The notes under the pieces: generated by a model
Told to the model about the DNA's origin: nothing
Seen by the model: the letters and a program-made list of their open reading frames with translations, nothing else
The model's database searches: none
Made by a program: the position numbers and the translations under genes
Origin: Bilabrum cf. latius
Lineage: Eukaryota
DNA: 64,000 nucleotides
Assembly (NCBI GenBank): GCA_965178125.1
Contig: OZ237751.1
Location: 372,001-436,000, forward strand
Direction: 5' to 3'
Shown: piece after piece, positions 1-64,000 of the stretch
Layout of the letters: the number at the start of each line of letters is the position of its first letter
Numbering within the stretch: the first letter of the stretch is position 1

Positions 1-1025
1 CTGTGCCGTTGTTGGTGAGGGGCGCGTTGGGGTGCAGGTGTGGCTGTGCTGGTAGTTGCTGGTCGTGCGGCTGCAGGGGGCCTTGGCTAGGCCGGTGACT
101 GTGCCATTGTTGGTGAGGGGCGCGTTGGGGTGCAGGTGTGGCTGTGCTGGTCGTGCGGCTGCAGGGGGCCTTGGCTAGGCCGGTGACTGTGCCGTTGTTG
201 TTGAGGGGCGCGTTGGGGTGCAGGTGTGGCTGTGCTGGTCGTGCGGCTGCAGGGGGCCTTGGCTAGGCCGGTGACTGTGCCGTTGTTGGTGAGGGGCGCG
301 TTGGGGTGCAGGTGTGGCTGTGCTGGTCGTGTGTCTGCAGGGGGCCTTGGCTAGGCCGGTGACTGTGCCGTTGTCGATGAGGGGCGCGTTGGGGTGCAGG
401 TGTGGCTGTGCTGGTCGTGTGTCTGCAGGGGGCCTTGGCTAGGCCGGTGACTGTGCCGTTGTTGGTGAGGGGCGCGTTGGGGTGCAGGTGTGGCTGTGCT
501 GGTCGTGCGGCTGCAGGGGGCCTTGGCTAGGCCGGTGACTGTGCCATTGTTGGTGAGGGGCGCGTTGGGGTGCAGGTGTGGCTGTGCTGGTCGTGCGGCT
601 GCAGGGGGCCTTGGCTACGCCGGTGACTGTGCCGTTGTCGGTGAGGGGCGCGTTGGGGTGCAGGTGTGGCTGTGCTGGTCGTGCGGCTGCAGGGGGCCTT
701 GGCTAGGCCGGTGACTGTGCCGTTGTTGGTGAGGGGCGCGTTGGGGTGCAGGTGTGGCTGTGCTGGTCGTGTGTCTGCAGGGGGCCTTGGCTAGGCCGGT
801 GACTGTGCCGTTGTCGATGAGGGGCGCGTTGGGGTGCAGGTGTGGCTGTGCTGGTCGTGTGTCTGCAGGGGGCCTTGGCTAGGCCGGTGACTGTGCCGTT
901 GTTGGTGAGGGGCGCGTTGGGGTGCAGGTGTGGCTGTGCTGGTCGTGCGGCTGCAGGGGGCCTTGGCTAGGCCGGTGACTGTGCCGTTGTTGGTGAGGGG
1001 CGCGTTGGGGTGCAGGTGTGGCTGT
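1..1025. repeat. Tandem minisatellite, 88-bp unit, about 11.5 copies, G/T-rich on + strand; runs off the window start
   Basis: Unit ctgtgccgttgttggtgaggggcgcgttggggtgcaggtgtggctgtgctggtcgtgcggctgcagggggccttggctaggccggtga recurs at 88-bp spacing (e.g. 451, 539). The first copy has a 10-nt insertion, and there are few point variants (gtgcgg/gtgtgt, gttggt/gtcgat). Confidence 0.97.
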
Positions 1026-1368
1026 ACTAGGCTTGTGGGTGATGGGTTAGTATTTTTCGTATTTTGGTTGTTTTGGCGTTTGTAAGTATTCATAATCTCG
1101 ACGATAGTTGGTTCGACTTCATCGACTTCGACACTACCGGGAAGCTACTGCTGATACTCAGTTGGGGATCATGTTTGTTTGACCAACTGATTTATTGTGT
1201 CGCTCTATACTTAGCCTACTAGAATGCCACCTTTCTTATAACCTTATCCGATTAGCTTCAAAACATCCCGGATCTTATTCAGTATTCAAGCATGGTATCA
1301 CGGACAGTTGCCTTTGAAAGGTTAAATCTCTAGACCTCAAGGCATAAGTCCAACTCAGGACCCTACTT

Positions 1369-2979
1369 GCCCCATCCAGTCCATCCACCACGCCCCCCTC
1401 ACCCTGCCCTGCCGGCCTCACTGGCCCCATCCAGTCCATCCACCACGCCCCCCTCACCCTGCCCTGCCGGCCTCTCACTGGCCCCATCCAGTCCATCCAC
1501 CACGCCCCCCTCACCCTGCCCTGCCGGCCTCACTGGCCCCATCCAGTCCATCCACCACGCCCCCCTCACCCTGCCCTGCCGGCCTCACTGGTCCCATCCA
1601 GTACATCCGCCACGCCCCCCTCACCCTGCCCTGCCGGCCTCTCACTGGCCCCATCCAGTCCATCCACCACGCCCCCCCCACCCTGCCCTGCCGGCCTCTC
1701 ACTGGCCCCATCCAGTCCATCCACCACGCCCCCCTCACCCTGCCCTGCCGGCCTCTCACTGGCCCCATCCAGTCCATCCACCACGCCCCCCTCACCCTGC
1801 CCTGCCGGCCTCACTGGTCCCATCCAGTCCATCCACCACGCCCCCCTCACCCTGCCCTGCCGGCCTCACTGGTCCCATCCAGTCCATCCGCCACGCCCCC
1901 CTCACCCTGCCCTGCCGGCCTCTCACTGGCCCCATCCAGTCCATCCACCACGCCCCCCCCACCCTGCCCTGCCGGCCTCACTGGCCCCATCCAGTCCATC
2001 CACCACGCCCCCCTCACCCTGCCCTGCCGGCCTCACTGGCCCCATCCAGTCCATCCACCACGCCCCCCTCACCCTGCCCTGCCGGCCTCACTGGCCCCAT
2101 CCAGTCCATCCGCCACGCCCCCCTCACCCTGCCCTGCCGGCCTCTCACTGGCCCCATCCAGTCCATCCACCACGCCCCCCTCACCCTGCCCTGCCGGCCT
2201 CACTGGTCCCATCCAGTCCATCCACCACGCCCCCCTCACCCTGCCCTGCCGGCCTCACTGGCCCCATCCAGTCCATCCACCACGCCCCCCCCACCCTGCC
2301 CTGCCGGCCTCACTGGCCCCATCCAGTCCATCCGCCACGCCCCCCCCACCCTGCCCTGCCGGCCTCACTGGCCCCATCCAGTCCATCCGCCACGCCCCCC
2401 TCACCCTGCCCTGCCGGCCTCTCACTGGCCCCATCCAGTCCATCCACCACGCCCCCCTCACCCTGCCCTGCCGGCCTCTCACTGGCCCCATCCAGTCCAT
2501 CCACCACGCCCCCCTCACCCTGCCCTGCCGGCCTCACTGGTCCCATCCAGTCCATCCGCCACGCCCCCCTCACCCTGCCCTGCCGGCCTCTCACTGGCCC
2601 CATCCAGTCCATCCACCACGCCCCCCTCACCCTGCCCTGCCGGCCTCTCACTGGCCCCATCCAGTCCATCCACCACGCCCCCCTCACCCTGCCCTGCCGG
2701 CCTCACTGGCCCCATCCAGTCCATCCGCCACGCCCCCCTCACCCTGCCCTGCCGGCCTCACTGGCCCCATCCAGTCCATCCACCACGCCCCCCTCACCCT
2801 GCCCTGCCGGCCTCACTGGCCCCATCCAGTCCATCCGCCACGCCCCCCTCACCCTGCCCTGCTGGCCTCTCACTGGCCCCATCCAGTCCATCCACCACGC
2901 CCCCCCCATCCTGTCCTGCCGGCCTCACTGGCCCCATCCAGTCCATCCACCACGCCCCCCTCACCCTGTCCTGCCGGCC
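1369..2979. repeat. Tandem minisatellite, 55/57-bp unit, about 29 copies, C-rich on + strand (G-rich on -)
   Basis: Unit gccccatccagtccatccaccacgcccccctcaccctgccctgccggcct(ct)cactg. The length variants differ by a CT dinucleotide. Confidence 0.97.
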
Positions 2980-3263
2980 CTTGTAGCCCACCTCAATGGC
3001 CATATGTACTGCTCGTTCTAATAATGCACCATAAATTGGCGATTGAATCGTTCTGGGACTTGTTCATGGTTCATTGATGCTCCAAGCGGCCGGCAAGACT
3101 GGGCTGTGCAGCCTGTGCATAACCTGGCTTGAATGAACGTTCCTTATGGTGATGTCTGTCCAACTGGAACTTCACCGGGCGATACAAAGCCATTATTCTC
3201 TTGAACTGCACGTATTGTCTTGCTCAAGATATTGTTAACCATAAGAACCTGTACTGGGGTGCC

Positions 3264-3601
3264 TGATACACGCTTGATACATGACTGATACACAGTGATA
3301 CACTCTTGAAGTGTCAGTAGTGCGAGATTTGAGCGTAATTCCAGCCTACCATCCTATCTATTTTCGCTTTCCAAAGACCAACCCAACTCATAACTTCTAT
3401 GCGAGTCAAAAAATGCATTCATAGGACTGTAACAGCTGGATATCCATAGGATAGGAGTGATACGCGAACCTGTAGAGCTCTCTCGAAGTCACCCTCTTCG
3501 CAAGAGGTATCCCTTTTGGATATGGAAAAACAAACCCCGCAATACGTTATGATACATCATGTTAATATGTGATACGCGAATGGTACACACTGATACGCGA
3601 A
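3264..3601 (+). promoter_or_regulatory. Cluster of TGATAC / TGATACGCGAA motifs upstream of the CstF-64 gene
   Basis: TGATAC at 3264, 3275, 3286, 3296 and 3550; TGATACGCGAA at 3458, 3570 and 3591. All are on the same strand in AT-richer intergenic DNA. Function is inferred only. Confidence 0.4.
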
Positions 3602-3789
3602 AAATTATGCCACCCCGTCGTGGTCGGCAAGAAGTAAAAAATAAAAAAGGTCCTTGTCGATCTCCCGAGTTCAAGAACGGTAGGGCTCCCTTTCGCCGTC
3701 GCAAATCGATTATAGCGTTGACTTATGACGAACCATTAAATCGGATTACGAGCAAAAGGCGTCTGGTGTAGTTTTGAACGCAACCAAAC

Positions 3790-5720
3790 ATGGCACAGTA
3801 CGCACAGTATGGCGGCCCCATGCACGGTAGTATGCCGATGCAGGGCGATGCGGCCCCGAACAGCAGTGGCATGCTTGGGCCACCTGGCCGCGGCGATCCC
3901 AGCACCACTGTTTTTGGTAAGCCGTCTCACAGAAATATCTACTTGTGCGCTACACCGTAACTAGTGATACACACACCCTACTGGATACATATAATTACGC
4001 TCGTTCTGCAGTCGGTAACATTTCCTATGACGTCCCGGTGCCGCAAATCGAAGCTCTCCTCCACGAGGCTGGTACCATTGTGGCTCTCAGGATGAAACAT
4101 GACCCTACCCCAGGGCATCATCACAAAGGATGGGGTTTTTGTACTTATGCGAATCCTATGGAGGCACAGAGAGCTATACAGACGCTGAATGATAGGATCC
4201 TCGGAGGCCGCAATGTCCGCGTGAAGCCTTAGACGGGTGCCAGCCGCGGCGCAGGTGGTGGCATGAACCCGATGCCGCCGAGCCTACCGATGGGCGGCAT
4301 GCAACAACATGGTGGTTACAACATGCAGCCGCAGCAGCAGTCGCAGCACGCCCCCCGGGGGTACGGCGCTCCGCAAGGGGGCCAGGCGCCGATGGCGGGA
4401 GGCAGCGCGCCAGGCACCTTCGCTCTGCAGCCGCTCGGCGGTGGCGCCGCGCTTGGTTCCGCTCGTCCGTCGTACGCACGCGCTGCGCCGATGGCATCCT
4501 CGGCCCAGCCGATGGGGCCGGCCTCCCTTGCCGGCAGCGACCGGCCCATGCTCGCCCCGACCGGAGCAAGTGCCCCGAAGCGAGCACCCGCCATCCTAGG
4601 GGGCGGGCCCCTAGGCCCAGGAGCACAGGGACCCCCCAGGTTGGATGGGCAGAGCGTCGCCCAGCGGCTGGGCGCCTACGAGCTGTGGTGTTCCCTGGGC
4701 GAGGCCCGCGAGGTGGCCCGCCGCGACCCCGCCTCCATGCGCGCCCTGCTGCAGGCCCACCCGGAGCTATGCAAGGCCCTGCTCCTGGGCATGTCGAGGC
4801 TGGGGCTGCTCAGGAAGGAGACGGCGGCGGCGCGGGCAGAGGCCCGGAAGCGCGGGGACGTGGCCATGGACGCGTCCATTATCCACTCCGAGTCCAAGAC
4901 GGAGCAGGGCGCGACTGCGCCCTCGGCTCCCGGCGCAGCTGGCGGCGCGGCGCGAGCCTCCTCTTCATCCTCGTCCTCATCATCGGCCGCAGCCGGTCCA
5001 GCGAGCGGCGGTGCGGGGGCACCGAGTTCGGGCGGGGGCTTGCTTGGCTCTACTCCCGGGATGGGCGGCGCTGGGCTGCTCGGTGCACCTCCAGGGAACA
5101 ACGGGGGCGCGCCGCCGGCAGGCTCAGGTCATCCCCTCCCGGGTGCCCCGCCCATGCCGCACCACCAGCCGCCCTAGCACCAGCACCAGCCACCGCCAGG
5201 CATGCACTACGGAGCGCCCTCCGGCCCGGCGCCCGGCCCGGTCCCCGGCGGGTACGGCGCACCAGGAGCACCCCATGTCCCTCGGCCGGGTGCGTACGGG
5301 GCCCCGCCCCCGGGTCACTACGGGCATGCCCCTGGCGGCCAGGGCCCCATGCAGGGGGGCCCTCAGCCACCCTTGGGGACACCCCCGGCAACGTCAACGT
5401 CGTCAGCGTCGCCGGGTGTTCCGGTGGCGTCGTCGTCGTCAAGTGGCGCTGGCGGAGGGCCGTCCGCGAGTCAGCTGGACGAGGAGATCGTGCTGATGAT
5501 GGACATCCTCAAGATGTCCGACGCAGATCTGGCTGGTTTCGACGAGGAGCAGAGGCAGGGCATGGAGGCGATGAGGAAGGCGCTCATGACCCCCAGCTCG
5601 CAGATCGAGGCCTTCAAGGAGCCGGAGAGATCCGAGGTGCGCGAGATGAAACAGACGCTCATTGGAGCTCTGCAAGGTGCCGGAGTGAATCTTAGCGAGG
5701 TATAGGGACTGCAGATGTGA
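3790..5720 (+). CDS. CSTF2: Cleavage stimulation factor 64 kDa subunit (CstF-64/Rna15), about 611 aa; exons 3790-3916 and 4012-5720; 3 in-frame TAG (4230, 5175, 5703); ends TGA
   Basis: The RRM (TVFVGNISYD...KGWGFCTY) is restored by splicing. Also present: hinge (ARRDPASMRALLQAHPELCKALL), Pro/Gly-rich region and C-terminal CSTF_C-like motif (ILKMSDADLAGFDEEQRQGM). ORF pieces 3945-4232, 4263-5177 and 5202-5705 share one frame and are separated only by TAG. Confidence 0.88.
3917..4011 (+). other. Spliceosomal intron (95 nt, GTAAG...TGCAG)
   Basis: Removal joins TTT G|TC GGT AAC, giving the RNP2 motif VFVGNI. Confidence 0.9.
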
Positions 5721-5897
5721 CTGATTCGTTGTGGATTTCTTTGCCTTTATGCCTGCTGTCGAATTTGTGAAACGACCGCCAAAGGTTCTTGTCAGTTTCT
5801 GCTCCTCCTTCTCGTCGGTCCACAGCAAATACCAAGATTGCAATTGTTCGGAGCAGAATTACCATGAAATTGGCTGTAGCATTGGTACAAATTTGAT

Positions 5898-6784
5898 ATG
5901 ACAATACTGCTCCGCGCTTCAAGGGGGTAGCTACGACTCAGCCGGCTGGCACCGCTGGTCGATGCAGCGTGTGCATTGCGGTTTGCAGGCCTGGATGCGT
6001 GAGGACGGCAAAGGTAGCGCGACATTGCACTCAGCTTCTCTATCAGATATACTTGGTACACAGTGTTTCGAGCGTGCTTTTGTCTCGCAGTGACTGTTCG
6101 ATCTGGTATGCATCGTCGAGGGCAATGGCGGCTTTGAATGAACAGTATAGGGGCAAGACTGGTGCGACCGATGTACTTTCGTTCGGAAACGAATCAATCG
6201 AAAGCTTTGCAGCACTGCGAGGGCGCGGTGAATTTGCGGAGGGGCTTGCACTGGCAGAGAAGCGAGGGGTCACAGACCTAGGAGACGTAGTCTTGTGCAG
6301 AGAGCTGATATCACCGTAGGAGCATTGGACGGAAAACGATAGGCAAGTTTTAGTGCATGGTATGGTGCATCTGCTAGGGTATGATCACGAGAATGTGCCT
6401 GCGGAAGACGTCGTGTCGATGGAGCGGCGCGAAGAGGAACTCTTAAGCCACCTGCAGCAAGTGCTTGGGGTGGCCGGGTCTCTGCCATCAAGGATAAAAG
6501 AGAAAGCGGAGGCCCTCTGCTGGCAAATAGACGCGACAAAAAACCCCAACGATTCCATTTCATCGGGTCTCGATTTGGATGACCCGATAAATTGCCTCGA
6601 TGCTGCTAGGGACAGCGGTGCCGTGCTTCCCCCTCTGGAGTAGATGCAGCAAGTTCTTGGGCTCGGGGAAGATACGTTGGGTGCGAACGAGGGATCCATA
6701 AGGAATGGAAATCCAATGTCGGTGGTCTAGGCTCTTGAGGAGCCAGGCACCCGCTGGGCTATGAACCCTTCTGACCTGTTTTGA
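5898..6784 (+). CDS. ybeY: YbeY-family rRNA maturation endoribonuclease (probably organellar), about 264 aa; exons 5898-5998 and 6091-6784; TAG at 5928, 6317, 6641, 6728; ends TGA
   Basis: LNEQYRGKTGATDVLSF, LGDVVLC, then the Zn-binding HGMVHLLGYDHE motif downstream of the TAG at 6317, in the same frame. Confidence 0.85.
5999..6090 (+). other. Spliceosomal intron (92 nt, GTGAG...CGCAG)
   Basis: Removes an in-frame TGA and restores the frame into DCSIWYASS. Confidence 0.75.
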
Positions 6785-6888
6785 AGCGGCCCTGCATCAT
6801 GGAGATCTCACATGCTCTCGTACAGGCCTCTGCACGTTTTCCTACTTAAAGTTTGAAGCGTCTCTAGCACTGCAGTCCGAAATGCTCC

Positions 6889-9615
6889 TCACACCACGTA
6901 TCCCAGAACGCCTGCATCCGTTCCACCAAACAGGCAGGCTGCATCAACCGAGATGTAGTAGTACCCGTCACCGGCTGCCGTGCCAGAGGCATGGGAGTAG
7001 CTGCCAGCGGCCTGCTGCACCCTGCACTGGCGAAGCACTCGCGGAAAGTGGCCCGTCTATCGAGTGGCAATCACAGCAATCGGCACTTCACTCCCTGGCA
7101 CACCGAGCCCTCCGCATGTCGAGTCCGTGCCGTGCACAAACGGCCCATCGGCGGCAGATACACCAGCGATGGTGCCAGACCCGTCAGTCTGCTACTGCTC
7201 GCACCGGTACAGCACCACCGTGTTCTCTGGCATGTGTTCCCTGACCATCCAGTAGTCCAGGGCGCTGAAGGGGCCCAGGGAGACTTCGCGGTATCTGGCG
7301 CTGTCGTACGCGATCGTCTCGTTCGCACAAAACGTGCCCGTGGGACCGCTCCATGGGTTGCAGCGCTAGACGTATGGGTGGCTTGCCTCTTTCGCGGTGC
7401 TGCGGGGTGCGCCACTTGAGCTGGTGGCACCACCTGTCCAGCGCATCACTTCGCCGAAGTCAGAGGACAGTGCCGTGCTTGTGCCAGGCGTGCCTCTGTC
7501 CATGTACCACACGGGCACAAAGGCCTGGTCTGCTTCCAGGGTGCAGCACAGCTCCCCAGCCACAGTGCAGCTTGCCATGGTGCGGCGAGCGGCAGCAATT
7601 GCGGCAGCAGTTCCAGCAGCAGGCCCAGTTGCAGTAGAACCAATCTGTTCGTCAGTCTACGCAAGCCCCCTCCAGCCTTGCTCTCGCAGATACTGCTGCA
7701 GCCGAAGCACTCGCACGCACGACGCGTACAGCTCGAGGGAGTAGCCCTTGTCCGTCACGCTCGGCTCGAGATTTCGGTTGCGGCCCGCGGTGTACCCGTC
7801 GTTGAAGATTAGGTGCGCGTCGTCATCTCCGAACCGGCCCGCAACGTGCAAGAACGGGTTCTTGTTGGCCCACGTCGACAGATTGTTGGGGCGGATCTGG
7901 TACTCGTTGAAGGACGGCGAGAAGATATTGTCCACAGACCTGGACATCGCGTCGTAGAACTGGAGCTTCATGTGGAGCCCACCGAGCACGCCCGGAGAGC
8001 TAAAGGGCAGGCCCATCGTGGCATCCTCTTTCGATATAGTGTGCTCCGAGCCCAGGGGGGAGTGCTCGGTGCGGTAGTGCCTGCAAGGCTCCTTGTAGTT
8101 GATGCTGGTGGTCCGTTGCACCGGGAACGGGCTGGGTCCCCGATCCGAGTACAGCGATGCATCATCGCCCCGGTTGCCCGTGCCCGTGCTGGTGTTCGTA
8201 CAGGATGACAGGTAGGTCCACGATCCATCGTGCTGCCACCACGATGTGTTCCCCGGGCCGCCCTGAGCCAGCCAGTTGTACACTGGTAGGACGTCGTGCC
8301 GTCCTCCGTTAGCGGCCACTGCTGTAAGCGTGGTGAGGTTGGTGGCCTCTCGTTTATTTGAGATGAAGAAAACCTTCTTTGACGTCATATTTCCTTCCTA
8401 CTCCCTCATCACAATGTCGCTGAAGGTCTCGTTATTGAAGAAACGGTCCAGGTACCACTGCCACAGGTCACATGTACCAGTAAGTCGGTGGAACACTGTC
8501 AGCGACGGCGTCTTTTCTCCCTCCCGCCGCAGCCTGGCGAACTCTTCGAATACCTGGAGCGTCGGACCCTGCTGCCTGACGTCAGTGATCGGATCATCCG
8601 TGACGCACCAGTTGGACGCGTCAAAGGTGAGGGCGTCGATGCCAGCCGCCGAGGCGATGCGGGCGTGCCACCGAATCGCTTGGCGCACCTGCTCCGCGGG
8701 GAAATCCGGGATCGGCACCCCGGCCGGGCGACCGGGCCGGTGCCTCCACAGGCCATAGATCCCGATCTGTGACCTGTCTTGGTACCAGTTGATCTCACCC
8801 TCAGGCCACGGGTAACGCAGCGTTTCGTTCTGCTCGATAACGATCGAGTCCATGGTCAGGGAGCCGTTCGAACGGACGACGTCCTCGGCAGTGTGCACGT
8901 GCGCAGGCCCGAGCACTTTGGAAATGTTTTGCATGATCTGTGCGGTTATCTGGTTGAGGGTCGTGTAGTAGGCCGACACGCGAGGGCGAGGGAGCTCGGC
9001 TCTCACCAGCACGGTCTTATCTGGCAGCGCGATCCTGTTCTCGACCGCCTCCTTCGGAAGCTTTGCGCGTACAAGTATTCCAGTTGGGACGGAGGTATGG
9101 CTGATACCCGCCTGCCGTGCGGCAGGGGGAATGTGGACTGGCCTTGAGCCGGAAGCCTGGATGGCGTACACATTCAGCCGATGGTAGCCCGAAGTCTCGA
9201 AAGGGATGACACCATCGCAAGTAAGCGAGCATCCGAATGTTGAAGTAGACACGTCCACATGTAGATCGGAGCAAGTGTAGACGTGTGCTCCTTCTACTGC
9301 AATTGCGAAGGTCAAACTAGCTAGCCCAGGATCTGTACACGCGCAGCGCGAAGACATCTACACGCGAACAGAGACCCGAGCACCGCTGTCAAAAGCAGGA
9401 GGAGCTCCATCATATAGTGAGTTTGTGGAGTTTTGCACGCCGTATATCTAGAAAGAGCTCTTTGCATCAAGTCCATTTGGATCCATGCATCTGTCTGCTT
9501 GTGGTGCAGCTACGACTGGTGCACCCCACTCAGCAGAAGCTCCACATAGGAAGAGACTAACAGCAAAAATGATGATCATCGCTCCCTTCAAGATAAAACT
9601 CTTAAGTGTGTGCAT
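6889..9615 (-). CDS. Secreted protein with GH99/GH71-like catalytic region and Cys-containing C-terminal module, about 900 aa (start ATG 9615 or 9579); TAG at 9448, 9358, 8398, 7657, 7366, 7192, 7057; ends TGA
   Basis: Signal peptide MIIIFAVSLFLCGASA. IRWHARIASAAGIDALTFD and FSPSFNEY resemble GH99/GH71 TIM-barrel motifs; C-terminal YRC...CGG...GVLGYVV. ORFs 8398-9357, 7657-8388 and 7366-7578 are co-framed. The family call is tentative. Confidence 0.7.
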
Positions 9616-10090
9616 CAGAACATTTTAGGTACAAACACCCGGCACTCCGTGTGATGACGGTACTTTCAAGCAACACATCTTGAGTTCAAAAACCCATGGC
9701 ATGGTATGCACATACAGTTGTAGGCAATTCATGTTTTTGCCTGGTTATACAACGGAAAGGATGCGGACCTTTGCCGTTTGATCCCCAATTGTCCGCTGTT
9801 GCAGTTAGCGCAAGCAATCCTCGATGAATGCTACCGTGGGTGTCCTTTCGTTGCAAAGCTAGAGGGTTGGCCACGGTGGCAAAGTGCGTGTGGAATGGAG
9901 CGAGGAGAACAGCGTGCAACTTCATCGGATCAAGCTCCCCATGATAAAGTCGAAATGAATGGAATATACACCAGACTTCAACCGGTGTGCAAGCCTATCG
10001 TGACTATGATGAACTACGATATCTAAAATTGCCAAAGATTACCACTACGATTCAAATCAAATATACGCCTTGAGGTGTCAGGTGATGCCC

Positions 10091-13000
10091 TTAGATGACT
10101 TCCACGTCGTGACCGCTGAATTGGGTCCCTGTTTCGGCGCTCCCTCGTTCCCCTCGCGACCCGCTTCCAGGACTGCCGCCTGCGGATCCGTCACGCGCCG
10201 CCTCCACGCCCAAGCCAGCGGTCACGGCGGCAGGGCTTTCCCTCGCACCCGGCGATCGCTGCCCGCTGGCAGACCTGGCGCGTGAGCCGGCGCCCGGGCT
10301 CGTCGCCCCTTTCCTCTTTTTCTTGAGCGTCTTGAGCGCCGAGTTCTGTTCCCTGGCCTCCTTGCTCTTGCGGTCGAACATGCTGATCATACTCTGCAAC
10401 TTGGCGGCCCGTTGCAACTTCTCTCCCGCTGCCTAGGAGACAAGGCCTGCCCTCCTCTCCTTCTGCTTCTGCTTCTGTTTCTTCCTCCTGCCGGCAGCCC
10501 CCTGAGGGCCCGCCTCTCCACTTCCTTTGCCTTGCTCGCTCGTGCGGCTGCTCTGGCTCCTACCACGGCCGCGCGGCGCCACTGTTCCAGAGGCGAACGA
10601 CCCAACAGTCGTGGGTGAGACAGATAGACTTCCCAGCCTGTCGTCACGAGCATGAGCATCGGCTGCTTCCCCGCCTTCTTCTTCGTCGTGGCCCCCGTCA
10701 CCGATCGCGAGCAACCTCATGGAAGCGCTCTAACCCAGGCTCCTGCCGCTATCCTGGCCCGGCAGTCCGCTCGAGTTCGGCCTCCCTCGCGACATGAACG
10801 CCTGTAACGGGTTGACGGGCGGCTCCTCGGCTGCCTGGGTCTCGCTCTCCCCCGTCGGCCGGCCTCGCGACATGAACGCCGTAAGCGGGTTTGTAGACCC
10901 TGGAGCGCGGGCGTCTGAATCTTCGCTCGATTTGCTTGGTTCTTGTCCGTTCGATGAACCCGCACCCACGTGTGCCCTAGCCATGGGGTTCAGGCTGCTC
11001 TGGAATGCGCCGGATCGTCCGCCCATCGCCGTGCCCGATCCCATGCGCGAGAAAGCGCCAGAGAGCTTCGCGTCGTGCTCTTGTCCAGAGGTACCAGACA
11101 GGATCGGGCCCAGGCTGGCTGCTTCCACCCGTTTCTTTGAGCTGGGCCCGCTGCGCTTCGAAGAACTCCCATCGTTCGCATCGTCCTCTGCCAGCTTCCT
11201 CTCCTTCTCTGTTTGCTCCCTTTGCTGTTTCTCTAGCTTCTCCTATTCCTGCCGGGTCTTTTCTTGCCTCGCAAGCATTGCTACACGCATGGGATTCAGA
11301 CCTGCGACGGATACGCTGGCCCCTGCCGTGCGCAAAGCCAACGTTGGACCACCGGTGCCCTCGGGCAGTCCCCGGCCGAACAGGTCGGACCTTGCATTGA
11401 ACTGTGGTGCAGATGTCATACGCTCGGCGTCTCTTCTCGCACACATGGACTTCCACATGCAAATACAGCAAAACACGTACCCGCATGCCGCGGCCGCACT
11501 CCCAGCCGCCGAGCCGCACGCCTGGCATGGCCCGTCGAGCCTAGCACCTACTGCACCCATGGCCGCCGTTCCAGCACCCAAAGCGCCACCAACCAAACCT
11601 TTGAACTGCTACCAAAAGCTGGTGATGGCATAAAGGACCAATGCAGCGTTGCTGACAATCACCACCCACGTGGCTGGCGACTCGACGCTGACTCCGTACG
11701 ACTCCAGATTCCTCATCTGCCTCTCGACCTCGACGACCAACACCATTAGCAGGGAGATAGCTGCAGTTCCAATCGCAAGGAGCTCAAGCCGGTTGAGCAA
11801 ATTGTCGTATTGGTACTTCACCGCGGGAACCTGCCTGACCGCCTCTGTCTCCTGCCTACCGTGAGGCCCACCCTCATCCCCGTAGTCAGCAAACACGTTG
11901 AGCCCGTCGTCGATTGCGCCAAGGAGATCCTCCAAAGATGGCGCGTCGAGCGGATCCTGCTCCCCGTCTACGTTCATACCGTTATCTAGGCTGAAAGTCG
12001 AGCCGACGGAGTTTGTCCGCGCAGCTCGCGGGGGGGGCAGCTGTGTTTGGCTGCTCGTGGCCGCATGGGGAGCAGCTGCAGGGCCCAGGGTTGGAAGTGC
12101 CTTGGACTCATTCGCATGGCTAGGCGCGGCACCCAATCTCTACTGAACCATAGAGCCAAGCAAGCTGTTTTCATCTCCTTCTCCCTCCTCTTCCACCTTG
12201 TCTTCCATGTCGAAGATTCGTTTTGGGTCAGGCATGTTGCGGGCCGGCTGGAACGGTTGTCGACTGGACAGCAGCTACCGAACAGGAGTGTCAGCCTTCG
12301 GACCAAACTTGCCGAACAGAGAGGTGCGGGTTCGCCTTCGTACACGTGCTGACGGTGCCTCTAGCACTGTCGCATCGTTTCCAGTGCGAGACTGCGGCTT
12401 TGCCTTCCCGATCCCGCCTTCTTCGCCGCCACTGTCTAGGCCTGGTACAGAACTACCAGCAGCCTAACGATTCAGCTCTAGGACATCAAAACGAACGACT
12501 GGCTCTAACGACCGCCGTTTCTGCATCCTGGCGTGCATGAGCCAGCGACGCACCGCATCGCGCTGGATTGCCTTTTCGTATAGTCTGACCTCGGAGTGGC
12601 ACCGTAAACACAGCATCTTCGAAATCCAGTAGATCATGCCACCGCAACAAATGGTGGAGTAGGGCTTTTCGAGAAGCTCCATCTCAAACACGGCACGGTC
12701 GCGCCGGGCCCCCCTCCCATGTGCGCTAGCTCTCCGTATCTGACCGCTGAGCTGCTTGATGCGCTTGCGGCAGTCATCGGGGTATCGCCGTGCTGCTTCT
12801 TCGTACTTGGCCTTGCGGGCGAGATGCTGCCCTTCTGACTCGTTCAGGGATTTGACTGGCTCCACAGGCTTTGGAGGCATCTTGCGAAGAGCGGCGAGCA
12901 CGAGATGGTTGAACAGGCACTGCTTCCAGCGGATGTACGTTTCATCTGGCATTGCTTCCCACTTGACGTTCTCAGGCAGGCTGTCATCCTCTCGAGAATG

Positions 13001-16000
13001 TCCGGCATTGGACATTCTTCTGGTGGCAATAGAACCGCGGTGCCTGGGAGCAGGCTATGACTTCGAATGATTCAGGGACTGCGACTCCCTCCTCGCTACT
13101 GCACTGCTTTCTCTCCGCGAGGATTGGAGGCCTAGACCCCCCATGGATGAAGAATTTCGAATAAGTCCCCCTCTTCTGCGGCTGCGGCGAGTTGCAACAC
13201 CATCAGGTCCGTCTCTACCCTCTGTAGCATCTTTGCCTGCAGGCTCGCCTTCACCCTCGTCCTCGTTCTCGTTTGCACCCTAAGACGAGCCGCTCGAGCC
13301 TTGCATGCTCCCCGCTGTAGCACTGTCGGTTTCCTCATACTTTACCGCCCTACCAGTGGTATCCAGCTGGATGATTGGCAAGCCGTCGTGGTTGGTTCTC
13401 AGCTGTCTCTGGTACGGAGAGTTCCACGCCTGCAGGCCAAGAGAGATCAGCAGAACACACAGCATGCAAAAGAGCTGAAAGACGGTACCGATCGGGGCAA
13501 GGATGGTCACAGCAACGGCCTGCATTGCCTTGCGCATCAGATTGACAGCTTCCCAATACTTGTGATCGTCAGTGAGCCCGTTGTACAAGAAACTCATCGA
13601 GTTCTCGACGCTCTCCCACGTCTCCGCCGAAATAAATTCGCAGCGGAGCTCAACTAGGCCATACACCATGAGGGGTACGAGTAGACTGAAGCCAAAGAGC
13701 ATTGGAAATCCAACTTGGATCATCTCAAGCTGGTTCTCGCTGCACACGTACTCCAAATCCATGGCAAGACGTAGCTGTCCCTGCGCTGCAGGTGACGCCC
13801 CGTACAGCTCCCACTCATTGACTGCTTGCACGGATGCGTTGTAGACCAGCCAAGCGGACTCTGGAGCATACTTTGCAGGCTCCGTGAGATTGGCAGACTC
13901 AAAGGCTTCCCGCCTTGCCTCAGAGAGTGCATCGAATGACAACCCGGACTCTGGCTGGATGGACCTGCACGAGAGCATTCTGAGTGCTGCCTCCGTGATC
14001 GGCGTGTGCACAAGGAAGCTGATCACAAGGAACGAAAGCCCAATACGCTTTCCAAACATGGACCAGAGATCAAAGCATTCCGTTCTATACGTGATGCCTT
14101 CGCGCAGCTCTACCTGTTCTATCAAAGGAGTGCTGGCATCGTGTACACCTGCAGATTCACCGTAACCGCTGCCTGTTGGACTGCGTATACTGGATGACCT
14201 GACCAAGTTCGACGACTTGCTTGGCGAGCGCTTTGAGCTACCTAGCCTTGGATGAGCGCCAGACTTGATCGCGGCAGCACCTAGCGTAGGGGAAGCTATC
14301 GGTGACTTCGATACCTGGTGCTTTGAGACGCTGGATCCTAGCGACCTCATACTCGATACGCGCACGGAACCTACGGAACGAATCGAATTTCGGCGGCGAC
14401 GACCATTCTTCTTCGTGTGGCTGTGAAGGTGTTCGGGAGCATGATACTTCAGCATGTCGTACAGGGAAGGAAGATGCGTCACTTGGCCATTGTCCAGAGC
14501 CACCGCCACCTCATCCTGGGACAGTGTTCTGCCATAAAGCTACAACGTCGACATGTTATCATTGCTAGCGGCAGTTGAAGCCATGGAGTGGGATTGGTTC
14601 ATACTTGGTGCAGCGGCTGGATTCACGAGTGTTTGCGTGCCGTTCCGACCATCAAACGGCCTCGCCCCAGCGGAGGTGCTCGTGAGTGGAGCGTTCTGGG
14701 CCAGTGAAGATTTTCCAGCTAGGCTGCTTGGTGCCTGCGCCTGCAAGGCTCCTGTGCTCTTGTCCATCTGCATGAGAGCAAGCCTTGCGTCCCCTGCTGC
14801 CATAGCGTTGGAGGAGCCGCCTGCGAGGCGGCGCCCGTCGTGCAGACCAGCCCGTCTTCTACCCAAACTCAGCGGATTAATCGAGCTTAGCTATCGTTGA
14901 CCCGCACCGCCTCTTTGGTGCCCTGTAAGACCAAATCTTCCGCTCCCACCCGATTGTTTGCTTGTGTTGGGCTCTTTGAACGAACCTCCGAAGTTCGGAC
15001 CGCTTGTGTGGTGACCGTGTGACTGATCTGCACGACGATCTGTAGATCGCATTGGATTGACCCCAGCCAGCTTAGGGCCCCCTGTTGAGCTTAGTGTACC
15101 CTGATCATTCTGCTTCTGCTGCTTAGCATTGGCCAGCATGTCTACTCGCGAATGTACTCGAGAACCGTCGCGGGACACGCACCACACCAAGCAGCAGCCG
15201 CAACACGAATCAAACCACGACAAACGGGAGAGTCCGGGCGTAAACGCGACCTCACGACGGTACGCGTCCCATAGTTTCACCTACTCAGACTCTGTTCTAA
15301 CTTCGTCGACAATGTTCTTGGCTCTCTGAACGTGCTCGTCCCACTCGGCGGAGCGACGGCACGTGAGAACGCGCATGCAGCCGGGACAGCAACGCGCACT
15401 TGCGCTCGATTCAGGCCTCCTCAAGAACGCAACGATAAACGATATCACGACTTCAAGCGTCCACATGACGCAGGCGTACGATAAAAGACCAGGGAGAACG
15501 GCGTATGTCAGAAGCGTCTGACCCACCGGGTCTGTTGAATCATCGAGACTGCACTCCAATGCAATCCCGCTGGTCGCAGCAGAGGCACCCACGGATGCCC
15601 CGCCAAAGAACTAGCCCATCGTCACGGGAAACTTCATGTCGACAGATGCAATGATGCCGATAGTCTGTATATGTGTAAACATGATTTTGGCGGCAACGAC
15701 GACTGCCTGGCTCGTCGTATCAGCATTTTGCGACCTCCACGAATTGTAGAGGACGCCTGCGATCGCCAAGAGGATCAAGGCTCCGATCAACAGCCTCTAA
15801 ATGAGCGACCAAGCGCCCTGCTCCTCAGGTGAGGGACAAGGCACGCACGTCCCGACAGCGTTCTTAAAGTACCCGGGCTAGCACTTCTAGCAGATAATTC
15901 CCTGGTGGCCCTCGACGCACCCCTCCAATTCGGGGCTCGACAGCACTTGGACTCCATCAAGCGCCCGTGGTGCCTGACTTTCCGAGTAGGCTTCCAGTAG

Positions 16001-19000
16001 CCGCATGACGTCATCTGGAGGCGCTAGCATGAACTCAACGCTTGTACCATTCGCATCCTGGGATATCACCGACCTTTCGCGTTCGATGGCCCACCTCGGC
16101 AACCTAGAGCTGGCCGGTGGCTCTGCAGTCCGGAGAATGCGTCTGGCCTGGATGAAATGCTGTGCATTTAGCGGAGACGACGAAGCAGGTACTAGGCCAT
16201 TGAGCCGTCTGCTTCCAGAGTCTCCGTCCACGCTGAAATCGTCAGGCAAATCGCGAAGAAAGTTCTCAACTCGATCGTTTCCGGTCCCAACAATAGCTTT
16301 CACTCTAGTTGAATATCTCCATAGGCGCACGAGGGCTTCTGCTACTTGCACGTTCCCGTTGGTCTGCGCAATGGCGAGCTGCTTCTGGGTGTCTTGCCGA
16401 AGCTGCATCCATGGTGGCATGCCAGCCAGCTCCGTCTCCAATTGCACTTGCTCTGGCACACCACGGCAGACTCCCTCTGTCTCGCAACGGATAAACCCTA
16501 CCTGTCCAAAGGACCACTCCAGCCTTCGGTAACCCTCCAAAGCCGCGATCCGATCCGAGCTCATTCCACCGCAGATGGCTCCTGTAGGGCACGGCAGGCA
16601 CTGCTGCTTGAGTCCCAGTCCGTCCGGCATAAATCTGTTGAACTGGCACGAAGCCTTGACAGGAGCACTGACGTAGGCCCACCGACTAGACCTCGTCTTC
16701 GTCTCAACACCACCCGCAACATGCTCTGCTCTGACTCGTATCACGTAAGGCTCCGACGACGGCACATTGAAGCTGGTTTCCACCAAGAACCACGAGTCTG
16801 CCGATCCAAGGTCGGACGGATCGGTGCTGGTGGCATTCATGCGACGACGTTCTTCCGATATGCGCTGCAGGACTGCCGTTGGATCGCTGTATTCTCCCTG
16901 CAGCCCGGCGAGTGACATTGCCGCTCTCGCAGAAACAATAGCAGAATCGTTGAGACTCTGGTCGCTGGATCCTGTTAGTGACCCCCACAAATCAGAACCC
17001 TGCAACAGCTCATCCAAGACATCATCATCGAATGAGTCGAGAATCCATGGCGCACGGCTGTCATCCACGGCCGCGATACGAGACTCGAGATGCTGGATGG
17101 ATTCCACGGTGCCGAAGCTGCCCTCTGCGGGGGCTGCTTCTACTCTGAAACGAGAGGTTGGCAAAAAGTTCAGCGCTTGGGTTCCACTGATCTTGTCAAC
17201 TGCAAGCGCTTCAAGCTTTTCTGATGGGTAAAACCAGCGGGCAATTACCCTAAGGTCATCACCAACTCCTCGCCATGCTGTCGGCGCCAGTGGCGGAACC
17301 GGCGGAGGGAAGTTTTGGGCGATGCCTTTGGGAATCAATCTGGCTCCCTCCGGGGCATCCATACCGTAGTTGCCTGGAGGAAGCAAGCCGTTCACGGTGT
17401 CATCTGACAAGACACCAGACGGATCTATTGCAACTGGTTCCCCAGTGGTTGTAAACCGCTCGAGGTTGGATACACCTGTTCGCATGACAACCTGAATGCC
17501 AACGTATGGCTGCACGGATCCCGGATTCTGCTCGACATGTCGCCACAGCGGATGGTTAGACGGGATATGGCACTTGAGCTCATTTTCAGAGACATGCCAA
17601 TTCCCAGAGCATGGAACTCCTCCCACCGTAAGATTCCGCAGATCAAGAGGTGTCTTTCCAAAGCCTTCTCCCCTAATCGTGATTTCCTCATCCGGCCCTG
17701 CTTCGGTTGGCGTAATGCTGGTCACGCGAGGCGGCGGAACCAGCTGGATTGCTATCCTGGAGAGCTACGACTCTTGCTTAGCAACTGTTATTGAAGATCC
17801 ATCAGACGGCCAGCTACTCCCAATGACACCGATTCCATCCAAACCGCTTGACGCATTGGCACGAGCCTGCGCTGGATCTACCCATTTCAGCCCCACGCAT
17901 CGCACTGCCCGACCAGGCTCGACCAGCTCGACCCTGTGGCATTGAACACCACCAATGCGAAGATCCGTCAATTGATCGATGACGAGTGGGAACGAACGAC
18001 CGCGAAGTAGTATCGACGCCTCCCTATCACCCGCTAGCACCGCCACCGGGTTGTCTTCATCAATGGTTGGGGGGCAGTACGCCAAAGACAGCGGCCTGCT
18101 CACAGCGCCCCCAAGCAGCTACACCCGAACCTGAATCGCTTGACCCGCCCCAGGTGGCAGGATTAGCTAAATTAGCTCCCTTGACACCCATCTCGGCGAC
18201 AATACCGTCGTATTGACGTTCCCAGTCGGGATGACAGGAACGCTCGTAGTACCAACGACGGGCAGAGCAGCCGCAAGCTGCCACGAAGAAATACCCATGG
18301 CCGCGAGACTGGCTGGCTCCATGAGCTTAGAACCATTGACAATACCTTCGCGACTACCAGAGATGACACTTGTTGAGTTGAATCCAGCAGCGAGGGCGGC
18401 CTGCTCGAGATCGAATCCTGACAATAGCACGTACTCCACTTCAAGCGGGCTAGTCCCGAATCCAAAGCCCTGCACTCCAATGACTGTCTACGACGACCCG
18501 CCTGTCGTATCAGAGCAGGAGCCGGCCAGACCAATCACACGCGGTGCAGTGCCCAAGTCTACTGTGAACTCGGCGGACTGGCCCGCGACCAGGACCGACG
18601 CAGCGCCCGTCCACTCCACGAGACCGCTCAAATCATTGTCGCTCCACTGGAGTTGGTTGCAAATTAGGCACGACGCCACGGACTGCAGTTCAGGTGAAAA
18701 CTATGACACGTCAATCGTGCCCCCTCGACCGTTTGCCATGGACCTAGCGTCTGCCAAGCTGATGTCTGAAACCCCAGTACATGGGCGACCTCCGAAAGTC
18801 AATCTGCGCTCTACGGGTAGTTCAGCCCCGAAACTAGCACCACAAACCAGAATAGGTCGTGCCTCACCGAAGACAAGTCTCTCTGGCTGAACAGTCATGA
18901 TTGTAGGCGGCTGGTACCCAAATGTGCCTACAGCAATGGTGCCTGTTCGCATGACGACGGCTACTCCCACATCAGCTCCAGCGCCGGAGGGAACACTAAC

Positions 19001-22000
19001 TTGAAGCTCCGAGCTGGATCGCCACTGAATTGGACTATCAGGGGCAGACTGGACCCTGCCAGATGTCTCACCGCCACTACCAGGTGCATCACCGGCAGCC
19101 TCTGTCTTCGCACGAAGTATGCCGCATACGTCACGAGCAAACACCTATGGTGAAGCTGATGGGCTCGGTGATAAAGATGGAGTCACTGACGGAGTGGGTG
19201 ATCCGCTAGGGGACACGGATGGAGTCACTGGCGGAGTGGGTGATCTGCTAGGGGACACGGACGGAGTTGTGGACGGCGTGGGTGGCATCGAAGGAGACAC
19301 GCTAGCGGTACTGCTCGTTGAAGGTGCGGCTGACGGACGGCTCGAGGGCGATATCGAGTCGGTCTCGTTGGCAATCGCTCCCTTGGACGAGTTGTTCGCA
19401 GTGTGGTTGAAAGTCGACCCTGGATATCCAGCAGTACCGTTGGTAACATTACCAACCACCCCGACACAGTCGCTAGATGCAGAGCTGTTGGACCTTGGAC
19501 ACGTGGTGCTGTTCCCCATGGAAGCTCTAGCACTAGAGGACGTCTCATTCGTGGTTGTATTGGCTGCTAACAGAACTCGAGTGCCATGCTGCGTGGCATT
19601 ATCCCCTTGCACCTGATCGGTTGCATTTTCAGGCAGCACGCTGCTCGAAGGCAGCGGGGTGAGATTCGACGAAGAAGAAGAGTTCGTGGATGCCTTCAGG
19701 CTGTGGTTGCCTGGAGCGGCCAGACTGCTACTGTTACTACTGGTCGCGCTCCCATTGCTTGAATTAGTAGTCAAATTCATGCCTCCAAGGCTAGCATTGA
19801 AGCTTGCTGCCCTAGATGGCGTAGAAAATACCGGGGCCGGAGACGTTGATGGCGTGGCGCTCAGCTCTGGTCTAAGCTCTCCTTCTCCTTGTGTTAGCAA
19901 CAAGGGGTTGACACAGTGTTTGACGACATCCAACTCATCTGAATGCGCGATACCAGATGCCTACCACGGCCCAAACACGACCGCTACGACGTCACGAGCG
20001 TCCAAGCCGAAGCCTTCCCCAGTGAGGATTGCCTGACCACGTCCGGATGTATCAAAGTCAGTAGATCGAGCGGTGACAGGAGCTATCGAGTCAACTGTTG
20101 GTGCGCCTTGCAGATCCATGACAGTGCTAGAGGTGGTTCGTTGACCTGCTATTTGGACCACAACATCGCCCGTGGGCCACTCCTCGTCCGCCTCCAAGCG
20201 GGTCAAGTTGCCGTCTACATCGATCTCATAGGTTGACTCGACCCCCATGCACGTGATATATCTTCCCTCCAACAATGAGATATTTGCTGCCTGCACTTCG
20301 GCCGAGCCACCAAATCGCTGCAAGACTTCAAAATCCGCGCCCTGACGTGCCTGCTTACACTGCAATCCGCCGATAGAAACGAAGTCGATATGGTTGTCTC
20401 TGAAGCCGAAATACTGGCCCTTAAGCACAACCGTAAGGTTAAAATCTCGCGATAGAGCCACTGACGGAAACGCGCGGTCAAGTTGGGGGCGAGCATAAAC
20501 CATGGTACTCGTTCCCGCAAGAGGCGAGGATAGTCCGGTGCGCATGCCAACCTGAACTGGCGACGCTGACCCGACCCCAGGCGGAATCATGACTGCGATG
20601 TTGTTTGGAGACCTCCATTCGATCAATGGACCGTCTGCGTTGTTGAGATCAGCATCAGCTGCCAGGGAGAACTCCTCTGGGACTACCCAAGTCGGCAACA
20701 ATCTGTTACTCTGTGTCGGAAGCCAGTACTCAACTCGTCCATCTGCATAAACCATACGGTTGTGATAAACTCGGGTCGCGTCTTGTCCTGCTCCAAAATC
20801 GACGTACTCCACGTCGCCATCATACTGGCGGTTCGGCCCAATCTCGCCTGGCTGACGCTCCTTCGTACCGAATCCCAGGCCAGCGATGATAGCGAACAGA
20901 CCACCAGTGGTAGGAACCCTACCCTCAGTGCTAGGCACGACTCCTTCTTTATGTGGAAGCTGGTCGTTAATTGCCGTGTTTACAGCAAGTACTTCAGGCG
21001 CGGATTGTGGCCTCAAAAAGCTCCGTTTCTGTGTCTCTGCTAGTCGTCCGCCAGCTGTCGCCAGCCTGTAGTACGCTGTGTCATTCGTCCACAGAGTCGG
21101 GGCTTGCACTATGCAGTCCAGTCGCTTCTCTTGCTCTGGGAATGTAATGAAGCTAGAACAACTCACGGGGCCAATCACAATCTCCAGAATGTCGATCTCT
21201 GACTCTTGCACACCTTCGCCGATGATCTCGAACCTGTAGCTGATCACCCCTGGGGCGGATGGTAGCACGATAGAAGGCACGATACTCAGCACATACACCT
21301 GCAAATATCCTAGTTCGTTAGGGATACTCTCAGTGCCGTCAATAGCCACCACTATCGGCGCAACCGGGGAGTCAAACGCAAGGGTCTCAGAGGGGATGTA
21401 TAGGCATTCTGCGGTGGTGCTCCCACCACAAGACTGCTGCCGGAGGCCTGCAACGAGTTGTGGGGCAGCATTGGACCACTACCCCGCTGAGAGTCTGTTT
21501 GGATAGACAGGTGAGGCTACATCCTCGGTAGGCATCAGCGTGTTTCGCATGTACAGCTGCAGCTGACCCTGCCCGCGACTCGCTGCAATCTACATCTGCT
21601 GCAAAGGAGACTGCAGCACCCAGTCCGGAGGCAGGTTATGCACTGCAGCTTCGACAAACTAACCACCCTGCGGCTCCAACCGCTCCCGGTCAACGCCATT
21701 CTCAGGGTTTTCGATCCAAGTCAGCAGAGGTTGCTCGTAGCTGAGGGAGGGTCGATACTCCTGCTTGAGAGGAGAGAGAACCAGGTCAAAGCGCCGCACT
21801 GCACCTGCCTGCATCGCACCAGGAAGGTTGACGTACATCATTGCGCATAGAGCCTCTGGATCATCGGCGCCACCACTGTTGCACTGGATACCTGACAAAG
21901 CCGCATCATGCGGCGCTGGTACAGTCTCTATGGCTGGTCCGCCAAGTCTGATAGCACCATCGACTCTAGCCAAGCTAAAGGCATCTAGTGGATCGTTCGA

Positions 22001-25000
22001 GAACACCAGGGGCCGTTCTGGTGCCGCCTCTAAAGTTGTATCAGTAAATGACAGCAGCGACATGTCGGTCCTTGTTGTTTGTCTGCTTGCTATTCCAGCC
22101 AATTGCAGGTCGACTCCAGACCCGTACGGAACCGTGAGACTGAGCTCAGCTGCCACCGGGATCCACATGGCGCACACTGCACTCCTTGTTTGCAAGTCAC
22201 AGTAAATATCGCTCGTCTCGTTCAGGTTTGTGCTGTTGAGGTGCAGGCTGGCACAGTCTGCATCAAACACGGGCTGTCCATTCAAATCTCCTGGAGCTCT
22301 CGGCTTCGACTTCCTCCATAACCCCTCGCGGCCAGCTAGGGTGGTGTCCGTCCTGGGTACTTCCACAAGTTCATCCGCGAGTATCTGCGTCGTCCTACAA
22401 GATTCATTGCCAATTTGCACTTCATATCGGGCACCATCCCACGTAGGATCTGGGTCTGCTTCGCCCACAAGCCGAAACCTCCGTTCATTTCTGCTGTACT
22501 ACATTTCAGCATCGAAAAAGCTCTTTTGGCTGGCGATCACGACGCAAGCGCCTAACAGTGCCAAGTAAGCGTCATTGCTTCCACTTTTGTGAGACTCGGC
22601 CATGACATTTTTGTACTGATTGTTGGATGAAGGGAAATCCCGTGAGGTGGGGTGTGGCTGGGGCACTAGAGCCTCCATGTACGAGCAGGTCGTATCTAGT
22701 AAGACGTAGTCGAAATCATTTTGCATCTGTCTTCGCCTGTCAGCGGGAGGTTTCGCCGAATTCGAGGGCGAGGGTGTCCCTGTAGATGACGGTGTCGGAC
22801 TTGCTGTGGTAGTGCTTGTAGTTGAAGGAGTTGGCGTTGGCGTTGTTGTTGCAGACGGGGAGGGGGACGGCCGGATGGCGCGGTACCGGCAATCCACCTG
22901 AATCCTGTCAACTTTCGCCGGTACAAACTTTGTGCCGAGGTCGAACTGGTCTCGTTGTCCAGCATACAGAGCAGCTCGAGCCTCGCACGCTCGACAAGGC
23001 ACGTGCCGCACGACGCGCTAAAACACAACCTTGATTCTTTGGCTCGTTCCGTCATTTTCTGCGAGTCTGAAACCAAGACTATCAGCACCGATAGCACTTG
23101 CAGCTGGAGCAAGACTTGACTGATCTCGGCTTGCTACCAAGGCCTCCGCGGGCTCCAGGAACTGCCCCAGATGCGACGCGGCTTTGCTGTCCCTCGAGAC
23201 CGCAGGAACTTCTGGCGGCGTCTCAAAGTATCTAGCAGTTTGGGCGCCATTGATGACCTTGGTGCCATCCCATGCCGCCGTAGCAACTGCGAGGCCCATC
23301 GAAACTCCCCTCGAAATCGACGCCAATGGGACATATATCTCTGCAGTGCTTCCAAGTGCTGGGCCAACTCCAGCTCGAGACTGAAGGGTGCGACCAATCG
23401 CAACAGACTCCGCATCGAACAGAGTGCCTGAGCTGTTGAGGTTTCCAGCCCTGATGGCGAATCTCTCGGATGGAATCGTATCGGGTAGCATGGGCCACAT
23501 GGCGGACGAATTCAGCACAGAGGGCACAAATTTTCCTCGCTCGGCAACCATTTGAACCAAATCCGCCATCCCGAGTCCAAGCAGCGCCAGCGCTCCGGAG
23601 CCGGATAGCTGCATGGAACTGCCGCCCTCGTATGGCATGGAAACGCCTTGCTGCTCCAGCCGTCCCAGTGCGAACGGCTCGACGGCGAGCTTGGTTGAAC
23701 CAGCAGGCACGTGCATTCTCCACGAATTGCTCTAGGCTAGGAGGAGCCCCACGGCTGCAATTGGGTCTCCGGTGGCTGATGCTGATCCTTGGTCGCGATC
23801 AGCGCGGATTTCGCGCTCCGTGTTCGGCAGCAATGGTCGGAGACTGGCTCGCCTTCCTGACTGCGTGCTTGCAAGCAACGGAGGTGTTCGTAGCAGTATT
23901 GGAGCAGGGTGCACTGGCTCTTTGCTGCCATCATACCCGGATACAAAGACAGGCGCCGGCGGGCTACCCGTGCTGTTGTCTAGCGCAACGATTCGGCTGT
24001 AGTCGCGCTATCTCCACTGGACTCCTTGGCCCGGAGTAGAGCACAACTCGCCCCCTAAATACGCTTGCAGTTGCCCGAGTGAAGCCATAGCCCACTCGCT
24101 ACCAGCTGAAGCTGCTGACTGGATCAATAGCTCACCTGATTCGTTGCGGGCCCCGTGGAGGCCCGTTGTAGAGGATTGCAAGTCTTCCCATGGGTAAGAG
24201 TCGTAGCTTTCACTTTGATCGCCACGGATCGATACATTCCAACTAATGCTCGACGCAAGCAATGAGGCAGCTCCTGATGGTAGGCCTCCAGCGGCCCACA
24301 TCGCTCGTTGCGCTTGGCTGCATCCCTGAGTGGTTCGCAGGCGCTGACCGTCATTCGATGTACCGTTGAACCACCTGTGCGCTTCGGAAATCAAACAACT
24401 CAGCTCAACTACTGTGTCATTGGGAATAAATGCAGGACCAGCTGCAGCGGCTGAAATTGACAACCCAACGCCGTCTAGCCTGATGTCGTCGGCTCCAGCC
24501 GCAGACAACCGAGCGCGACCGGACCAAGTGGAGCCCAATGCAGTTGATTGCACTGCATCAGTGGATGGATCGGTGTCGACATCACTCGCGTTTGCATGGA
24601 GCTCGGTTAGGTACCCAGGCGCACCTCCTAGTGCGACGGAGCTGCCACGAATTGCAGGCCCCAGTATCTCTCTCGTTGCAACGGGGGCCCATTCCGCCCC
24701 TTCTGTCCTTCCGAATCTGAGTGGACCTTGCATGAACGGGGTCCGTGCCACCTGCACACGGTGTATCGTCGTTGCGTTTGGTGCAGCCTCCGACCAGGTC
24801 GTATCAAACTGCACTTGGCCGTTTCGTAGCGATGCCAAGGCTCTCACGGCTGCAGTCACATTGGGGCTGTACCAAGACTCGTCTCTTGAGCCGGACGCTA
24901 GGCCATGATCCATGCAACCAATTAGCAGGGGAAGAGTGTCATTGGCATCCAGAGGGAGTTGTTTGCACGCCATTGACGACCCAGAGTCAAGCACAGCGAC

Positions 25001-28000
25001 AGCTTCTTCAGGCTGCAACATTTCCACCCGAACTTGCACAGGGCGACCGATTGGCACGGCATCATGCTTCACGTAGACAGCACGAAGACACGCTAAAGGA
25101 TGACTAATTGCCTCAATACGGAGGGCCTAGGTGCTGTTGTCTGTGCAAGACTAAACGGCTATCGGTTCCACAGGCACATCACCCACGGTGACCACCAGCA
25201 CGAGCCCTGGTGTAGTCGTAGCATACGTTGAGTGAGTTGGCTGCGCGTGATTGCCGGGCCGAGAGGTCCACCACGGTGGCAGAGCCGCACCAGAGGAATG
25301 AAATCGCCCGGCGTCCTGTGTACTGACGAGTTCAATCCAACTTGAAGCAGGCACTACCCCAGGCTATAAAGGCGCCGCCTGCATCGGGATAAAGTGTGCG
25401 GCTTGCCCACCTGCGAATTCCTGAAGCTCAACACGTAGCAGGGGCGTGTGAAGATACTCCATTTCTTCCAAATACCGCATTCGATCAAATGGGAGAACAG
25501 GTGCATTTTGCAACCCCTCAGAGTGCTGGAATTGCCGTTGCTCTAAGCTGTACAACAACTCCCCGCTACCCTTGCTCGTTGCAGTCGCGCCAATGCTGCC
25601 AGTGCGACGGGTCCAGCCGCTAACAGAAACTACATCTCCTGCCTAGCTGCACTACAGGGCGTGTTTCAATGCTGCAGGCCAAGGTATGTTTGTGGTCTCC
25701 ATGCCTTCAATCCGACCCAAGGCAGCAAAGGTCTCGCCAGCCCAAGCGATCTCGCTCAATGTGCTCTCACCGACAGGAGCGCCAATTCGACGCGTAGCAA
25801 TCACGTCCACCGCGACCACTCCGTCCCGCACATGCTCCTCGACCAGCGAAATCAGCGGCGGAGACACGAGCCCTCCATCGCACTACACCTCGAGCGCAAT
25901 CGTACCGCTGGGTTGATGGACACCTTCAAGCACGAGAGCTTGCAGCACTATGGCGTGCCTGCAATCTAGCCCAAATACACTGGCACGTAGCACCTCAAAG
26001 CTGTCGACAGCAATATCGACACGATTTCTTGCTTCTGAAGTGGCATTCATCCGTCTGGGGTAAAGCAAAACTGAAATATTAAACGTCAAGGCTGACGCAC
26101 TGCAGTCGTCATCCTACTGTTCATCAATTCTGTCGTATTGGATTGCAGCCGTGTGCTGTGGCTCGTAGGCGGGCAGCATTGGCACTTCAGTCGTGGATAT
26201 GATGGGGGCTAATCGACTGCCAGCAGAACCGTTCGTTGATAGTTCTCTGTTTAATAGCATCGGAATTCCGTACGGCAAATGGTCCAGCGTGTATGATGGG
26301 CCAATGCTTACGTGGAATTGTGGGGCGGCAATCGCTGCAATACCGACCGAACCATTTGGACCACGGGTGCTATGGATGGAGCCCAGCACGTACCGCCCTG
26401 GCAGTGGCTCCGAGCTACTGTGGTTGTGAGCATCCCGTGTCGCAACTGCTGCTTTCTCCATAGATTTGGCTAGACCACGCAACGGGCCGTGGTATGTCAC
26501 TGCCGAACCAATTGTCTAAGGTGATTGCGTTTGTGGACCTAGCCTGATCAAATGGACAACCCCACTGAATGCCGATGCAGCAAGTGGGCGCTCGGCTTCA
26601 TTCCTTGATCTATCGCGTGGAAGCACCACCTGACTGCTTGCAGCCACTGCAAAAGTAACGGTTCCGTCGTTCTGCAATGATGCCCCCGGAACAGTTGAGA
26701 TGGATGACCCGAAGGATGAGTCCACCGAAGCGCTTTCCATGCACTGGCTCTCAAATGCCTGCACAACGACAGTTGGGGTACTACATGCCTGTACCCCCTA
26801 CGGCAGCGCAGCGATAGGGTCAATAAAGACCTGATCATGCCTGACGGACGCTCGTAGCGGTGGAATCTCTCCGGTGGCGCACGGCGTCAGGGTACCATCG
26901 GGCCCTATGGGACTAGAGTCAACTGGCAGCCGTGGCCGTGGATCCACAACCATGCCCAGGCTGGGCAAGTGCGTGCTGCCTGTAAAGGATGTATCAAGAC
27001 GGACCTCTATCTGCTCCCCCGGGCAATGTAGAGATTCTCTGCCCTCGTGGACATGGGTGTGCTTGAGCCCGTGAAATGCTGCAGGGGCGCTCGTGCCCCT
27101 ACCCAGCGTCTCGGGCATAAGCAACCCCATATCTGCAGCAGACAAGCAGAAAGATGGAGTGTATGCGCAGTGAGGCTGTGGCCCAATACCAACGATCCGC
27201 CATGCCAGCACCTCAGGGATCCGGTCCAGCAGGGTGCCAGGCTGCGAGCGCGAGTACATCATGGCGGGGTCTTGCCCACGTATACCAGCGGATGGCGACA
27301 GCCACAAAAGCACGACAGCTCCCTCTTTTTGGATGCCTGCACCGGGAGCACCGGCCGCGATTACCGTGAAAGACCGCCGCTGCCGAAGGACCATTGAGCT
27401 TGCATGCCTCCTCTGCATTGCTGAGTGAGAGCTCAACACATCCCTAGTTCCAGCAGAAACCCCAAATCTACTACTTTCAGCCCGCTCGTTCTGCGAAGAA
27501 ATCGAAGTAGCGACGTCCGATTCCACGGGGAGTGCCAACTATCCCAGAGTAGCAATGGACGCGCCAAGAAGTGAGCCTGGCCGCAACACATCTTGAATGG
27601 GCACCGAAATTCCACTTTGCAACGTCATCGAGTCCAAATCTGCGGCCATACCGCCACTCTGGCTTGATAAGCTTGCCCCAAGACCAGGTGCTGCCAGCAG
27701 AACTGGATTGGACATCGTAACAAGTAGTCTCTCTTGCAGATCTTGCTTTCGCAGCAGATTTGGCCCCTCCTTCGGCGCATGTTCAATTGCGTCACGATCG
27801 TCGATTCGGACAGTCTCGCCCGCAGAATTCAGAGCAACTGGCCTGTCTAGTAGATCCACAACAAAATCCACAACGCACAAGGCTCCCTTCCGACCCGTCC
27901 CCGCCCAGGCCCTGGGAGCCCCAACGATCAATCTATCGGCGTGAATACGAACGGGTGGCGGACGGACAAGTGTCACGAGATGGCCGTCGACGATCCTTGC

Positions 28001-31000
28001 CTGCTTTGAGTGGGAGGACTGATTCTTGCTGAACGCATGAGCGCCAGAGTCCAGCGGTCGGCTGAATGTCCCGGCAAGATGATGAGGCAGCCTCGCAAAT
28101 GAGGCACCAAACAGGTCACCAGAGCCCCACGCAACGTGAGTTCGAGCGATGCCTTTCCCGAGGGCCTCGTGAGTTGCGCTCCCAAGCTCTCGGGGCTCAT
28201 GCTGCACTTGCACTGGTAACCGTAGGATGGCGCCATTGGGAAGCACTGGAAGCCCATTTGGAGCGACAAAAGCCTCCAAGGCGCTGGCATGCTTGACTTG
28301 GGTTGCCAACTGTCGCGAGTGGGTTGCATTCTGTGCCGATGCATTATGCTAGGTAGCAGACTCGGCAGAGATGCTCGGCACCGCAGTTATCCTCAAACAC
28401 CCGGCCGTTCTAGCACCTGCCATGTCCCACTGCTCCCTGGCAAGCCCAAACCTCTCTCGCATAGTGTGACCAAGGGCAAAGTAGTTCCCCTCATGCCTCG
28501 AGGGAAACGCGGTGTCTCTTGGCATACAGCCGACGCCCAGTGGGGCGCGCTCCACTCGGACCGTCCAGTCGCCCATGGGAGGTGTCATACTCGGTGATAA
28601 ACCGGCTGGAAGATTCTAGTCAGGCACTGGTGCTGAGAAATGACTAATTTCGTCGCCTGGGACCATTGAAGGCCGCCCGCCTGACTGAGGCTCGACCTCA
28701 TTGAATTGACTTAGAGTGGCCACTGGCGTGTAGCTGGAGTTTGCGCCGACCCAACTTTCATCGTGCCGTGGACCCCACTTGACATTTTGCACTACTCCTC
28801 TCAAGCAGGCGTCAGACGGCATCGACGATTCCATTGTCGAGTTGATATTGCCGTGTTCACGGTAGAGATACGCAGCGGCCCCGCGGATTATCACCGGGTT
28901 GGCCACGAACCGCAACCGTGCAGTAAGGCTGCCGGAGATCCGATCCATCGCGCCTCGATCGCACGCATACTCTGCTGCAAACAGTCTCGCGAAGTCTTGC
29001 ACTGAGCTCCAATTGGCCCATCCAAAGTGGTGCGGATTCCAACGCTCTTCTTCAGCCAATACAATGGCACCAGCTGAGTTCTGCAGTACGCAGCCATCAA
29101 AGTCTGGTGGCTCTGGCACGGTCGATAGCTGCCCTGCAGTCCTAAACAGTACTTTGACTGCACTCACTGAATCATATCTGCTTGTATCACGGGAAGCAGA
29201 AAGGGCAAGATGACCGTCAGCGTAAACGTAGATGTCGGCCAAAGTGGGATCTCGTTGCGTGGAAACACTAGAATGAGTTTGCAGCTGTACGGTGTTGGCA
29301 GGAATCGGCTGAGGGCACCGATACTCCTGTCGCTGCGGACCTTCCAGGTTTGCGAACAGAGAATAGCACGTCACGCTGTATTGCCTCTTAGGGTAGAACT
29401 GGCGCCGACTGGTCCTCTGCTCAGTAGTCCCCCTATTCTCCCAGGATGTCTTGACCTTGATGCCGCCGTACTGCGAAGCCGTCGCAAAATCGACCTCGAC
29501 CTTGCGGATCACGAAACGGGTACCCTCTGGCGTGTAGAACTCGTAGTCGTGCTAACTCGTCGTTGAACCCCTGCTCGTCGTCGTGCCGCGGTTGCCGTCC
29601 AGCAAGTTTGAGTCTATGGGCCACGATGCGCTCTCCTGCAGCAGGCCGGTGATGTTCTTATACCGTGGCACCAGGCCATCAGATCCAGCAGGAGGCTCCA
29701 ACGGCACCCACTCCCCGGTGCAGGCGCTCAAGTGTCCAACCTGGAAACTATGAGGACTCAAAAGCCCGCTTCTGTTGCTTTCGCACGCTGCAATGGCAGC
29801 CAGACCTACGCTTGCCGAGAACGTGCCGTCACCCATTGTCTTCACAGCTGTCAGCCGTGGCCCCAACGCACCAGCCAAACCAGCCGCGCCACCTCCGGAC
29901 CTTCCCATGCGAGAAGCAGACAGCGTGGAGCCAGGTGACAATACCACCGAGTAGCCGATGTTGGTTGCACTTCTGTTGGAGGATTCCATAGATGCACCAG
30001 TGGCATCGACCGGTCTGATATGTCCACTCGCAGGCATCACTGCTGATGTCGCCTTGCCTTCGTACGAGGCAAGCCTCGCTGGTTTTATCCATCCAGCTGA
30101 GACGGACACAACAGACGAAGATACAGCTGGGTCCACGAATCGCACGATCACCTCTGCACTTGAGCCTGCGTGCACCACAGGTACCCCTATGCAGAAAACG
30201 TCTACGCGGTGGTAGTTCACGTCCGTTTCTTTGAGGATCCATGAAGATGCATCGCAGCGTTTGGATCCGACAAAAACTCCCAAAAGCGACCCACCTAAGA
30301 CTCGGACCGGCATCGCGGCACATCCCGCTGACGAGGTCAAGTTCAAGCGAGTCATGGCTTCGCACTGCGAGCTGGTTGTTCTGACGCCCACAGCAGATTC
30401 TGCACCGAACGGAATGGTATATGCAACCTCCGACGGAACAGCTAGAGCCAGCGTCAATACTCCACCTTGCATGAACGGAAAGGGGGAACTTTCTCTAGAG
30501 GCAGTAGTGCAGGCGTAATCTCCTGCATTGGACCTGCTGAAGCTGGCGAGGTCTGAAGTCTGCACGATGCACCCGAAACCTGATAGATCTACTAGACCGG
30601 CTGATGCATGCGTTCGAGACAGATGCCCAGAAGACTCGGTAGTAGTTGATATGACAGGGTGCATGATTAGCTTATCAAATAGATGCGATCCATACGCTGG
30701 GGCACTCATCAGCACGAAGTCGCTGTGACCGCCCCTGACGGATGCCACGCCAACGGCCTTCTTCTGGCACAGGAAGTCGTTTGCTGGGCTGCTTTCCTCG
30801 ACCGGAACACGGCGGATCTGAACGGGAAATTCATTTCGTGTCGAGCTGTCGTCCTGCCAAGATCGAATGGCAGAAATGTTAACGTATAGTGCAAGACCAG
30901 GATTCTCGAGTCGGTGCTCCCCTCTACTGGCCTCGTCCTGCTTGACAACTACAGGACTCCGCTCGCAGATTACTTTGCCAGGACTGCTACCTTGCCCAAT

Positions 31001-34000
31001 CAATGACACGAGCTGCTCGGTTTTGGACCACACGGAGTACTTCCATTCGCCCAGCTGGACCGCAGACTGCTTTTGCTAAGCAACCCAACTGCTGGTCATT
31101 GATTCATTCCAATGGCGCATCAGTGCACCTCTTGCGCTGGATCCAGTGCCATCCAGCTCAAATCTACCCGTAGACGCGCGCACCGATCCAGATACCACAT
31201 ATCGCGGCTCTGCCAGCTGGCTATTGGAATTCATCCCCGTGACTCCGTCTGCGCCGAGCTACAGCACCAATGAAGCTGGGTGCAGCTGCTTGCAGACGTC
31301 GGCGGGGTCAACTCCAGGGACCATGTCTGCTACTTTCAGACACCTAGTTTCAGCACCGCTGTAGCTCGCAGACCATTCTGTTGGACATATAGTCTCCTGA
31401 TGGTCAGCAATGGGATCCAACATTCCGTTCAGGACAAAATCTCCACCAGAAGATGCAGTTGACGCGCCAGACGACAGACCACGAGGAGCACCAGGGATCA
31501 AGTTGGAGCTGCCGGGCTTGCCCATCACTTTGTCCACCAGCACGAGCTTCACAAAGTTGTCTTCACTAGAGCGATTGCTAAATTGACGCGAGACAAACCG
31601 CGCGACCTCCAAAGCCTATGCTCTCGAATCCACTGTAACAAGGACTCCACCAGCTCTGCGGCACTGCCGCTCGGCAACCGACCAGCTGAATCTGACCTTA
31701 CCGGCACCAAGTGCCTCATCACCGATGTTTGAACCCATTATCTCGGTACCAAACGCTAAGCACCGCTTGTCTCCGCTCGTCGTATCCGCCAGCATCCACG
31801 GGCTCTCACAGTGTGCTATGCTGGAGGCAGCATATGAAGGGAGAGCTGGTGACGGGAGACGAACAGTGGCCATGCTCGTCGAAATCGGCTAGAGGCTGTC
31901 GCGAGCACAGACCAGGCCATTAAGATTGACGTCGGTGTGGTCAACAAGAACGGTTTCACCTTGAATCTTCAGGGAGTACAGCTCTGTCGTGGTGCTCTAC
32001 TTTGCAGCCTCATCCAAGCTCGGGGCCGGTGCCCACTCCTAGGAGAGGACCGAGCCGTCCTGGCCGATGAATGGTGCGTCAGGTGAAAATGCAACGCCGA
32101 CCATCGTGCGACTGTACTGACTGCCATGACTCATATCTTCTGCAGAGCGTGGAAACCACATGCGAGCCCCGAATGCCCGGCACTGCCGGTAGTCGCTCGG
32201 CCTCACCTTTGAGGATCTATATCGTTCAACCTCTCTGGTGCACTCACCAGGCGTCCCACTTGACTCGGCCCAGTCAGGCCCACATACGTCTTGGTACAGA
32301 TGCGTGAGTCTGTGAGCCTGCAGCCCACTACCCTGCTTGACGGGGTCAGCATCACCGGCGACATCCCCAAGTAGTTCAATAGATTCGACCTAAATCAAAG
32401 AAGTGCCACGAGGTCCATCAATGAAAGCCGACAGCTCGATTGAAGATCCCCTGGCACCTCCGCATTGGAAGACAGCTGTCATTGACTCGCGCCGCATGCT
32501 CCCGTACGAGGCGGGGTAAGGCTTGCAAGGGCGCCGTTGCCTCGCATCACCGCCTCCGAGAACCGCAAGTCTCACTAGCTTTCCTAGGTCCGAATAGAGG
32601 GAACCATTCACGGACACGGCTACATCAAACACGTTGCGAATCGTCAGCACTCCTGAATAGCCGTCCGAAGTTAGCCCAAGACTGTACTTGCGGCCGTCAG
32701 GATGCAATTTCAATCCACCTGCAGCCAGCTTGAAGTATCCTCTTGACACGACTGAGGGCTGCTCGAAGGCTTCCACCTCCGTGATACGCAGTTTCCTGTC
32801 GGTACCTCCCAGCGGCATCACGAGCACCACCTCATCTCCTAGAGCACCGCCACAAAATACAGATGTAGGTTCCATCTGCCACACTGTCGCCGAACGGCGT
32901 GTTCTCTCGGCTAGAAGCTGACTCTCTTCACCGACTATGGACGTGCGCCACGAGTCGACATGGGCTGCAGTCTCCGATGCGAGGTCCTCCTTGCTGGCAG
33001 GGAGGGCTCCACAAACTCGTACGACTCGACCATTGCGCCTTACTTCGATTGTAACGTCATACCTGGAATCGGTGGGTGCGTCACCGACCCTCTCAAAATA
33101 GCGCACCAAGCCCACGGGTGACAGAGGCGCGGCCAACCTTAGTCGAAGCTGCTGGTACCGTGCGCTGTTAAACTACCCCACCCACTCGCCAACGTGGATG
33201 TCACGGTCTCCCATTATCAGGTAGGCAAGGTCAGCTGAATTTGTCAGTCCCGTTCCAGGCGACACAGTCTACCAGAAACTGGATTGCACGTCAAGCTCGG
33301 CAAACAGCCCGGGGAATTTTGGCTCAGATCCAGCCATTGCTTCGACTCCCTCGTCATTCCTGCTCAGCGATGCCTCAGTCTGTGCTGATACCCGCATCAT
33401 CTTGCCCCTGCACACGTCAATCTCGACGTCAAAGTGCCCACCGCCACCAGAGAGCTTGCTGGTCGTTGCTCGCAAGAGAACCCGGACGATGCAATCATTT
33501 GTTCCGCGGGCGCTCATCTTGGGCTCGATGCCAGGGGGCAGTGCAACTCCTCCGGTCAGCTGCACCGTCGGGTGCCCCCATGCTTTCCTCATCGAGCGCC
33601 CCGCCTTTGCCGCCTCAACCCAGAATGGTTTACCAGACTGCAAAGGTGGATCGCGTAAGTCTGCCCAGTAAAGTGCTGTAGCAACAGGGTCAACACTCGC
33701 GTTTGATGTGCCAGTGACTGCACGGACACCGGCCTCTGCATCAATGTCAACACTGAAGAGCATGAGCTCACCCCTGGCGGCATGTTCGCTACGCATCGAA
33801 CCTTCCACTCCGACTGCTACTATGGCTGCGGTTGTCGCGCCGAGAAGTCGCACTGCCGTGGTGTCAGCACCAAACACCGACTCCGAGTCAGACTCTGGTA
33901 TTGCTTGGCCTTCAGGATCCACCTTGGATAAGGTCGTCATGCCAACGACACGCAAGGTTTCAACAGCTTCTTGGGTACTAGCGAAGTGAATGACTGCTGG

Positions 34001-37000
34001 ACCAAAGTTACCGGTATGGCGTAGTGGAACAGCTGCCGCGCATGCAATGCCACCACCGGTGTGGTTCTGGCCTCGACGGCATCCCAGCCACGATAATCCA
34101 GGTAAGATCTACAGCCACGAAGGGCGGCACACGACACTGACGGCGAACTGCTTAACCACACCGATACATGGGTCGGAGACGGTTGTTGCTCCTGGTACCA
34201 ACTCGCACTGGGATGTTGGACATTTTTGCTGCACAGTACACTCCTGCTTACCTACGCATGCTGTTTCCACAATTGAGCGCACGCCAGGCGCATCGCAGCT
34301 GGGGTTTGGGTTGAATTGACCGCTTGCGCAGGAACCGGTAGCGGTGCCGAAGTACGCGAACGATACCGACTAGATAGTCTCGCCCACAGGACATCTCAGT
34401 TTATCTGATTCATTCTCTTCAAGACTCAAGCAAAGTGTTGTAGATACATTGACGTGCCTCGAGAGATCCGTGATTCCAACAGGGTATTGTCGCACGCTAG
34501 AAACTGCATCTCCACTTGTGCGGATCCAAGTGATAAGTACATTGCTGTTGTACTTTGACACCACTCCATACATACGCTACCCAGTGACGTGGAATACGCC
34601 TAACCCGAATGAAACCTGCGAGTCCATTGCGTGTGGCAGCCCTTGCTGCACCAGGGCACCGTGCAGCGCTCGGTTCGCTTCGCTGGATGACAGCGCTGTG
34701 GTGGCTATCGGTTGCTCATGCCCGGTTGCGATGTGGTGCAAAACAAGTTCGCCTGTATGCAGTGACATCTCGCTTGCCGGCCAGGCGTAGCTCAACACGA
34801 CCTCCCGAGAGGCTGGATACCCGAGCCTGGCCGGGATCTCTGGGCCTACCGCAAGCCCGGAGGAATATCGTGCATTGGAAGGGCTTCCGACAGGGACTAC
34901 CGAGACCGATACGCTCGACTCAGGCACGTGTGCGTTCATTGCGTTTGTTACCCTGTATCGGTCAAGAGTCACAGTAGAAGATACCTCCTTCCGGGTTTCA
35001 ATGGGAGCTGCGGGAATCATACATGCCACTGGGTGTCTGCTACATGATTTCAGCAGCCGACCGTCCATCTGGATTGGTGCAACGAGAGTATCGTTGACTA
35101 TGCCAGTACAGAAAGAATCAAGACCCAGAGGCTGCGTGACAGCACCTGCCATGTCGATAGCTGCCCATGCAGTGTGTGCGATGCCCTGGTCACGGTGTAC
35201 GCAAGGTCCGGAGTACGCGCCAGCACTTTCAGAGGTCGCAGTTTGCACTTGTCGGAGTCTGCCGAATTGCAATGCACTCACTAGCACTGCGCCCGGCAAC
35301 GTCTCCTCGCACACGGCAGAGGCACGTTCTGCACTCTCCGCGAGTTGATGTCCAGGAAAGATGCATGTGGATTCCTCAGCGGCTCTTCTTGCTGGTACAA
35401 GCACTGCTCCGGGTGGGCAAGAGGAACCTGACCGACCTGGAGAGGTGGATACAGTATGCTCGACCTCTTCATTGAGATCAGATAAGGTCTCTCCTCGCGC
35501 CTTGTGACAAATCAAGGTCGTCAGTTTGGACGCGCAATCTGCTGAAGCCAAAGCTCCGAAACGAGACACAGTCCTGCAGTCTCCAGCAAGCTTGGTTGAA
35601 CTCGAGTTCATCATCCCGTTCACCCAGGCCATGTCCCAATCTGGGTCTGTGTGATTCAACAAATGGTTGCGGTCAACGTCTTGAAATGCAAGCCCCACGC
35701 CGTGGGTCCCGGCACACTCCACGTATGCCTATTCGTGACTCATTGGTTCATTCATCGTGCGCAGAACACTCAACGGTTCAGTTACCTCGAGGTGGGTCTT
35801 GGCATCCTAGCCTGCAACGGCTACAGATACAACAAAGCGCTCGCTGCCAGATCGGCTCGATGACGCAGGAATAGATAAATGAATGCTAGATTGCTCTGGT
35901 GTCTACACGCTGCCGAGCATGTCCTATGGGGGGAGGCGTGCTGCAGAAGCCGCAGCAACCACAGCATCAATCGAGGCAACCGCGATGCGTCCACCGCCCC
36001 CCTCTTCATTGCTTTCTTTTGAAAGAATCACACCGGCCAGCGCGCTCCAGTCCGGAACGGCAGATCCATCGGAAATACTGAGGCCGAGTTGTGCTGCCGT
36101 CCACTCGCAAGCTGCAAGAGAGTTGGATTCATGTAGTCTGCCGCCGTTCGCCAGCGGCTTGCACTCGTCGAAGGATTCTCGCGAGATTAAGGACAGCCGC
36201 ACGTATTGGAATACCTACAGTTCAGCATCGGTCACCTGCACTGTTGCCGATTTCTGCTTCTGCGGCGTGGACACTGGTCCTCTATTGGCTGATTCCCGCA
36301 TCAGCCCTCGCAAATTAATCTCCACTGCATCCATGTGTCGACTGAAAACAATCAGCGAGTCTCTATGCACAATGAGTTGGGGCTGTAGGTGTGGAAACGA
36401 GCTTACGTTCAGATTGTTGGAAATTTCCTCGCTGTGCATTCTAGCGAGCAGCACCGGCTGCTCTAGCCTGCCTTCCTCTTTGCTGATGCACGCAACAGTC
36501 AGCTCGGGACCCAAGTAGGTATCTTGCGCCCAGCCGATGGATGCCAGAGCCACCTTGCACCAGTGCCCATCTACGGTTTGCTGCGGGTGAATTATTTCTA
36601 CCTGCATACCAAGCTTTTGCGGCTGGGACAGCAGCGCAGCACCACCGGATGCCGCCGTCATCCGGATAGCGCTTGTGACGATCGGGCGAAAGACGCCGTC
36701 ATGGTTCTTTCGCATCCGGTCCTGAAGCTTCATGACGTAGATGGATCCTGAAGATTGCGTCACGGACAACGAGTGCTCGTCGGGAGCAGCCACAACCAAG
36801 GTGCGTACCTCACTGCCAAACGTACAGCTAGAATGCCCCGGCCGGAGGCATTCAGCATGGTCTACGTGAGATGCTAGCGCAGCTCCAAAGCCTCCGCGCT
36901 AGTCTAGAACATGGTCCCAGTCGGTGTTGAAATGGTTCGTAGCATCCATTACTTCCAGAGCGGGTAGCAGAGATCGGAGTGTGATCAGACCGACGGTTTC

Positions 37001-40000
37001 AGAGACTCCATCCCCGGATGAAATAGCACTATGAGAGTCAGTGGAGGTGCAATCTGCCAGCATTCCTGAGGCGGCATAATCTGGAGCAGTGGCCCACCGG
37101 TTGATGTACGTGAGCGATGCGAGCTCATAGCACGTGCCACTGCCATCTCGGGGCAAGCCCCAGCTCCCACCGTTTGTATTCGTGGGTTGCCAGTAGTACG
37201 CATAACAGTCCGGATTGTCCCGACAATTCTCATCACAGGACGCTCTAGACTGCACGGGACTAGAATCAAGAACGCTCCCTCCATTCAACATTTCAGGAGC
37301 GAGACCGCGCGATACGATGGAGCAGCGGCTAGGACTTGGGTAGCTGCGCCAACCCAATCTGATAAGAGACACCGCACCGGTAGCCACGAGCGGGGTGCTA
37401 GTTGACGAATGGCTACAAGCCTTGACCTAGTGGTCCGGAGCACCAACAGCTACCAGGTATCCGAGGTCACCAACTGCGTTGCCATTCAACGAGCCGCCAT
37501 ACCTCTGCAGAGATTCAGTTGGCCATGACGCAAGGCTGGCGTTGCTGCCTAGGCTAGCCATGGCTTGGCCGTACTGCACGTCAGTGGGTCGGCTGACAAA
37601 TTCCATCTGGATATGCTGTGCCCCTAGAAGTGCGCCCGTCACAGTCGGTACGGACTCGTACATAACCGAGCTTCCACCTGATGTGCCAGTTCGAATCTTG
37701 ATATTGGAATCAGCATCTGTACTCCAGACAGTCGTGCCAACCATAGTACTTGGTGACTAGCCGTTTGATCCGAGTTGTACGCGCTGCAAAACAAAGAACC
37801 TGTCCTTGGACCCTGATTTCTGATAAGTTGACAGGACTGCAACTGCTGGGCCAAATGCAGTGCTTGTAGCATCACCCAGCACGATAGTTTCGTAGCTGTT
37901 CCAATCGCTGGATAGAGAGCTCGACAATGGCATGATGCCGAGGGCTGCAGGTGCCAGAGATCGCATCCAGCGCGGGCCAGACCCGCTGCTAGCCGAGGCA
38001 TCGGATGCTAGCCTCGAGTGCCCTGACCACTCTTCCAACGGCTTAGCAGCACCTTCGCTTGCAAAATTGCTAGCTAGTAATTTGTACGATGCAACTGGAC
38101 TCTGACCAGCGGCTGTCCATGATGGAACACTTGCGAGCGAAGCGGCTGGATTCCCGTCATTTGGACTTACCCTGGTTTCCAGATCGAAGGTAGGCTTCTG
38201 CAGGCACAGGGCCCCAAGCTGGAGCGTGCTGTTGCACGGAACTATGTGCCACTTGCCAAGCTGAGAGTACACGCACTATGAGTGAGACGACTGCAACAAC
38301 TGATGTGCCCATTCAGACCGAGCTGCAAAGCGCTGTCGCGCCACAATCGGTGGCACGGGCACGGGGGTTGGTGGATCACTGAAACTGACGTGCTGCAGCC
38401 ACACCCAGTCTCGAGCAGTTCCTCCGGGTGATCGGACGATTGGCAGCCAGCATCCGTTGATATGGTCTGTGCAAAACAGATCAACGCCGCTAGAGTGTTC
38501 GAATACGCCTGCACCGCTACCAAAGAGCGAGAATTGCATATCTGCCCCGTCACATGCCAAGCTAGCCGAACCAGCTGTGGTGATGGTCGAGTCGCTGTAG
38601 CACTCCTGCGATTGAGGCCCAGAGACTCCACCGTTCTTGCACTCGGCATGGGCCCTGAATGAGACCTGGCGGGCGATGGGCGCTGTTGGCCGCCGGGGCT
38701 CTGTCCGGTCAGGCCGCCGAGAGCCCGTCACACAGGCCACACACGCGTATGTGGCATGCACTGGAGTCGCTGGAACCACTGCTGTCCTGATACTAGAGCC
38801 CGCAGAGAGACTTTCAGCGTGATGATGAACCAAATTAAACCCAAGCTACCCAGAGCCCTCATCAGCTTGAATGAAGCCAGGCAGGTGCAAGACAACATCT
38901 GCTGCCCGCTCCCGTGACAGATCTGGCGGGCCTATGCACGCCGCCCAAAGCAGAACTTGCCGGCTTGGGGTCAGTGCATCTGCTTCAACAGCGGCATTTA
39001 CGCCGAAACTAGCTGCAGCACATTCATGCTCGCTCACCATTAGCCTTAGACTCTCTGGGGCACCAAGTCCGACCGCTGCGGGCCTAGCATCGCGGCGTGC
39101 ACCATTCGAAGCATCCAGTGCCCAGACCTCGTTCCCCTGAAGGCTGCGGCCAGCCTCAGCACTGAAGACCAGTCTTGGCATGAGATTTTCCCCAAGCAGC
39201 TGAGTTGCTGTCTGGGTCGGCACGCTCGTCCCAAACAGCAAAACTGCGTCATGCGTCAGATTGCCTCCGCACCCAACTACATTGTGGGAATGGTACGGGC
39301 ATCGAATTGCCGAATCCAAACCTGCATGCAGTAAGCCATTGTGAGACGCAAGACTGCGACTGATAAGTTCATGCAGATCTGTGAGAGTGCGCCCGAGTGC
39401 CATTTTGAGTGCGTCGCTGTGATTCGAGCGAGATGCGTCTTGGATACGACCAAGCATCCGCACAACCGGAATTCGCCCATGCGGACTGAGAGGCCACAGC
39501 CGAGAGTGCGGCTTCAGTCGCTCGCCATCAGCAGTATTGACGGCAGCTGCGATGCTGAGTACAGTTGAGTTTAATTCTCCAAGGTCTTGAATTACCACGT
39601 GGGATGGGCCAACTGAAAGGCCGGGCCCGCAGCGGCTCCCACCGTCAGATCGAGCAGTGCATGCAAGCCGCAACTGCCCGGCATCAATCGCAGCGGCAGA
39701 CACCGCATTATGCCCGACCACACTTGCTCTTGTTGCATACAGGGCTCCGTGCATATCTTCCATCGCGCTACCGTCCGCAGCAAGCCCCGGCTCCTCGCTC
39801 AATCGAAGGCTCCAGACAGCATCCACAACGGCAGCGGTCGAGTTCAGTCCGCTCGATAGGCTCTCCTAGGCCTACACGTCAAAGACCAACACCTAGGTAG
39901 ATTCGCCCCCAGATGCACACCCAGAGTCCACACGGACCAGCACCTGCGTGCCATTGAACGCATGTGAATCTAGACTGGCAGGGTCCGCTGCTCCTCGTGC

Positions 40001-43000
40001 CATCCACTGGCCGAGCCGAGCGCCGCATGCTGTGGCGTAGCCTGGCAGAGCTACATCGAGCGACTACCAAGCCCGCACGTGTATCTCCGCTGGAGTGTGC
40101 AGGCTGGCGTCCAGCTCAAGAACCTGGATAACACCTTGGCCTTCAAACGCACCCGGGGCACCAACTGCAAGCAAGCATCCGTCGGGGCCTAGCATGGCAC
40201 CATGAGTCTCAGTCTGAAAGAACGCAGACGGTTCGAGTGGCTGGCAATGCAGCCATAGCACAGATTGTCCCCAATCTGCAGGTCCACCAGTCGACTAGAC
40301 CGAAGGAACACCCTGCTTGCCTGGCTCCAGAGCCACAGCGGTTGACCCGGGTGGCAGCATGTATTCATCCCCATCTGCGCTCCTTGCCACTCTAGCGTCC
40401 GGCAGGTATGGATCACTCGATATAGGCGCTGCCCGTGCGCGTAGTTGGTTTGCCACACTTGGAATCAATACGATCCAGGCCCTTCCTACTTCAGGCACAT
40501 CGCTGCGTGAATTGCTGGTACTTTCTCCAATTGCAAGCAGTGCAGTGAGAGGCAGCTGCACCGCTCCCCGTAGGCCGCCATCTGTGAGGGCAGACGAGAG
40601 GAGGGTGAAGCTGAAACTAGATCCCAGCTGCCGGTTGGCGTTGGATGCGGCCACGGAGCTATTCCAGGTCTTGCCAGTCAGAAGATGCAGGAGCTGGAGA
40701 TTTGCTCGAGCGATTTCTGATGTCTCAATCCCACCCCCCATGGACGGTGGCAGGCGATGGAGCGAACGAAGAGACAACACACCCTCAATAGCCCCAGGAT
40801 TGTGTGGAAAAGGTACCAGCAGCTGATGGGCTACCATCAAAGACTATGCATGAAGCGGCTAGGTGCCAACCCAAGGCACCGAAGACCCCGTCGATTGACC
40901 AGCAGCTGGATTCATGGATACACGTACCCCATGCTACACCAACTCGCTACCTGCAAGTGTCCTATATCCGCGGACGGGCATCTCACATACAGCCTGGCTC
41001 ATGCCCTCAAGGCAATTCTCAACGAATGAAAGCTCGCCGCCCTTGGAAAGATCAATGATCCAGCAGCTTGAATTACCTGTGGACGACACGGTGAGGCCAA
41101 ACTACCCCGGCTTTGTCGCAGTCGACACCGGCCTCCACGGTGCCGGACCTATGCAGGCTTTGCAGGGCAATGGGACGTCGTGATCTACCGAGACCTCGGA
41201 TGACAGCAGCACGCCGGGAGTGGAGGCATCTCCCTCGATGGCGGAGAGAAGGTCAGCGCACTCACTGCAGATGCCTAGATGCGCGGAACTGGCGTTGGAT
41301 TGAAGAATCACATACGCCTGGCCGATCTGGGCATTCTATGGAACCCTTAGTAGCTACTATATGAACATTAACTCGGCAAAGGAGTCTACCACTGCAACGC
41401 CAGCTCCTTCTGCTCTCGATAGAAGTCCTTGGTATCGACAGCTGTGATCAGCCTCACCGATCCCTGCTGCACCGTACGAAGTGGTTCGGTAGCACGACCA
41501 CAGGGCCGCTGGAGACTGACCCCATGCCCACCGCCGAGAGCCTCCCAGCACCCAACCCTCGGGACATATCCTTGGCGACGCGTAAGCTAGGAATGAGTCT
41601 GGGACCTGCATGGCAGAAACGGTGCCATGCGTCTCGTTGCATGGGATACACTGGCCTTCAATTTGTTGCTTTTGGCCTGCTTGGCATGCCAACGGCGGCT
41701 TCTCACACACGTACCGGCGCTGGTCATTGCACCGAGTCGAGATCCAGAGACCCCCTTCCGTATATCTGCCGCAGTTGTGCATGCTTCCAGCGGTTGGATG
41801 ACCTTGCACCCAGTTATTTGCTCCTCCATTGGCAATCAACAAACCGTCTTCCTCAATCCACTCCCACTGTTCAGCCACAACGAGATCATGAGCACCATGC
41901 CAACACTCTGAAGTGCCGGTTTCTCTCACACAAAAAGCATACACGTCTAGAGACTCATGCAGGGAGTTCAATGTGACCAGATGACTGCCTTGTGTCTAGC
42001 AGGCGTCACGGGCTTCGGTCCAATTCTTCCTTTCGGACCCAATCTGGTAGCAGCTGCTGCCATCCACTGCCGGAGACCAGCCTACAGGGCAACTGGGTTG
42101 TGCGACACTGGGGCACACTCCTTGCAGCGGTTCTAGCTAGTGGGTGCCATGCAGCTCGTGGTTTGCATGACTCATTGTGCGGCTGGCATTGTCACTGCCA
42201 GTGGTCGCAGTGTCAGCGGAGAGAGTAGGATGAGCTGCAGCCAATGATCCATTGGTGCTAGCAACGGAAAGAAGCTCGAGATGCTTGCCGACCTCGATAC
42301 CCTTGCCGGTGCCACCACTCAGTAACACCTGCAGGGTACCCAGCTAGGCCTAGTAGTCCACATGTGAATCCGGCCAGGAAGGTAATCGCACGACGTCGAA
42401 GACAGTGCCAGCCGGCCGAGTTCCACCATCATTGGATGGGCTCAAAGCGATATCGGCCTAGCCAATTGACGTACTATCATTAAAAGACCCGACATCGAGC
42501 ATGCTGGCACCATATCGCACGCACCAAGCGCACTTAAACGAGATCCATTGTGACTCTGCTTCGATGGCAAGGCCGCGTCTGAGGAGAATCTCGGCGTGGG
42601 CTACTAGCTCACCGTCGCTCCCAGGAATCACAGAGGTGAGATCTCGAACCAAATCATGGGCCGATGGCATGCCTAGGCAGACGACATAGAGGGTGTCATC
42701 TGAGTGACTTGAGTCCTCCTGAAACTCGATGCTGGACGACTCGCATGACACCCCACCGATCGCAACCACAATGGACTACTAATTAGCACCCAAAAATGAA
42801 GCACCTGTGCTGATGTAGTTGATTTGCATCCTTTGCTCCGCATTCATGCGCAGAAGAAAGCCGATCGAAGACGAACCATGACCAAGTTTACCCGGAACAT
42901 GGCAGCTCTGTGCGGTGCCCAGATCCTCCCGATGCCCCGATGGCCATGATGAATAACTCTTGCGCCAGAATCCCACCGCCGACTGGCTGTTTGAATTCAG

Positions 43001-46000
43001 TGTACCGTTGGTGAAGTTCTCAGCAGCACTAATCCATGAGGCGTGGCAGACTGGGGCAATGAGGGAGCTTGCCGGGCTTTTCGCGGCTTCTTCGGTCCTG
43101 TGCACCGCAGACATTAGGATAGCTGAAGCAGAGTCAATGAACTTGAGTACAGCAGCTGATCTCGTTGGAGCCCATCCACCCCAGCCTCTGTCCCACTCTG
43201 CAGCACTCATTCCGACCTGCAATCCCACAAGACCTCCTGGGTTGCCTTCGCGGCTGGAGTCAAGGTACACGCCCGCGGTGCTGGTGGCAATCGAGCCGCT
43301 CCCACCTGGCACTGCGGGCACGTCCAAGAATCGAGACGCGGCTTCAATGCTGTGGCCCCTTTGTCTTTGATCCTCGTACGCAGCTAGAGAAGCCTAAACC
43401 TGTGTCGTAAGGTTGTACAGAATTTGCGGCCCCCTCATGTACTACTGCCCAACCCCTCTTGCGTCCTGTGGAGCTGGCCATGCCGTAAGAGCGAGCTAAT
43501 CAAGTCCATCTAGGTACAGTGTCGCAGAAGCTCCGTTGTCTGGCGAGGACAGCAAAAGTATCGGCTGCATGCTCACGACATGTGCCTCACCACATGCTAG
43601 AGCGTACATGCGATCAGCGACGTTCCAGCGCTCTAAAGCCTCTGAGGAACGAGCTGGGGCTGCCGTGGAATTAAATGTAGCCTCAATCATGCTAGACATT
43701 CGAAGAGATGCGTAGAGGCTGTCACAGTCAGCATCTGGTGCCTCTGAGCTTCCACTGCTTGGTCCTGTGCGCACCCGTGCACCAGGGAGAAGGGCTCGCG
43801 AGAGGGGCGCGTCATGCCCATCCTGCTGCAGTGGGAATGATGGCTGGAAGATCGGAACGGCTGTCACTAGCTTGAACGTAGTATTAGAAGGTCTCTAATC
43901 TGCTAGACCTTTGTTCCTTGGAAGACTCGAAGACTCAATCACGGCCAGAACTGCCGCAGGTTGCTGCTGGCCAGAAATCTGCAACGCCGCCATTTCGCAG
44001 ACAGGCACGAACAGTCGATTTTGGTCAAAGCAGGGCCAGCTGCCAACACGATAGCTGTTTCCAGACCTTGTCGCTAGCGCGCATCGCCCCTCTTGAACAT
44101 CTTCGAGCGAGTTTTGACTGCCGCAGTACCAGCGGTGCTCAGTCCCACCGGACAGAGACCCTGCACCAATCCATGCCCAGAAATTCTAGCCGGCTTGGCC
44201 AAGGGCAGCGCTAAATGCCTGCCGACTGTCAGCATCAGAAGGCGGAGAGCACACAAGGTGGGCAGGCGGAAGCTCGATAGGGCCTAGAGTAGTGCACGCC
44301 TCTTCTGCTTGTCCAAAGCTCAGTTTATTCGGGCCGACTTTATAGCAGTGGTCCGTGCTGTAGGAGTTGCTGCCAATATTGAAATCTCCGCCATACCACC
44401 CCGTTGGGCATTTGTTTTTCTTGATCATCGCCTACGAAGACTCATGAATCTCTTCAAATCCTACGGCGAGCACAGTGCGATGGACAGTGCTGCTTGCAAA
44501 TCCATCAATCGGATCAAACAGCTAAGGCCCGTCTCCTGACGAGCCGATCATCGCCGGAACGTGGTCAACCTATGCAACCAGCGCGATTGACTGTCCAAAC
44601 CCCTGAATCGTTGCATCGGCGGGCGACCTGCTGGCAGCAACACCTGCCCCACCTACGCCTACGACCCACGGGTACTTTCGCGCTAAACCAGGGCCCGCGT
44701 CATCTGGATACATAGGATCGATTCGGGTAGCATGCGTGGCGGTGTACGATCTGCCAAAACGAGTGTGCTCGAAGACAACAGATACGACCACAACGGCTCC
44801 AATTCCGTGGTAGGCACCTGGTGCACCGACTGCGAGCTGCAGGAAGCCAGACTAACCTAACGTGTCACCGTTCTCCTGCTCCATGACTGCCATGCTGGCG
44901 CCAAACCTGCTCTCTTCAGCACAATCCAACGTGCCCTCTAGAGCCTCAGTGGTGGGAACTCCATTATATCCGCATGGCGTCAGGCGAAGCAGCACGTCAA
45001 CGTGACTGCTTGCAGTCCCAACCCCTTGGTGAAGCGAACCGGTGAGAGCAAATTGCGGCTGCATGAGGATGGATAGAACAAGCACCTCGCCTGTCTTACT
45101 TGCTGAATGGGCCCCTGGTGCACCAGCCAAGACTATTGATTCGAGTGGAACTGACTCAGAGTATCCGCCAGAAGTTCCGAGCGCAATCATGCTCGCCCCC
45201 AGGCCTGCTTCGATGCCACCGGTGGTGGTGCTGCAGCAAGCCTGCTACCCCTGTGACCAAGCCGACGTGCCGTTCTGGCTAGCGTTCGAACTTGAACTAG
45301 ATGCAGTACCAGCGGGAGCTGGTGCTGTTGCAGTGGTGACATTGCAGCACGGTCCGTTCGTAATTGCCGTTACACCGATCACTTGCACTCCAATGGTCGT
45401 GCCGCGTGATTGGAGTGCGGATTCAGGCGCGGACACTCGAGCAAACGGTGCAAGCAACACAACGGTAATACCCTAGAGAGTGCCATCGCGCTGGCCAGAT
45501 TGCTGCACCCCAATCAATGCAATAGAAACACTTCGAGAAATTACATGAAGGCTATCCCTAGGCGCCTAGTCGATACGACGAAGTGCAAAGTGCCTTCCTG
45601 TCCGCTCCAAGCTCTGAGCTGAAATCGGTACACTCATTGTAGCAGCAGATGCATTGCTAGGGTTCGTGGGTGGCGCGGTTAGGACTAGCCCAGTAGCCAC
45701 GAGCTCAGTTGCCGTCGCATTCATTGTGCCTGCGATATCGTTGCAACGCGTCGCATTGTCCATCTGTCGAGCTCGTCGGCATGCGCCTACCTCAAGGGCA
45801 GGAGTCAGGTCCAGCAAAGATGATATCTCCTGGAAAACATCAGGTGTCACGTCAGGAACTAAGCCCTTGGTACGTAAAAGAGGCAGGACTAGCGGTGCTG
45901 CTTCGAACATAACGCTCTGTGCGGTTTCAAAGGACCCAGATAGCACGGCTGCCGATGAGCCAGAGCCAGCCATCGCAGAAACGTTCACACCATTTGCCTC

Positions 46001-49000
46001 ATCGAGCTGCACGCATCCTGGGCACGCGACTTTGACTGTACCTACGACAGACTCGCGACCGTTGAATGGACCCGAGCTGGCCATGCAGCGAGGATCGTTC
46101 GCAGGCAGAGCAAGCCCCTGCCTTAGCTCCTCTGAAGCAAGAGCAGTGTCGTGCCACGCACCCACGCTGCACCCATCCACGATCACATCATAGGCCACAG
46201 TCACATCTGCAGGCCTATTCGTGGGCAAACCAGGAACATCAGGACCTTGTGGGAGACCCAAGCACATGGCCCACGCCCACCCACCCGAGTCTTCCCAAGG
46301 TCCCACCGCCACCTCGTGCTTGCCATCTTCCAGCAGCACCCTGGTGCGGTTGCGCACTACCCCCGGCCAAGGACCCATGGCTGCCACATCACAAGGCAGG
46401 CCGTTCACCATCACGTGCCGCAGGACAGCCCGGGCTCGACGTGATCCGAACATGGTTAGAGGTGGGAGTCGCTGGATGGACTCTTCCGCACGGCTGTGGT
46501 CATCGTGGTTCAACTATGGCGGCCACATTCGGAGCATCCCGCGAGGCATTTCTTCGGAAGCGTTTCGAATCAAACCAATCGACTATGGTGACATGCGATG
46601 CACAATGCTCGCGTTCTCGCCGGTTACACTAGGATCGATCCCGACCACCTCCAAGCCCGCAACCTCCACACCGGCTGGCATCCTAAGGGCGAGGAAGAAG
46701 CCAGACGATCCAGATCCATCTGTAGGTTTGGATGAACTCTTCCGTACAGACACTGAGAAAACACTCCGGCTGCTCTTTCCCGTCGTACTGCTAGTGGGCA
46801 GGATCAGGCCAAAACTGCGAGAGCCGTTCGTTGCAGACCAAGGCGATAGCAGCTGCCCAAAGGCTGCATCTCTGAGGATACCTGCTAAGTTCTTCTCTAT
46901 CGTTTCATCGACTCCATTGGCAGGGATGGCAGCTGGAATGGTGCCATTTGGTCCCTGTCTTTGCACTGAGCGAGTCATGTTCTCATTGCTCGAGGCAACA
47001 ACGCCACCCGGTCTGAGCCAGGCGTTGCTCAGGCGACCCATCATCTCATTGATGATGGAAACGCTCAGACCAGAGTCCAGCGGTGAAACTTCTGCTAGTT
47101 GGACCAATGAATCAACGCAACCCTACCCAAGGATCTGTTGAACCCTACCGTTCTGCTCCGAACGGGAGGCGATGCCATTTACGTCATGCAGTGGGAGCTG
47201 CAGTGCCGCCAAGACTGACGACGGCTAGCATTCGCCCGGGAGGCCTCCTCGCCCTATTGGCTGGTTCAGTGAGCCACTCGGTGAGGCACTGAAGGACCGA
47301 TTGCCGAGCGCGAGCTCCGGATGTCCGTCCAGTTCCTGCAAGCCGGGCTGGATCTCCGGGGCGCAGCCAGGCGTGCCAGTGTGCACTGCGTGATTATCCT
47401 TGTCTGTGGATGCCCCGTTGACACCGAATCCAAGGCATGGTCCTGCCTCGATGGTGCTCTTGGAGCTGTACTGTTCCATCGCAGGCTCGTGAGCGCGTGC
47501 AATTTTCTGATAGATCGGGACGGCTCCGCCCGCATGCGCTGCACCGTAGTACCGAAGGCCGTTGAGGGCAGCAGGGGGACTTGAAATGATCATCTCTGGG
47601 AATGAAGGGACCGACTGCAGAGGCGCACCCTACTGGGCGCTTGCATTTGTCTCCAGAGTCGGCGCTTGCAGCACCCATGGGACGTGGATTGCAGGAGTGG
47701 CAACTGAATCTGTCCAATCGTTCGGTGCGCTGTGGTGAGCTGTCTCGTTGATCACGAGAATGCCACTAGCAGGGGCCACGCACGGATCAGCCGCAGCCAG
47801 CCAGCTCTCTAGCGTATCGTTGAATAGCTGCCCACCTGCTGCGAGGCCGCCCGATTCAACGCGCCACAGCTGCCGCTCAAGATGTCGGCACCGTGGCTCC
47901 ATCGAGTTCAGGTGTTGCTTCGCGGGCCTGTCTCTGCGACTTGCGCCGGGACGACCCCCAAGGCTGGCAGATCCAGAGCCCAGCCCAGGCGGAAACAGCC
48001 AAAGCCGGCCGGTTGCGTTGTTCCCTGACATGGCACTCCGCAGGTCTCCATCGGTCGACTTGGTCTTGGCCTCAAAAACTCTCCAGACCATGCCCTCGTC
48101 CGGATGCCCTGCGTCTGCTAAAGGTGCAAAGCCGGGGATGATGTCAGATGTCTAGATCAGAGTGACTCCGGCATCCATAGGCGAGGGCACGCCGCCCACT
48201 GTCTGCGGCTCGTCGCTGCCAGACATGAGCTTCAGAGTATCGAGCGCCCTGCGGTACAGGCCGCCGAGCCCCACGCTGCCCAGCGAGACCAGCGGAGACA
48301 CCGCCTCAGCAGCCGACTACACGGTGGCATGGATTGGCCGCAGGCAGTAAGCATCCCTGCTTCCACTCGATCCCATCTGGTACCAATCGATGCTTGCCAC
48401 CCCAGTGTCCCGATAGGCAATCTCATCGTGGTCTTGGGCCAGAAAGTAGTTGCGGACCAAGTTGACACGATCGCCGGTTCCAGTTCCAATCCAGGAAGCT
48501 GGACCCACAGGCGGAGCATCGCTTGGGATGCCCCCGCCCTGCTAGGCGCTGCCATCGTCTACTCGCCGGTACGGGCTGTTATTACCCGCCGAGACCAGCC
48601 CGAGCTCGACCTTGTGACTGCCGCTGATGGAGGCCATGAACTTGGCTCCCATGACCGTGCGAGGGGCTGCCAGCACGCCGGCAAATTCCCCTCGATGACA
48701 GTCGGCCCAAGCTGCCGCCCGATTCGCGCTATGTAGCACCGCAGCGCACATGGTGGGATCCTCCGGCCACACGACAGACGGGTGCATATGCCCAGTTCCT
48801 GCAGTCAGGTTGCAGTGTGCGGGGGCGCTGCTGGGCAGGCGGTGGCGCGTGGCACTGACTGCCAGAAGGGCGCGCGGGCCATGCAGTAGGGCGCTGTTCT
48901 GCTTGGCCAGCTGGACCACCTGTGAAGCCTAGTCGCCTGAACGAGCTCCTCCTCTTCCAGTGGCGGCCGGCTCGACCGCGGCCTCCCGTCCGTGCACTAC

Positions 49001-50383
49001 GATCTGCGAGCCAAACCCAAGGACCAGCTCTTCGCCCCACGCAGGGAAAGTAAGCGAAGCCTTCCAGCTGTCACTACCGCTATCGTCGTGGCTAGCGTCG
49101 TAGTCGAGGGATACTGCCGGGGGCAAGAATTGGCTCGTCGCATGGCCGCTCACTCTCGGTCCTTCGATCACGGCGTAGGAAGCAATCACAAAGTCGGACG
49201 ACTGCTTCTGCCCGTTGACTGATCGTTTGTTCCAACGCTCTGCAATGGTAGTGAGAATAATTGCCCCTTGACCATCGAGCAGGCCGGGCGCTCCGACGGC
49301 AAGGACAAACGGCTATGCGCAGTCCACGTGATCGCTCCAAGTGGCCGCCACCAGGTGGCTGCATCGGGCTCGGGTCGTGTCTCTCGCTCCGCTTTGCATG
49401 TAGTCTGCATCCACTAACGCAACTGCTACACCGATGGCTGCCCCATCTTGCGTCAGGGTGGATGGAAACCCGCCAGCCCGACCGTCCATTCCTGACACCA
49501 GACGCGTAGCACCGGTTTGCAGCCAGTCTTGGGGGTAATACGAACCCCGGGTTCCATTGAATAATACACGTGCGATAACCAACCCCCCCGACCCGTACCC
49601 GCGGCCTCTTGGCGTCTCGGGGGAGCTTTGCAGACCACCGACACCCGCAGCTCCCGCGCCTGGAATCCCGGCAGCGAGGATCAACGCGCGGCTCTCACTC
49701 CCGTGAATGCGTGATAGCTGCTTACTGTAGCTACCCAGTGTAGTAATCGAAGAACCAAATCGATCGCCCGTTCGAAGCGCCCCTTGAAGCGCGATAGACC
49801 CGAGCATCGCTACTGGTGCAATGGACCCAGATTGAAAAGCCGGATGCCTTAATGTTGCCACTACAATGCCTCCTGGCCTGCTCGCCGCAAGCGACTGCCT
49901 ATTGGTGCTGATACCAAACTGATCCAGGCTGGGGAGCTCTGGGAGTCCAAGCAACACGGTCCGAGAGCAGCTTTCGAGCTCTTCGCCACAGGATTGTCCA
50001 CCCTACTCTTGGTATGCGCAAATTCCCCGGTCCTTGTCACTTAAGCCACCGCATTCAAAAAGATTATCGTTCACTAAATGTGTGAAGCCAATGGGATTCC
50101 TGTTGGCGTGCTAATAGGCCCGGGCATGGCTGCACACCGACGACAGTTCTTGGACACCCCGAGGGCCAGATGCGGCCTCTTGGTCCATAAAGGCACGGGT
50201 TGACTCGTTGCTGCATACTTGCACTAGTAAATCAATAGAATGAAGCCCAAGTCCAAAAGAGCGCGAGTCTTGGCGCGTTTGTAGGCTTGACTGGCCAGCT
50301 AGAGCACAACCGCAGCCAACTGCGAGCAGTGCCAGACGTATTGCTTTCGCAGCGAGCGCAAGCTTGGGAATCGAAATTATCAT
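10091..50383 (-). CDS. Giant, apparently intronless cell-surface/adhesion receptor-like protein, about 13,430 aa (signal peptide, lectin/propeller/IPT ectodomain, multi-TM domain, cytosolic tail)
   Basis: 67 track ORFs from 50111-50407 down to 10091-10417 all lie in one frame (low coordinate = 2 mod 3). 66 end in TAG and the last in TAA. The gaps I read by eye contained only TAG. First ATG after the upstream TGA (50450) is at 50383, followed by a signal-like MIISIPKLALAAKAIRLALLAVGCGCALA. Confidence 0.88.
11609..15815 (-). other. Multi-pass membrane region (about 9 TM helices) of the giant protein
   Basis: Hydrophobic segments with motifs typical of protist Cys-rich/multi-TM surface proteins: KIMFTHIQ, LRMLSC, LYNGLTDDHKYWEAVNLMRK, LQAWNSPY, LLNRLELL. 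Preceded by CVEGHQGIIC*KC*PGYF and CLPCPTGAICGG. Confidence 0.75.
17450..21300 (-). other. Array of about 7-8 IPT/TIG (Ig-like) domains within the giant protein
   Basis: Recurrent P-x-[IV]-x-S-[IV]-x-P...I-x-G-x-x-FG...[IV]GGxxC, e.g. VTSITPTEAGPDEEITIRGEGFG...VGGVPC, LKGQYFG...IGGLQC, LRGRSFP...IGGVQC. Confidence 0.7.
19145..19800 (-). repeat. Ser/Thr/Pro mucin-like linker with N-glycosylation-rich segment (in giant protein)
   Basis: PSVSPSRSPTPPVTPSVSPSGSPTPSVTPSLSPSPS, with a near-duplicated 42-nt unit around 19180-19270, and many NxS/T sites. A second S/T/P tract lies at about 22750-22870. Confidence 0.85.
34125..34430 (-). other. SUEL-type (galactose/rhamnose-binding) lectin domain in the giant protein
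   Basis: LRCPVGETI*SVSFAYFGTATGSC...CDAPGVRSIVETACVGKQEC...DPCIGVVKQFAVSVVC. The TAG at 34370 lies inside the domain. Confidence 0.75.
37120..37330 (-). other. PAN/Apple-like domain in the giant protein
   Basis: SCDENCRDNPDCYAYYW...GTCYEL, a CxxxC...C...C pattern. Confidence 0.6.
41100..44420 (-). other. C-type lectin-like domains in the giant protein (about 43990-44420, 41690-42100, 41100-41580; weaker copies near 38200, 35500, 35000-35400, 31900-32300)
   Basis: CPTGWYGG...HCYKVGPNKLSFGQAEEAC...G*NFWAWIGAG...WPC...VCE; WHGAHD...WEW...NNWVQGHP...NCG...WISTRCNDQRRYVCEKP; CPEGW...SCY...EADHSC. Confidence 0.75.
44770..45200 (-). other. FG-GAP/integrin-alpha-propeller-like repeats in the giant protein (others near 49650-49800, 40100-40650, 37400-37600, 36700-36850, 27300-28130)
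   Basis: Repeated RFG[AS]S...(L/V)AVGAPG motifs, e.g. SRFGASMAV...LAVGAPGAYHGIGAVVVV, IVLAGAPGA, LLAVGAPGAFEGQG, LIVGAPRA. Confidence 0.65.
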
Positions 50384-50716
50384 TGTTTCCTCGATGAGGC
50401 AATTCAAGTGCTTCGGTACGCTGCCTTTTGCAAAGCTTCGTTGCAGCGATCAGATTCTATGGCTGCCCAATGAACGGTGCAGACCACAAGCCCGGCCGCA
50501 GTGCACGCGCTGACGGCACCACTGGCAGTACTACCCGGACCGACCGCAATGACGCGCAGTGCACCCAACTACTGCTAGTTCACGCACAATGGGATGACTT
50601 GGCTAACGCAAAGAATAAATAAAAACTTATTCGTTGCTGCGCACGCCTGAGTGTGAACTTCGTTCTGTCCATACTTCCGATAGAAGTGCAGCGCTAGACC
50701 ACACCAGGTTCAATCA

Positions 50717-52282
50717 TCAATCCCCAGATGAGTTGCCGGCCGATCGCTTTCGTCGTGACTTTTCCAACGAGCCCCGCGCTTCAAGGGCCCCACGCCTGCT
50801 AGCCTGCGGCGATGTCAGCATGCTCTCGGCCGCCGCTCCCGTGAGCTCATTTTCTTGCTCCCGCGTTGGCGCCTCCCTTCTGTTTCGGAGCACTGCCAGC
50901 TTGCCCGACACATTTAGCTTCTAAATTTCAGACCGAGGCACACACTTGGCCTCTACTTCTGACCCGCCGCTGCCTGATCCAGATCCAGCGGCACGTGCCC
51001 CTTGCTGTCTCCCCGCCACCTCTTCCGACTACCCCGCACCCGGCCCGGCTGCAGACCGCTTCACCTCCCGACCAAACATCTGCCTGAGCGTGGGCAGGTG
51101 AACGTAAAAGTACGGGTGCCTGGCGAACCACCTCTCGGCTGCCTGCACCTTGGGCGCGCCTGCCCCCCTGATCACGCGGCCCTAGATCGGGTCCCAGACC
51201 GGGAGTCTCCGGTGCGGGGGCCAGGCCGCGACGTCCACGCCGCTGGCCAGGAGGTGCTCCCTAGCTTCCTGCAGCCGTACCCCTCTCTCATCCTTGGGCA
51301 CCTGCGACCACAGCAGGCTGGCCACGAGGCCGATCTTGCTCGTCTTGGGCGTCTTGCGACCATCTTGTGCAGGACCGGTTGCAACCCCGGAAGAAGCCGC
51401 CAGTCGCCCGGTTCCGGACGGTGGCGCGGAAGCGCCGTCCGAGATGGCAGAGGATGTACTCTACGAAGCCGCTGCGGACCCCGTGTCCGCTCGTGCTCCT
51501 GTCCTTGCCCGTTTTGGGTTCCGCTGTCGGCGGTCTACTGTTGAGCCGTTCCGCTTGCCCCTACCGTTGGCTGGGCCAGGGGCTTGGTGCGAAGGCTCGC
51601 TGTCCGATTGGTGCAGTGATGCATCATCACTGTGCGTTGGATGCCACGATAACTCCTTCAGTGACACATGAGATTCTTTCGGTGCCCATGGGCCACTCCC
51701 ACTCCGGCCAGAGCGTTTACTCGAAGTTGCGCGATGCTCATTGCCAGCAGCAGCGGTGGAGATGCGTACGGCCGACACTGTGCTGTGCAAGGCTTTGCTG
51801 CGTTCTTCCCGCTTCCGCTTCCTGCCGATTTCAAGAATGCTGCCTCCACCACTGGCAGTCCCCGGGTTGTGCCCAGCAGGGAGGGTCGGAGGGACTGCTG
51901 CAGAAGGGCGCGGCTCTCGATGCTCTTCTGCATCGCCGCCGGCCACAACGCCTCGATAATTAAACCCATGTTGCTCCATGCCTCGGGGCAACAGCCGCAC
52001 CTGGGGGTTCTCCATGACACGAACTCGCTTGCGGCTGGATGTTCCAGACCCAGAAGCGGGATCCACACCCAGTTCCAGACGGCCCTACATTGCATTCAAA
52101 TTCAATGTTCCCCATACTGAATCTAGCGGCAGACCCGATCTGGCCAGTCTTTGTCGTACAGCATCTACAATCCTTGATTTCGTTTCATTCTCTTGGATAG
52201 AGGTCAACACTCCACGGCAGTCATCAATCAGCCGGCTGCGCTCGCCCTGCAGTTCCAGTAAACGAGTATAAGTTACATCCAT
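50717..52282 (-). CDS. Low-complexity nuclear-type protein with one BRK-like domain, about 521 aa (alternative ATG 52366); several in-frame TAG; ends TGA
   Basis: ORFs 52085-52366, 51461-52066 and 50717-50911 are co-framed. RRLPVWDPI*GRVIRGAGAPKVQAAERWFARHPYFYV (about 51100-51215) matches the BRK pattern RVPV...G..(L/I).G..AP....WL..P.Y.V. Basic NLS-like RKRKRE. Confidence 0.65.
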
Positions 52283-52404
52283 GCGAGCAAAGCTCAGCCT
52301 GAGACGCCAGAAGTCGACTAGCCACTGGACGATACCGCGCGGTGTGATGAGCCACAGCCCGATCATTTTTTAGCGCCATCACAGCCAAGAATTTGTCGAA
52401 ATAC

Positions 52405-53631
52405 ATGCTACGCAGCATGAGGGCCGTCAGAAAATGCAATAAACTGTTTGGTTGCGCGCACAGATGCTTGCAAAGCTCTCGGTCGCTGTCGATTTCAGCG
52501 TCAACCTGCAGCGACATTCTGTCAGCTGAAGAAGCCGCGCACTACATTGGCTCCTCGAGCGCGATTCCAATTGACCTGGGTCATCCTGCTGCAATCGCAA
52601 GATTGGTGAGTACATGGGCGCTTGGCTTTGCGTATTAGCTCGCGGTCCTCCAGTTTCCACTGTCGATCCTTCGCGATCGTAGCCGCCAGGTTACAAGCAG
52701 CTCCCGTCGCTTTTTCGAACCGAGCGATGATTGCAACTTCCGAGGTTTAAGCATTGCAGAGCTTTAAAGGCGCTCGAGCCTCTCCTCTTCCGGGGACCGT
52801 GAAGGGTGGCGACGGGCTCGTGCTGCCGCTGGAGCAGGTGTCTGGTGTGAGCAAATCAACATCCATTTACCGCAAGCTTGAATCGGGAGGCTGTGAATAG
52901 GTATGCTTTATATGATCCAAGAAACCGTCTCGCAGGCGCTCGTGGAAGCTGGTATCGCAAAAGGCAACGACCTGCTACTGCTGGATGACGGGCAAGGAGT
53001 GGCAGCCGCAAGGCTCTGGTGGGTACTCAGGTATTACGGATTTAAAGGTCAGGTCAAGGTGCTGAATGGGGGCACGCCATCATTGATCCAAGCCATTCAG
53101 AGCGGAAACGAAGCGGTTCTAGCTGCCGTGGGGCCTGGAGCCGTGGTTCCCGACGACGACGCTCGCACAGCCGCAACGCAGAATCCCGCACCGCTGTCGG
53201 CGACTGACGAGTGGCTTTACTCCCCCGAGGACGCATCAGCGAGCATCGGCATGGCAGGTGGCCCCAGCGGCCGCTCCCCGGACGAGAAGGTGCTCCTGCT
53301 GGACGTGCGTACGGAGGGCGAATGGACTGGAGACGACGAGAGGGGGAACCCGGTGACGGGGCGGCTGCCCGGCGCCGTGCACCTGCCGCACGCGAAGCTA
53401 TTAAAGGAAGGTTCGCGGGAGTTCCTCACGGGAGACGCGGCGCGGTCAGTGCTCCAGGAGAGCGGCGTGCCCTCACCCGACTCGGAAGGCCTGGTGGTGG
53501 CGCCTTACTGCCAGTCAGGTGTCAGGGCCTCGCTGGCTGCTCTGGTGGCGCACTCGGCGGGGTACAAGGTGCGGAACTACGACGGTTCTTTCGGGTATCA
53601 CGCGAAGCACGGGCTTGCGGTGGAGGAGTGA
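52405..53631 (+). CDS. Two-domain sulfurtransferase (rhodanese / 3-mercaptopyruvate sulfurtransferase-like), about 327 aa, probable mitochondrial presequence; exons 52405-52605, 52760-52846, 52936-53631
   Basis: AARLWWVLRYYG, VKVLNGG, LLDVRTEGEWTG, GRLPGAVHLP, active-site YCQSGVRAS, YDGS. Predicted introns 52606-52759 and 52847-52935 (GTGAG...GCAG) preserve the frame. The 5' exon structure is less certain than the 3' exon. Confidence 0.8.
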
Positions 53632-54059
53632 GGAGCTTGGCTGGTGTGTTTGGAAGCAAGCGACGCCGCTGTGAGGTTTTGTCTCGATTGCGCGAGCTGA
53701 GCAGCACGGTGGATCGGATGCCTTGGATCCGAGAGGTTCCCTATGGCCACATACATATTGTGGTGCATGGTTGGGCAGCTCGCTAGCTTGCTTTAGCTTA
53801 GCATCGATCCAATACTTCTGGCATGTGCGCGTCACCGCGGTGAGACAGTCTCGTCCATCCTTTAAAGAAGAAGAATCGCAGATACGAAAGTTTCATGTTC
53901 CGAAGGCCGACTCTGCACCTCGGCTGCGACTGCGAGCCTTCCACGCCCTGCTGCTGCGACTGCCACACTTGAGGTTGCGACCATTAAAACCGCAAACCTC
54001 CAAGCCGCGTGACGCGGCGGTACCAACCTCACCTTCATTTATACCCCATTGAAATAAAC

Positions 54060-55003
54060 ATGTCAGCCCCACGAGCCGGCAACAAGTACGATGTTGTTCC
54101 AGCCGACTACCCCAGGATGTCTGACAATCGGTTTGACATTACGCCAGGCGAGCGTGTGATCGTGAAGATGGTGAGTGTATCGCAACAGATGTGCGCTGCA
54201 CGATTCCAGCCCAGGTTTCTCTAATATGCTATGTATTGGACACTTTTGCTTGATACCAGCTGCCCCCACGCTGTCCTGCGCGTCTTTTGAGCTCGTGCTG
54301 GCCCACGCGTAGCAACCTGTCTGCAGGGTCCCGTGGGGTCCATCTAGTGGCACATGTGATTGAACCAGCGGGGACTGCGTGTACTGCCTCGATTGTGACA
54401 CACTGGATCCATGGATGTGCATGAACAAGTTGCTTTTTTCTGCTTGAATCGCAGGACAACTGCGGCTGCTGCCCGTGCGGATTTTGCGGTATGCCCGGTG
54501 GCGGCATCGCCAAGGAGGAGCGCAACAGCGTGCCTGCTCCCCTGGCTGAAAAAGGTGTCACCCTGGAGCAGTGGCAGCGCTGGCAGGCGGACTTCGACGA
54601 GAACGTGGATCCGCGCATGAAATGTTCCGCCTGTGAATGCCTTTGCTTGGCGTCGATCGTCGGGGCTATAGCTTTCGGCATCTTGTCCCTCTGCGGATGC
54701 TGGGGGGACGAGTTCCAAGTCGCGGCACGCGAGTGGCAGGACCGCATTAACAAGGAGCTGAATCCTCCGATGTTCGCCAAGACGCAAGTCATCCTCATGG
54801 AGTTGCAGACAAGCCTTTTCTCGCGGTACCCCTTCCGTTTCCCGTGGCTATCGATCGCGATGACTGAGAGAGAGGCAGAGAAGCTTCGCAAAGAGCCCCA
54901 CTACTACTATACGACGGATGTTGAGCAGTACTGCTGCTGTGGCAATGGTGGTTGCAAGGGTGAGCCCATTTGCGGATGCGACATGAGTGACATCGTGATG
55001 TGA
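54060..55003 (+). CDS. Cys-rich ERF4/GOLGA7-like protein, paralog A, about 219 aa; intron 54171-54454
   Basis: Near-identical to the 56138-57082 copy. PAPLAEKGVTLEQWQRW...hydrophobic Cys cluster...WQDRINKELN resembles the ERF4 family (tentative). GTGAG...CGCAG intron; ends TGA. Confidence 0.65.
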
Positions 55004-56137
55004 CAGTTGCGGCAGCCACTACCGGCCATTTCGGCGTGGTAGGCAGTCGTGCAAAGCCCCCACAGCGAAGACCAAGGGAGTGATAAAAGATAGCAGGCTG
55101 GGTGCAAAGTTGGAACTCTAGTTTTGGTTGAAAAGAGCGGCAGGCCACCATGTGCTGATATAGATCTTCTTCTTTACACTTCGCCAGCAAGGGTGTTTTT
55201 GCGCAGGATCATCACCAACAACTCTACGACAACTTTACATTCCTGTATGTCAGCGATTGCATGGTCACTATGCTGTTAAGTACGTGGTCCGCCCATGGCT
55301 CCAACTGCGAGCTGTTGAAATCATGAGCCTGCACCTCGAGCGGGTCCTGGCAGTGCGACCACCGCGCGACCTCCTTCTCAGAGACCTTGATGGCCTCACC
55401 AACTGTGTGCCCCGAGCGCATTCTGCACAAAATAGGCCTTCCAACAACAACTTAAATAGGAAAATGATCCTGCACTATTCATTCAGGACATACCACTTCA
55501 TTGCTCACCCGAAGGTGGGAGGGACAAGTCGAAACCAGCGCCACCTCTGATTCCCGCCGGTGTTCGTCTCAACTTGTTCCCCTTGTCGATCATGTCCCGC
55601 ACCACATTAAATCCTTCCAGTGGTACGAGAATGCTTTGGTTGGCACAAATCAATGCCTGAGCAACCATCATGACCTGCCGCTCCTGCGGCCAGTTGTAGA
55701 CTCATTGCAACTTGTGTGCCGCCGGCAAGCAGATGCAGCTGCCGTTGGACCTGGAGTGCGAGTTCATTATGCCGCGACTCGCGCAGCCGATGCGAAGCAT
55801 CTCGCGTCGCGGCTGGCAGGTTACAGTTATGTATTCTCTGCGTAGGACCGGCACCAGCTGCCGCTGCCAGTCGCGGGTACGAAACGGTGCTTCCTTTGTT
55901 CGCCTGGCAGATTGCCACCCGTGCAGTGAACGCATTGTTCCTGTGAAGATATGCGAGATTTCCTTCCTCATTGAACTCAATCATATATATTCAATCGGAT
56001 TTTGCGACCACACCTCAGAATGAAAAATGAAGACAAAAACAATTGCGGGTACCACGGTTCCGGGTTTACCACCTAGTTCGCCGCGTTGAGCGGCGTTGTC
56101 TCGACGCAGCAGTTCATGTCTCACTTCTTAGCTCACG

Positions 56138-57082
56138 ATGTCAGCACCACGAGCCGGCAGCAAGTACGATGCTATTCCAGCCGACTATCCCAGGATGTCT
56201 CCCAGTGATACACGGTTCGACATTACGCCAGGCGAGCGTGTGGTCGTGAAGATGGACTCGGGCGAGGTGAGAACATGTTGGATGGCGCGCAACTCTACTA
56301 GCACAGTAACAGCCCTAACCCCGCTCATGGGGTCGCATGAGATGCATACTTGCCCGTGCATGGCATGCAAAGCCGTATATACACTGGTGCATTCAACCAG
56401 CTGCAAGTATCTAGTCCGTTGGGGTGTACCGGTCGCAGCATCGCGTCGACCGGCTCATCCGGGGAATGTGCCCCCATTGTGCCTTTGTCGTACGTACAAC
56501 AATGACTGAGTGTACCTTCTCTTGTTGCAGGACAACTGCGGCTGCTGCCCGTGCGGATTTTGCGGTATGCCCGGTGGCGGCATCGCCAAGGAGGAGCGCA
56601 ACAGTGTGCCCGCCCCCCTGGCTGTAAAAGGCGTCACTCTGGAGCAGTGGCAGCGCTGGCAGGCGGACTTCGACGAGAACGTGGATCCGCACATGAAATG
56701 GTCTTACTGCGGGTGTCTCCTCGCCATGACAATGATCGGCTACCTGCTGTACATCATGTCGATCGGGTGCTGCCCGAGCAAGTTCCAAGCCGCAGCACGC
56801 GAGTGGCAGGACCGCATCAACAAGGAGCTGAATCCTCCGATGTTCGCCAAGACGCAAGTCATCCTCATGGAGTGGCAGACAAGCCTGAATACGCGGGAGG
56901 TCTACCGCTACCCCTGGATTTCCTTCGCGCTGACTGAGAGAGAGGCAGAGAAGCTTCGCAAAGAACCTCGCTACTACTACACGACGGATGTTGATCAGTA
57001 CTGCTGCTGCTGCTTTCGCGACAGCGTCTGTGGTGACGGCGACCCCTGCTTTCCCTCCGCCCTGGAGGACATTGTGGTATGA
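56138..57082 (+). CDS. Cys-rich ERF4/GOLGA7-like protein, paralog B, about 226 aa; intron 56267-56530
   Basis: Same N-terminus (MSAPRAGSKYD) and exon 2 (DNCGCCPCGFCGMPGGG) as paralog A. GTGAG...TGCAG intron; ends TGA. Confidence 0.65.
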
Positions 57083-57421
57083 GTCACCTCGCCCGGCAGT
57101 GGCTTGGCCTTGCCTTGCCTGACAGTGACCTGGGCTGTAGACGAGGTCACTCAGCCTGGCCACGGACCGCTCGGCCTGACAGGCTTGGCGTTCAGTCTCG
57201 TACAGCTCTTGCGTCCAGAGGGCAGAGACGCAACGCCAGGCATTTGAAATGGTTGAAAGGGCCGGCAGGCCAGGTGCGTGCTGACCTCACATGATGTGTT
57301 TCGATCAATCCATCTGGTGGATGTGTTTGATTCAATCAGTATTGATCATCATCATAATATTTTGGTTCTGCGCATTAATATTTGTCCGTTGATTTGCCTG
57401 GCCCTCACTGCTACGCCAACA

Positions 57422-59146
57422 TCAATCCACGTAGTCGTTCCTCCGGACGGGAGGCACCTCGTAAAATCCTTCGTCTGCGTCATCACCTGCATCATCATGA
57501 CCCGGACCAGCCTCGTCCTCGCTAGCACTGCTACGATCACTCCCCGGATCAACATCGTGATCGGAGCCCACGCTGCGATCGGGCGAGCCGCCCCTGCTGC
57601 GGCCCAGCGGAGATTCCCTGGTCGACGGCGCCATCGTGCGATGCACCTAGACGGACGGCGAACCATCATCAGCGATATCTCCGGCACGTGCAACACCCGC
57701 GCTCACGCGAGGGGCAGCGGCGCCAGCCTGCATCGCCCCGTCCACGAGCTCGATCCCGTCCTCGCTGGAGAGCCTAGAGTCGAGACTGTCCGCATCGCCC
57801 AGCACCATGACACCGGCGCCCGACGTCCCCAGCCCCCCTCCGTAGCTCGCATCTAGCACGCCGCTGCCGCCCCGTGATCTGTGCTGCAGGCTAGCCGCGC
57901 CGTTCCGAGCAACGCGATCTTCGAATTGCCCGGCATCGCCATCGCTGCCAACGGACAGTATCTCAAGATCGAGAGATTCTCCCCGGTTCACGAGCGCCTC
58001 CTCGTCCTCCTCCTCTTCCAGCGCCTGCTGATTCGCCGCTGCCTGTGAGATCGAGCTGAACTTTCCCCTTCGCCCGTCGCTCTCAGCTGCCACCCCCTTG
58101 CCCCCTTTCTCCACCTCCGCCGCGGCGCCGTCGCCGTCGCCCTGTACCTCATGCTAGACCCCGCTGCCGTCTCCATCTCCGCCGTCTTCGCTCTTCTTTC
58201 TCGTTCGGTTCCAGGCAACCAGCGCCGTGCAGCTCATGATAAGCGTGGCACCAAGCAGGCTCCACCAGCTAAAGTGTTCTCCCAGGATGGTCGCCTGGAA
58301 GATGAAGGCCAGTGCGACGTCGAGGTTCCGCATGGTGGCCCCCACAGCGGCCTCCACCAGCTGAAAGCCGCGGTTGAGCATCAGCTGGCCTGCGAATCCC
58401 ATCGTGCCTACCAGGACTAGCAGGACGTACGGCCACGTCTATGGCGGCAGCTGCACACCCTCCACCGCGCCGGCCATGACCGTGGCGCACACGCCTCCGA
58501 ACAGTCCCATGTAGAGCGTGGGCACGGGGGCGGGCTCCTTGGGCTTGAGCATCCTCAGCGAGATGAAGGACGAGGCGGCAAAGAGGGCTCCCAGGCCGTT
58601 GATCACGAGGTTCCAGCTGCGGCCGAAGTCCAGTCCGGCGCGGCCGAACGCGCCGCCGCTCGGCTCGTGCTTGGAGGCTGCCTCGCCAAACAGGCCAGGG
58701 GGCCGCGCGATGCAGAGGATTCCTGCGAACGAAGCGATCAAGCTGATCGCCTCCACCCAGCCAAAACTCTCGCCCAAGAGCAGCCATGCCAATCCTGCAG
58801 TCAATACGGGGTTCGTAAACATGATTGCAGTCGCTTCGCCGAGCGGCAGGTGGCCAAGGCTGAAATAGTACGCTGTCATCCCGAGGAACCCAAACACTCC
58901 CCGGGACACCAAAGGCCATCGGTTGTCCGGGTGCCCAAACCAACCATTCTTTGGGCCCGTGTATTGCATCCAGGCGCACGCAAACAAAGACTGGATGATG
59001 AATCGCGTCGCTGCGATCGTGAACGTGCCGAAGGAGTTTGATAGCATGTGCACCAGCAGAGACATCACCGAGAAGGCTGCTGCTGATCCTAGCACAAGCA
59101 CAATTCCTAATCCATATGGTGGTAGGGAATCGAGGCAACCCATCAT
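57422..59146 (-). CDS. EamA/DMT-superfamily (SLC35G-like) membrane transporter with long acidic C-terminal tail, about 574 aa; TAG at 58439, 58154, 57647; ends TGA
   Basis: RGVFGFLGMTAYYFSLGHLPLGEATAIMFTNPVLT...LLGE. The second EamA repeat (GFAGQLMLNRGFQ...LGEHFSWWSLLGATLI) continues across the TAG at 58439. The start is uncertain. Confidence 0.82.
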
Positions 59147-59396
59147 CGGATTCTTTGATGCTGCTGACAAGATTCGGCAAGGAATACTGGGCCGTCAAGT
59201 ACTGCTGCAGCTGCTCAACTGCTCTCGGATTCCAAGTCCTCTCGCTGCCAAATACAAACTTAAGTTGAGTTGATATGAAGACCTGCTTTTCTTGTCGTTG
59301 GGCACTGTTTTCGCTACGTCACTTCATTGCCAAAACCATTCGCTACTTCGACAGTTGCAGTTTGGCCCAATTGTGCACTCTCTACTGTAGGAATGA

Positions 59397-61100
59397 ATGA
59401 TTCGCAGCAGTAAAGGTACACGAACTCTACATCTACCGAGGTGCTGGCTTGATCCCGGGGTATCAAGGCCGCATAGCCGCTTCACATGGAACTGGAGGCG
59501 GGCCTACCAGGGTACTCCATTAATAGGCTCCAGCATCGACGATTTCACAAAGGATTTGCAAAGTCGCGGAGTGGGTAGTAGAATGGGAAGAACCTTGTGG
59601 ATGCATGCGCACAGACGAGCTTGCACCAGCCTGCAACAGCTCTTCGATGAGTTATCTGTGTCTGATCGAATCGCACAGGCAGTTCGTGAAGGATGGGCGG
59701 ACAACATGGGTTCGCCTAAGGAAATCATGTCACAGTAGAGTCTAGACGGTACTTCAAAGTGGTTGCTGCGGTTTGATTCGCATCCTCAGAAGCAGCAGCA
59801 AGCCAACAAGATGGCTGCGCCTGTTGAAATTGAGACTGTGTTCATCCCAGAAGACGACCAGGTCGTTGCGAAGCCCGATCGCAGCAAGGGAAGCACTGGT
59901 GGTATCGATTATATGGGCCGGGGCACCGTTTGCGTGTCCTCCCAGGCCGGTTGCTCGCTGGGCTGCACGTTTTGCTCGACTGGTCGCATGGCCCTGCAGC
60001 GCAACCTAGCCCCTCACGAGATCGTATGGCAGCTACTGTGGGTGCGGAAGGCACTGGGGGATCTACCACTGCCGCCAAATGCACCCAAACCGGAAGAATC
60101 GCCCAGTTGTTCCCCACGATCCCATGGTGCGGTTCCCCTCAAAGCAGCCCAGCACTCCTACCGCGCATCCAACGTGGTGTTCATGGGGCAAGGGGAGCCA
60201 CTCTTGAACTGGAGAGCGGTGAAACGCGCGGCAAGTACCATAACAACGGCGGGTGGGTGCGCGGTGGCTCCCCGCAAGCTGACAATATCCACCAGCGGGA
60301 TCGCCCCGGCCATCCCAAAGGTCAGGACGGAGCTCGGGGTATCCTTGGCGCTATCACTGCACGCCCCCACAGATGAGCTGCGGTCCCAGCTGATGCCCAT
60401 CAACAGGTACCACCCCTTGGACCATGTCATGAAGGCAGTCAAGTAGTATTCCGTTGCCCAAGGACCAGCAGACCCTGCGAAGCCCAAGGTCACTAGCTTG
60501 GCAGGCTCAAGCGGGACTGCATCCAGACCGGACGACGAGTCAACGGTGACTTCCCCAGCCGTCGCTGGGGCATCGAATGCCGGCAACGGATCAAAGAAGC
60601 GGGCCAAGCCCCGCAGAGTGCTCGTTGAGTACGTGATGATCAGGGGAGTCAACGATAGCCCCGAGCACGCCCGGCAGCTGGGAAGCCTCCTTCAGGAGCA
60701 CGGGCTGAACGCTCACGTGAACCTGCTTCCTTTCAATCCATTTGCGGGGAGTGATGGTGACGACGATGCCATCGTCGGGAATGAGGCAATGCCAGTACAA
60801 ACAGAAAGTGGATTGCCGGCCAGCGACGCAAGTGTTGACGCCAGCGAAAGTGGCGGCGCAGGTGACGCCGCAGACCCGTCCACATACGCCCCTTCTCCTC
60901 GCGAGAGCTTGCTCGCGTTCTCCTAGGTGCTTCAGGGGGAGCCGTGGAGGGTCAGCTGCAACGTGAGGTGGCCTCGTGGAGTGGACATCGATGCGGCGTG
61001 CGGGCAGCTCAGGCAGAAGTACGGCGATCAGGTGAAGCGGGCACAGGTTGGCACGGGGTAGCAGGCAGGGGACTTTGGCGGGGATCTGCGGTTCCAATGA
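59397..61100 (+). CDS. rlmN: RlmN/Cfr-family radical-SAM RNA methyltransferase, about 567 aa; TAG at 59736, 60444, 60924 and near 61059; ends TGA
   Basis: [69 protein letters not shown], and C-terminal [12 protein letters not shown] (catalytic Cys) located after the TAG at 60924. Confidence 0.92.
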
Positions 61101-61225
61101 AAGCGGGGACGGGGCAATGGATGGCAATGAGTCGTGCGTTGAATGCGCTTGCACAGAAGGAATTTGCACGAAGCATAACGTGGACTCGTGGGATGCCCGC
61201 TCGTGCCTTCCACCACCAAACACAA

Positions 61226-62650
61226 TCAAAGTAGCCGAAGCGAGCCCGTCACCGCGTCAACCTTGCTCTCCCTGGCTGGCCCTACAGCCAGCACGGTGCG
61301 AGTGCCTGGGGCCACCTCCGTCCTGCCCGCATCCGTGATGCCGTTGGCAAGCAGCCCGCGCTCCCTGGCCGCAGTCTGCACGCGCCTCATGTCGCCCTCA
61401 TCCTTGGCTTTGACCACCACGATCTTCTCCCCGGATCCGACCCACTCCGCCAGCTCTCCAGGGGTCTTCTCCTGCGCCTCTCGGAATCCAGCCAGAGCCG
61501 CATGGCAGCATTGCGCGGCGAGCTTGCCGGCGCTCATGCCCAGATCCTCCCTTGCCACGATCACCATCTTGCGCCTCTCCTGCCCCCCTGCCTCGCCGCC
61601 ACCCAGGACGCCACGAAGTGCCATGTGCAGGCTGGCTGCAACCTGGGCGCCTAGCTCCTCGGCCCCTGGTGCATCGGCTCCGGACGAGCCACCGTCCCCG
61701 GCGCCTCCGCCCGCAGTCCCCTGGCGAGCAGAGCTGCTGCCAGCCGCCTGCCTCTCCCCGCTCTCTGCCAGGTCAGCGAGGACTCCATCGAGGGCTGCTT
61801 CCAGCGCTAAATACTCTGCATCGTGACCGCTCCCTGCTGCATCGGTTCCTCCTGTTCCTGTCTCTTCTTCCTCTTTGGCGATAGGCACCTTGGGCTTCCC
61901 TGCCGCCGCCGATAGGGAAGCCCACGCAGGCGGCGCATCGCTGGAATCCACCCCGACAGTCCCGTCCTGCACCTAGGCACATACGCTGCGAATGATGCTC
62001 ATGGCAACCTTCAGCTGCTCCTCGCGAGGCACGTCTCGGTGGGCGGGGACATGGACGAACTACGAGGTCGAGCACTTGCTCGAGGAGGTCAAGTGCAGGG
62101 AGCTGTACAGCATGTAGTTGCATATGAACATGCCCGCATCATCGGTGCACTCGATTTTCTCGCGAGAGCTGCCGGCGCGCTCGTCTGCTCGCACGCAAGC
62201 TGCCGCAAGCTTAGCGTCAACCTTTACTTGGAGAGTGTCCGGGGCGCTTGGCACCACTGGAACAGGAAACATTTGCGATTCGCCAGACTCGTCTGAAAAC
62301 ATCCACTATGCACAATTTCTGCCAGTGCATTCGAGCCTAAAGTTGGGGTAGCCGTCATACACACCAAAATGGACGAGAACGGCGCGGTCGTGGGATTGCC
62401 ACTGCGCCTTTAGCTGCTTCGCAACCGACACAAGCCCCTCCTTCACGCCACCCCTGCTAACATGAAGCACTTCTGCAGACGCCAGGTGCACGTACTCTGG
62501 CAGAGAGCCACTGTCTTTTGCAAATAGGGCTTGGATGTCTTCAATCAATGCTGTAGTTGGGTTATTCTCGACACCATGAAACTTTCCGAACCCTGTAAGA
62601 CACAGCAGGACGCGACCTTTCTCAGTCTATCGTTCAGCTACACCAGCCAT
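61226..62650 (-). CDS. Pyroglutamyl-peptidase I (C15) fused to peptidyl-tRNA hydrolase 2 (Pth2), about 474 aa; TAG at 62627, 62306, 62060, 61973; ends TGA
   Basis: N-terminal part: LTGFGKFHGVENNPT, HFGV, RLE, DAGMFICNY, FVHVP (Glu/Cys/His triad). C-terminal part: KMVIVAREDLGMSAGKLAAQCCHA, GEKIVV, DAGRTEVAPGTRTVLAVGP, VDAVTGSLRLL. All in one frame. Confidence 0.8.
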
Positions 62651-62782
62651 GCTGCGGTGCCTTTGCTGCGAGAATGAAAGATGTGCAAATACATTGAACC
62701 ACCACTCATCACTGGTTGGCACTGCAACTGCCCAGGTGGGCAGCCCACCACAGCAAGACAGCACCACTGCTCCCATTGCAAC

Positions 62783-64000
62783 ATGCAGCAGTCGATATTT
62801 ACAAACGATTTGAGCGAGGAGGACGCCGTAAAGCTCGTGCGGGAGGGAGCTAGCATCGCCTGCGTGGATGTGCCTCCGGGGACTTCGTTCGGGATCGACT
62901 TGGCCAGCTTTTAGACAGGCACTGGATTCATGGGATTCAAGATGGTCCCACCAGGCGCACATTTCTTGTATTTTTCGTCCAAGAAGAAGGGGAATGGCTC
63001 CGCATTGGCCGAAGGAGACTCAATCGGCGGCTCCACGACGAGCCGGCAGGGCCTGTTCGTGTGGGCTCATCCGCGAGGTTCTCGCGCATTCCGCTGGTCC
63101 GCCCCCGAGGAAGATATTGATGATGAATCCTTGTTGCCTGGTGACCTCGCGTAGCGATGGAAGGCGTCTGCCCGTGCAGGCGCTCTGGATGGCCAGCTGG
63201 GTGCGTACCCCCTGCGGCTGCTCAAGCGCTGGCGCAACCTGACCGGCCACATATCTGATGACCTGCTGCATCGATTAGGCTCTTAGCCTGATAGAGAAGC
63301 GTGGCTGTCCCAGCGTCGAGCCAGGGACAGCGCCAGGTCCTCGAGAGCAGCCTATTTGAGCGAGCAGAGGGACCGGAAGCAATTGCGCGCCAGGCTCGCA
63401 CAAGCCGCGGCCCCAGAGCCGGCCGCGAAAGAAACTGCCGCGCAGGCCAGCATGCAAGACGATAGCGGTGAAGACTAGAAAGCAGCATTGCAGGCTCCCA
63501 GCGCGGCAGGAGGAGCAGCAATGGACCCCGAAGGGACAGGCGCCTCTGCTGCAAGCGCGCGGGCCCAAGACGACCGAGCCAGGGCCGCCATCGAGTCCAA
63601 GTACGGGACAGCCAGCCTGCCGCCCAACCATCTTCAAGGGGCGGACCCATCGCACTCGTCACATGCCCATGGAGCTGCAACCCCTGGCCGCGCGACGATG
63701 TCTCGCCCGTCCCCCGTTTCCAAGACGAGCAGTCCCATGGCGGATCTGCTATTCCCTGAGCTCGCCGAAGGTTCGCCAAAGGTTCCTCTTAACGCTGCGC
63801 ACAGGGGTTTTATGGCTGCGGGTGAAACAGAGACGAGGCACGTGGTGGGTCCGAGTCCGAGCCAGTCCCCGTTGCGCGGCGGTGTGGCTGATGCTGCGTG
63901 CACTGCAGGGTCTAGCGCGGCAGCGGTTGGCAGCAGTTCTGCAGCGCACGTAGGGTCCGCCAGGGGAGGGTCACCGGTGCCTTCATATTCGGTTTCTGCT
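62783..64000 (+). CDS. AAR2: AAR2 (U5 snRNP assembly factor), 5' part; runs off the window end; TAG at 62912, 63152 and two more near 63284 and 63476
   Basis: DVPPGTSFGIDLASF*TGTGFMGFKMVPPGAHFLYFS and LDGQLGAYP...WRNLTGHIS match the AAR2 N-terminal domain. The frame stays open to 64000 if TAG is sense. Confidence 0.85.

What the first reader, a model, noticed from the sequence alone, without database searches (positions are those of the whole stretch)
3790..64000. Nuclear genetic-code variant: UAG alone is a sense codon, while UGA (and apparently UAA) still stop
Seen: 9 of the 12 genes contain in-frame TAGs, and I found no internal in-frame TAA or TGA in any of them. TAGs sit upstream of indispensable motifs: YbeY HGxxHxxGxDH (after 6317), RlmN DAACGQL (after 60924), Pcp catalytic His (after 62060), AAR2 GFKMVPPG (after 62912) and the CstF-64 hinge (after 4230). 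In the giant ORF, 66 consecutive co-framed fragments all end in TAG, including TAG-TAG doublets (41354/41357, 42776/42779). Established: UAA and UAG are usually reassigned together in eukaryotes. UAG-only reassignment is rare; known cases include the fornicate Iotanema (Gln), a rhizarian (Leu) and a few ciliates. Inference: this GC-rich genome does not look like a typical AT-rich ciliate, so it may be an independent, possibly unreported reassignment.
Basis: partly seen in the sequence, partly recalled or inferred. Interest (0 to 1): 0.96.

Follow-up and report, generated by a model that had tools for sequence, protein, structure and literature searches.

The report
Nuclear code: UAG read as serine
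This eukaryotic chromosome piece is written in a rare genetic code in which the stop codon UAG is an ordinary amino-acid codon, most likely for serine, and the same code turns up in several unnamed relatives.

Summary
Nine of 12 gene models carry in-frame TAG: 141 TAG in 18,413 codons, with no internal TAA or TGA. One frame of 13,438 codons holds 108 TAG. Ten of 11 complete genes end in TGA and one in TAA. Contigs of three other studies carry the same TAGs. Two of those runs behave like transcriptomes (spliced GT..AG joints, contig ends at gene ends), so editing, splicing and basecalling error are excluded.

A close relative ends 3 of 4 ORF fragments exactly at window TAGs. A distant relative from a metagenome (32-39% identity) has 17 TAG, 0 TAA and 0 TGA in 2,099 in-frame codons. 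The code therefore belongs to a clade.

A likelihood test over 19 TAG sites of the giant protein family favours serine: Ala -10.4, Glu -15.0, Gln -20.6 lnL. Masked controls never reached these margins in 2,000 resamples. Against serine, a close relative reads Gln at three sites, and distant domain homologues often show Glu.

The taxon is not placed. The only named near homologue is Cafeteria RlmN. UAG-to-Ser is known only from the green alga Scotinosphaera. UAA is not a sense codon, but its role as a stop is barely tested. No tRNA(CUA) or eRF1 could be examined.

The parts
10091..50407 (-). Giant ORF of 13,438 codons: a surface-protein-like gene with C-type lectin, SUEL lectin, a Cys-rich module and C-terminal membrane helices. 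It holds 108 in-frame TAG, no internal TAA or TGA, and ends in TAA. The start is uncertain within the first ~10 codons.
3945..5720 (+). RRM protein resembling CstF-64: 3 in-frame TAG (first at 4230), ends in TGA. The 5' end is uncertain.
5969..6784 (+). YbeY endoribonuclease homologue: 3 TAG. The one at 6317-6319 lies 13 codons before the HGxxHxxGxDH motif. Ends in TGA.
6889..9615 (-). ORF of 908 codons with no Pfam family: 7 TAG, ends in TGA.
50717..52366 (-). ORF of 549 codons (weak BRK match below Pfam cut-off): 5 TAG, ends in TGA. Covered by a transcript-like X6 contig (50636-52272) with no differences.
52897..53631 (+). Last exon of a rhodanese-domain gene: 0 TAG, ends in TGA. The introns upstream are seen as GT..AG joints (52604>52759, 52846>52936).
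54425..57082 (+). Tandem pair of paralogous genes (main exons 54425-55003 and 56510-57082): 0 TAG, both end in TGA. Intron 54170-54453 is seen as a joint.
57422..59146 (-). EamA-family transporter: 3 TAG, ends in TGA.
59397..61100 (+). RlmN-like radical-SAM rRNA methyltransferase: 4 TAG (aa 114, 350, 510, 555), ends in TGA. The close relative P0001 reads Q at 350 and ends at 510.
61226..62653 (-). Pyroglutamyl peptidase (Peptidase_C15) fused to peptidyl-tRNA hydrolase PTH2: 4 TAG, ends in TGA. The C-terminus lines up with the ends of solved PTH2 chains.
62789..64000 (+). AAR2 homologue that runs off the window: 4 TAG, the first at 62912.
44186..44188 (-). TAG codon 2074 of the giant ORF. The ~90%-identical relative in run X11 has TCC (Ser) here, two base changes away.
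41354..41359 (-). TAG-TAG doublet (codons 3017-3018). A second doublet lies at 42776-42781.

Best explanation
The window is nuclear DNA of an unplaced, GC-rich, intron-poor eukaryote. Its cytosolic translation reads UAG as a sense codon, most likely serine. UGA is the working terminator, and UAA is not a sense codon. Shown: TAG stands in-frame in real, conserved genes. It is present unchanged in independent assemblies, including transcript-like ones. It is shared by a close and a distant relative. TAG sites behave like serine sites in family alignments. Inferred, not shown: decoding by a tRNA with anticodon CUA, which pairs with UAG but not UAA. For serine this would be a tRNA-Ser(CGA) copy with one anticodon change, accepted because seryl-tRNA synthetase does not read the anticodon. 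An eRF1 that no longer recognises UAG is also inferred.
For: Frame statistics:
- 141 TAG, 0 internal TAA and 0 internal TGA in 18,413 codons.
- Off-frame, the giant ORF holds 54 and 56 TAA and 237 and 357 TGA.

Independent data:
- Listed contig pieces with 0 differing letters cover 23 (X5), 20 (X6) and 12 (X7) of the 40 TAG in 44001-64000.
- X6 and X7 contigs start and stop at gene borders and carry GT..AG joints.

Clade:
- Three of 4 ORF fragments of the close relative end exactly at a window TAG.
- Metagenome loci L001 and L002 overlap 100% and so come from one organism, M. Its frame has 17 TAG, 0 TAA and 0 TGA in 2,099 codons.

Serine:
- ML with fixed tree, LG+G4, 8 rows, 19 covered window TAG sites: S 0, A -10.4, E -15.0, T -17.3, Q -20.6 lnL.
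- M's own 16 TAG sites: S best, A -0.4, E -4.7, Q -8.9.
- Controls masked before alignment, 2,000 resamples each: truth Q gives S in 22 of 2,000 and a largest S-Q margin of 17.1; truth E gives S in 14 of 2,000 and a largest margin of 12.3; truth S is recovered in 1,867 of 2,000.
- Where the two distant relatives agree, they show S at 3 of 4 sites (752, 1061, 1095) and E at 1 (697).
- One TAG is TCC in the close relative.
Against: - In the close relative, 3 of 5 window TAG sites that it reads as sense are Gln (RlmN 350; giant 1298 and 1614). One is Asp and one Ser. One fragment of the relative ends opposite a window CAG.
- The RlmN alignment alone prefers Q, with S at -4.3 lnL, driven by that relative.
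- TAG sites in domains compared with solved structures align with E twice in human AAR2, with E in 3 of 4 YbeY chains, and with D and G in Pcp.
- M has TAG where the window and relative K both have Q in the conserved LTQDGAAIG.
- All 19 likelihood sites come from one fast-evolving protein family, and 8 rest on M alone.
- No tRNA, eRF1 or peptide evidence exists: the window holds no tRNA gene and no genome is held.
Confidence: 0.75

Rival explanations
1. UAG is sense but codes for glutamine, as in Iotanema and some ciliates, through a tRNA-Gln(CUA).
For: The close relative reads Q at 3 of 5 changed TAG sites, and one of its fragments ends opposite a window CAG. RlmN ML prefers Q. M has TAG at a Q conserved in the window and K. 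TAG and CAG differ by one transition, so if they are synonymous such pairs are expected.
Against: Giant-family ML puts Q at -20.6 lnL for the window, -8.9 for M and -29.8 for both. When real Q sites were masked, S beat Q in only 22 of 2,000 resamples, and the margin never reached the observed value. M shows Q at 0 of 18 window TAG sites and S at 8 of 18, against P(S|Q)=0.14. My rate estimate puts Q about level with S among changed sites even under serine, because TAG to CAG is the fastest single change; this is an inference from the changes listed.
Confidence: 0.09
2. UAG is sense but codes for glutamate, as UAG does in the ciliate PL0344 or UAR in peritrichs and Blastocrithidia.
For: TAG aligns with E in human AAR2 at 2 of 2 sites, with E in 3 of 4 YbeY structures, with D in Pcp, and with E in two or three relatives at giant site 697. 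BLOSUM sums over the domain sites favour E.
Against: ML puts E at -15.0 (window) and -19.4 (both). With masked E controls, S won in 14 of 2,000 and the largest margin was 12.3. The close relative shows no E at any of the 5 changed sites. The domain comparisons are to very distant homologues, with one or two sites each.
Confidence: 0.07
3. UAG has a dual or ambiguous meaning: sense inside genes, but also a stop in some contexts, or read by more than one tRNA.
For: The residues aligned to TAG sites are mixed (S, E, Q, G and others). Some TAGs lie close to the 3' end beyond the conserved domain (RlmN aa 555; YbeY aa 223 and 251), so termination there cannot be excluded.
Against: 108 TAG in one ORF require efficient decoding. 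No gene model here needs TAG as its stop. The serine signal is as strong as for true serine sites.
Confidence: 0.05
4. The TAGs are not translated: they reflect a sequencing or assembly artefact, RNA editing, hidden introns or pseudogenes.
For: Nothing found. The run kinds of X6 and X7 are only guessed by the tool.
Against: Contigs from three other studies are identical. The transcript-like contigs keep TAG and run unspliced across 20 (X6) and 12 (X7) TAG sites. TAG alone interrupts the frames. The trait recurs in an Illumina-type metagenome contig of a distant relative. Pfam domains continue across TAGs.
Confidence: 0.01

Closest known systems
Scotinosphaerales (ulvophycean green algae): nuclear TAG to Ser with TAA and TGA as stops (Li et al. 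2021, PMC8271138; passages read, supplements closed)
   Same: Only UAG is reassigned. The amino acid inferred here is the same, serine. TGA and TAA remain outside coding frames.
   Different: Nothing places the window in green algae. The nearest named RlmN homologue is from the stramenopile Cafeteria. None of the 5 3' UTRs that end at transcript-like contig ends holds TGTAA; that this is the chlorophyte poly(A) signal is recalled, not tested. TGA dominates as the stop here (10 of 11), whereas that paper reports TAA for three of four genes.
Iotanema spirale (UAG to Gln) and the rhizarian exLh (UAG to Leu), Panek et al. 2017, PMC5304391 (passages read)
   Same: UAG-only stop-to-sense change in a nuclear code. 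The predicted mechanism is a tRNA(CUA) that cannot read UAA. My likelihood test follows their approach.
   Different: Leu is rejected here (-34.6 lnL) and Gln is disfavoured. UAA is the dominant stop in those two taxa, while UGA dominates here. The presence of YbeY and RlmN points to an organelle with its own ribosomes, unlike a fornicate (inference).
Phyllopharyngean and other ciliates with UAG-only reassignments to Leu, Gln or Glu (McGowan et al. 2024, PMC11687900; passages read)
   Same: UAG is uncoupled from UAA, and the change recurs within a clade.
   Different: The window is 56-62% GC and a 64-kb multi-gene stretch. That this is unlike the AT-rich genomes and gene-sized chromosomes of those ciliates rests on recall. 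Serine is not among the ciliate assignments named in the passages I read.
Amoeboaphelidium protococcarum, ulvophytes, hexamitins and oxymonads: UAR to Gln
   Same: Stop-to-sense change of UAG in a nuclear genome.
   Different: Those lineages reassign UAA as well. Here UAA is never in-frame: 0 in 18,413 codons, with 22 or more expected in the giant ORF alone from A- versus G-ending codon ratios.

Membership tests
UAG-only stop-to-sense nuclear code | In-frame UAG inside conserved, homologous coding sequence | tested here: met
   Pfam domains and homologue alignments continue across TAG in YbeY, RlmN, Pcp, AAR2, EamA and the lectin domains.
UAG-only stop-to-sense nuclear code | UAA and UGA absent from coding frames | tested here: met
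   0 internal TAA and 0 internal TGA in 18,413 codons. 0 and 0 in 2,099 codons of relative M.
UAG-only stop-to-sense nuclear code | UGA used as terminator | tested here: met
   10 of 11 complete models end in TGA. The PTH2 C-terminus coincides with the ends of solved homologues.
UAG-only stop-to-sense nuclear code | UAA used as terminator | tested here: inconclusive
   One gene (the giant ORF) ends in TAA, but an in-frame TGA follows 13 codons later.
UAG-only stop-to-sense nuclear code | UAG present unedited in mRNA | tested here: met
   Transcript-like contigs of X6 and X7 cover 20 and 12 of 40 TAG sites with 0 differences. That these runs are RNA is inferred from spliced joints and contig ends; it is not on record.
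UAG-only stop-to-sense nuclear code | Cognate tRNA with anticodon CUA | not testable with these tools
   No tRNA gene in the window and no whole genome held.
UAG-only stop-to-sense nuclear code | eRF1 N-domain changes that weaken UAG recognition | not testable with these tools
   eRF1 is not in the window, and no genome is held.
Scotinosphaerales TAG-to-Ser code | TAG at positions where relatives have serine | tested here: met
   ML favours S by 10.4 to 20.6 lnL, with controls. S stands at 3 of 4 sites where two distant relatives agree.
Scotinosphaerales TAG-to-Ser code | The organism is an ulvophycean green alga | tested here: inconclusive
   No rRNA or marker gene lies in the window. The RlmN tree puts the window in a 14-row clade (SH-aLRT 98) with the Cafeteria cluster, on a long branch of 1.09. 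No TGTAA in 5 of 5 3' UTRs.

The most novel reading that the evidence does not exclude
An unrecognised, diverse clade of non-green protists, perhaps heterotrophic stramenopiles, shares a nuclear code in which UAG means serine and UGA is almost the only terminator. The clade would comprise the window's organism, a ~90%-identical relative, metagenome organism M and probably three or four more known only from unnamed assemblies. This would be a second, independent origin of the UAG-to-Ser nuclear code, and the first case with genomic contigs from several members.
Probability: 0.5. Interest if true: 0.85.

Novelty: new member of a known kind. Interest (0 to 1): 0.78.

Why it matters
Nuclear codes in which UAG and UAA have different meanings are few, and UAG-to-Ser has been reported once, from transcriptomes of one green-algal order. 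A second lineage would do three things:

- It would test the idea that serine, leucine and alanine are favoured targets because their synthetases ignore the anticodon. This lineage offers genomic DNA, transcript-like data and relatives at several distances.
- It would show how eRF1 can drop UAG while keeping UGA.
- It would give a series of relatives in which TAG sites are shared (close) or fully turned over (distant), so the rate of spread of a captured codon could be measured.

There is also a practical consequence. Every standard-code annotation of these organisms is shattered: relatives in public protein collections appear only as ORF fragments that end at TAG.

Tried and rejected
- No RNA holder listed: the look-up of sequencing runs put no holder on record as RNA. 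My reading of X6 and X7 as transcript-like rests on joints and contig ends only.
- RlmN columns over 120 homologues were too variable to tell the residue.
- Empirical substitution tables from pairwise alignments were noisy: S, T, N and E fell within 1.3 lnL of each other, and Q lay at -9.7. The tree-based test replaced them.
- N-x-S/T sequon test: 2 of 92 TAG have N at -2, against 4.4% for S and about 2% for most residues. No power.
- Self-comparison of the giant protein found one internal repeat pair covering 4 TAG sites. Useless.
- Neighbour-composition profiles: TAG sites look like average sites. No call.
- A second homologue search (4,500 aa, shorter proteins) gave 2 hits and a third gave 1 fragment with no informative site.
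- Scans of genome contigs and viral contigs with the family alignment found no relative.
- Atlas look-ups of two TAG-free stretches named only the families (PTH2, EamA) and gave no useful taxon.
- Cluster look-ups gave one organism name, Cafeteria, among 30 proteins asked.
- EamA had no solved relative, and the RRM site lies past the domain end.
- Leucine is rejected at -34.6 lnL. Pyrrolysine was not pursued; that it is unknown in eukaryotes is recalled.
- Seven literature searches found no nuclear UAG reassignment in a stramenopile and no UAG-to-Ser lineage besides Scotinosphaera. The library lacks most subscription journals.
Full report
**What is in the window.** The window is 56-62% GC. If TAG is read through, the minus strand 10091..50407 becomes a single frame of 13,438 codons. 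It holds 108 TAG and no other internal stop, and it ends in TAA. The two other frames of the same stretch hold 54 and 56 TAA and 237 and 357 TGA, so chance cannot keep this frame open.

Twelve gene models together have 18,413 codons, 141 TAG, 0 internal TAA and 0 internal TGA. Nine of the 12 carry TAG. The three without TAG are a rhodanese gene and a tandem pair of unknown function. Ten of the 11 complete models end in TGA and one in TAA. AAR2 runs off the window.

**Not an artefact, not edited, not spliced out.** One search found public runs that hold 57400-64000. I laid four of them on 44001-64000.
- X5, from another study, gave contigs with 0 differing letters. One of them is an 8,946-nt contig across 56935-64000.
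- X6 and X7 come from two further studies. Their contigs begin and end at gene borders (for example 57325-59297, 59432-61147, 61195-62666, 62790 onward).
- X6 and X7 also carry exact GT..AG joints (52604>52759, 52846>52936, 54169>54454, 52604>52935).
- I take X6 and X7 to be transcript assemblies. The tool only guesses their kind, so this is an inference.
- Of the 40 TAG in genes between 44001 and 64000, the listed pieces cover 23 (X5), 20 (X6) and 12 (X7), all without a difference.
- The table of pieces was cut, so the uncovered sites say nothing.

**The trait is shared by relatives.**
- The best RlmN hit, P0001 (84-87% identical, from an unnamed assembly), reads Q where the window has TAG at aa 350. 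It ends exactly where the window has TAG at aa 510.
- Three fragments of the giant protein come from the same kind of relative: P0122, P0123 and P0136, at 78-84% identity.
- P0122 and P0136 end exactly at window TAGs. P0123 ends opposite a window CAG, two codons before a TAG.
- Run X11 holds a relative at about 90% nucleotide identity. In the only part of its difference table that I could see, codon 2074 (TAG) is TCC.
- One metagenome scan returned two contigs, L001 and L002. They overlap 100% over 1,115 nt, so they are one organism, M. M is 32-39% identical to the window in this protein.
- M's reading frame has 17 TAG, 0 TAA and 0 TGA in 2,099 codons. Its other frames are full of TGA.
- No TAG position is shared between M and the window.
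- An exhaustive search of 1.84 billion representatives found 14 relatives of residues 187-1386. All are unnamed, and several are short fragments lying together on one contig. That is what a standard-code gene caller makes of such genes.

**Which amino acid.** Simple column counts were ambiguous.
- At window TAG sites, M has S at 8 of 18. In that alignment the background for S is 0.116, P(S|S) is 0.31, P(S|Q) is 0.14 and P(S|E) is 0.145.
- Relative K (P0121 plus P0124, 47% identical) has S 3, G 2, E 2, Q 1, N 1 and P 1 at 10 sites.
- The RlmN columns are too variable to use.

I then followed the approach of Panek et al. (PMC5304391, passages read).
- I built a window-anchored alignment of the giant family (aa 60-2100, 8 rows), kept the tree fixed under LG+G4, and gave TAG each of the 20 meanings in turn.
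- With TAG replaced in the window and M together: S is best, A -10.4, E -19.4, T -21.5, Q -29.8 lnL.
- Window alone: S, A -10.1, E -14.8, Q -21.0.
- M alone: S, A -0.4, T -4.2, E -4.7, Q -8.9.
- Site likelihoods over the 19 covered sites give the same order.

Controls drew 19 true sites of one residue, matched for flanking identity, 2,000 times.
- With the sites masked before alignment, truth Q gave S in 22 of 2,000 and never an S-Q margin above 17.1, against 20.6 observed.
- Truth E gave S in 14 of 2,000 and a largest margin of 12.3, against 15.0 observed.
- Truth S was recovered in 1,867 of 2,000.
- Truth T gave S in 469 of 2,000 and truth N in 362 of 2,000 (unmasked version).
- Thr and Asn would need two anticodon changes, so I set them aside on that ground (inference).
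- Where K and M agree at a window TAG site, they show S at 752, 1061 and 1095 and E at 697.

A purely mutational origin of TAG would give mostly Q ancestors, by my reasoning from the codon counts. The serine excess therefore points to TCG-TAG exchange being neutral.

**Evidence against serine, in full.**
- The close relative reads Q at 3 of the 5 window TAG sites that it reads as sense, D at one and S at one. One of its fragments ends opposite a window CAG.
- The RlmN tree test prefers Q, with S at -4.3, because of that relative.
- From the substitutions visible I estimate transitions to be about three times as frequent per path as transversions, and dN/dS near 0.3.
- With those figures TAG to CAG would be about as common as TAG to TCG even under serine. 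The Q:S ratio then discriminates by a factor of less than two. This is a rough estimate of mine.
- TAG aligns with E at both alignable AAR2 sites against the human protein, with E in 3 of 4 YbeY structures, and with D and G in Pcp.
- At the SUEL-lectin site it aligns with I, S, S, N and M. At the C-type-lectin site it aligns with Q, K, S, E and others.
- M has TAG at a Q that the window and K conserve in LTQDGAAIG.
- I put serine at about 0.8 given that UAG is sense, and Gln and Glu below 0.1 each.

**UAA.** TAA never occurs in-frame. From the A- to G-ending ratios of other codon pairs in the giant ORF (0.22 to 0.87), at least 22 TAA would be expected there if TAA shared TAG's meaning. So UAA is not a sense codon. 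Its role as a stop rests on one gene, and an in-frame TGA follows 13 codons later.

**Who is it.**
- The window holds no rRNA, tRNA or other Rfam family, and no genome is held.
- The second-best RlmN cluster contains Cafeteria roenbergensis proteins.
- In a quick tree, the window and P0001 sit on a long branch (1.09) inside a 14-row clade (SH-aLRT 98) with that cluster, apart from fungi and bacteria. This is a lead, not a placement.
- None of the 5 3' UTRs that end at X6 contig ends contains TGTAA. I recall that motif as the chlorophyte poly(A) signal.
- No green-algal name appears among the 120 listed RlmN hits, though most hits are unnamed.
- YbeY and RlmN imply an organelle with its own ribosomes, which argues against a fornicate such as Iotanema (inference).
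- Composition and multi-gene layout argue against the ciliates known for UAG-only codes (recalled).

**What is known.**
- UAG-only nuclear reassignments are reported for the rhizarian exLh (Leu) and Iotanema (Gln) (PMC5304391).
- They are also reported for several ciliates (Leu, Gln; UAG=Glu with UAA=Lys) and for Scotinosphaera (Ser) (PMC11687900, PMC8271138).
- I read passages of all three papers, not their supplements.
- Seven full-text searches found no stramenopile case and no second serine case.
- I therefore file this as a new member of a known kind. If the organism proves to be a scotinosphaeralean, it is already known.

**Mechanism.** Shown: UAG stands in mRNA-like contigs inside conserved genes, and it behaves as serine in alignments. 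Inferred: a tRNA-Ser with anticodon CUA, one change from CGA and tolerated because SerRS does not read the anticodon (established knowledge, recalled). C34 explains why UAA is not read, which is the argument of PMC5304391. An eRF1 that has lost UAG is also inferred. None of these components could be examined here.

Noticed in passing
window 57-1025 and 1365-2979: Two tandem arrays: 88 bp x 11 copies and 55 bp x 29 copies, at 95-97% matches. The periods are not multiples of three, so the long ORFs listed there on both strands are repeat artefacts, not genes.
   Followed up: partly
window ~55325-55403: A short stretch with depth up to 1,159 in X6 and 79 in X5, against 2-4 for neighbouring DNA contigs, with many diverging loose ends. 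It is probably a multi-copy element. Rfam gave no match.
   Followed up: no
window 54052-55003 and 56128-57082 (+): A tandem pair of paralogous two-exon genes with no Pfam family. Intron 54170-54453 is seen as a GT..AG joint in X6. Neither copy has a TAG.
   Followed up: partly
window 48448-48745: A GT..AG joint that skips 296 bases in contigs of X5 and X6. It lies inside the giant ORF but in the sense of the opposite strand, and only 28 letters lie on the shorter side. It may be an antisense intron, a repeat or another organism.
   Followed up: no
window 61226-62653 (-): Pyroglutamyl peptidase (Peptidase_C15) and peptidyl-tRNA hydrolase PTH2 lie in one ORF, joined by a ~130-residue low-complexity linker. 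I did not check whether this fusion occurs elsewhere.
   Followed up: no
window 52897-57082: The three genes without TAG (629 codons; about 5 TAG expected at the rate of the other genes) lie under the deepest X6 contigs. This would fit avoidance of a rare codon in highly expressed genes, but the tool warns that contig depth cannot rank genes.
   Followed up: no
L002 (relative M), aligned to giant aa 320: M has TAG where the window and relative K both have Q in the conserved LTQDGAAIG. This runs against a common serine meaning and is unexplained.
   Followed up: partly
P0121 (relative K): A 993-residue ORF fragment without any TAG, where the window has 8 TAG in the matching stretch. K may use TAG more rarely or not at all. 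Its DNA could not be fetched.
   Followed up: no

Follow-up and report, generated by a model that had tools for sequence, protein, structure and literature searches.

Known systems with which the locus described here can be compared include multi-pass membrane proteins of the fungal Flc/Pkd2 type, the CRMPs of alveolates and large animal receptors. The polycystin-1/REJ and adhesion GPCR families contain lectin modules of the C-type and SUEL type, and S. pombe Pkd2 is a protein that we take to be a PF06011 member. Fungal Flc1 homologues combine PF14558 with PF06011 and have a role in Ca2+ homeostasis (PMC9600462). In S. pombe Pkd2, nine TM helices are combined with a signal peptide, an Ig-like domain on the outside and a disordered tail (10.1101/2022.08.11.503631), and its Ca2+ permeability was reported to be stretch-activated (PMC9727806); the channel status of the fungal PF06011 relatives is debated, the word used in the cited papers being 'putative'. 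For CRMPs, PMC9670195 describes an EGF-receptor-like Cys-rich region, a proposed role in contact sensing and C-terminal TM helices that number nine in Toxoplasma and Plasmodium and five in Tetrahymena. In the nuclear code of Iotanema spirale, as given in PMC5304391, UAG is Gln, UAA and UGA are stops and UAA is the primary one.

An earlier note on the window (the whole stretch of 64,000 nucleotides analysed here) had described positions 10091-50383 as one frame of 40,293 nt, with no frameshift or evident intron, coding for ~13,400 aa and roughly 1.4 MDa. With TAG read as Gln, a single ORF was called at 10091..50407 (13,438 aa counted from TTG). Its first ATG is at 50383, identical to the end coordinate in the earlier note, and from there the ORF comprises 13,430 codons plus TAA (40,293 nt) for a protein of 1.419 MDa. 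Over 13,431 codons the frame contains 108 TAG, no TGA and one TAA, which is terminal; the interrupting TAA or TGA that the note had named as fatal to its claim does not occur. Each of the remaining five frames of the same stretch has 96-169 TAG, 43-72 TAA and 150-357 TGA. At the off-frame frequencies, the absence of TAA and TGA from 13,431 codons has ln P = -356.7, and a chance origin of the open frame is excluded. The predicted break-up into more than 60 pieces under the standard code was also found: the 108 TAGs leave 109 segments, of which 74 are at least 60 aa long, and the longest open piece inside the ORF in a table 11 translation is 612 aa. Coordinates are collected in Table 1.

Table 1. 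Features of the giant gene; positions are counted from the first letter of the window.
Feature	Residues (aa)	Position	Strand	Basis or remark
Complete ORF, ATG to TAA	1-13430	10091..50383	minus	13,430 codons, 108 in-frame TAG
Putative signal peptide	1-29	50297..50383	minus	KD peak 1.81 at aa 8-26
FG-GAP-like motif 1	~361	49220..49399	minus	motif scan + self-built HMM
FG-GAP-like motif 2	~1751	45050..45229	minus	motif scan + self-built HMM
FG-GAP-like motif 3	~1850	44753..44932	minus	'FGASMAV...LAVGAPG...GAVVVV'; motif scan + self-built HMM
C-type-lectin-like module 1	1991-2130	43994..44413	minus	iterative self-search 1991-2035, 9e-10
C-type lectin domain	2760-2905	41669..42106	minus	Pfam Lectin_C 1e-13
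FG-GAP-like motif 4	~3405	40088..40267	minus	motif scan + self-built HMM
FG-GAP-like motif 5	~4311	37370..37549	minus	motif scan + self-built HMM
Weak PAN_4-like stretch	4369-4402	37178..37279	minus	Pfam E 0.014, sub-threshold
SUEL (rhamnose/galactose-binding) lectin domain	5329-5419	34127..34399	minus	Pfam 1.2e-10
C-type-lectin-like module 3	6221-6300	31484..31723	minus	self-BLAST to aa 2775-2863; jackhmmer 1e-17
FG-GAP-like motif 6	~7485	27848..28027	minus	motif scan + self-built HMM
FG-GAP-like motif 7	~7675	27278..27457	minus	motif scan + self-built HMM
S/T/P-rich (mucin-like) segment 1	9158-9224	22712..22912	minus	composition
IPT/TIG-like array, ~eight units	9713-10975	17459..21247	minus	interrupted by S/T/P segment 2
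S/T/P-rich segment 2	10331-10422	19118..19393	minus	composition; contains 42-nt x ~2.5 repeat
Conserved family module part 1	11183-12327	13403..16837	minus	A1 profile domain E 1.5e-96
DUF7631-like Cys-rich motif	11259-11281	16541..16609	minus	Pfam E 0.025-0.056, sub-threshold
DUF7630-like Cys-rich motif	11488-11516	15836..15922	minus	Pfam 2.4e-4
TM helices 1-3	11527-11654	15422..15805	minus	KD peaks 2.39, 1.73, 2.09
TM3-TM4 insertion, ~430-460 aa	11655-12114	14042..15421	minus	Ser/Arg/Lys-rich; outside A1 alignment
TM helices 4 to ~7	12115-12322	13418..14041	minus	motif FLYxG...YWExxxxxRK
TM~7-TM8 insertion, ~530-545 aa	12323-12867	11783..13417	minus	low complexity; outside A1 alignment
Family module part 2	12861-13039	11267..11803	minus	A1 hmmsearch domain 2, 3.4e-8
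C-terminal tail, 507 aa	12924-13430	10094..11614	minus	low complexity, charged, QEKTRQEQEKLEKQQREQTEKERK
TAA stop codon		10091..10093	minus	sole in-frame TAA, terminal

Codon position 1 was richest in G in all 26 intervals of 1.5 kb across the giant ORF, therefore no non-coding stretch is visible in it, and none of four runs had a joint inside 44001-50383. The small neighbouring genes do have introns, as stated in the note: three GT..AG joints (52604-52759, 52846-52936 and 54169-54454) were seen in contigs of runs X6 and X9. A contig of run X1 (51,526 nt) shows 0 differences to window positions 44001-54480 and by its own coordinates would begin near position 2955, and in run X5, from another study, the fraction of sampled words of 25001-35000 present was 1.00. 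An unexplained back-joint, 61107->50975, was observed near the giant gene in the DNA runs X1 and X5. The protein is not built from recent tandem repeats, as had been claimed. Self-BLAST with 300-aa windows revealed internal similarity in two pairs only (24-31% identity), and the sole tandem repeat reported by TRF is a 42-nt unit in ~2.5 copies (19176-19284).

TAG is a sense codon in the giant gene, and comparison with orthologues makes Gln its most likely meaning. All eight neighbouring ORFs use TGA as stop, the giant uses TAA, none of the nine ends with TAG, and in-frame TAG is present in seven of the eight neighbours. The CAA:CAG ratio of the giant gene is 188:324, yet an internal TAA is absent. 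In orthologous fragments (58-93% identity) six of ten TAG sites are occupied by Q and the others by E (twice), S and V. The RlmN orthologue P0172 (85% identical), whose last residue is 509, immediately ahead of TAG-510, carries Q at TAG-350, which brings the combined count to Q at 7 of 11 sites. Of the four RlmN TAG columns, three have a commonest residue other than Q in 119 distant homologues (H/V/R; R/D/H; D/E/N), E. coli RlmN having R, R and K there, and at the fourth column Q is commonest (15 of 25). The 64-kb window contains no tRNA genes. The pattern, TAG as sense codon, most likely Gln, with TAA and TGA as terminators, is that of I. spirale and NCBI table 15; the main stop is TGA here (8 of 9 ORFs) and UAA in I. 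spirale. The G+C content of the DNA is ~57%. YbeY and RlmN genes are present, which points to an organelle that possesses ribosomes of its own.

Pfam backs three domains of the giant protein, a C-type lectin, a SUEL lectin and a TIG domain. The C-type lectin domain scored 52-56 bits (cut-off 22.6) and had PDB matches to mannose receptor and DC-SIGN down to 1.8e-16; iterative self-search added two weaker copies (1991-2035 and 6221-6273), the former lying in module 1, which is the second stretch matched by the PDB mannose-receptor entries. The SUEL domain reached 42 bits (cut-off 31.4) and matched PDB 5iaz at 5e-6. Of the other ectodomain modules proposed in the earlier note, FG-GAP is visible at the level of motifs only: seven 'LAVGAPG'-type motifs were found, and a self-built HMM recovered all seven seeds and no additional copy, but Pfam FG-GAP had no match in the giant protein. 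The PAN module was not upheld (15.9 bits, cut-off 27), nor were the FTP/F5-8-like modules, for which Pfam gave no match at E<=0.5 and a fold prediction had a pLDDT of 31.6, too low for use. The proposed signal peptide is matched by a hydrophobic N-terminus, and cleavage at ALA|GQ would be the reading of the sequence. Pfam leaves ~95% of the ectodomain unassigned; a 492-aa sample of it had an ESM Atlas score of only 0.76.

The S/T/P stalk corresponds to two segments with at least 60% S+T+P in 40-aa windows. The IPT/TIG array, also proposed, gave one Pfam TIG match (aa 10885-10944, 7.8e-9) and ~eight TIG-like units in an iterative self-search, and a self-BLAST pair joins aa 9922-10156 with 10731-10939 within it. 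The Cys-rich motifs lie ahead of the TM helices as had been described, both sub-threshold in Pfam (DUF7630-like: 21.6 bits, cut-off 27); weak ELAPOR/ephrin-receptor-like matches adjoin TM1. KD plots gave 8-9 hydrophobic helices where about nine had been counted, the last two at aa 12868-12886 and 12905-12923 (peaks 2.46 and 1.73). K+R amounts to 12.9% in the TM3-TM4 insertion, 14.9% in the TM~7-TM8 insertion and 14.2% in the tail (13-15% over these parts), versus 7.4% in the ectodomain, and N-x-S/T sequons per 100 aa number 0.2 in the tail versus 1.01 in the ectodomain. We infer that both insertions are cytosolic, as presumably is the tail, for which roughly 500 aa had been estimated. Its segment QEKTRQEQEKLEKQQREQTEKERK is probably a charged coiled coil.

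When aa 11240-12340 were compared by phmmer with 1.84 billion representatives, 566 matches were obtained at E<=1e-3, 96 of them at E<=1e-10. A family profile (A1) built from 48 homologues matched the giant protein by hmmsearch with a full E of 6.9e-104, and the giant keeps all five invariant and 12 of 13 near-invariant residues. Part 1 of the module contains the two Cys-rich motifs and TM helices 1 to ~7 with lineage-specific insertions; TM helices 1-3 align with TM helices of the profile. In homologues of up to 5,923 aa the conserved blocks lie near the C-terminus and are preceded by TIG arrays, FG-GAP, RCC1 propellers or SRCR domains; named members come from Chlamydomonas, Thecamonas and Aureococcus. 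PF06011 TRP was matched by 25 of the 48 members at E<=0.01 (best 2.6e-14), DUF7630 by 34 at E<=0.01 and Ephrin_rec_like by three. P0154 (29.4 bits) and P0160 (31.0 bits) exceed the TRP cut-off of 28.5 over profile positions 273-400 of 426. The giant itself has no direct PF06011 match at E<=0.5; the link runs through the homologues, over roughly the last third of the model, and the corresponding part of the giant is the block of TM4 to ~7. An ML-like/TRP_N domain is absent from the giant protein. AlphaFold2 modelled homologue P0006 with A1 confidently as a bundle of helices (pLDDT 76.5 for the whole model and >90 for the TM part); Foldseek of this model against PDB gave no match at E<=1e-3 and weak Ig/FN3-like ones only, therefore the channel reading is without solved-fold support.

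By these profile matches the C-terminal part of the giant is a member of a pan-eukaryotic, uncharacterised family, whose multi-pass domain is, at the level of sequence, a divergent branch of PF06011 'TRP' of the fungal Flc/Pkd2 type. The assignment of the Cys-rich and ~9-TM part to a conserved eukaryotic family is new. The earlier note had not recognised the architecture as described. This holds in so far as the family is uncharacterised; the membrane-proximal half (TIG, DUF7630-type, multi-pass) recurs in 566 representatives, and the giant is therefore an extreme member, not an unknown architecture.

We favour, with a probability of about 0.6, an intron-free nuclear gene for a 1.42-MDa multi-pass membrane glycoprotein, a putative adhesion-coupled sensor, in a code with TAG as Gln and TGA and TAA as stops. 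The adhesion or sensing receptor of the earlier note is likely, its sensing step being drawn by analogy. The signal peptide would send ~11,500 residues outside the cell, made up of the lectin modules, the FG-GAP-like motifs and long stretches that cannot be assigned. This ectodomain would be held off the membrane by a rod of ~eight TIG units together with two mucin-like segments. The ~nine-helix domain would be the anchor, and two loops and the tail, all three long, basic and rich in Ser, would lie on the cytosolic side. By analogy, the ectodomain would bind to glycans of prey, of a substrate or of partner cells; a pull, or the binding of a ligand, would be passed through a rigid TIG/Cys-rich neck to the Flc/Pkd2-type domain, which would change ion (Ca2+) flux or recruit cytosolic partners via loops and tail.

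The locus might not be one functional gene but an assembly chimera, a decaying pseudogene or run-together same-strand genes in which TAG is sometimes a stop. The single-gene reading was derived from DNA runs and the ORF, the assembly itself may derive from X1, the best-matching run, and the back-joint in X1 and X5 is structural variation nearby. However, intergenic DNA would have in-frame TGA or TAA, and 40 kb contain none; the periodicity extends over every interval, TAG ends none of the nine ORFs, run X5 of the second study covers the middle 10 kb fully in sampled words, and the C-terminal module retains all family invariants. This alternative is close to refuted already. That TAG is sense but not Gln (e.g. 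Glu or Leu), or is read ambiguously, is hardly more credible. Such a reading could draw on E at two of the 11 orthologue sites, on the R, D, E or H favoured at three TAG columns by distant RlmN homologues, and on a rhizarian precedent for UAG=Leu (PMC5304391); against it, Q occupies 7 of 11 sites, compared with ~4.6% Q overall, and prevails at the fourth RlmN column.

It is possible, though we consider it doubtful, that the role of the giant is purely one of structure or adhesion in the cell coat (as glycocalyx, scale, stalk or attachment material), and its multi-pass domain would then be an anchor and sorting signal only, with neither signalling nor ion flux. Adhesins typically have mucin-like segments, lectins and a TIG rod, the giant showed no motif indicative of a pore, of gating or of an enzyme, and Foldseek found no channel-like fold for the P0006 model. 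For anchoring, however, one helix or a GPI anchor would suffice, whereas conservation of the multi-pass module extends over several eukaryotic supergroups, its five invariant residues, R12284 and Q12303 among them, are all kept in the giant, and >1,400 residues of presumably cytosolic loops and tail stay in frame. That the giant is functionally analogous or distantly related to the CRMPs, surface sensors of contact-triggered regulated exocytosis, is improbable. The layout described in PMC9670195 is shared (signal peptide, binding modules, Cys-rich region, nine C-terminal TM helices, cytosolic C-terminus), and the weak ephrin-receptor-like matches by TM1 and the matches in three of 48 family members point the same way; but the likeness is one of layout, Pfam found no Kringle or MAR domain in the giant, and the named family members are from green algae, an apusomonad and a pelagophyte, with no alveolates.

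The adhesion-coupled sensor that we favour can be set beside four groups of known proteins. With animal polycystin-1, sea-urchin REJ proteins and adhesion GPCRs it has in common the concept of a huge lectin/Ig-like-repeat ectodomain on a multi-pass sensor; it is an analogue and not a member of this group, because PKD, REJ, GPS/GAIN, PLAT and 7TM gave no Pfam match at E<=0.5. The alveolate CRMPs (TgCRMPa/b, PfCRMP1-4, TtCRMP1/2) have the same order of parts; the giant is several times larger and lacks their Kringle and MAR domains. S. pombe Pkd2 and Flc1-3 of S. cerevisiae and Cryptococcus share the signal peptide, a beta-rich outside, ~nine TM helices and a disordered coiled-coil tail, but the homology is indirect, via the 25 PF06011-matching family members, and the ectodomain is ~11,500 aa instead of ~150, without ML-like/TRP_N. 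Closest are the uncharacterised TIG array-DUF7630-multi-pass proteins, such as P0048, P0053, P0026, P0160, Chlamydomonas schloesseri HYH02_006843 and Thecamonas trahens AMSG_10409. Unlike these, the giant is encoded with 108 TAG codons. It has three module insertions (~165, ~430-460 and ~530-545 aa), and CTLD and SUEL lectins found in none of nine homologues scanned individually. Its 13,430 aa compare with 4,734 aa (~2.8x) for the largest single-module homologue among 150 listed; P0016, with 5,923 aa, has two modules. Common to the giant and these proteins are the C-terminal module with all four conserved blocks and 5/5 invariants, TIG ahead of the module, N-termini that vary and are of adhesion type (FG-GAP among them), and a start resembling a signal peptide.

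When TAG was counted as a residue, the ORF listing contained a minus-strand frame (10091..50407) encoding 13,438 amino acids from a TTG codon. Starting from its first ATG at position 50383 the frame comprises 40,293 nt, i.e. 13,430 codons closed by a terminal TAA, and encodes a polypeptide of 1.419 MDa, called here the giant protein. It contains 108 TAG codons and no TGA, and TAA occurs only at its end; the remaining five frames over the same DNA contain 150-357 TGA and 43-72 TAA codons each. At off-frame stop frequencies, ln P for the accidental occurrence of a frame free of TGA and TAA is -356.7. All details of the single-exon ORF described in the earlier note (frame, start, length, mass and stop content) were confirmed wherever they could be checked, and the internal TAA or TGA codons, which would have spoken against the ORF, were not there. 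In each of 26 windows of 1.5 kb, G was the commonest nucleotide at the first codon position, so that neither a non-coding island nor a retained intron is visible in the gene. In agreement with the claim that the protein was not built from recent tandem repeats, self-BLAST revealed only two old internal similarities, and TRF detected a 42-nt repeat of approximately 2.5 copies and nothing else. Under the standard code, for which more than 60 pieces had been anticipated, the frame falls into 109 segments with a longest open piece of 612 aa; recognizing the code thus rescues a protein that standard-code gene callers would otherwise split. To our knowledge, this is among the largest single-exon protein genes. 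An ORF of 495 aa lies antisense to it (45654-47141, plus strand); it has no Pfam match and is probably incidental, arising from the G+C richness of the coding DNA.

The neighbouring ORFs all end in TGA (8/8) and the giant ORF in TAA, and in-frame TAG is present in seven of the eight neighbours. Gln is encoded in the giant ORF by 188 CAA and 324 CAG codons. Since CAA is a common Gln codon and internal TAA is absent (0), TAG alone appears to be reassigned. At ten TAG positions, public fragments with 58-93% identity to the C-terminal region of the giant protein have Q six times and otherwise E, E, S and V. The RlmN orthologue P0172 (85% identity) carries Q in place of one TAG and terminates exactly ahead of a second, and Q was found at 7 of 11 orthologue TAG sites overall, the giant protein fragments and RlmN taken together. 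Less similar fragments (28-47%) have S, K, S, N, D, L, V, S, T, E, T, Q, T and A at TAG positions. Among distant RlmN homologues three of the four TAG columns were uninformative, and Q was the commonest residue (15/25) at the fourth. The reading of TAG as Gln is well supported by these alignments. The residues R, R and K found at TAG sites in E. coli RlmN were discarded as evidence on codon meaning. No tRNA gene was detected in the 64-kb window by ARAGORN, and Rfam gave no match.

The domain composition of the giant protein was determined by Pfam scans of pieces of 4,500 aa and 1,000 aa, complemented by self-searches, composition and hydropathy (table).

Domains and segments of the giant protein, with the evidence for each
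Feature	Position (aa)	Evidence
Lectin_C (PF00059)	2785-2895	52-56 bits vs cut-off 22.6; PDB relatives 1.8e-16
PAN_4	4369-4402	sub-threshold Pfam
SUEL lectin (PF02140)	5329-5419	37.7-42 bits vs cut-off 31.4; PDB sequence search agrees
S/T/P-rich stalk segment	9158-9224	composition
TIG-like units, ~8	9713-10975	self-search
S/T/P-rich stalk segment	10331-10422	composition
TIG	10885-10944	Pfam 7.8e-9
DUF7631	11259-11281	sub-threshold Pfam
DUF7630 (PF24633), directly ahead of TM1	11488-11516	sub-threshold Pfam, 21.0-21.6 bits vs cut-off 27
Hydrophobic helices, 8 or 9	11527-11654, ~12115-12322, 12868-12923	Kyte-Doolittle

Only three domains, Lectin_C, SUEL_Lectin and TIG, passed the Pfam cut-offs, which bears out the C-type lectin, the SUEL module and the TIG array read from the sequence in the earlier note. 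Two further CTLD-like pieces were detected by iterative self-search. The predicted signal peptide agrees with the hydropathy of the N-terminus, and the S/T/P stalk was recovered as two segments. The PAN module stood in part: a PAN_4 match exists, but below the Pfam threshold. Two other kinds of proposed module were not sustained. For FG-GAP modules, Pfam gave no match to FG-GAP or the integrin-alpha propeller in the giant protein, and there were just seven isolated motif copies across 7,300 aa, to which a self-built HMM added no more. For FTP/F5-8-like modules, no FTP or F5-8 type C (discoidin) match was obtained with Pfam at E<=0.5, and folding aa 5300-6320 with AlphaFold2 from the sequence alone gave no usable model (pLDDT 31.6). 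Approximately 95% of the ectodomain carries no assigned domain. A TAG-free 492-aa ectodomain piece compared with the ESM Atlas returned nothing usable (0.76, recognition 1412).

The helices listed in the table, followed by a tail of 507 aa, are compatible with the roughly nine transmembrane helices and approximately 500-aa tail that had been expected. The AlphaFold2 model of the homologue P0006 has 9-11 helices. Sequon density and basic-residue content fit a predicted topology in which the ectodomain is outside and the loops and the tail are inside. Short 'NP[ML]' motifs recur in predicted cytosolic segments at aa 11770-13260 (window ~10600-15070) as GVNPMRS, SINPLSL, GLNPMRV, SLNPMAR and, twice, NPL(T/Q)AFMSRGRP; they may be linear binding motifs.

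The Cys-rich and multi-pass module near the C-terminus proved to belong to a large family. A word-index search with aa 11200-12400 gave no hit among 1,483 scored candidates of 2,436-7,753 aa; this index was too coarse, and HMMER then found the family. Full HMMER with aa 11240-12340 against 1.84 billion representatives yielded 566 proteins at E<=1e-3. Apart from brief, closely related fragments, the hits are large proteins (426-5,923 aa) in which the same four blocks lie towards the C-terminus. The longest, P0016 (5,923 aa), contains the module twice, at residues ~2214-2666 and 5309-5645, and represents either two neighbouring genes merged by the gene caller or a true tandem receptor; the largest protein with a single module among the matches listed is 4,734 aa long. 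The profile A1, built from 48 homologues, matched the giant protein over all conserved blocks with a full E-value of 6.9e-104 in hmmsearch (aa 11183-12327 at 1.5e-96, aa 12861-13039 at 3.4e-8). The giant protein has three lineage-specific insertions in the module (~165, 430 and 530 aa). It retains all five invariant residues (C11611, C12139, C12214, R12284 and Q12303) and 12 of 13 near-invariant ones, the exception being F for W at 11585. In the homologues the module is preceded by TIG arrays (of up to 20 units), FG-GAP, RCC1 propellers or SRCR domains. Members with a name are from Chlamydomonas, Thecamonas and Aureococcus, indicating that the family spans eukaryotic supergroups.

DUF7630 was found at E<=0.01 in 34 of the 48 A1 members, and the PF06011 'TRP' domain in 25 (best 2.6e-14). 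The gathering score of PF06011 (28.5 bits) was passed by P0154 (29.4) and P0160 (31.0) and missed by P0026 (22.3) and P0153 (24.1); the matches of P0154 and P0160 always fall at profile positions ~273-400 of 426. The giant protein itself gave no direct PF06011 match at E<=0.5 with any piece, and no match to the ML-like/TRP_N domain (PF14558). AlphaFold2 with the A1 alignment predicted a confident helical bundle for P0006. Foldseek of this model against PDB returned no match at E<=1e-3, the A1 profile found nothing below E 0.16 in PDB, and P0006 gave only leads at 0.83-0.84 in the ESM Atlas (TIG, Ephrin_rec_like and DUF7630 clusters). A literature search found no paper on DUF7630/PF24633 or DUF7631/PF24634; the PF06011 literature consisted of fungal studies or animal TRP catalogues and did not describe the class. 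The claim of an undescribed architecture therefore holds for the literature found but not for the sequence databases, where the membrane-proximal architecture is common. The giant protein is the extreme case of the family in size and ectodomain composition, hidden by a rare code.

The middle 10 kb of the giant gene is present in six sequencing runs from three studies; none of the runs matching the gene is on record as RNA. A contig of 51,526 nt from the DNA run X1 matched 44001-54480 without a difference, and there was no contig joint inside the gene within 44001-50383. Judged from its own coordinates, this contig probably starts near window position 2955. The assembly itself may derive from X1. 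In X5, a DNA run from a different study, all sampled words of 25001-35000 were present. X6, a run labelled 'RNA?', contained 0.86 of the words of this segment and covered nine of ten bins of 44001-50670 (all except 47336-48002), its contig depth being unable to separate transcript from DNA carry-over. Contigs of X6 and of X9, which bears the same label, omit three GT..AG segments in neighbouring genes, whereas X1 and X5 retain them. This identified the segments as spliceosomal introns in the genes next to the giant gene, as had been claimed for the small neighbours. In contigs of both X1 and X5, a joint leads from 61107 back to 50975 with an insert of 23 other letters. This joint is not explained by any repeat in 50400-64000; it could reflect a structural variant, a duplication or a ~10-kb circular form.

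The neighbours encode an AAR2 homologue, an RRM protein, YbeY, a rhodanese, EamA, RlmN and a fusion of pyroglutamyl-peptidase and PTH2. This gene set, together with the introns, identifies the locus as eukaryotic and nuclear. The best named relatives of RlmN are from early-diverging fungi and bacteria (~31-33% identity). With respect to the RlmN-like gene (59397-61100, plus strand), P0172 begins at an internal Met (residue 139) and stops at residue 509, immediately ahead of TAG-510, and these boundaries indicate that public protein sets appear to contain wrong gene calls for relatives, made with the standard code. Similarly, the public orthologue fragments of the giant protein (66-199 aa) all start from an internal Met, i.e. 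code-driven splitting is already in the databases. The fusion ORF (61226-63019, minus strand) has four in-frame TAG codons and combines a pyroglutamyl-peptidase-I-like part (aa 139-330; best PDB match 4.6e-7) with a PTH2/Bit1 peptidyl-tRNA hydrolase domain at its C-terminus (1.3e-25). Directly downstream of the giant gene lies a 908-aa ORF (6889-9615, minus strand) with a signal-peptide-like start, seven in-frame TAG codons and no Pfam match; its product is probably secreted. Two small Cys-rich genes (54060-54939 and 56138-57009) form a tandem pair ~2.07 kb apart with 86-92% identity; an X6 contig revealed a 284-nt GT..AG intron (54169-54454) in one of them. The window also contains two satellite arrays, one at 57-1025 (88-bp unit, 11 copies, 97% matches) and one at 1365-2979 (55-bp unit, 29 copies, 95%). 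Both arrays are open in all six frames, and the long 'ORFs' there are consequently repeat artefacts.

The best reading of the giant protein is an adhesion or sensing receptor, in which a lectin-bearing ectodomain would be coupled via a TIG/Cys-rich neck to an Flc/Pkd2-type membrane domain. S. pombe Pkd2, which we take to be a PF06011 member, is reportedly stretch-activated and Ca2+-permeable. Its description includes a signal peptide, an Ig-like outer domain, nine transmembrane helices and a disordered tail (10.1101/2022.08.11.503631), and fungal Flc proteins, which contain the PF06011 domain, have a role in Ca2+ homeostasis (PMC9600462). By analogy, the giant protein might have an ion-channel or mechanosensory function. 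The homology of the C-terminal module links many giant surface proteins of protists, so far only 'hypothetical', to the Flc/Pkd2 (PF06011) membrane domain, and offers a testable hypothesis of the way in which protists, free-living or parasitic, convert contact into a signal. It also suggests that the fungal PF06011 proteins represent the reduced extreme of a far broader family. The main rival is a purely adhesive protein. A contact sensor resembling CRMP (PMC9670195) is a look-alike suggested by architectural description only; no Kringle, MAR or EGF domain was found with Pfam in the giant protein, which has only weak TNFR_ELAPOR1-like (E 0.22) and DUF7630 matches.

A bolder form of the receptor reading, to which we give a probability of roughly one in five, is that the giant protein is the extreme of an ancient receptor class that is pan-eukaryotic and has not been described before. 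In such receptors an adhesion mega-ectodomain (lectins, propeller-like motifs, TIG rod) would be fused in cis to an Flc/Pkd2-type nine-helix domain, and surface pull or glycan binding would directly gate Ca2+ entry.

If the bolder form were true, the giant protein would be a protist counterpart of the polycystin-1/polycystin-2 pair as one polypeptide, in a lineage with the rare UAG-only reassignment. In domain content it is unlike polycystin-1, REJ proteins and adhesion GPCRs, whose PKD, REJ, GPS/GAIN, PLAT and 7TM domains gave no Pfam match in it at E<=0.5. With respect to the code, UAG reassignment is said to occur in ciliates, and the organism studied here brings a eukaryote with GC-rich DNA and few introns to the very short list of UAG-only reassignments. 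A placement with Amoebophrya sp. ex K. veneficum was rejected, since in that organism all three stops are read and the DNA is AT-biased (PMC12005148). Without kinship of the two organisms being implied, the giant protein's locus resembles Iotanema spirale, for which UAG as Gln with UAA and UGA as stops is documented (PMC5304391), the same use of the three codons as found here.
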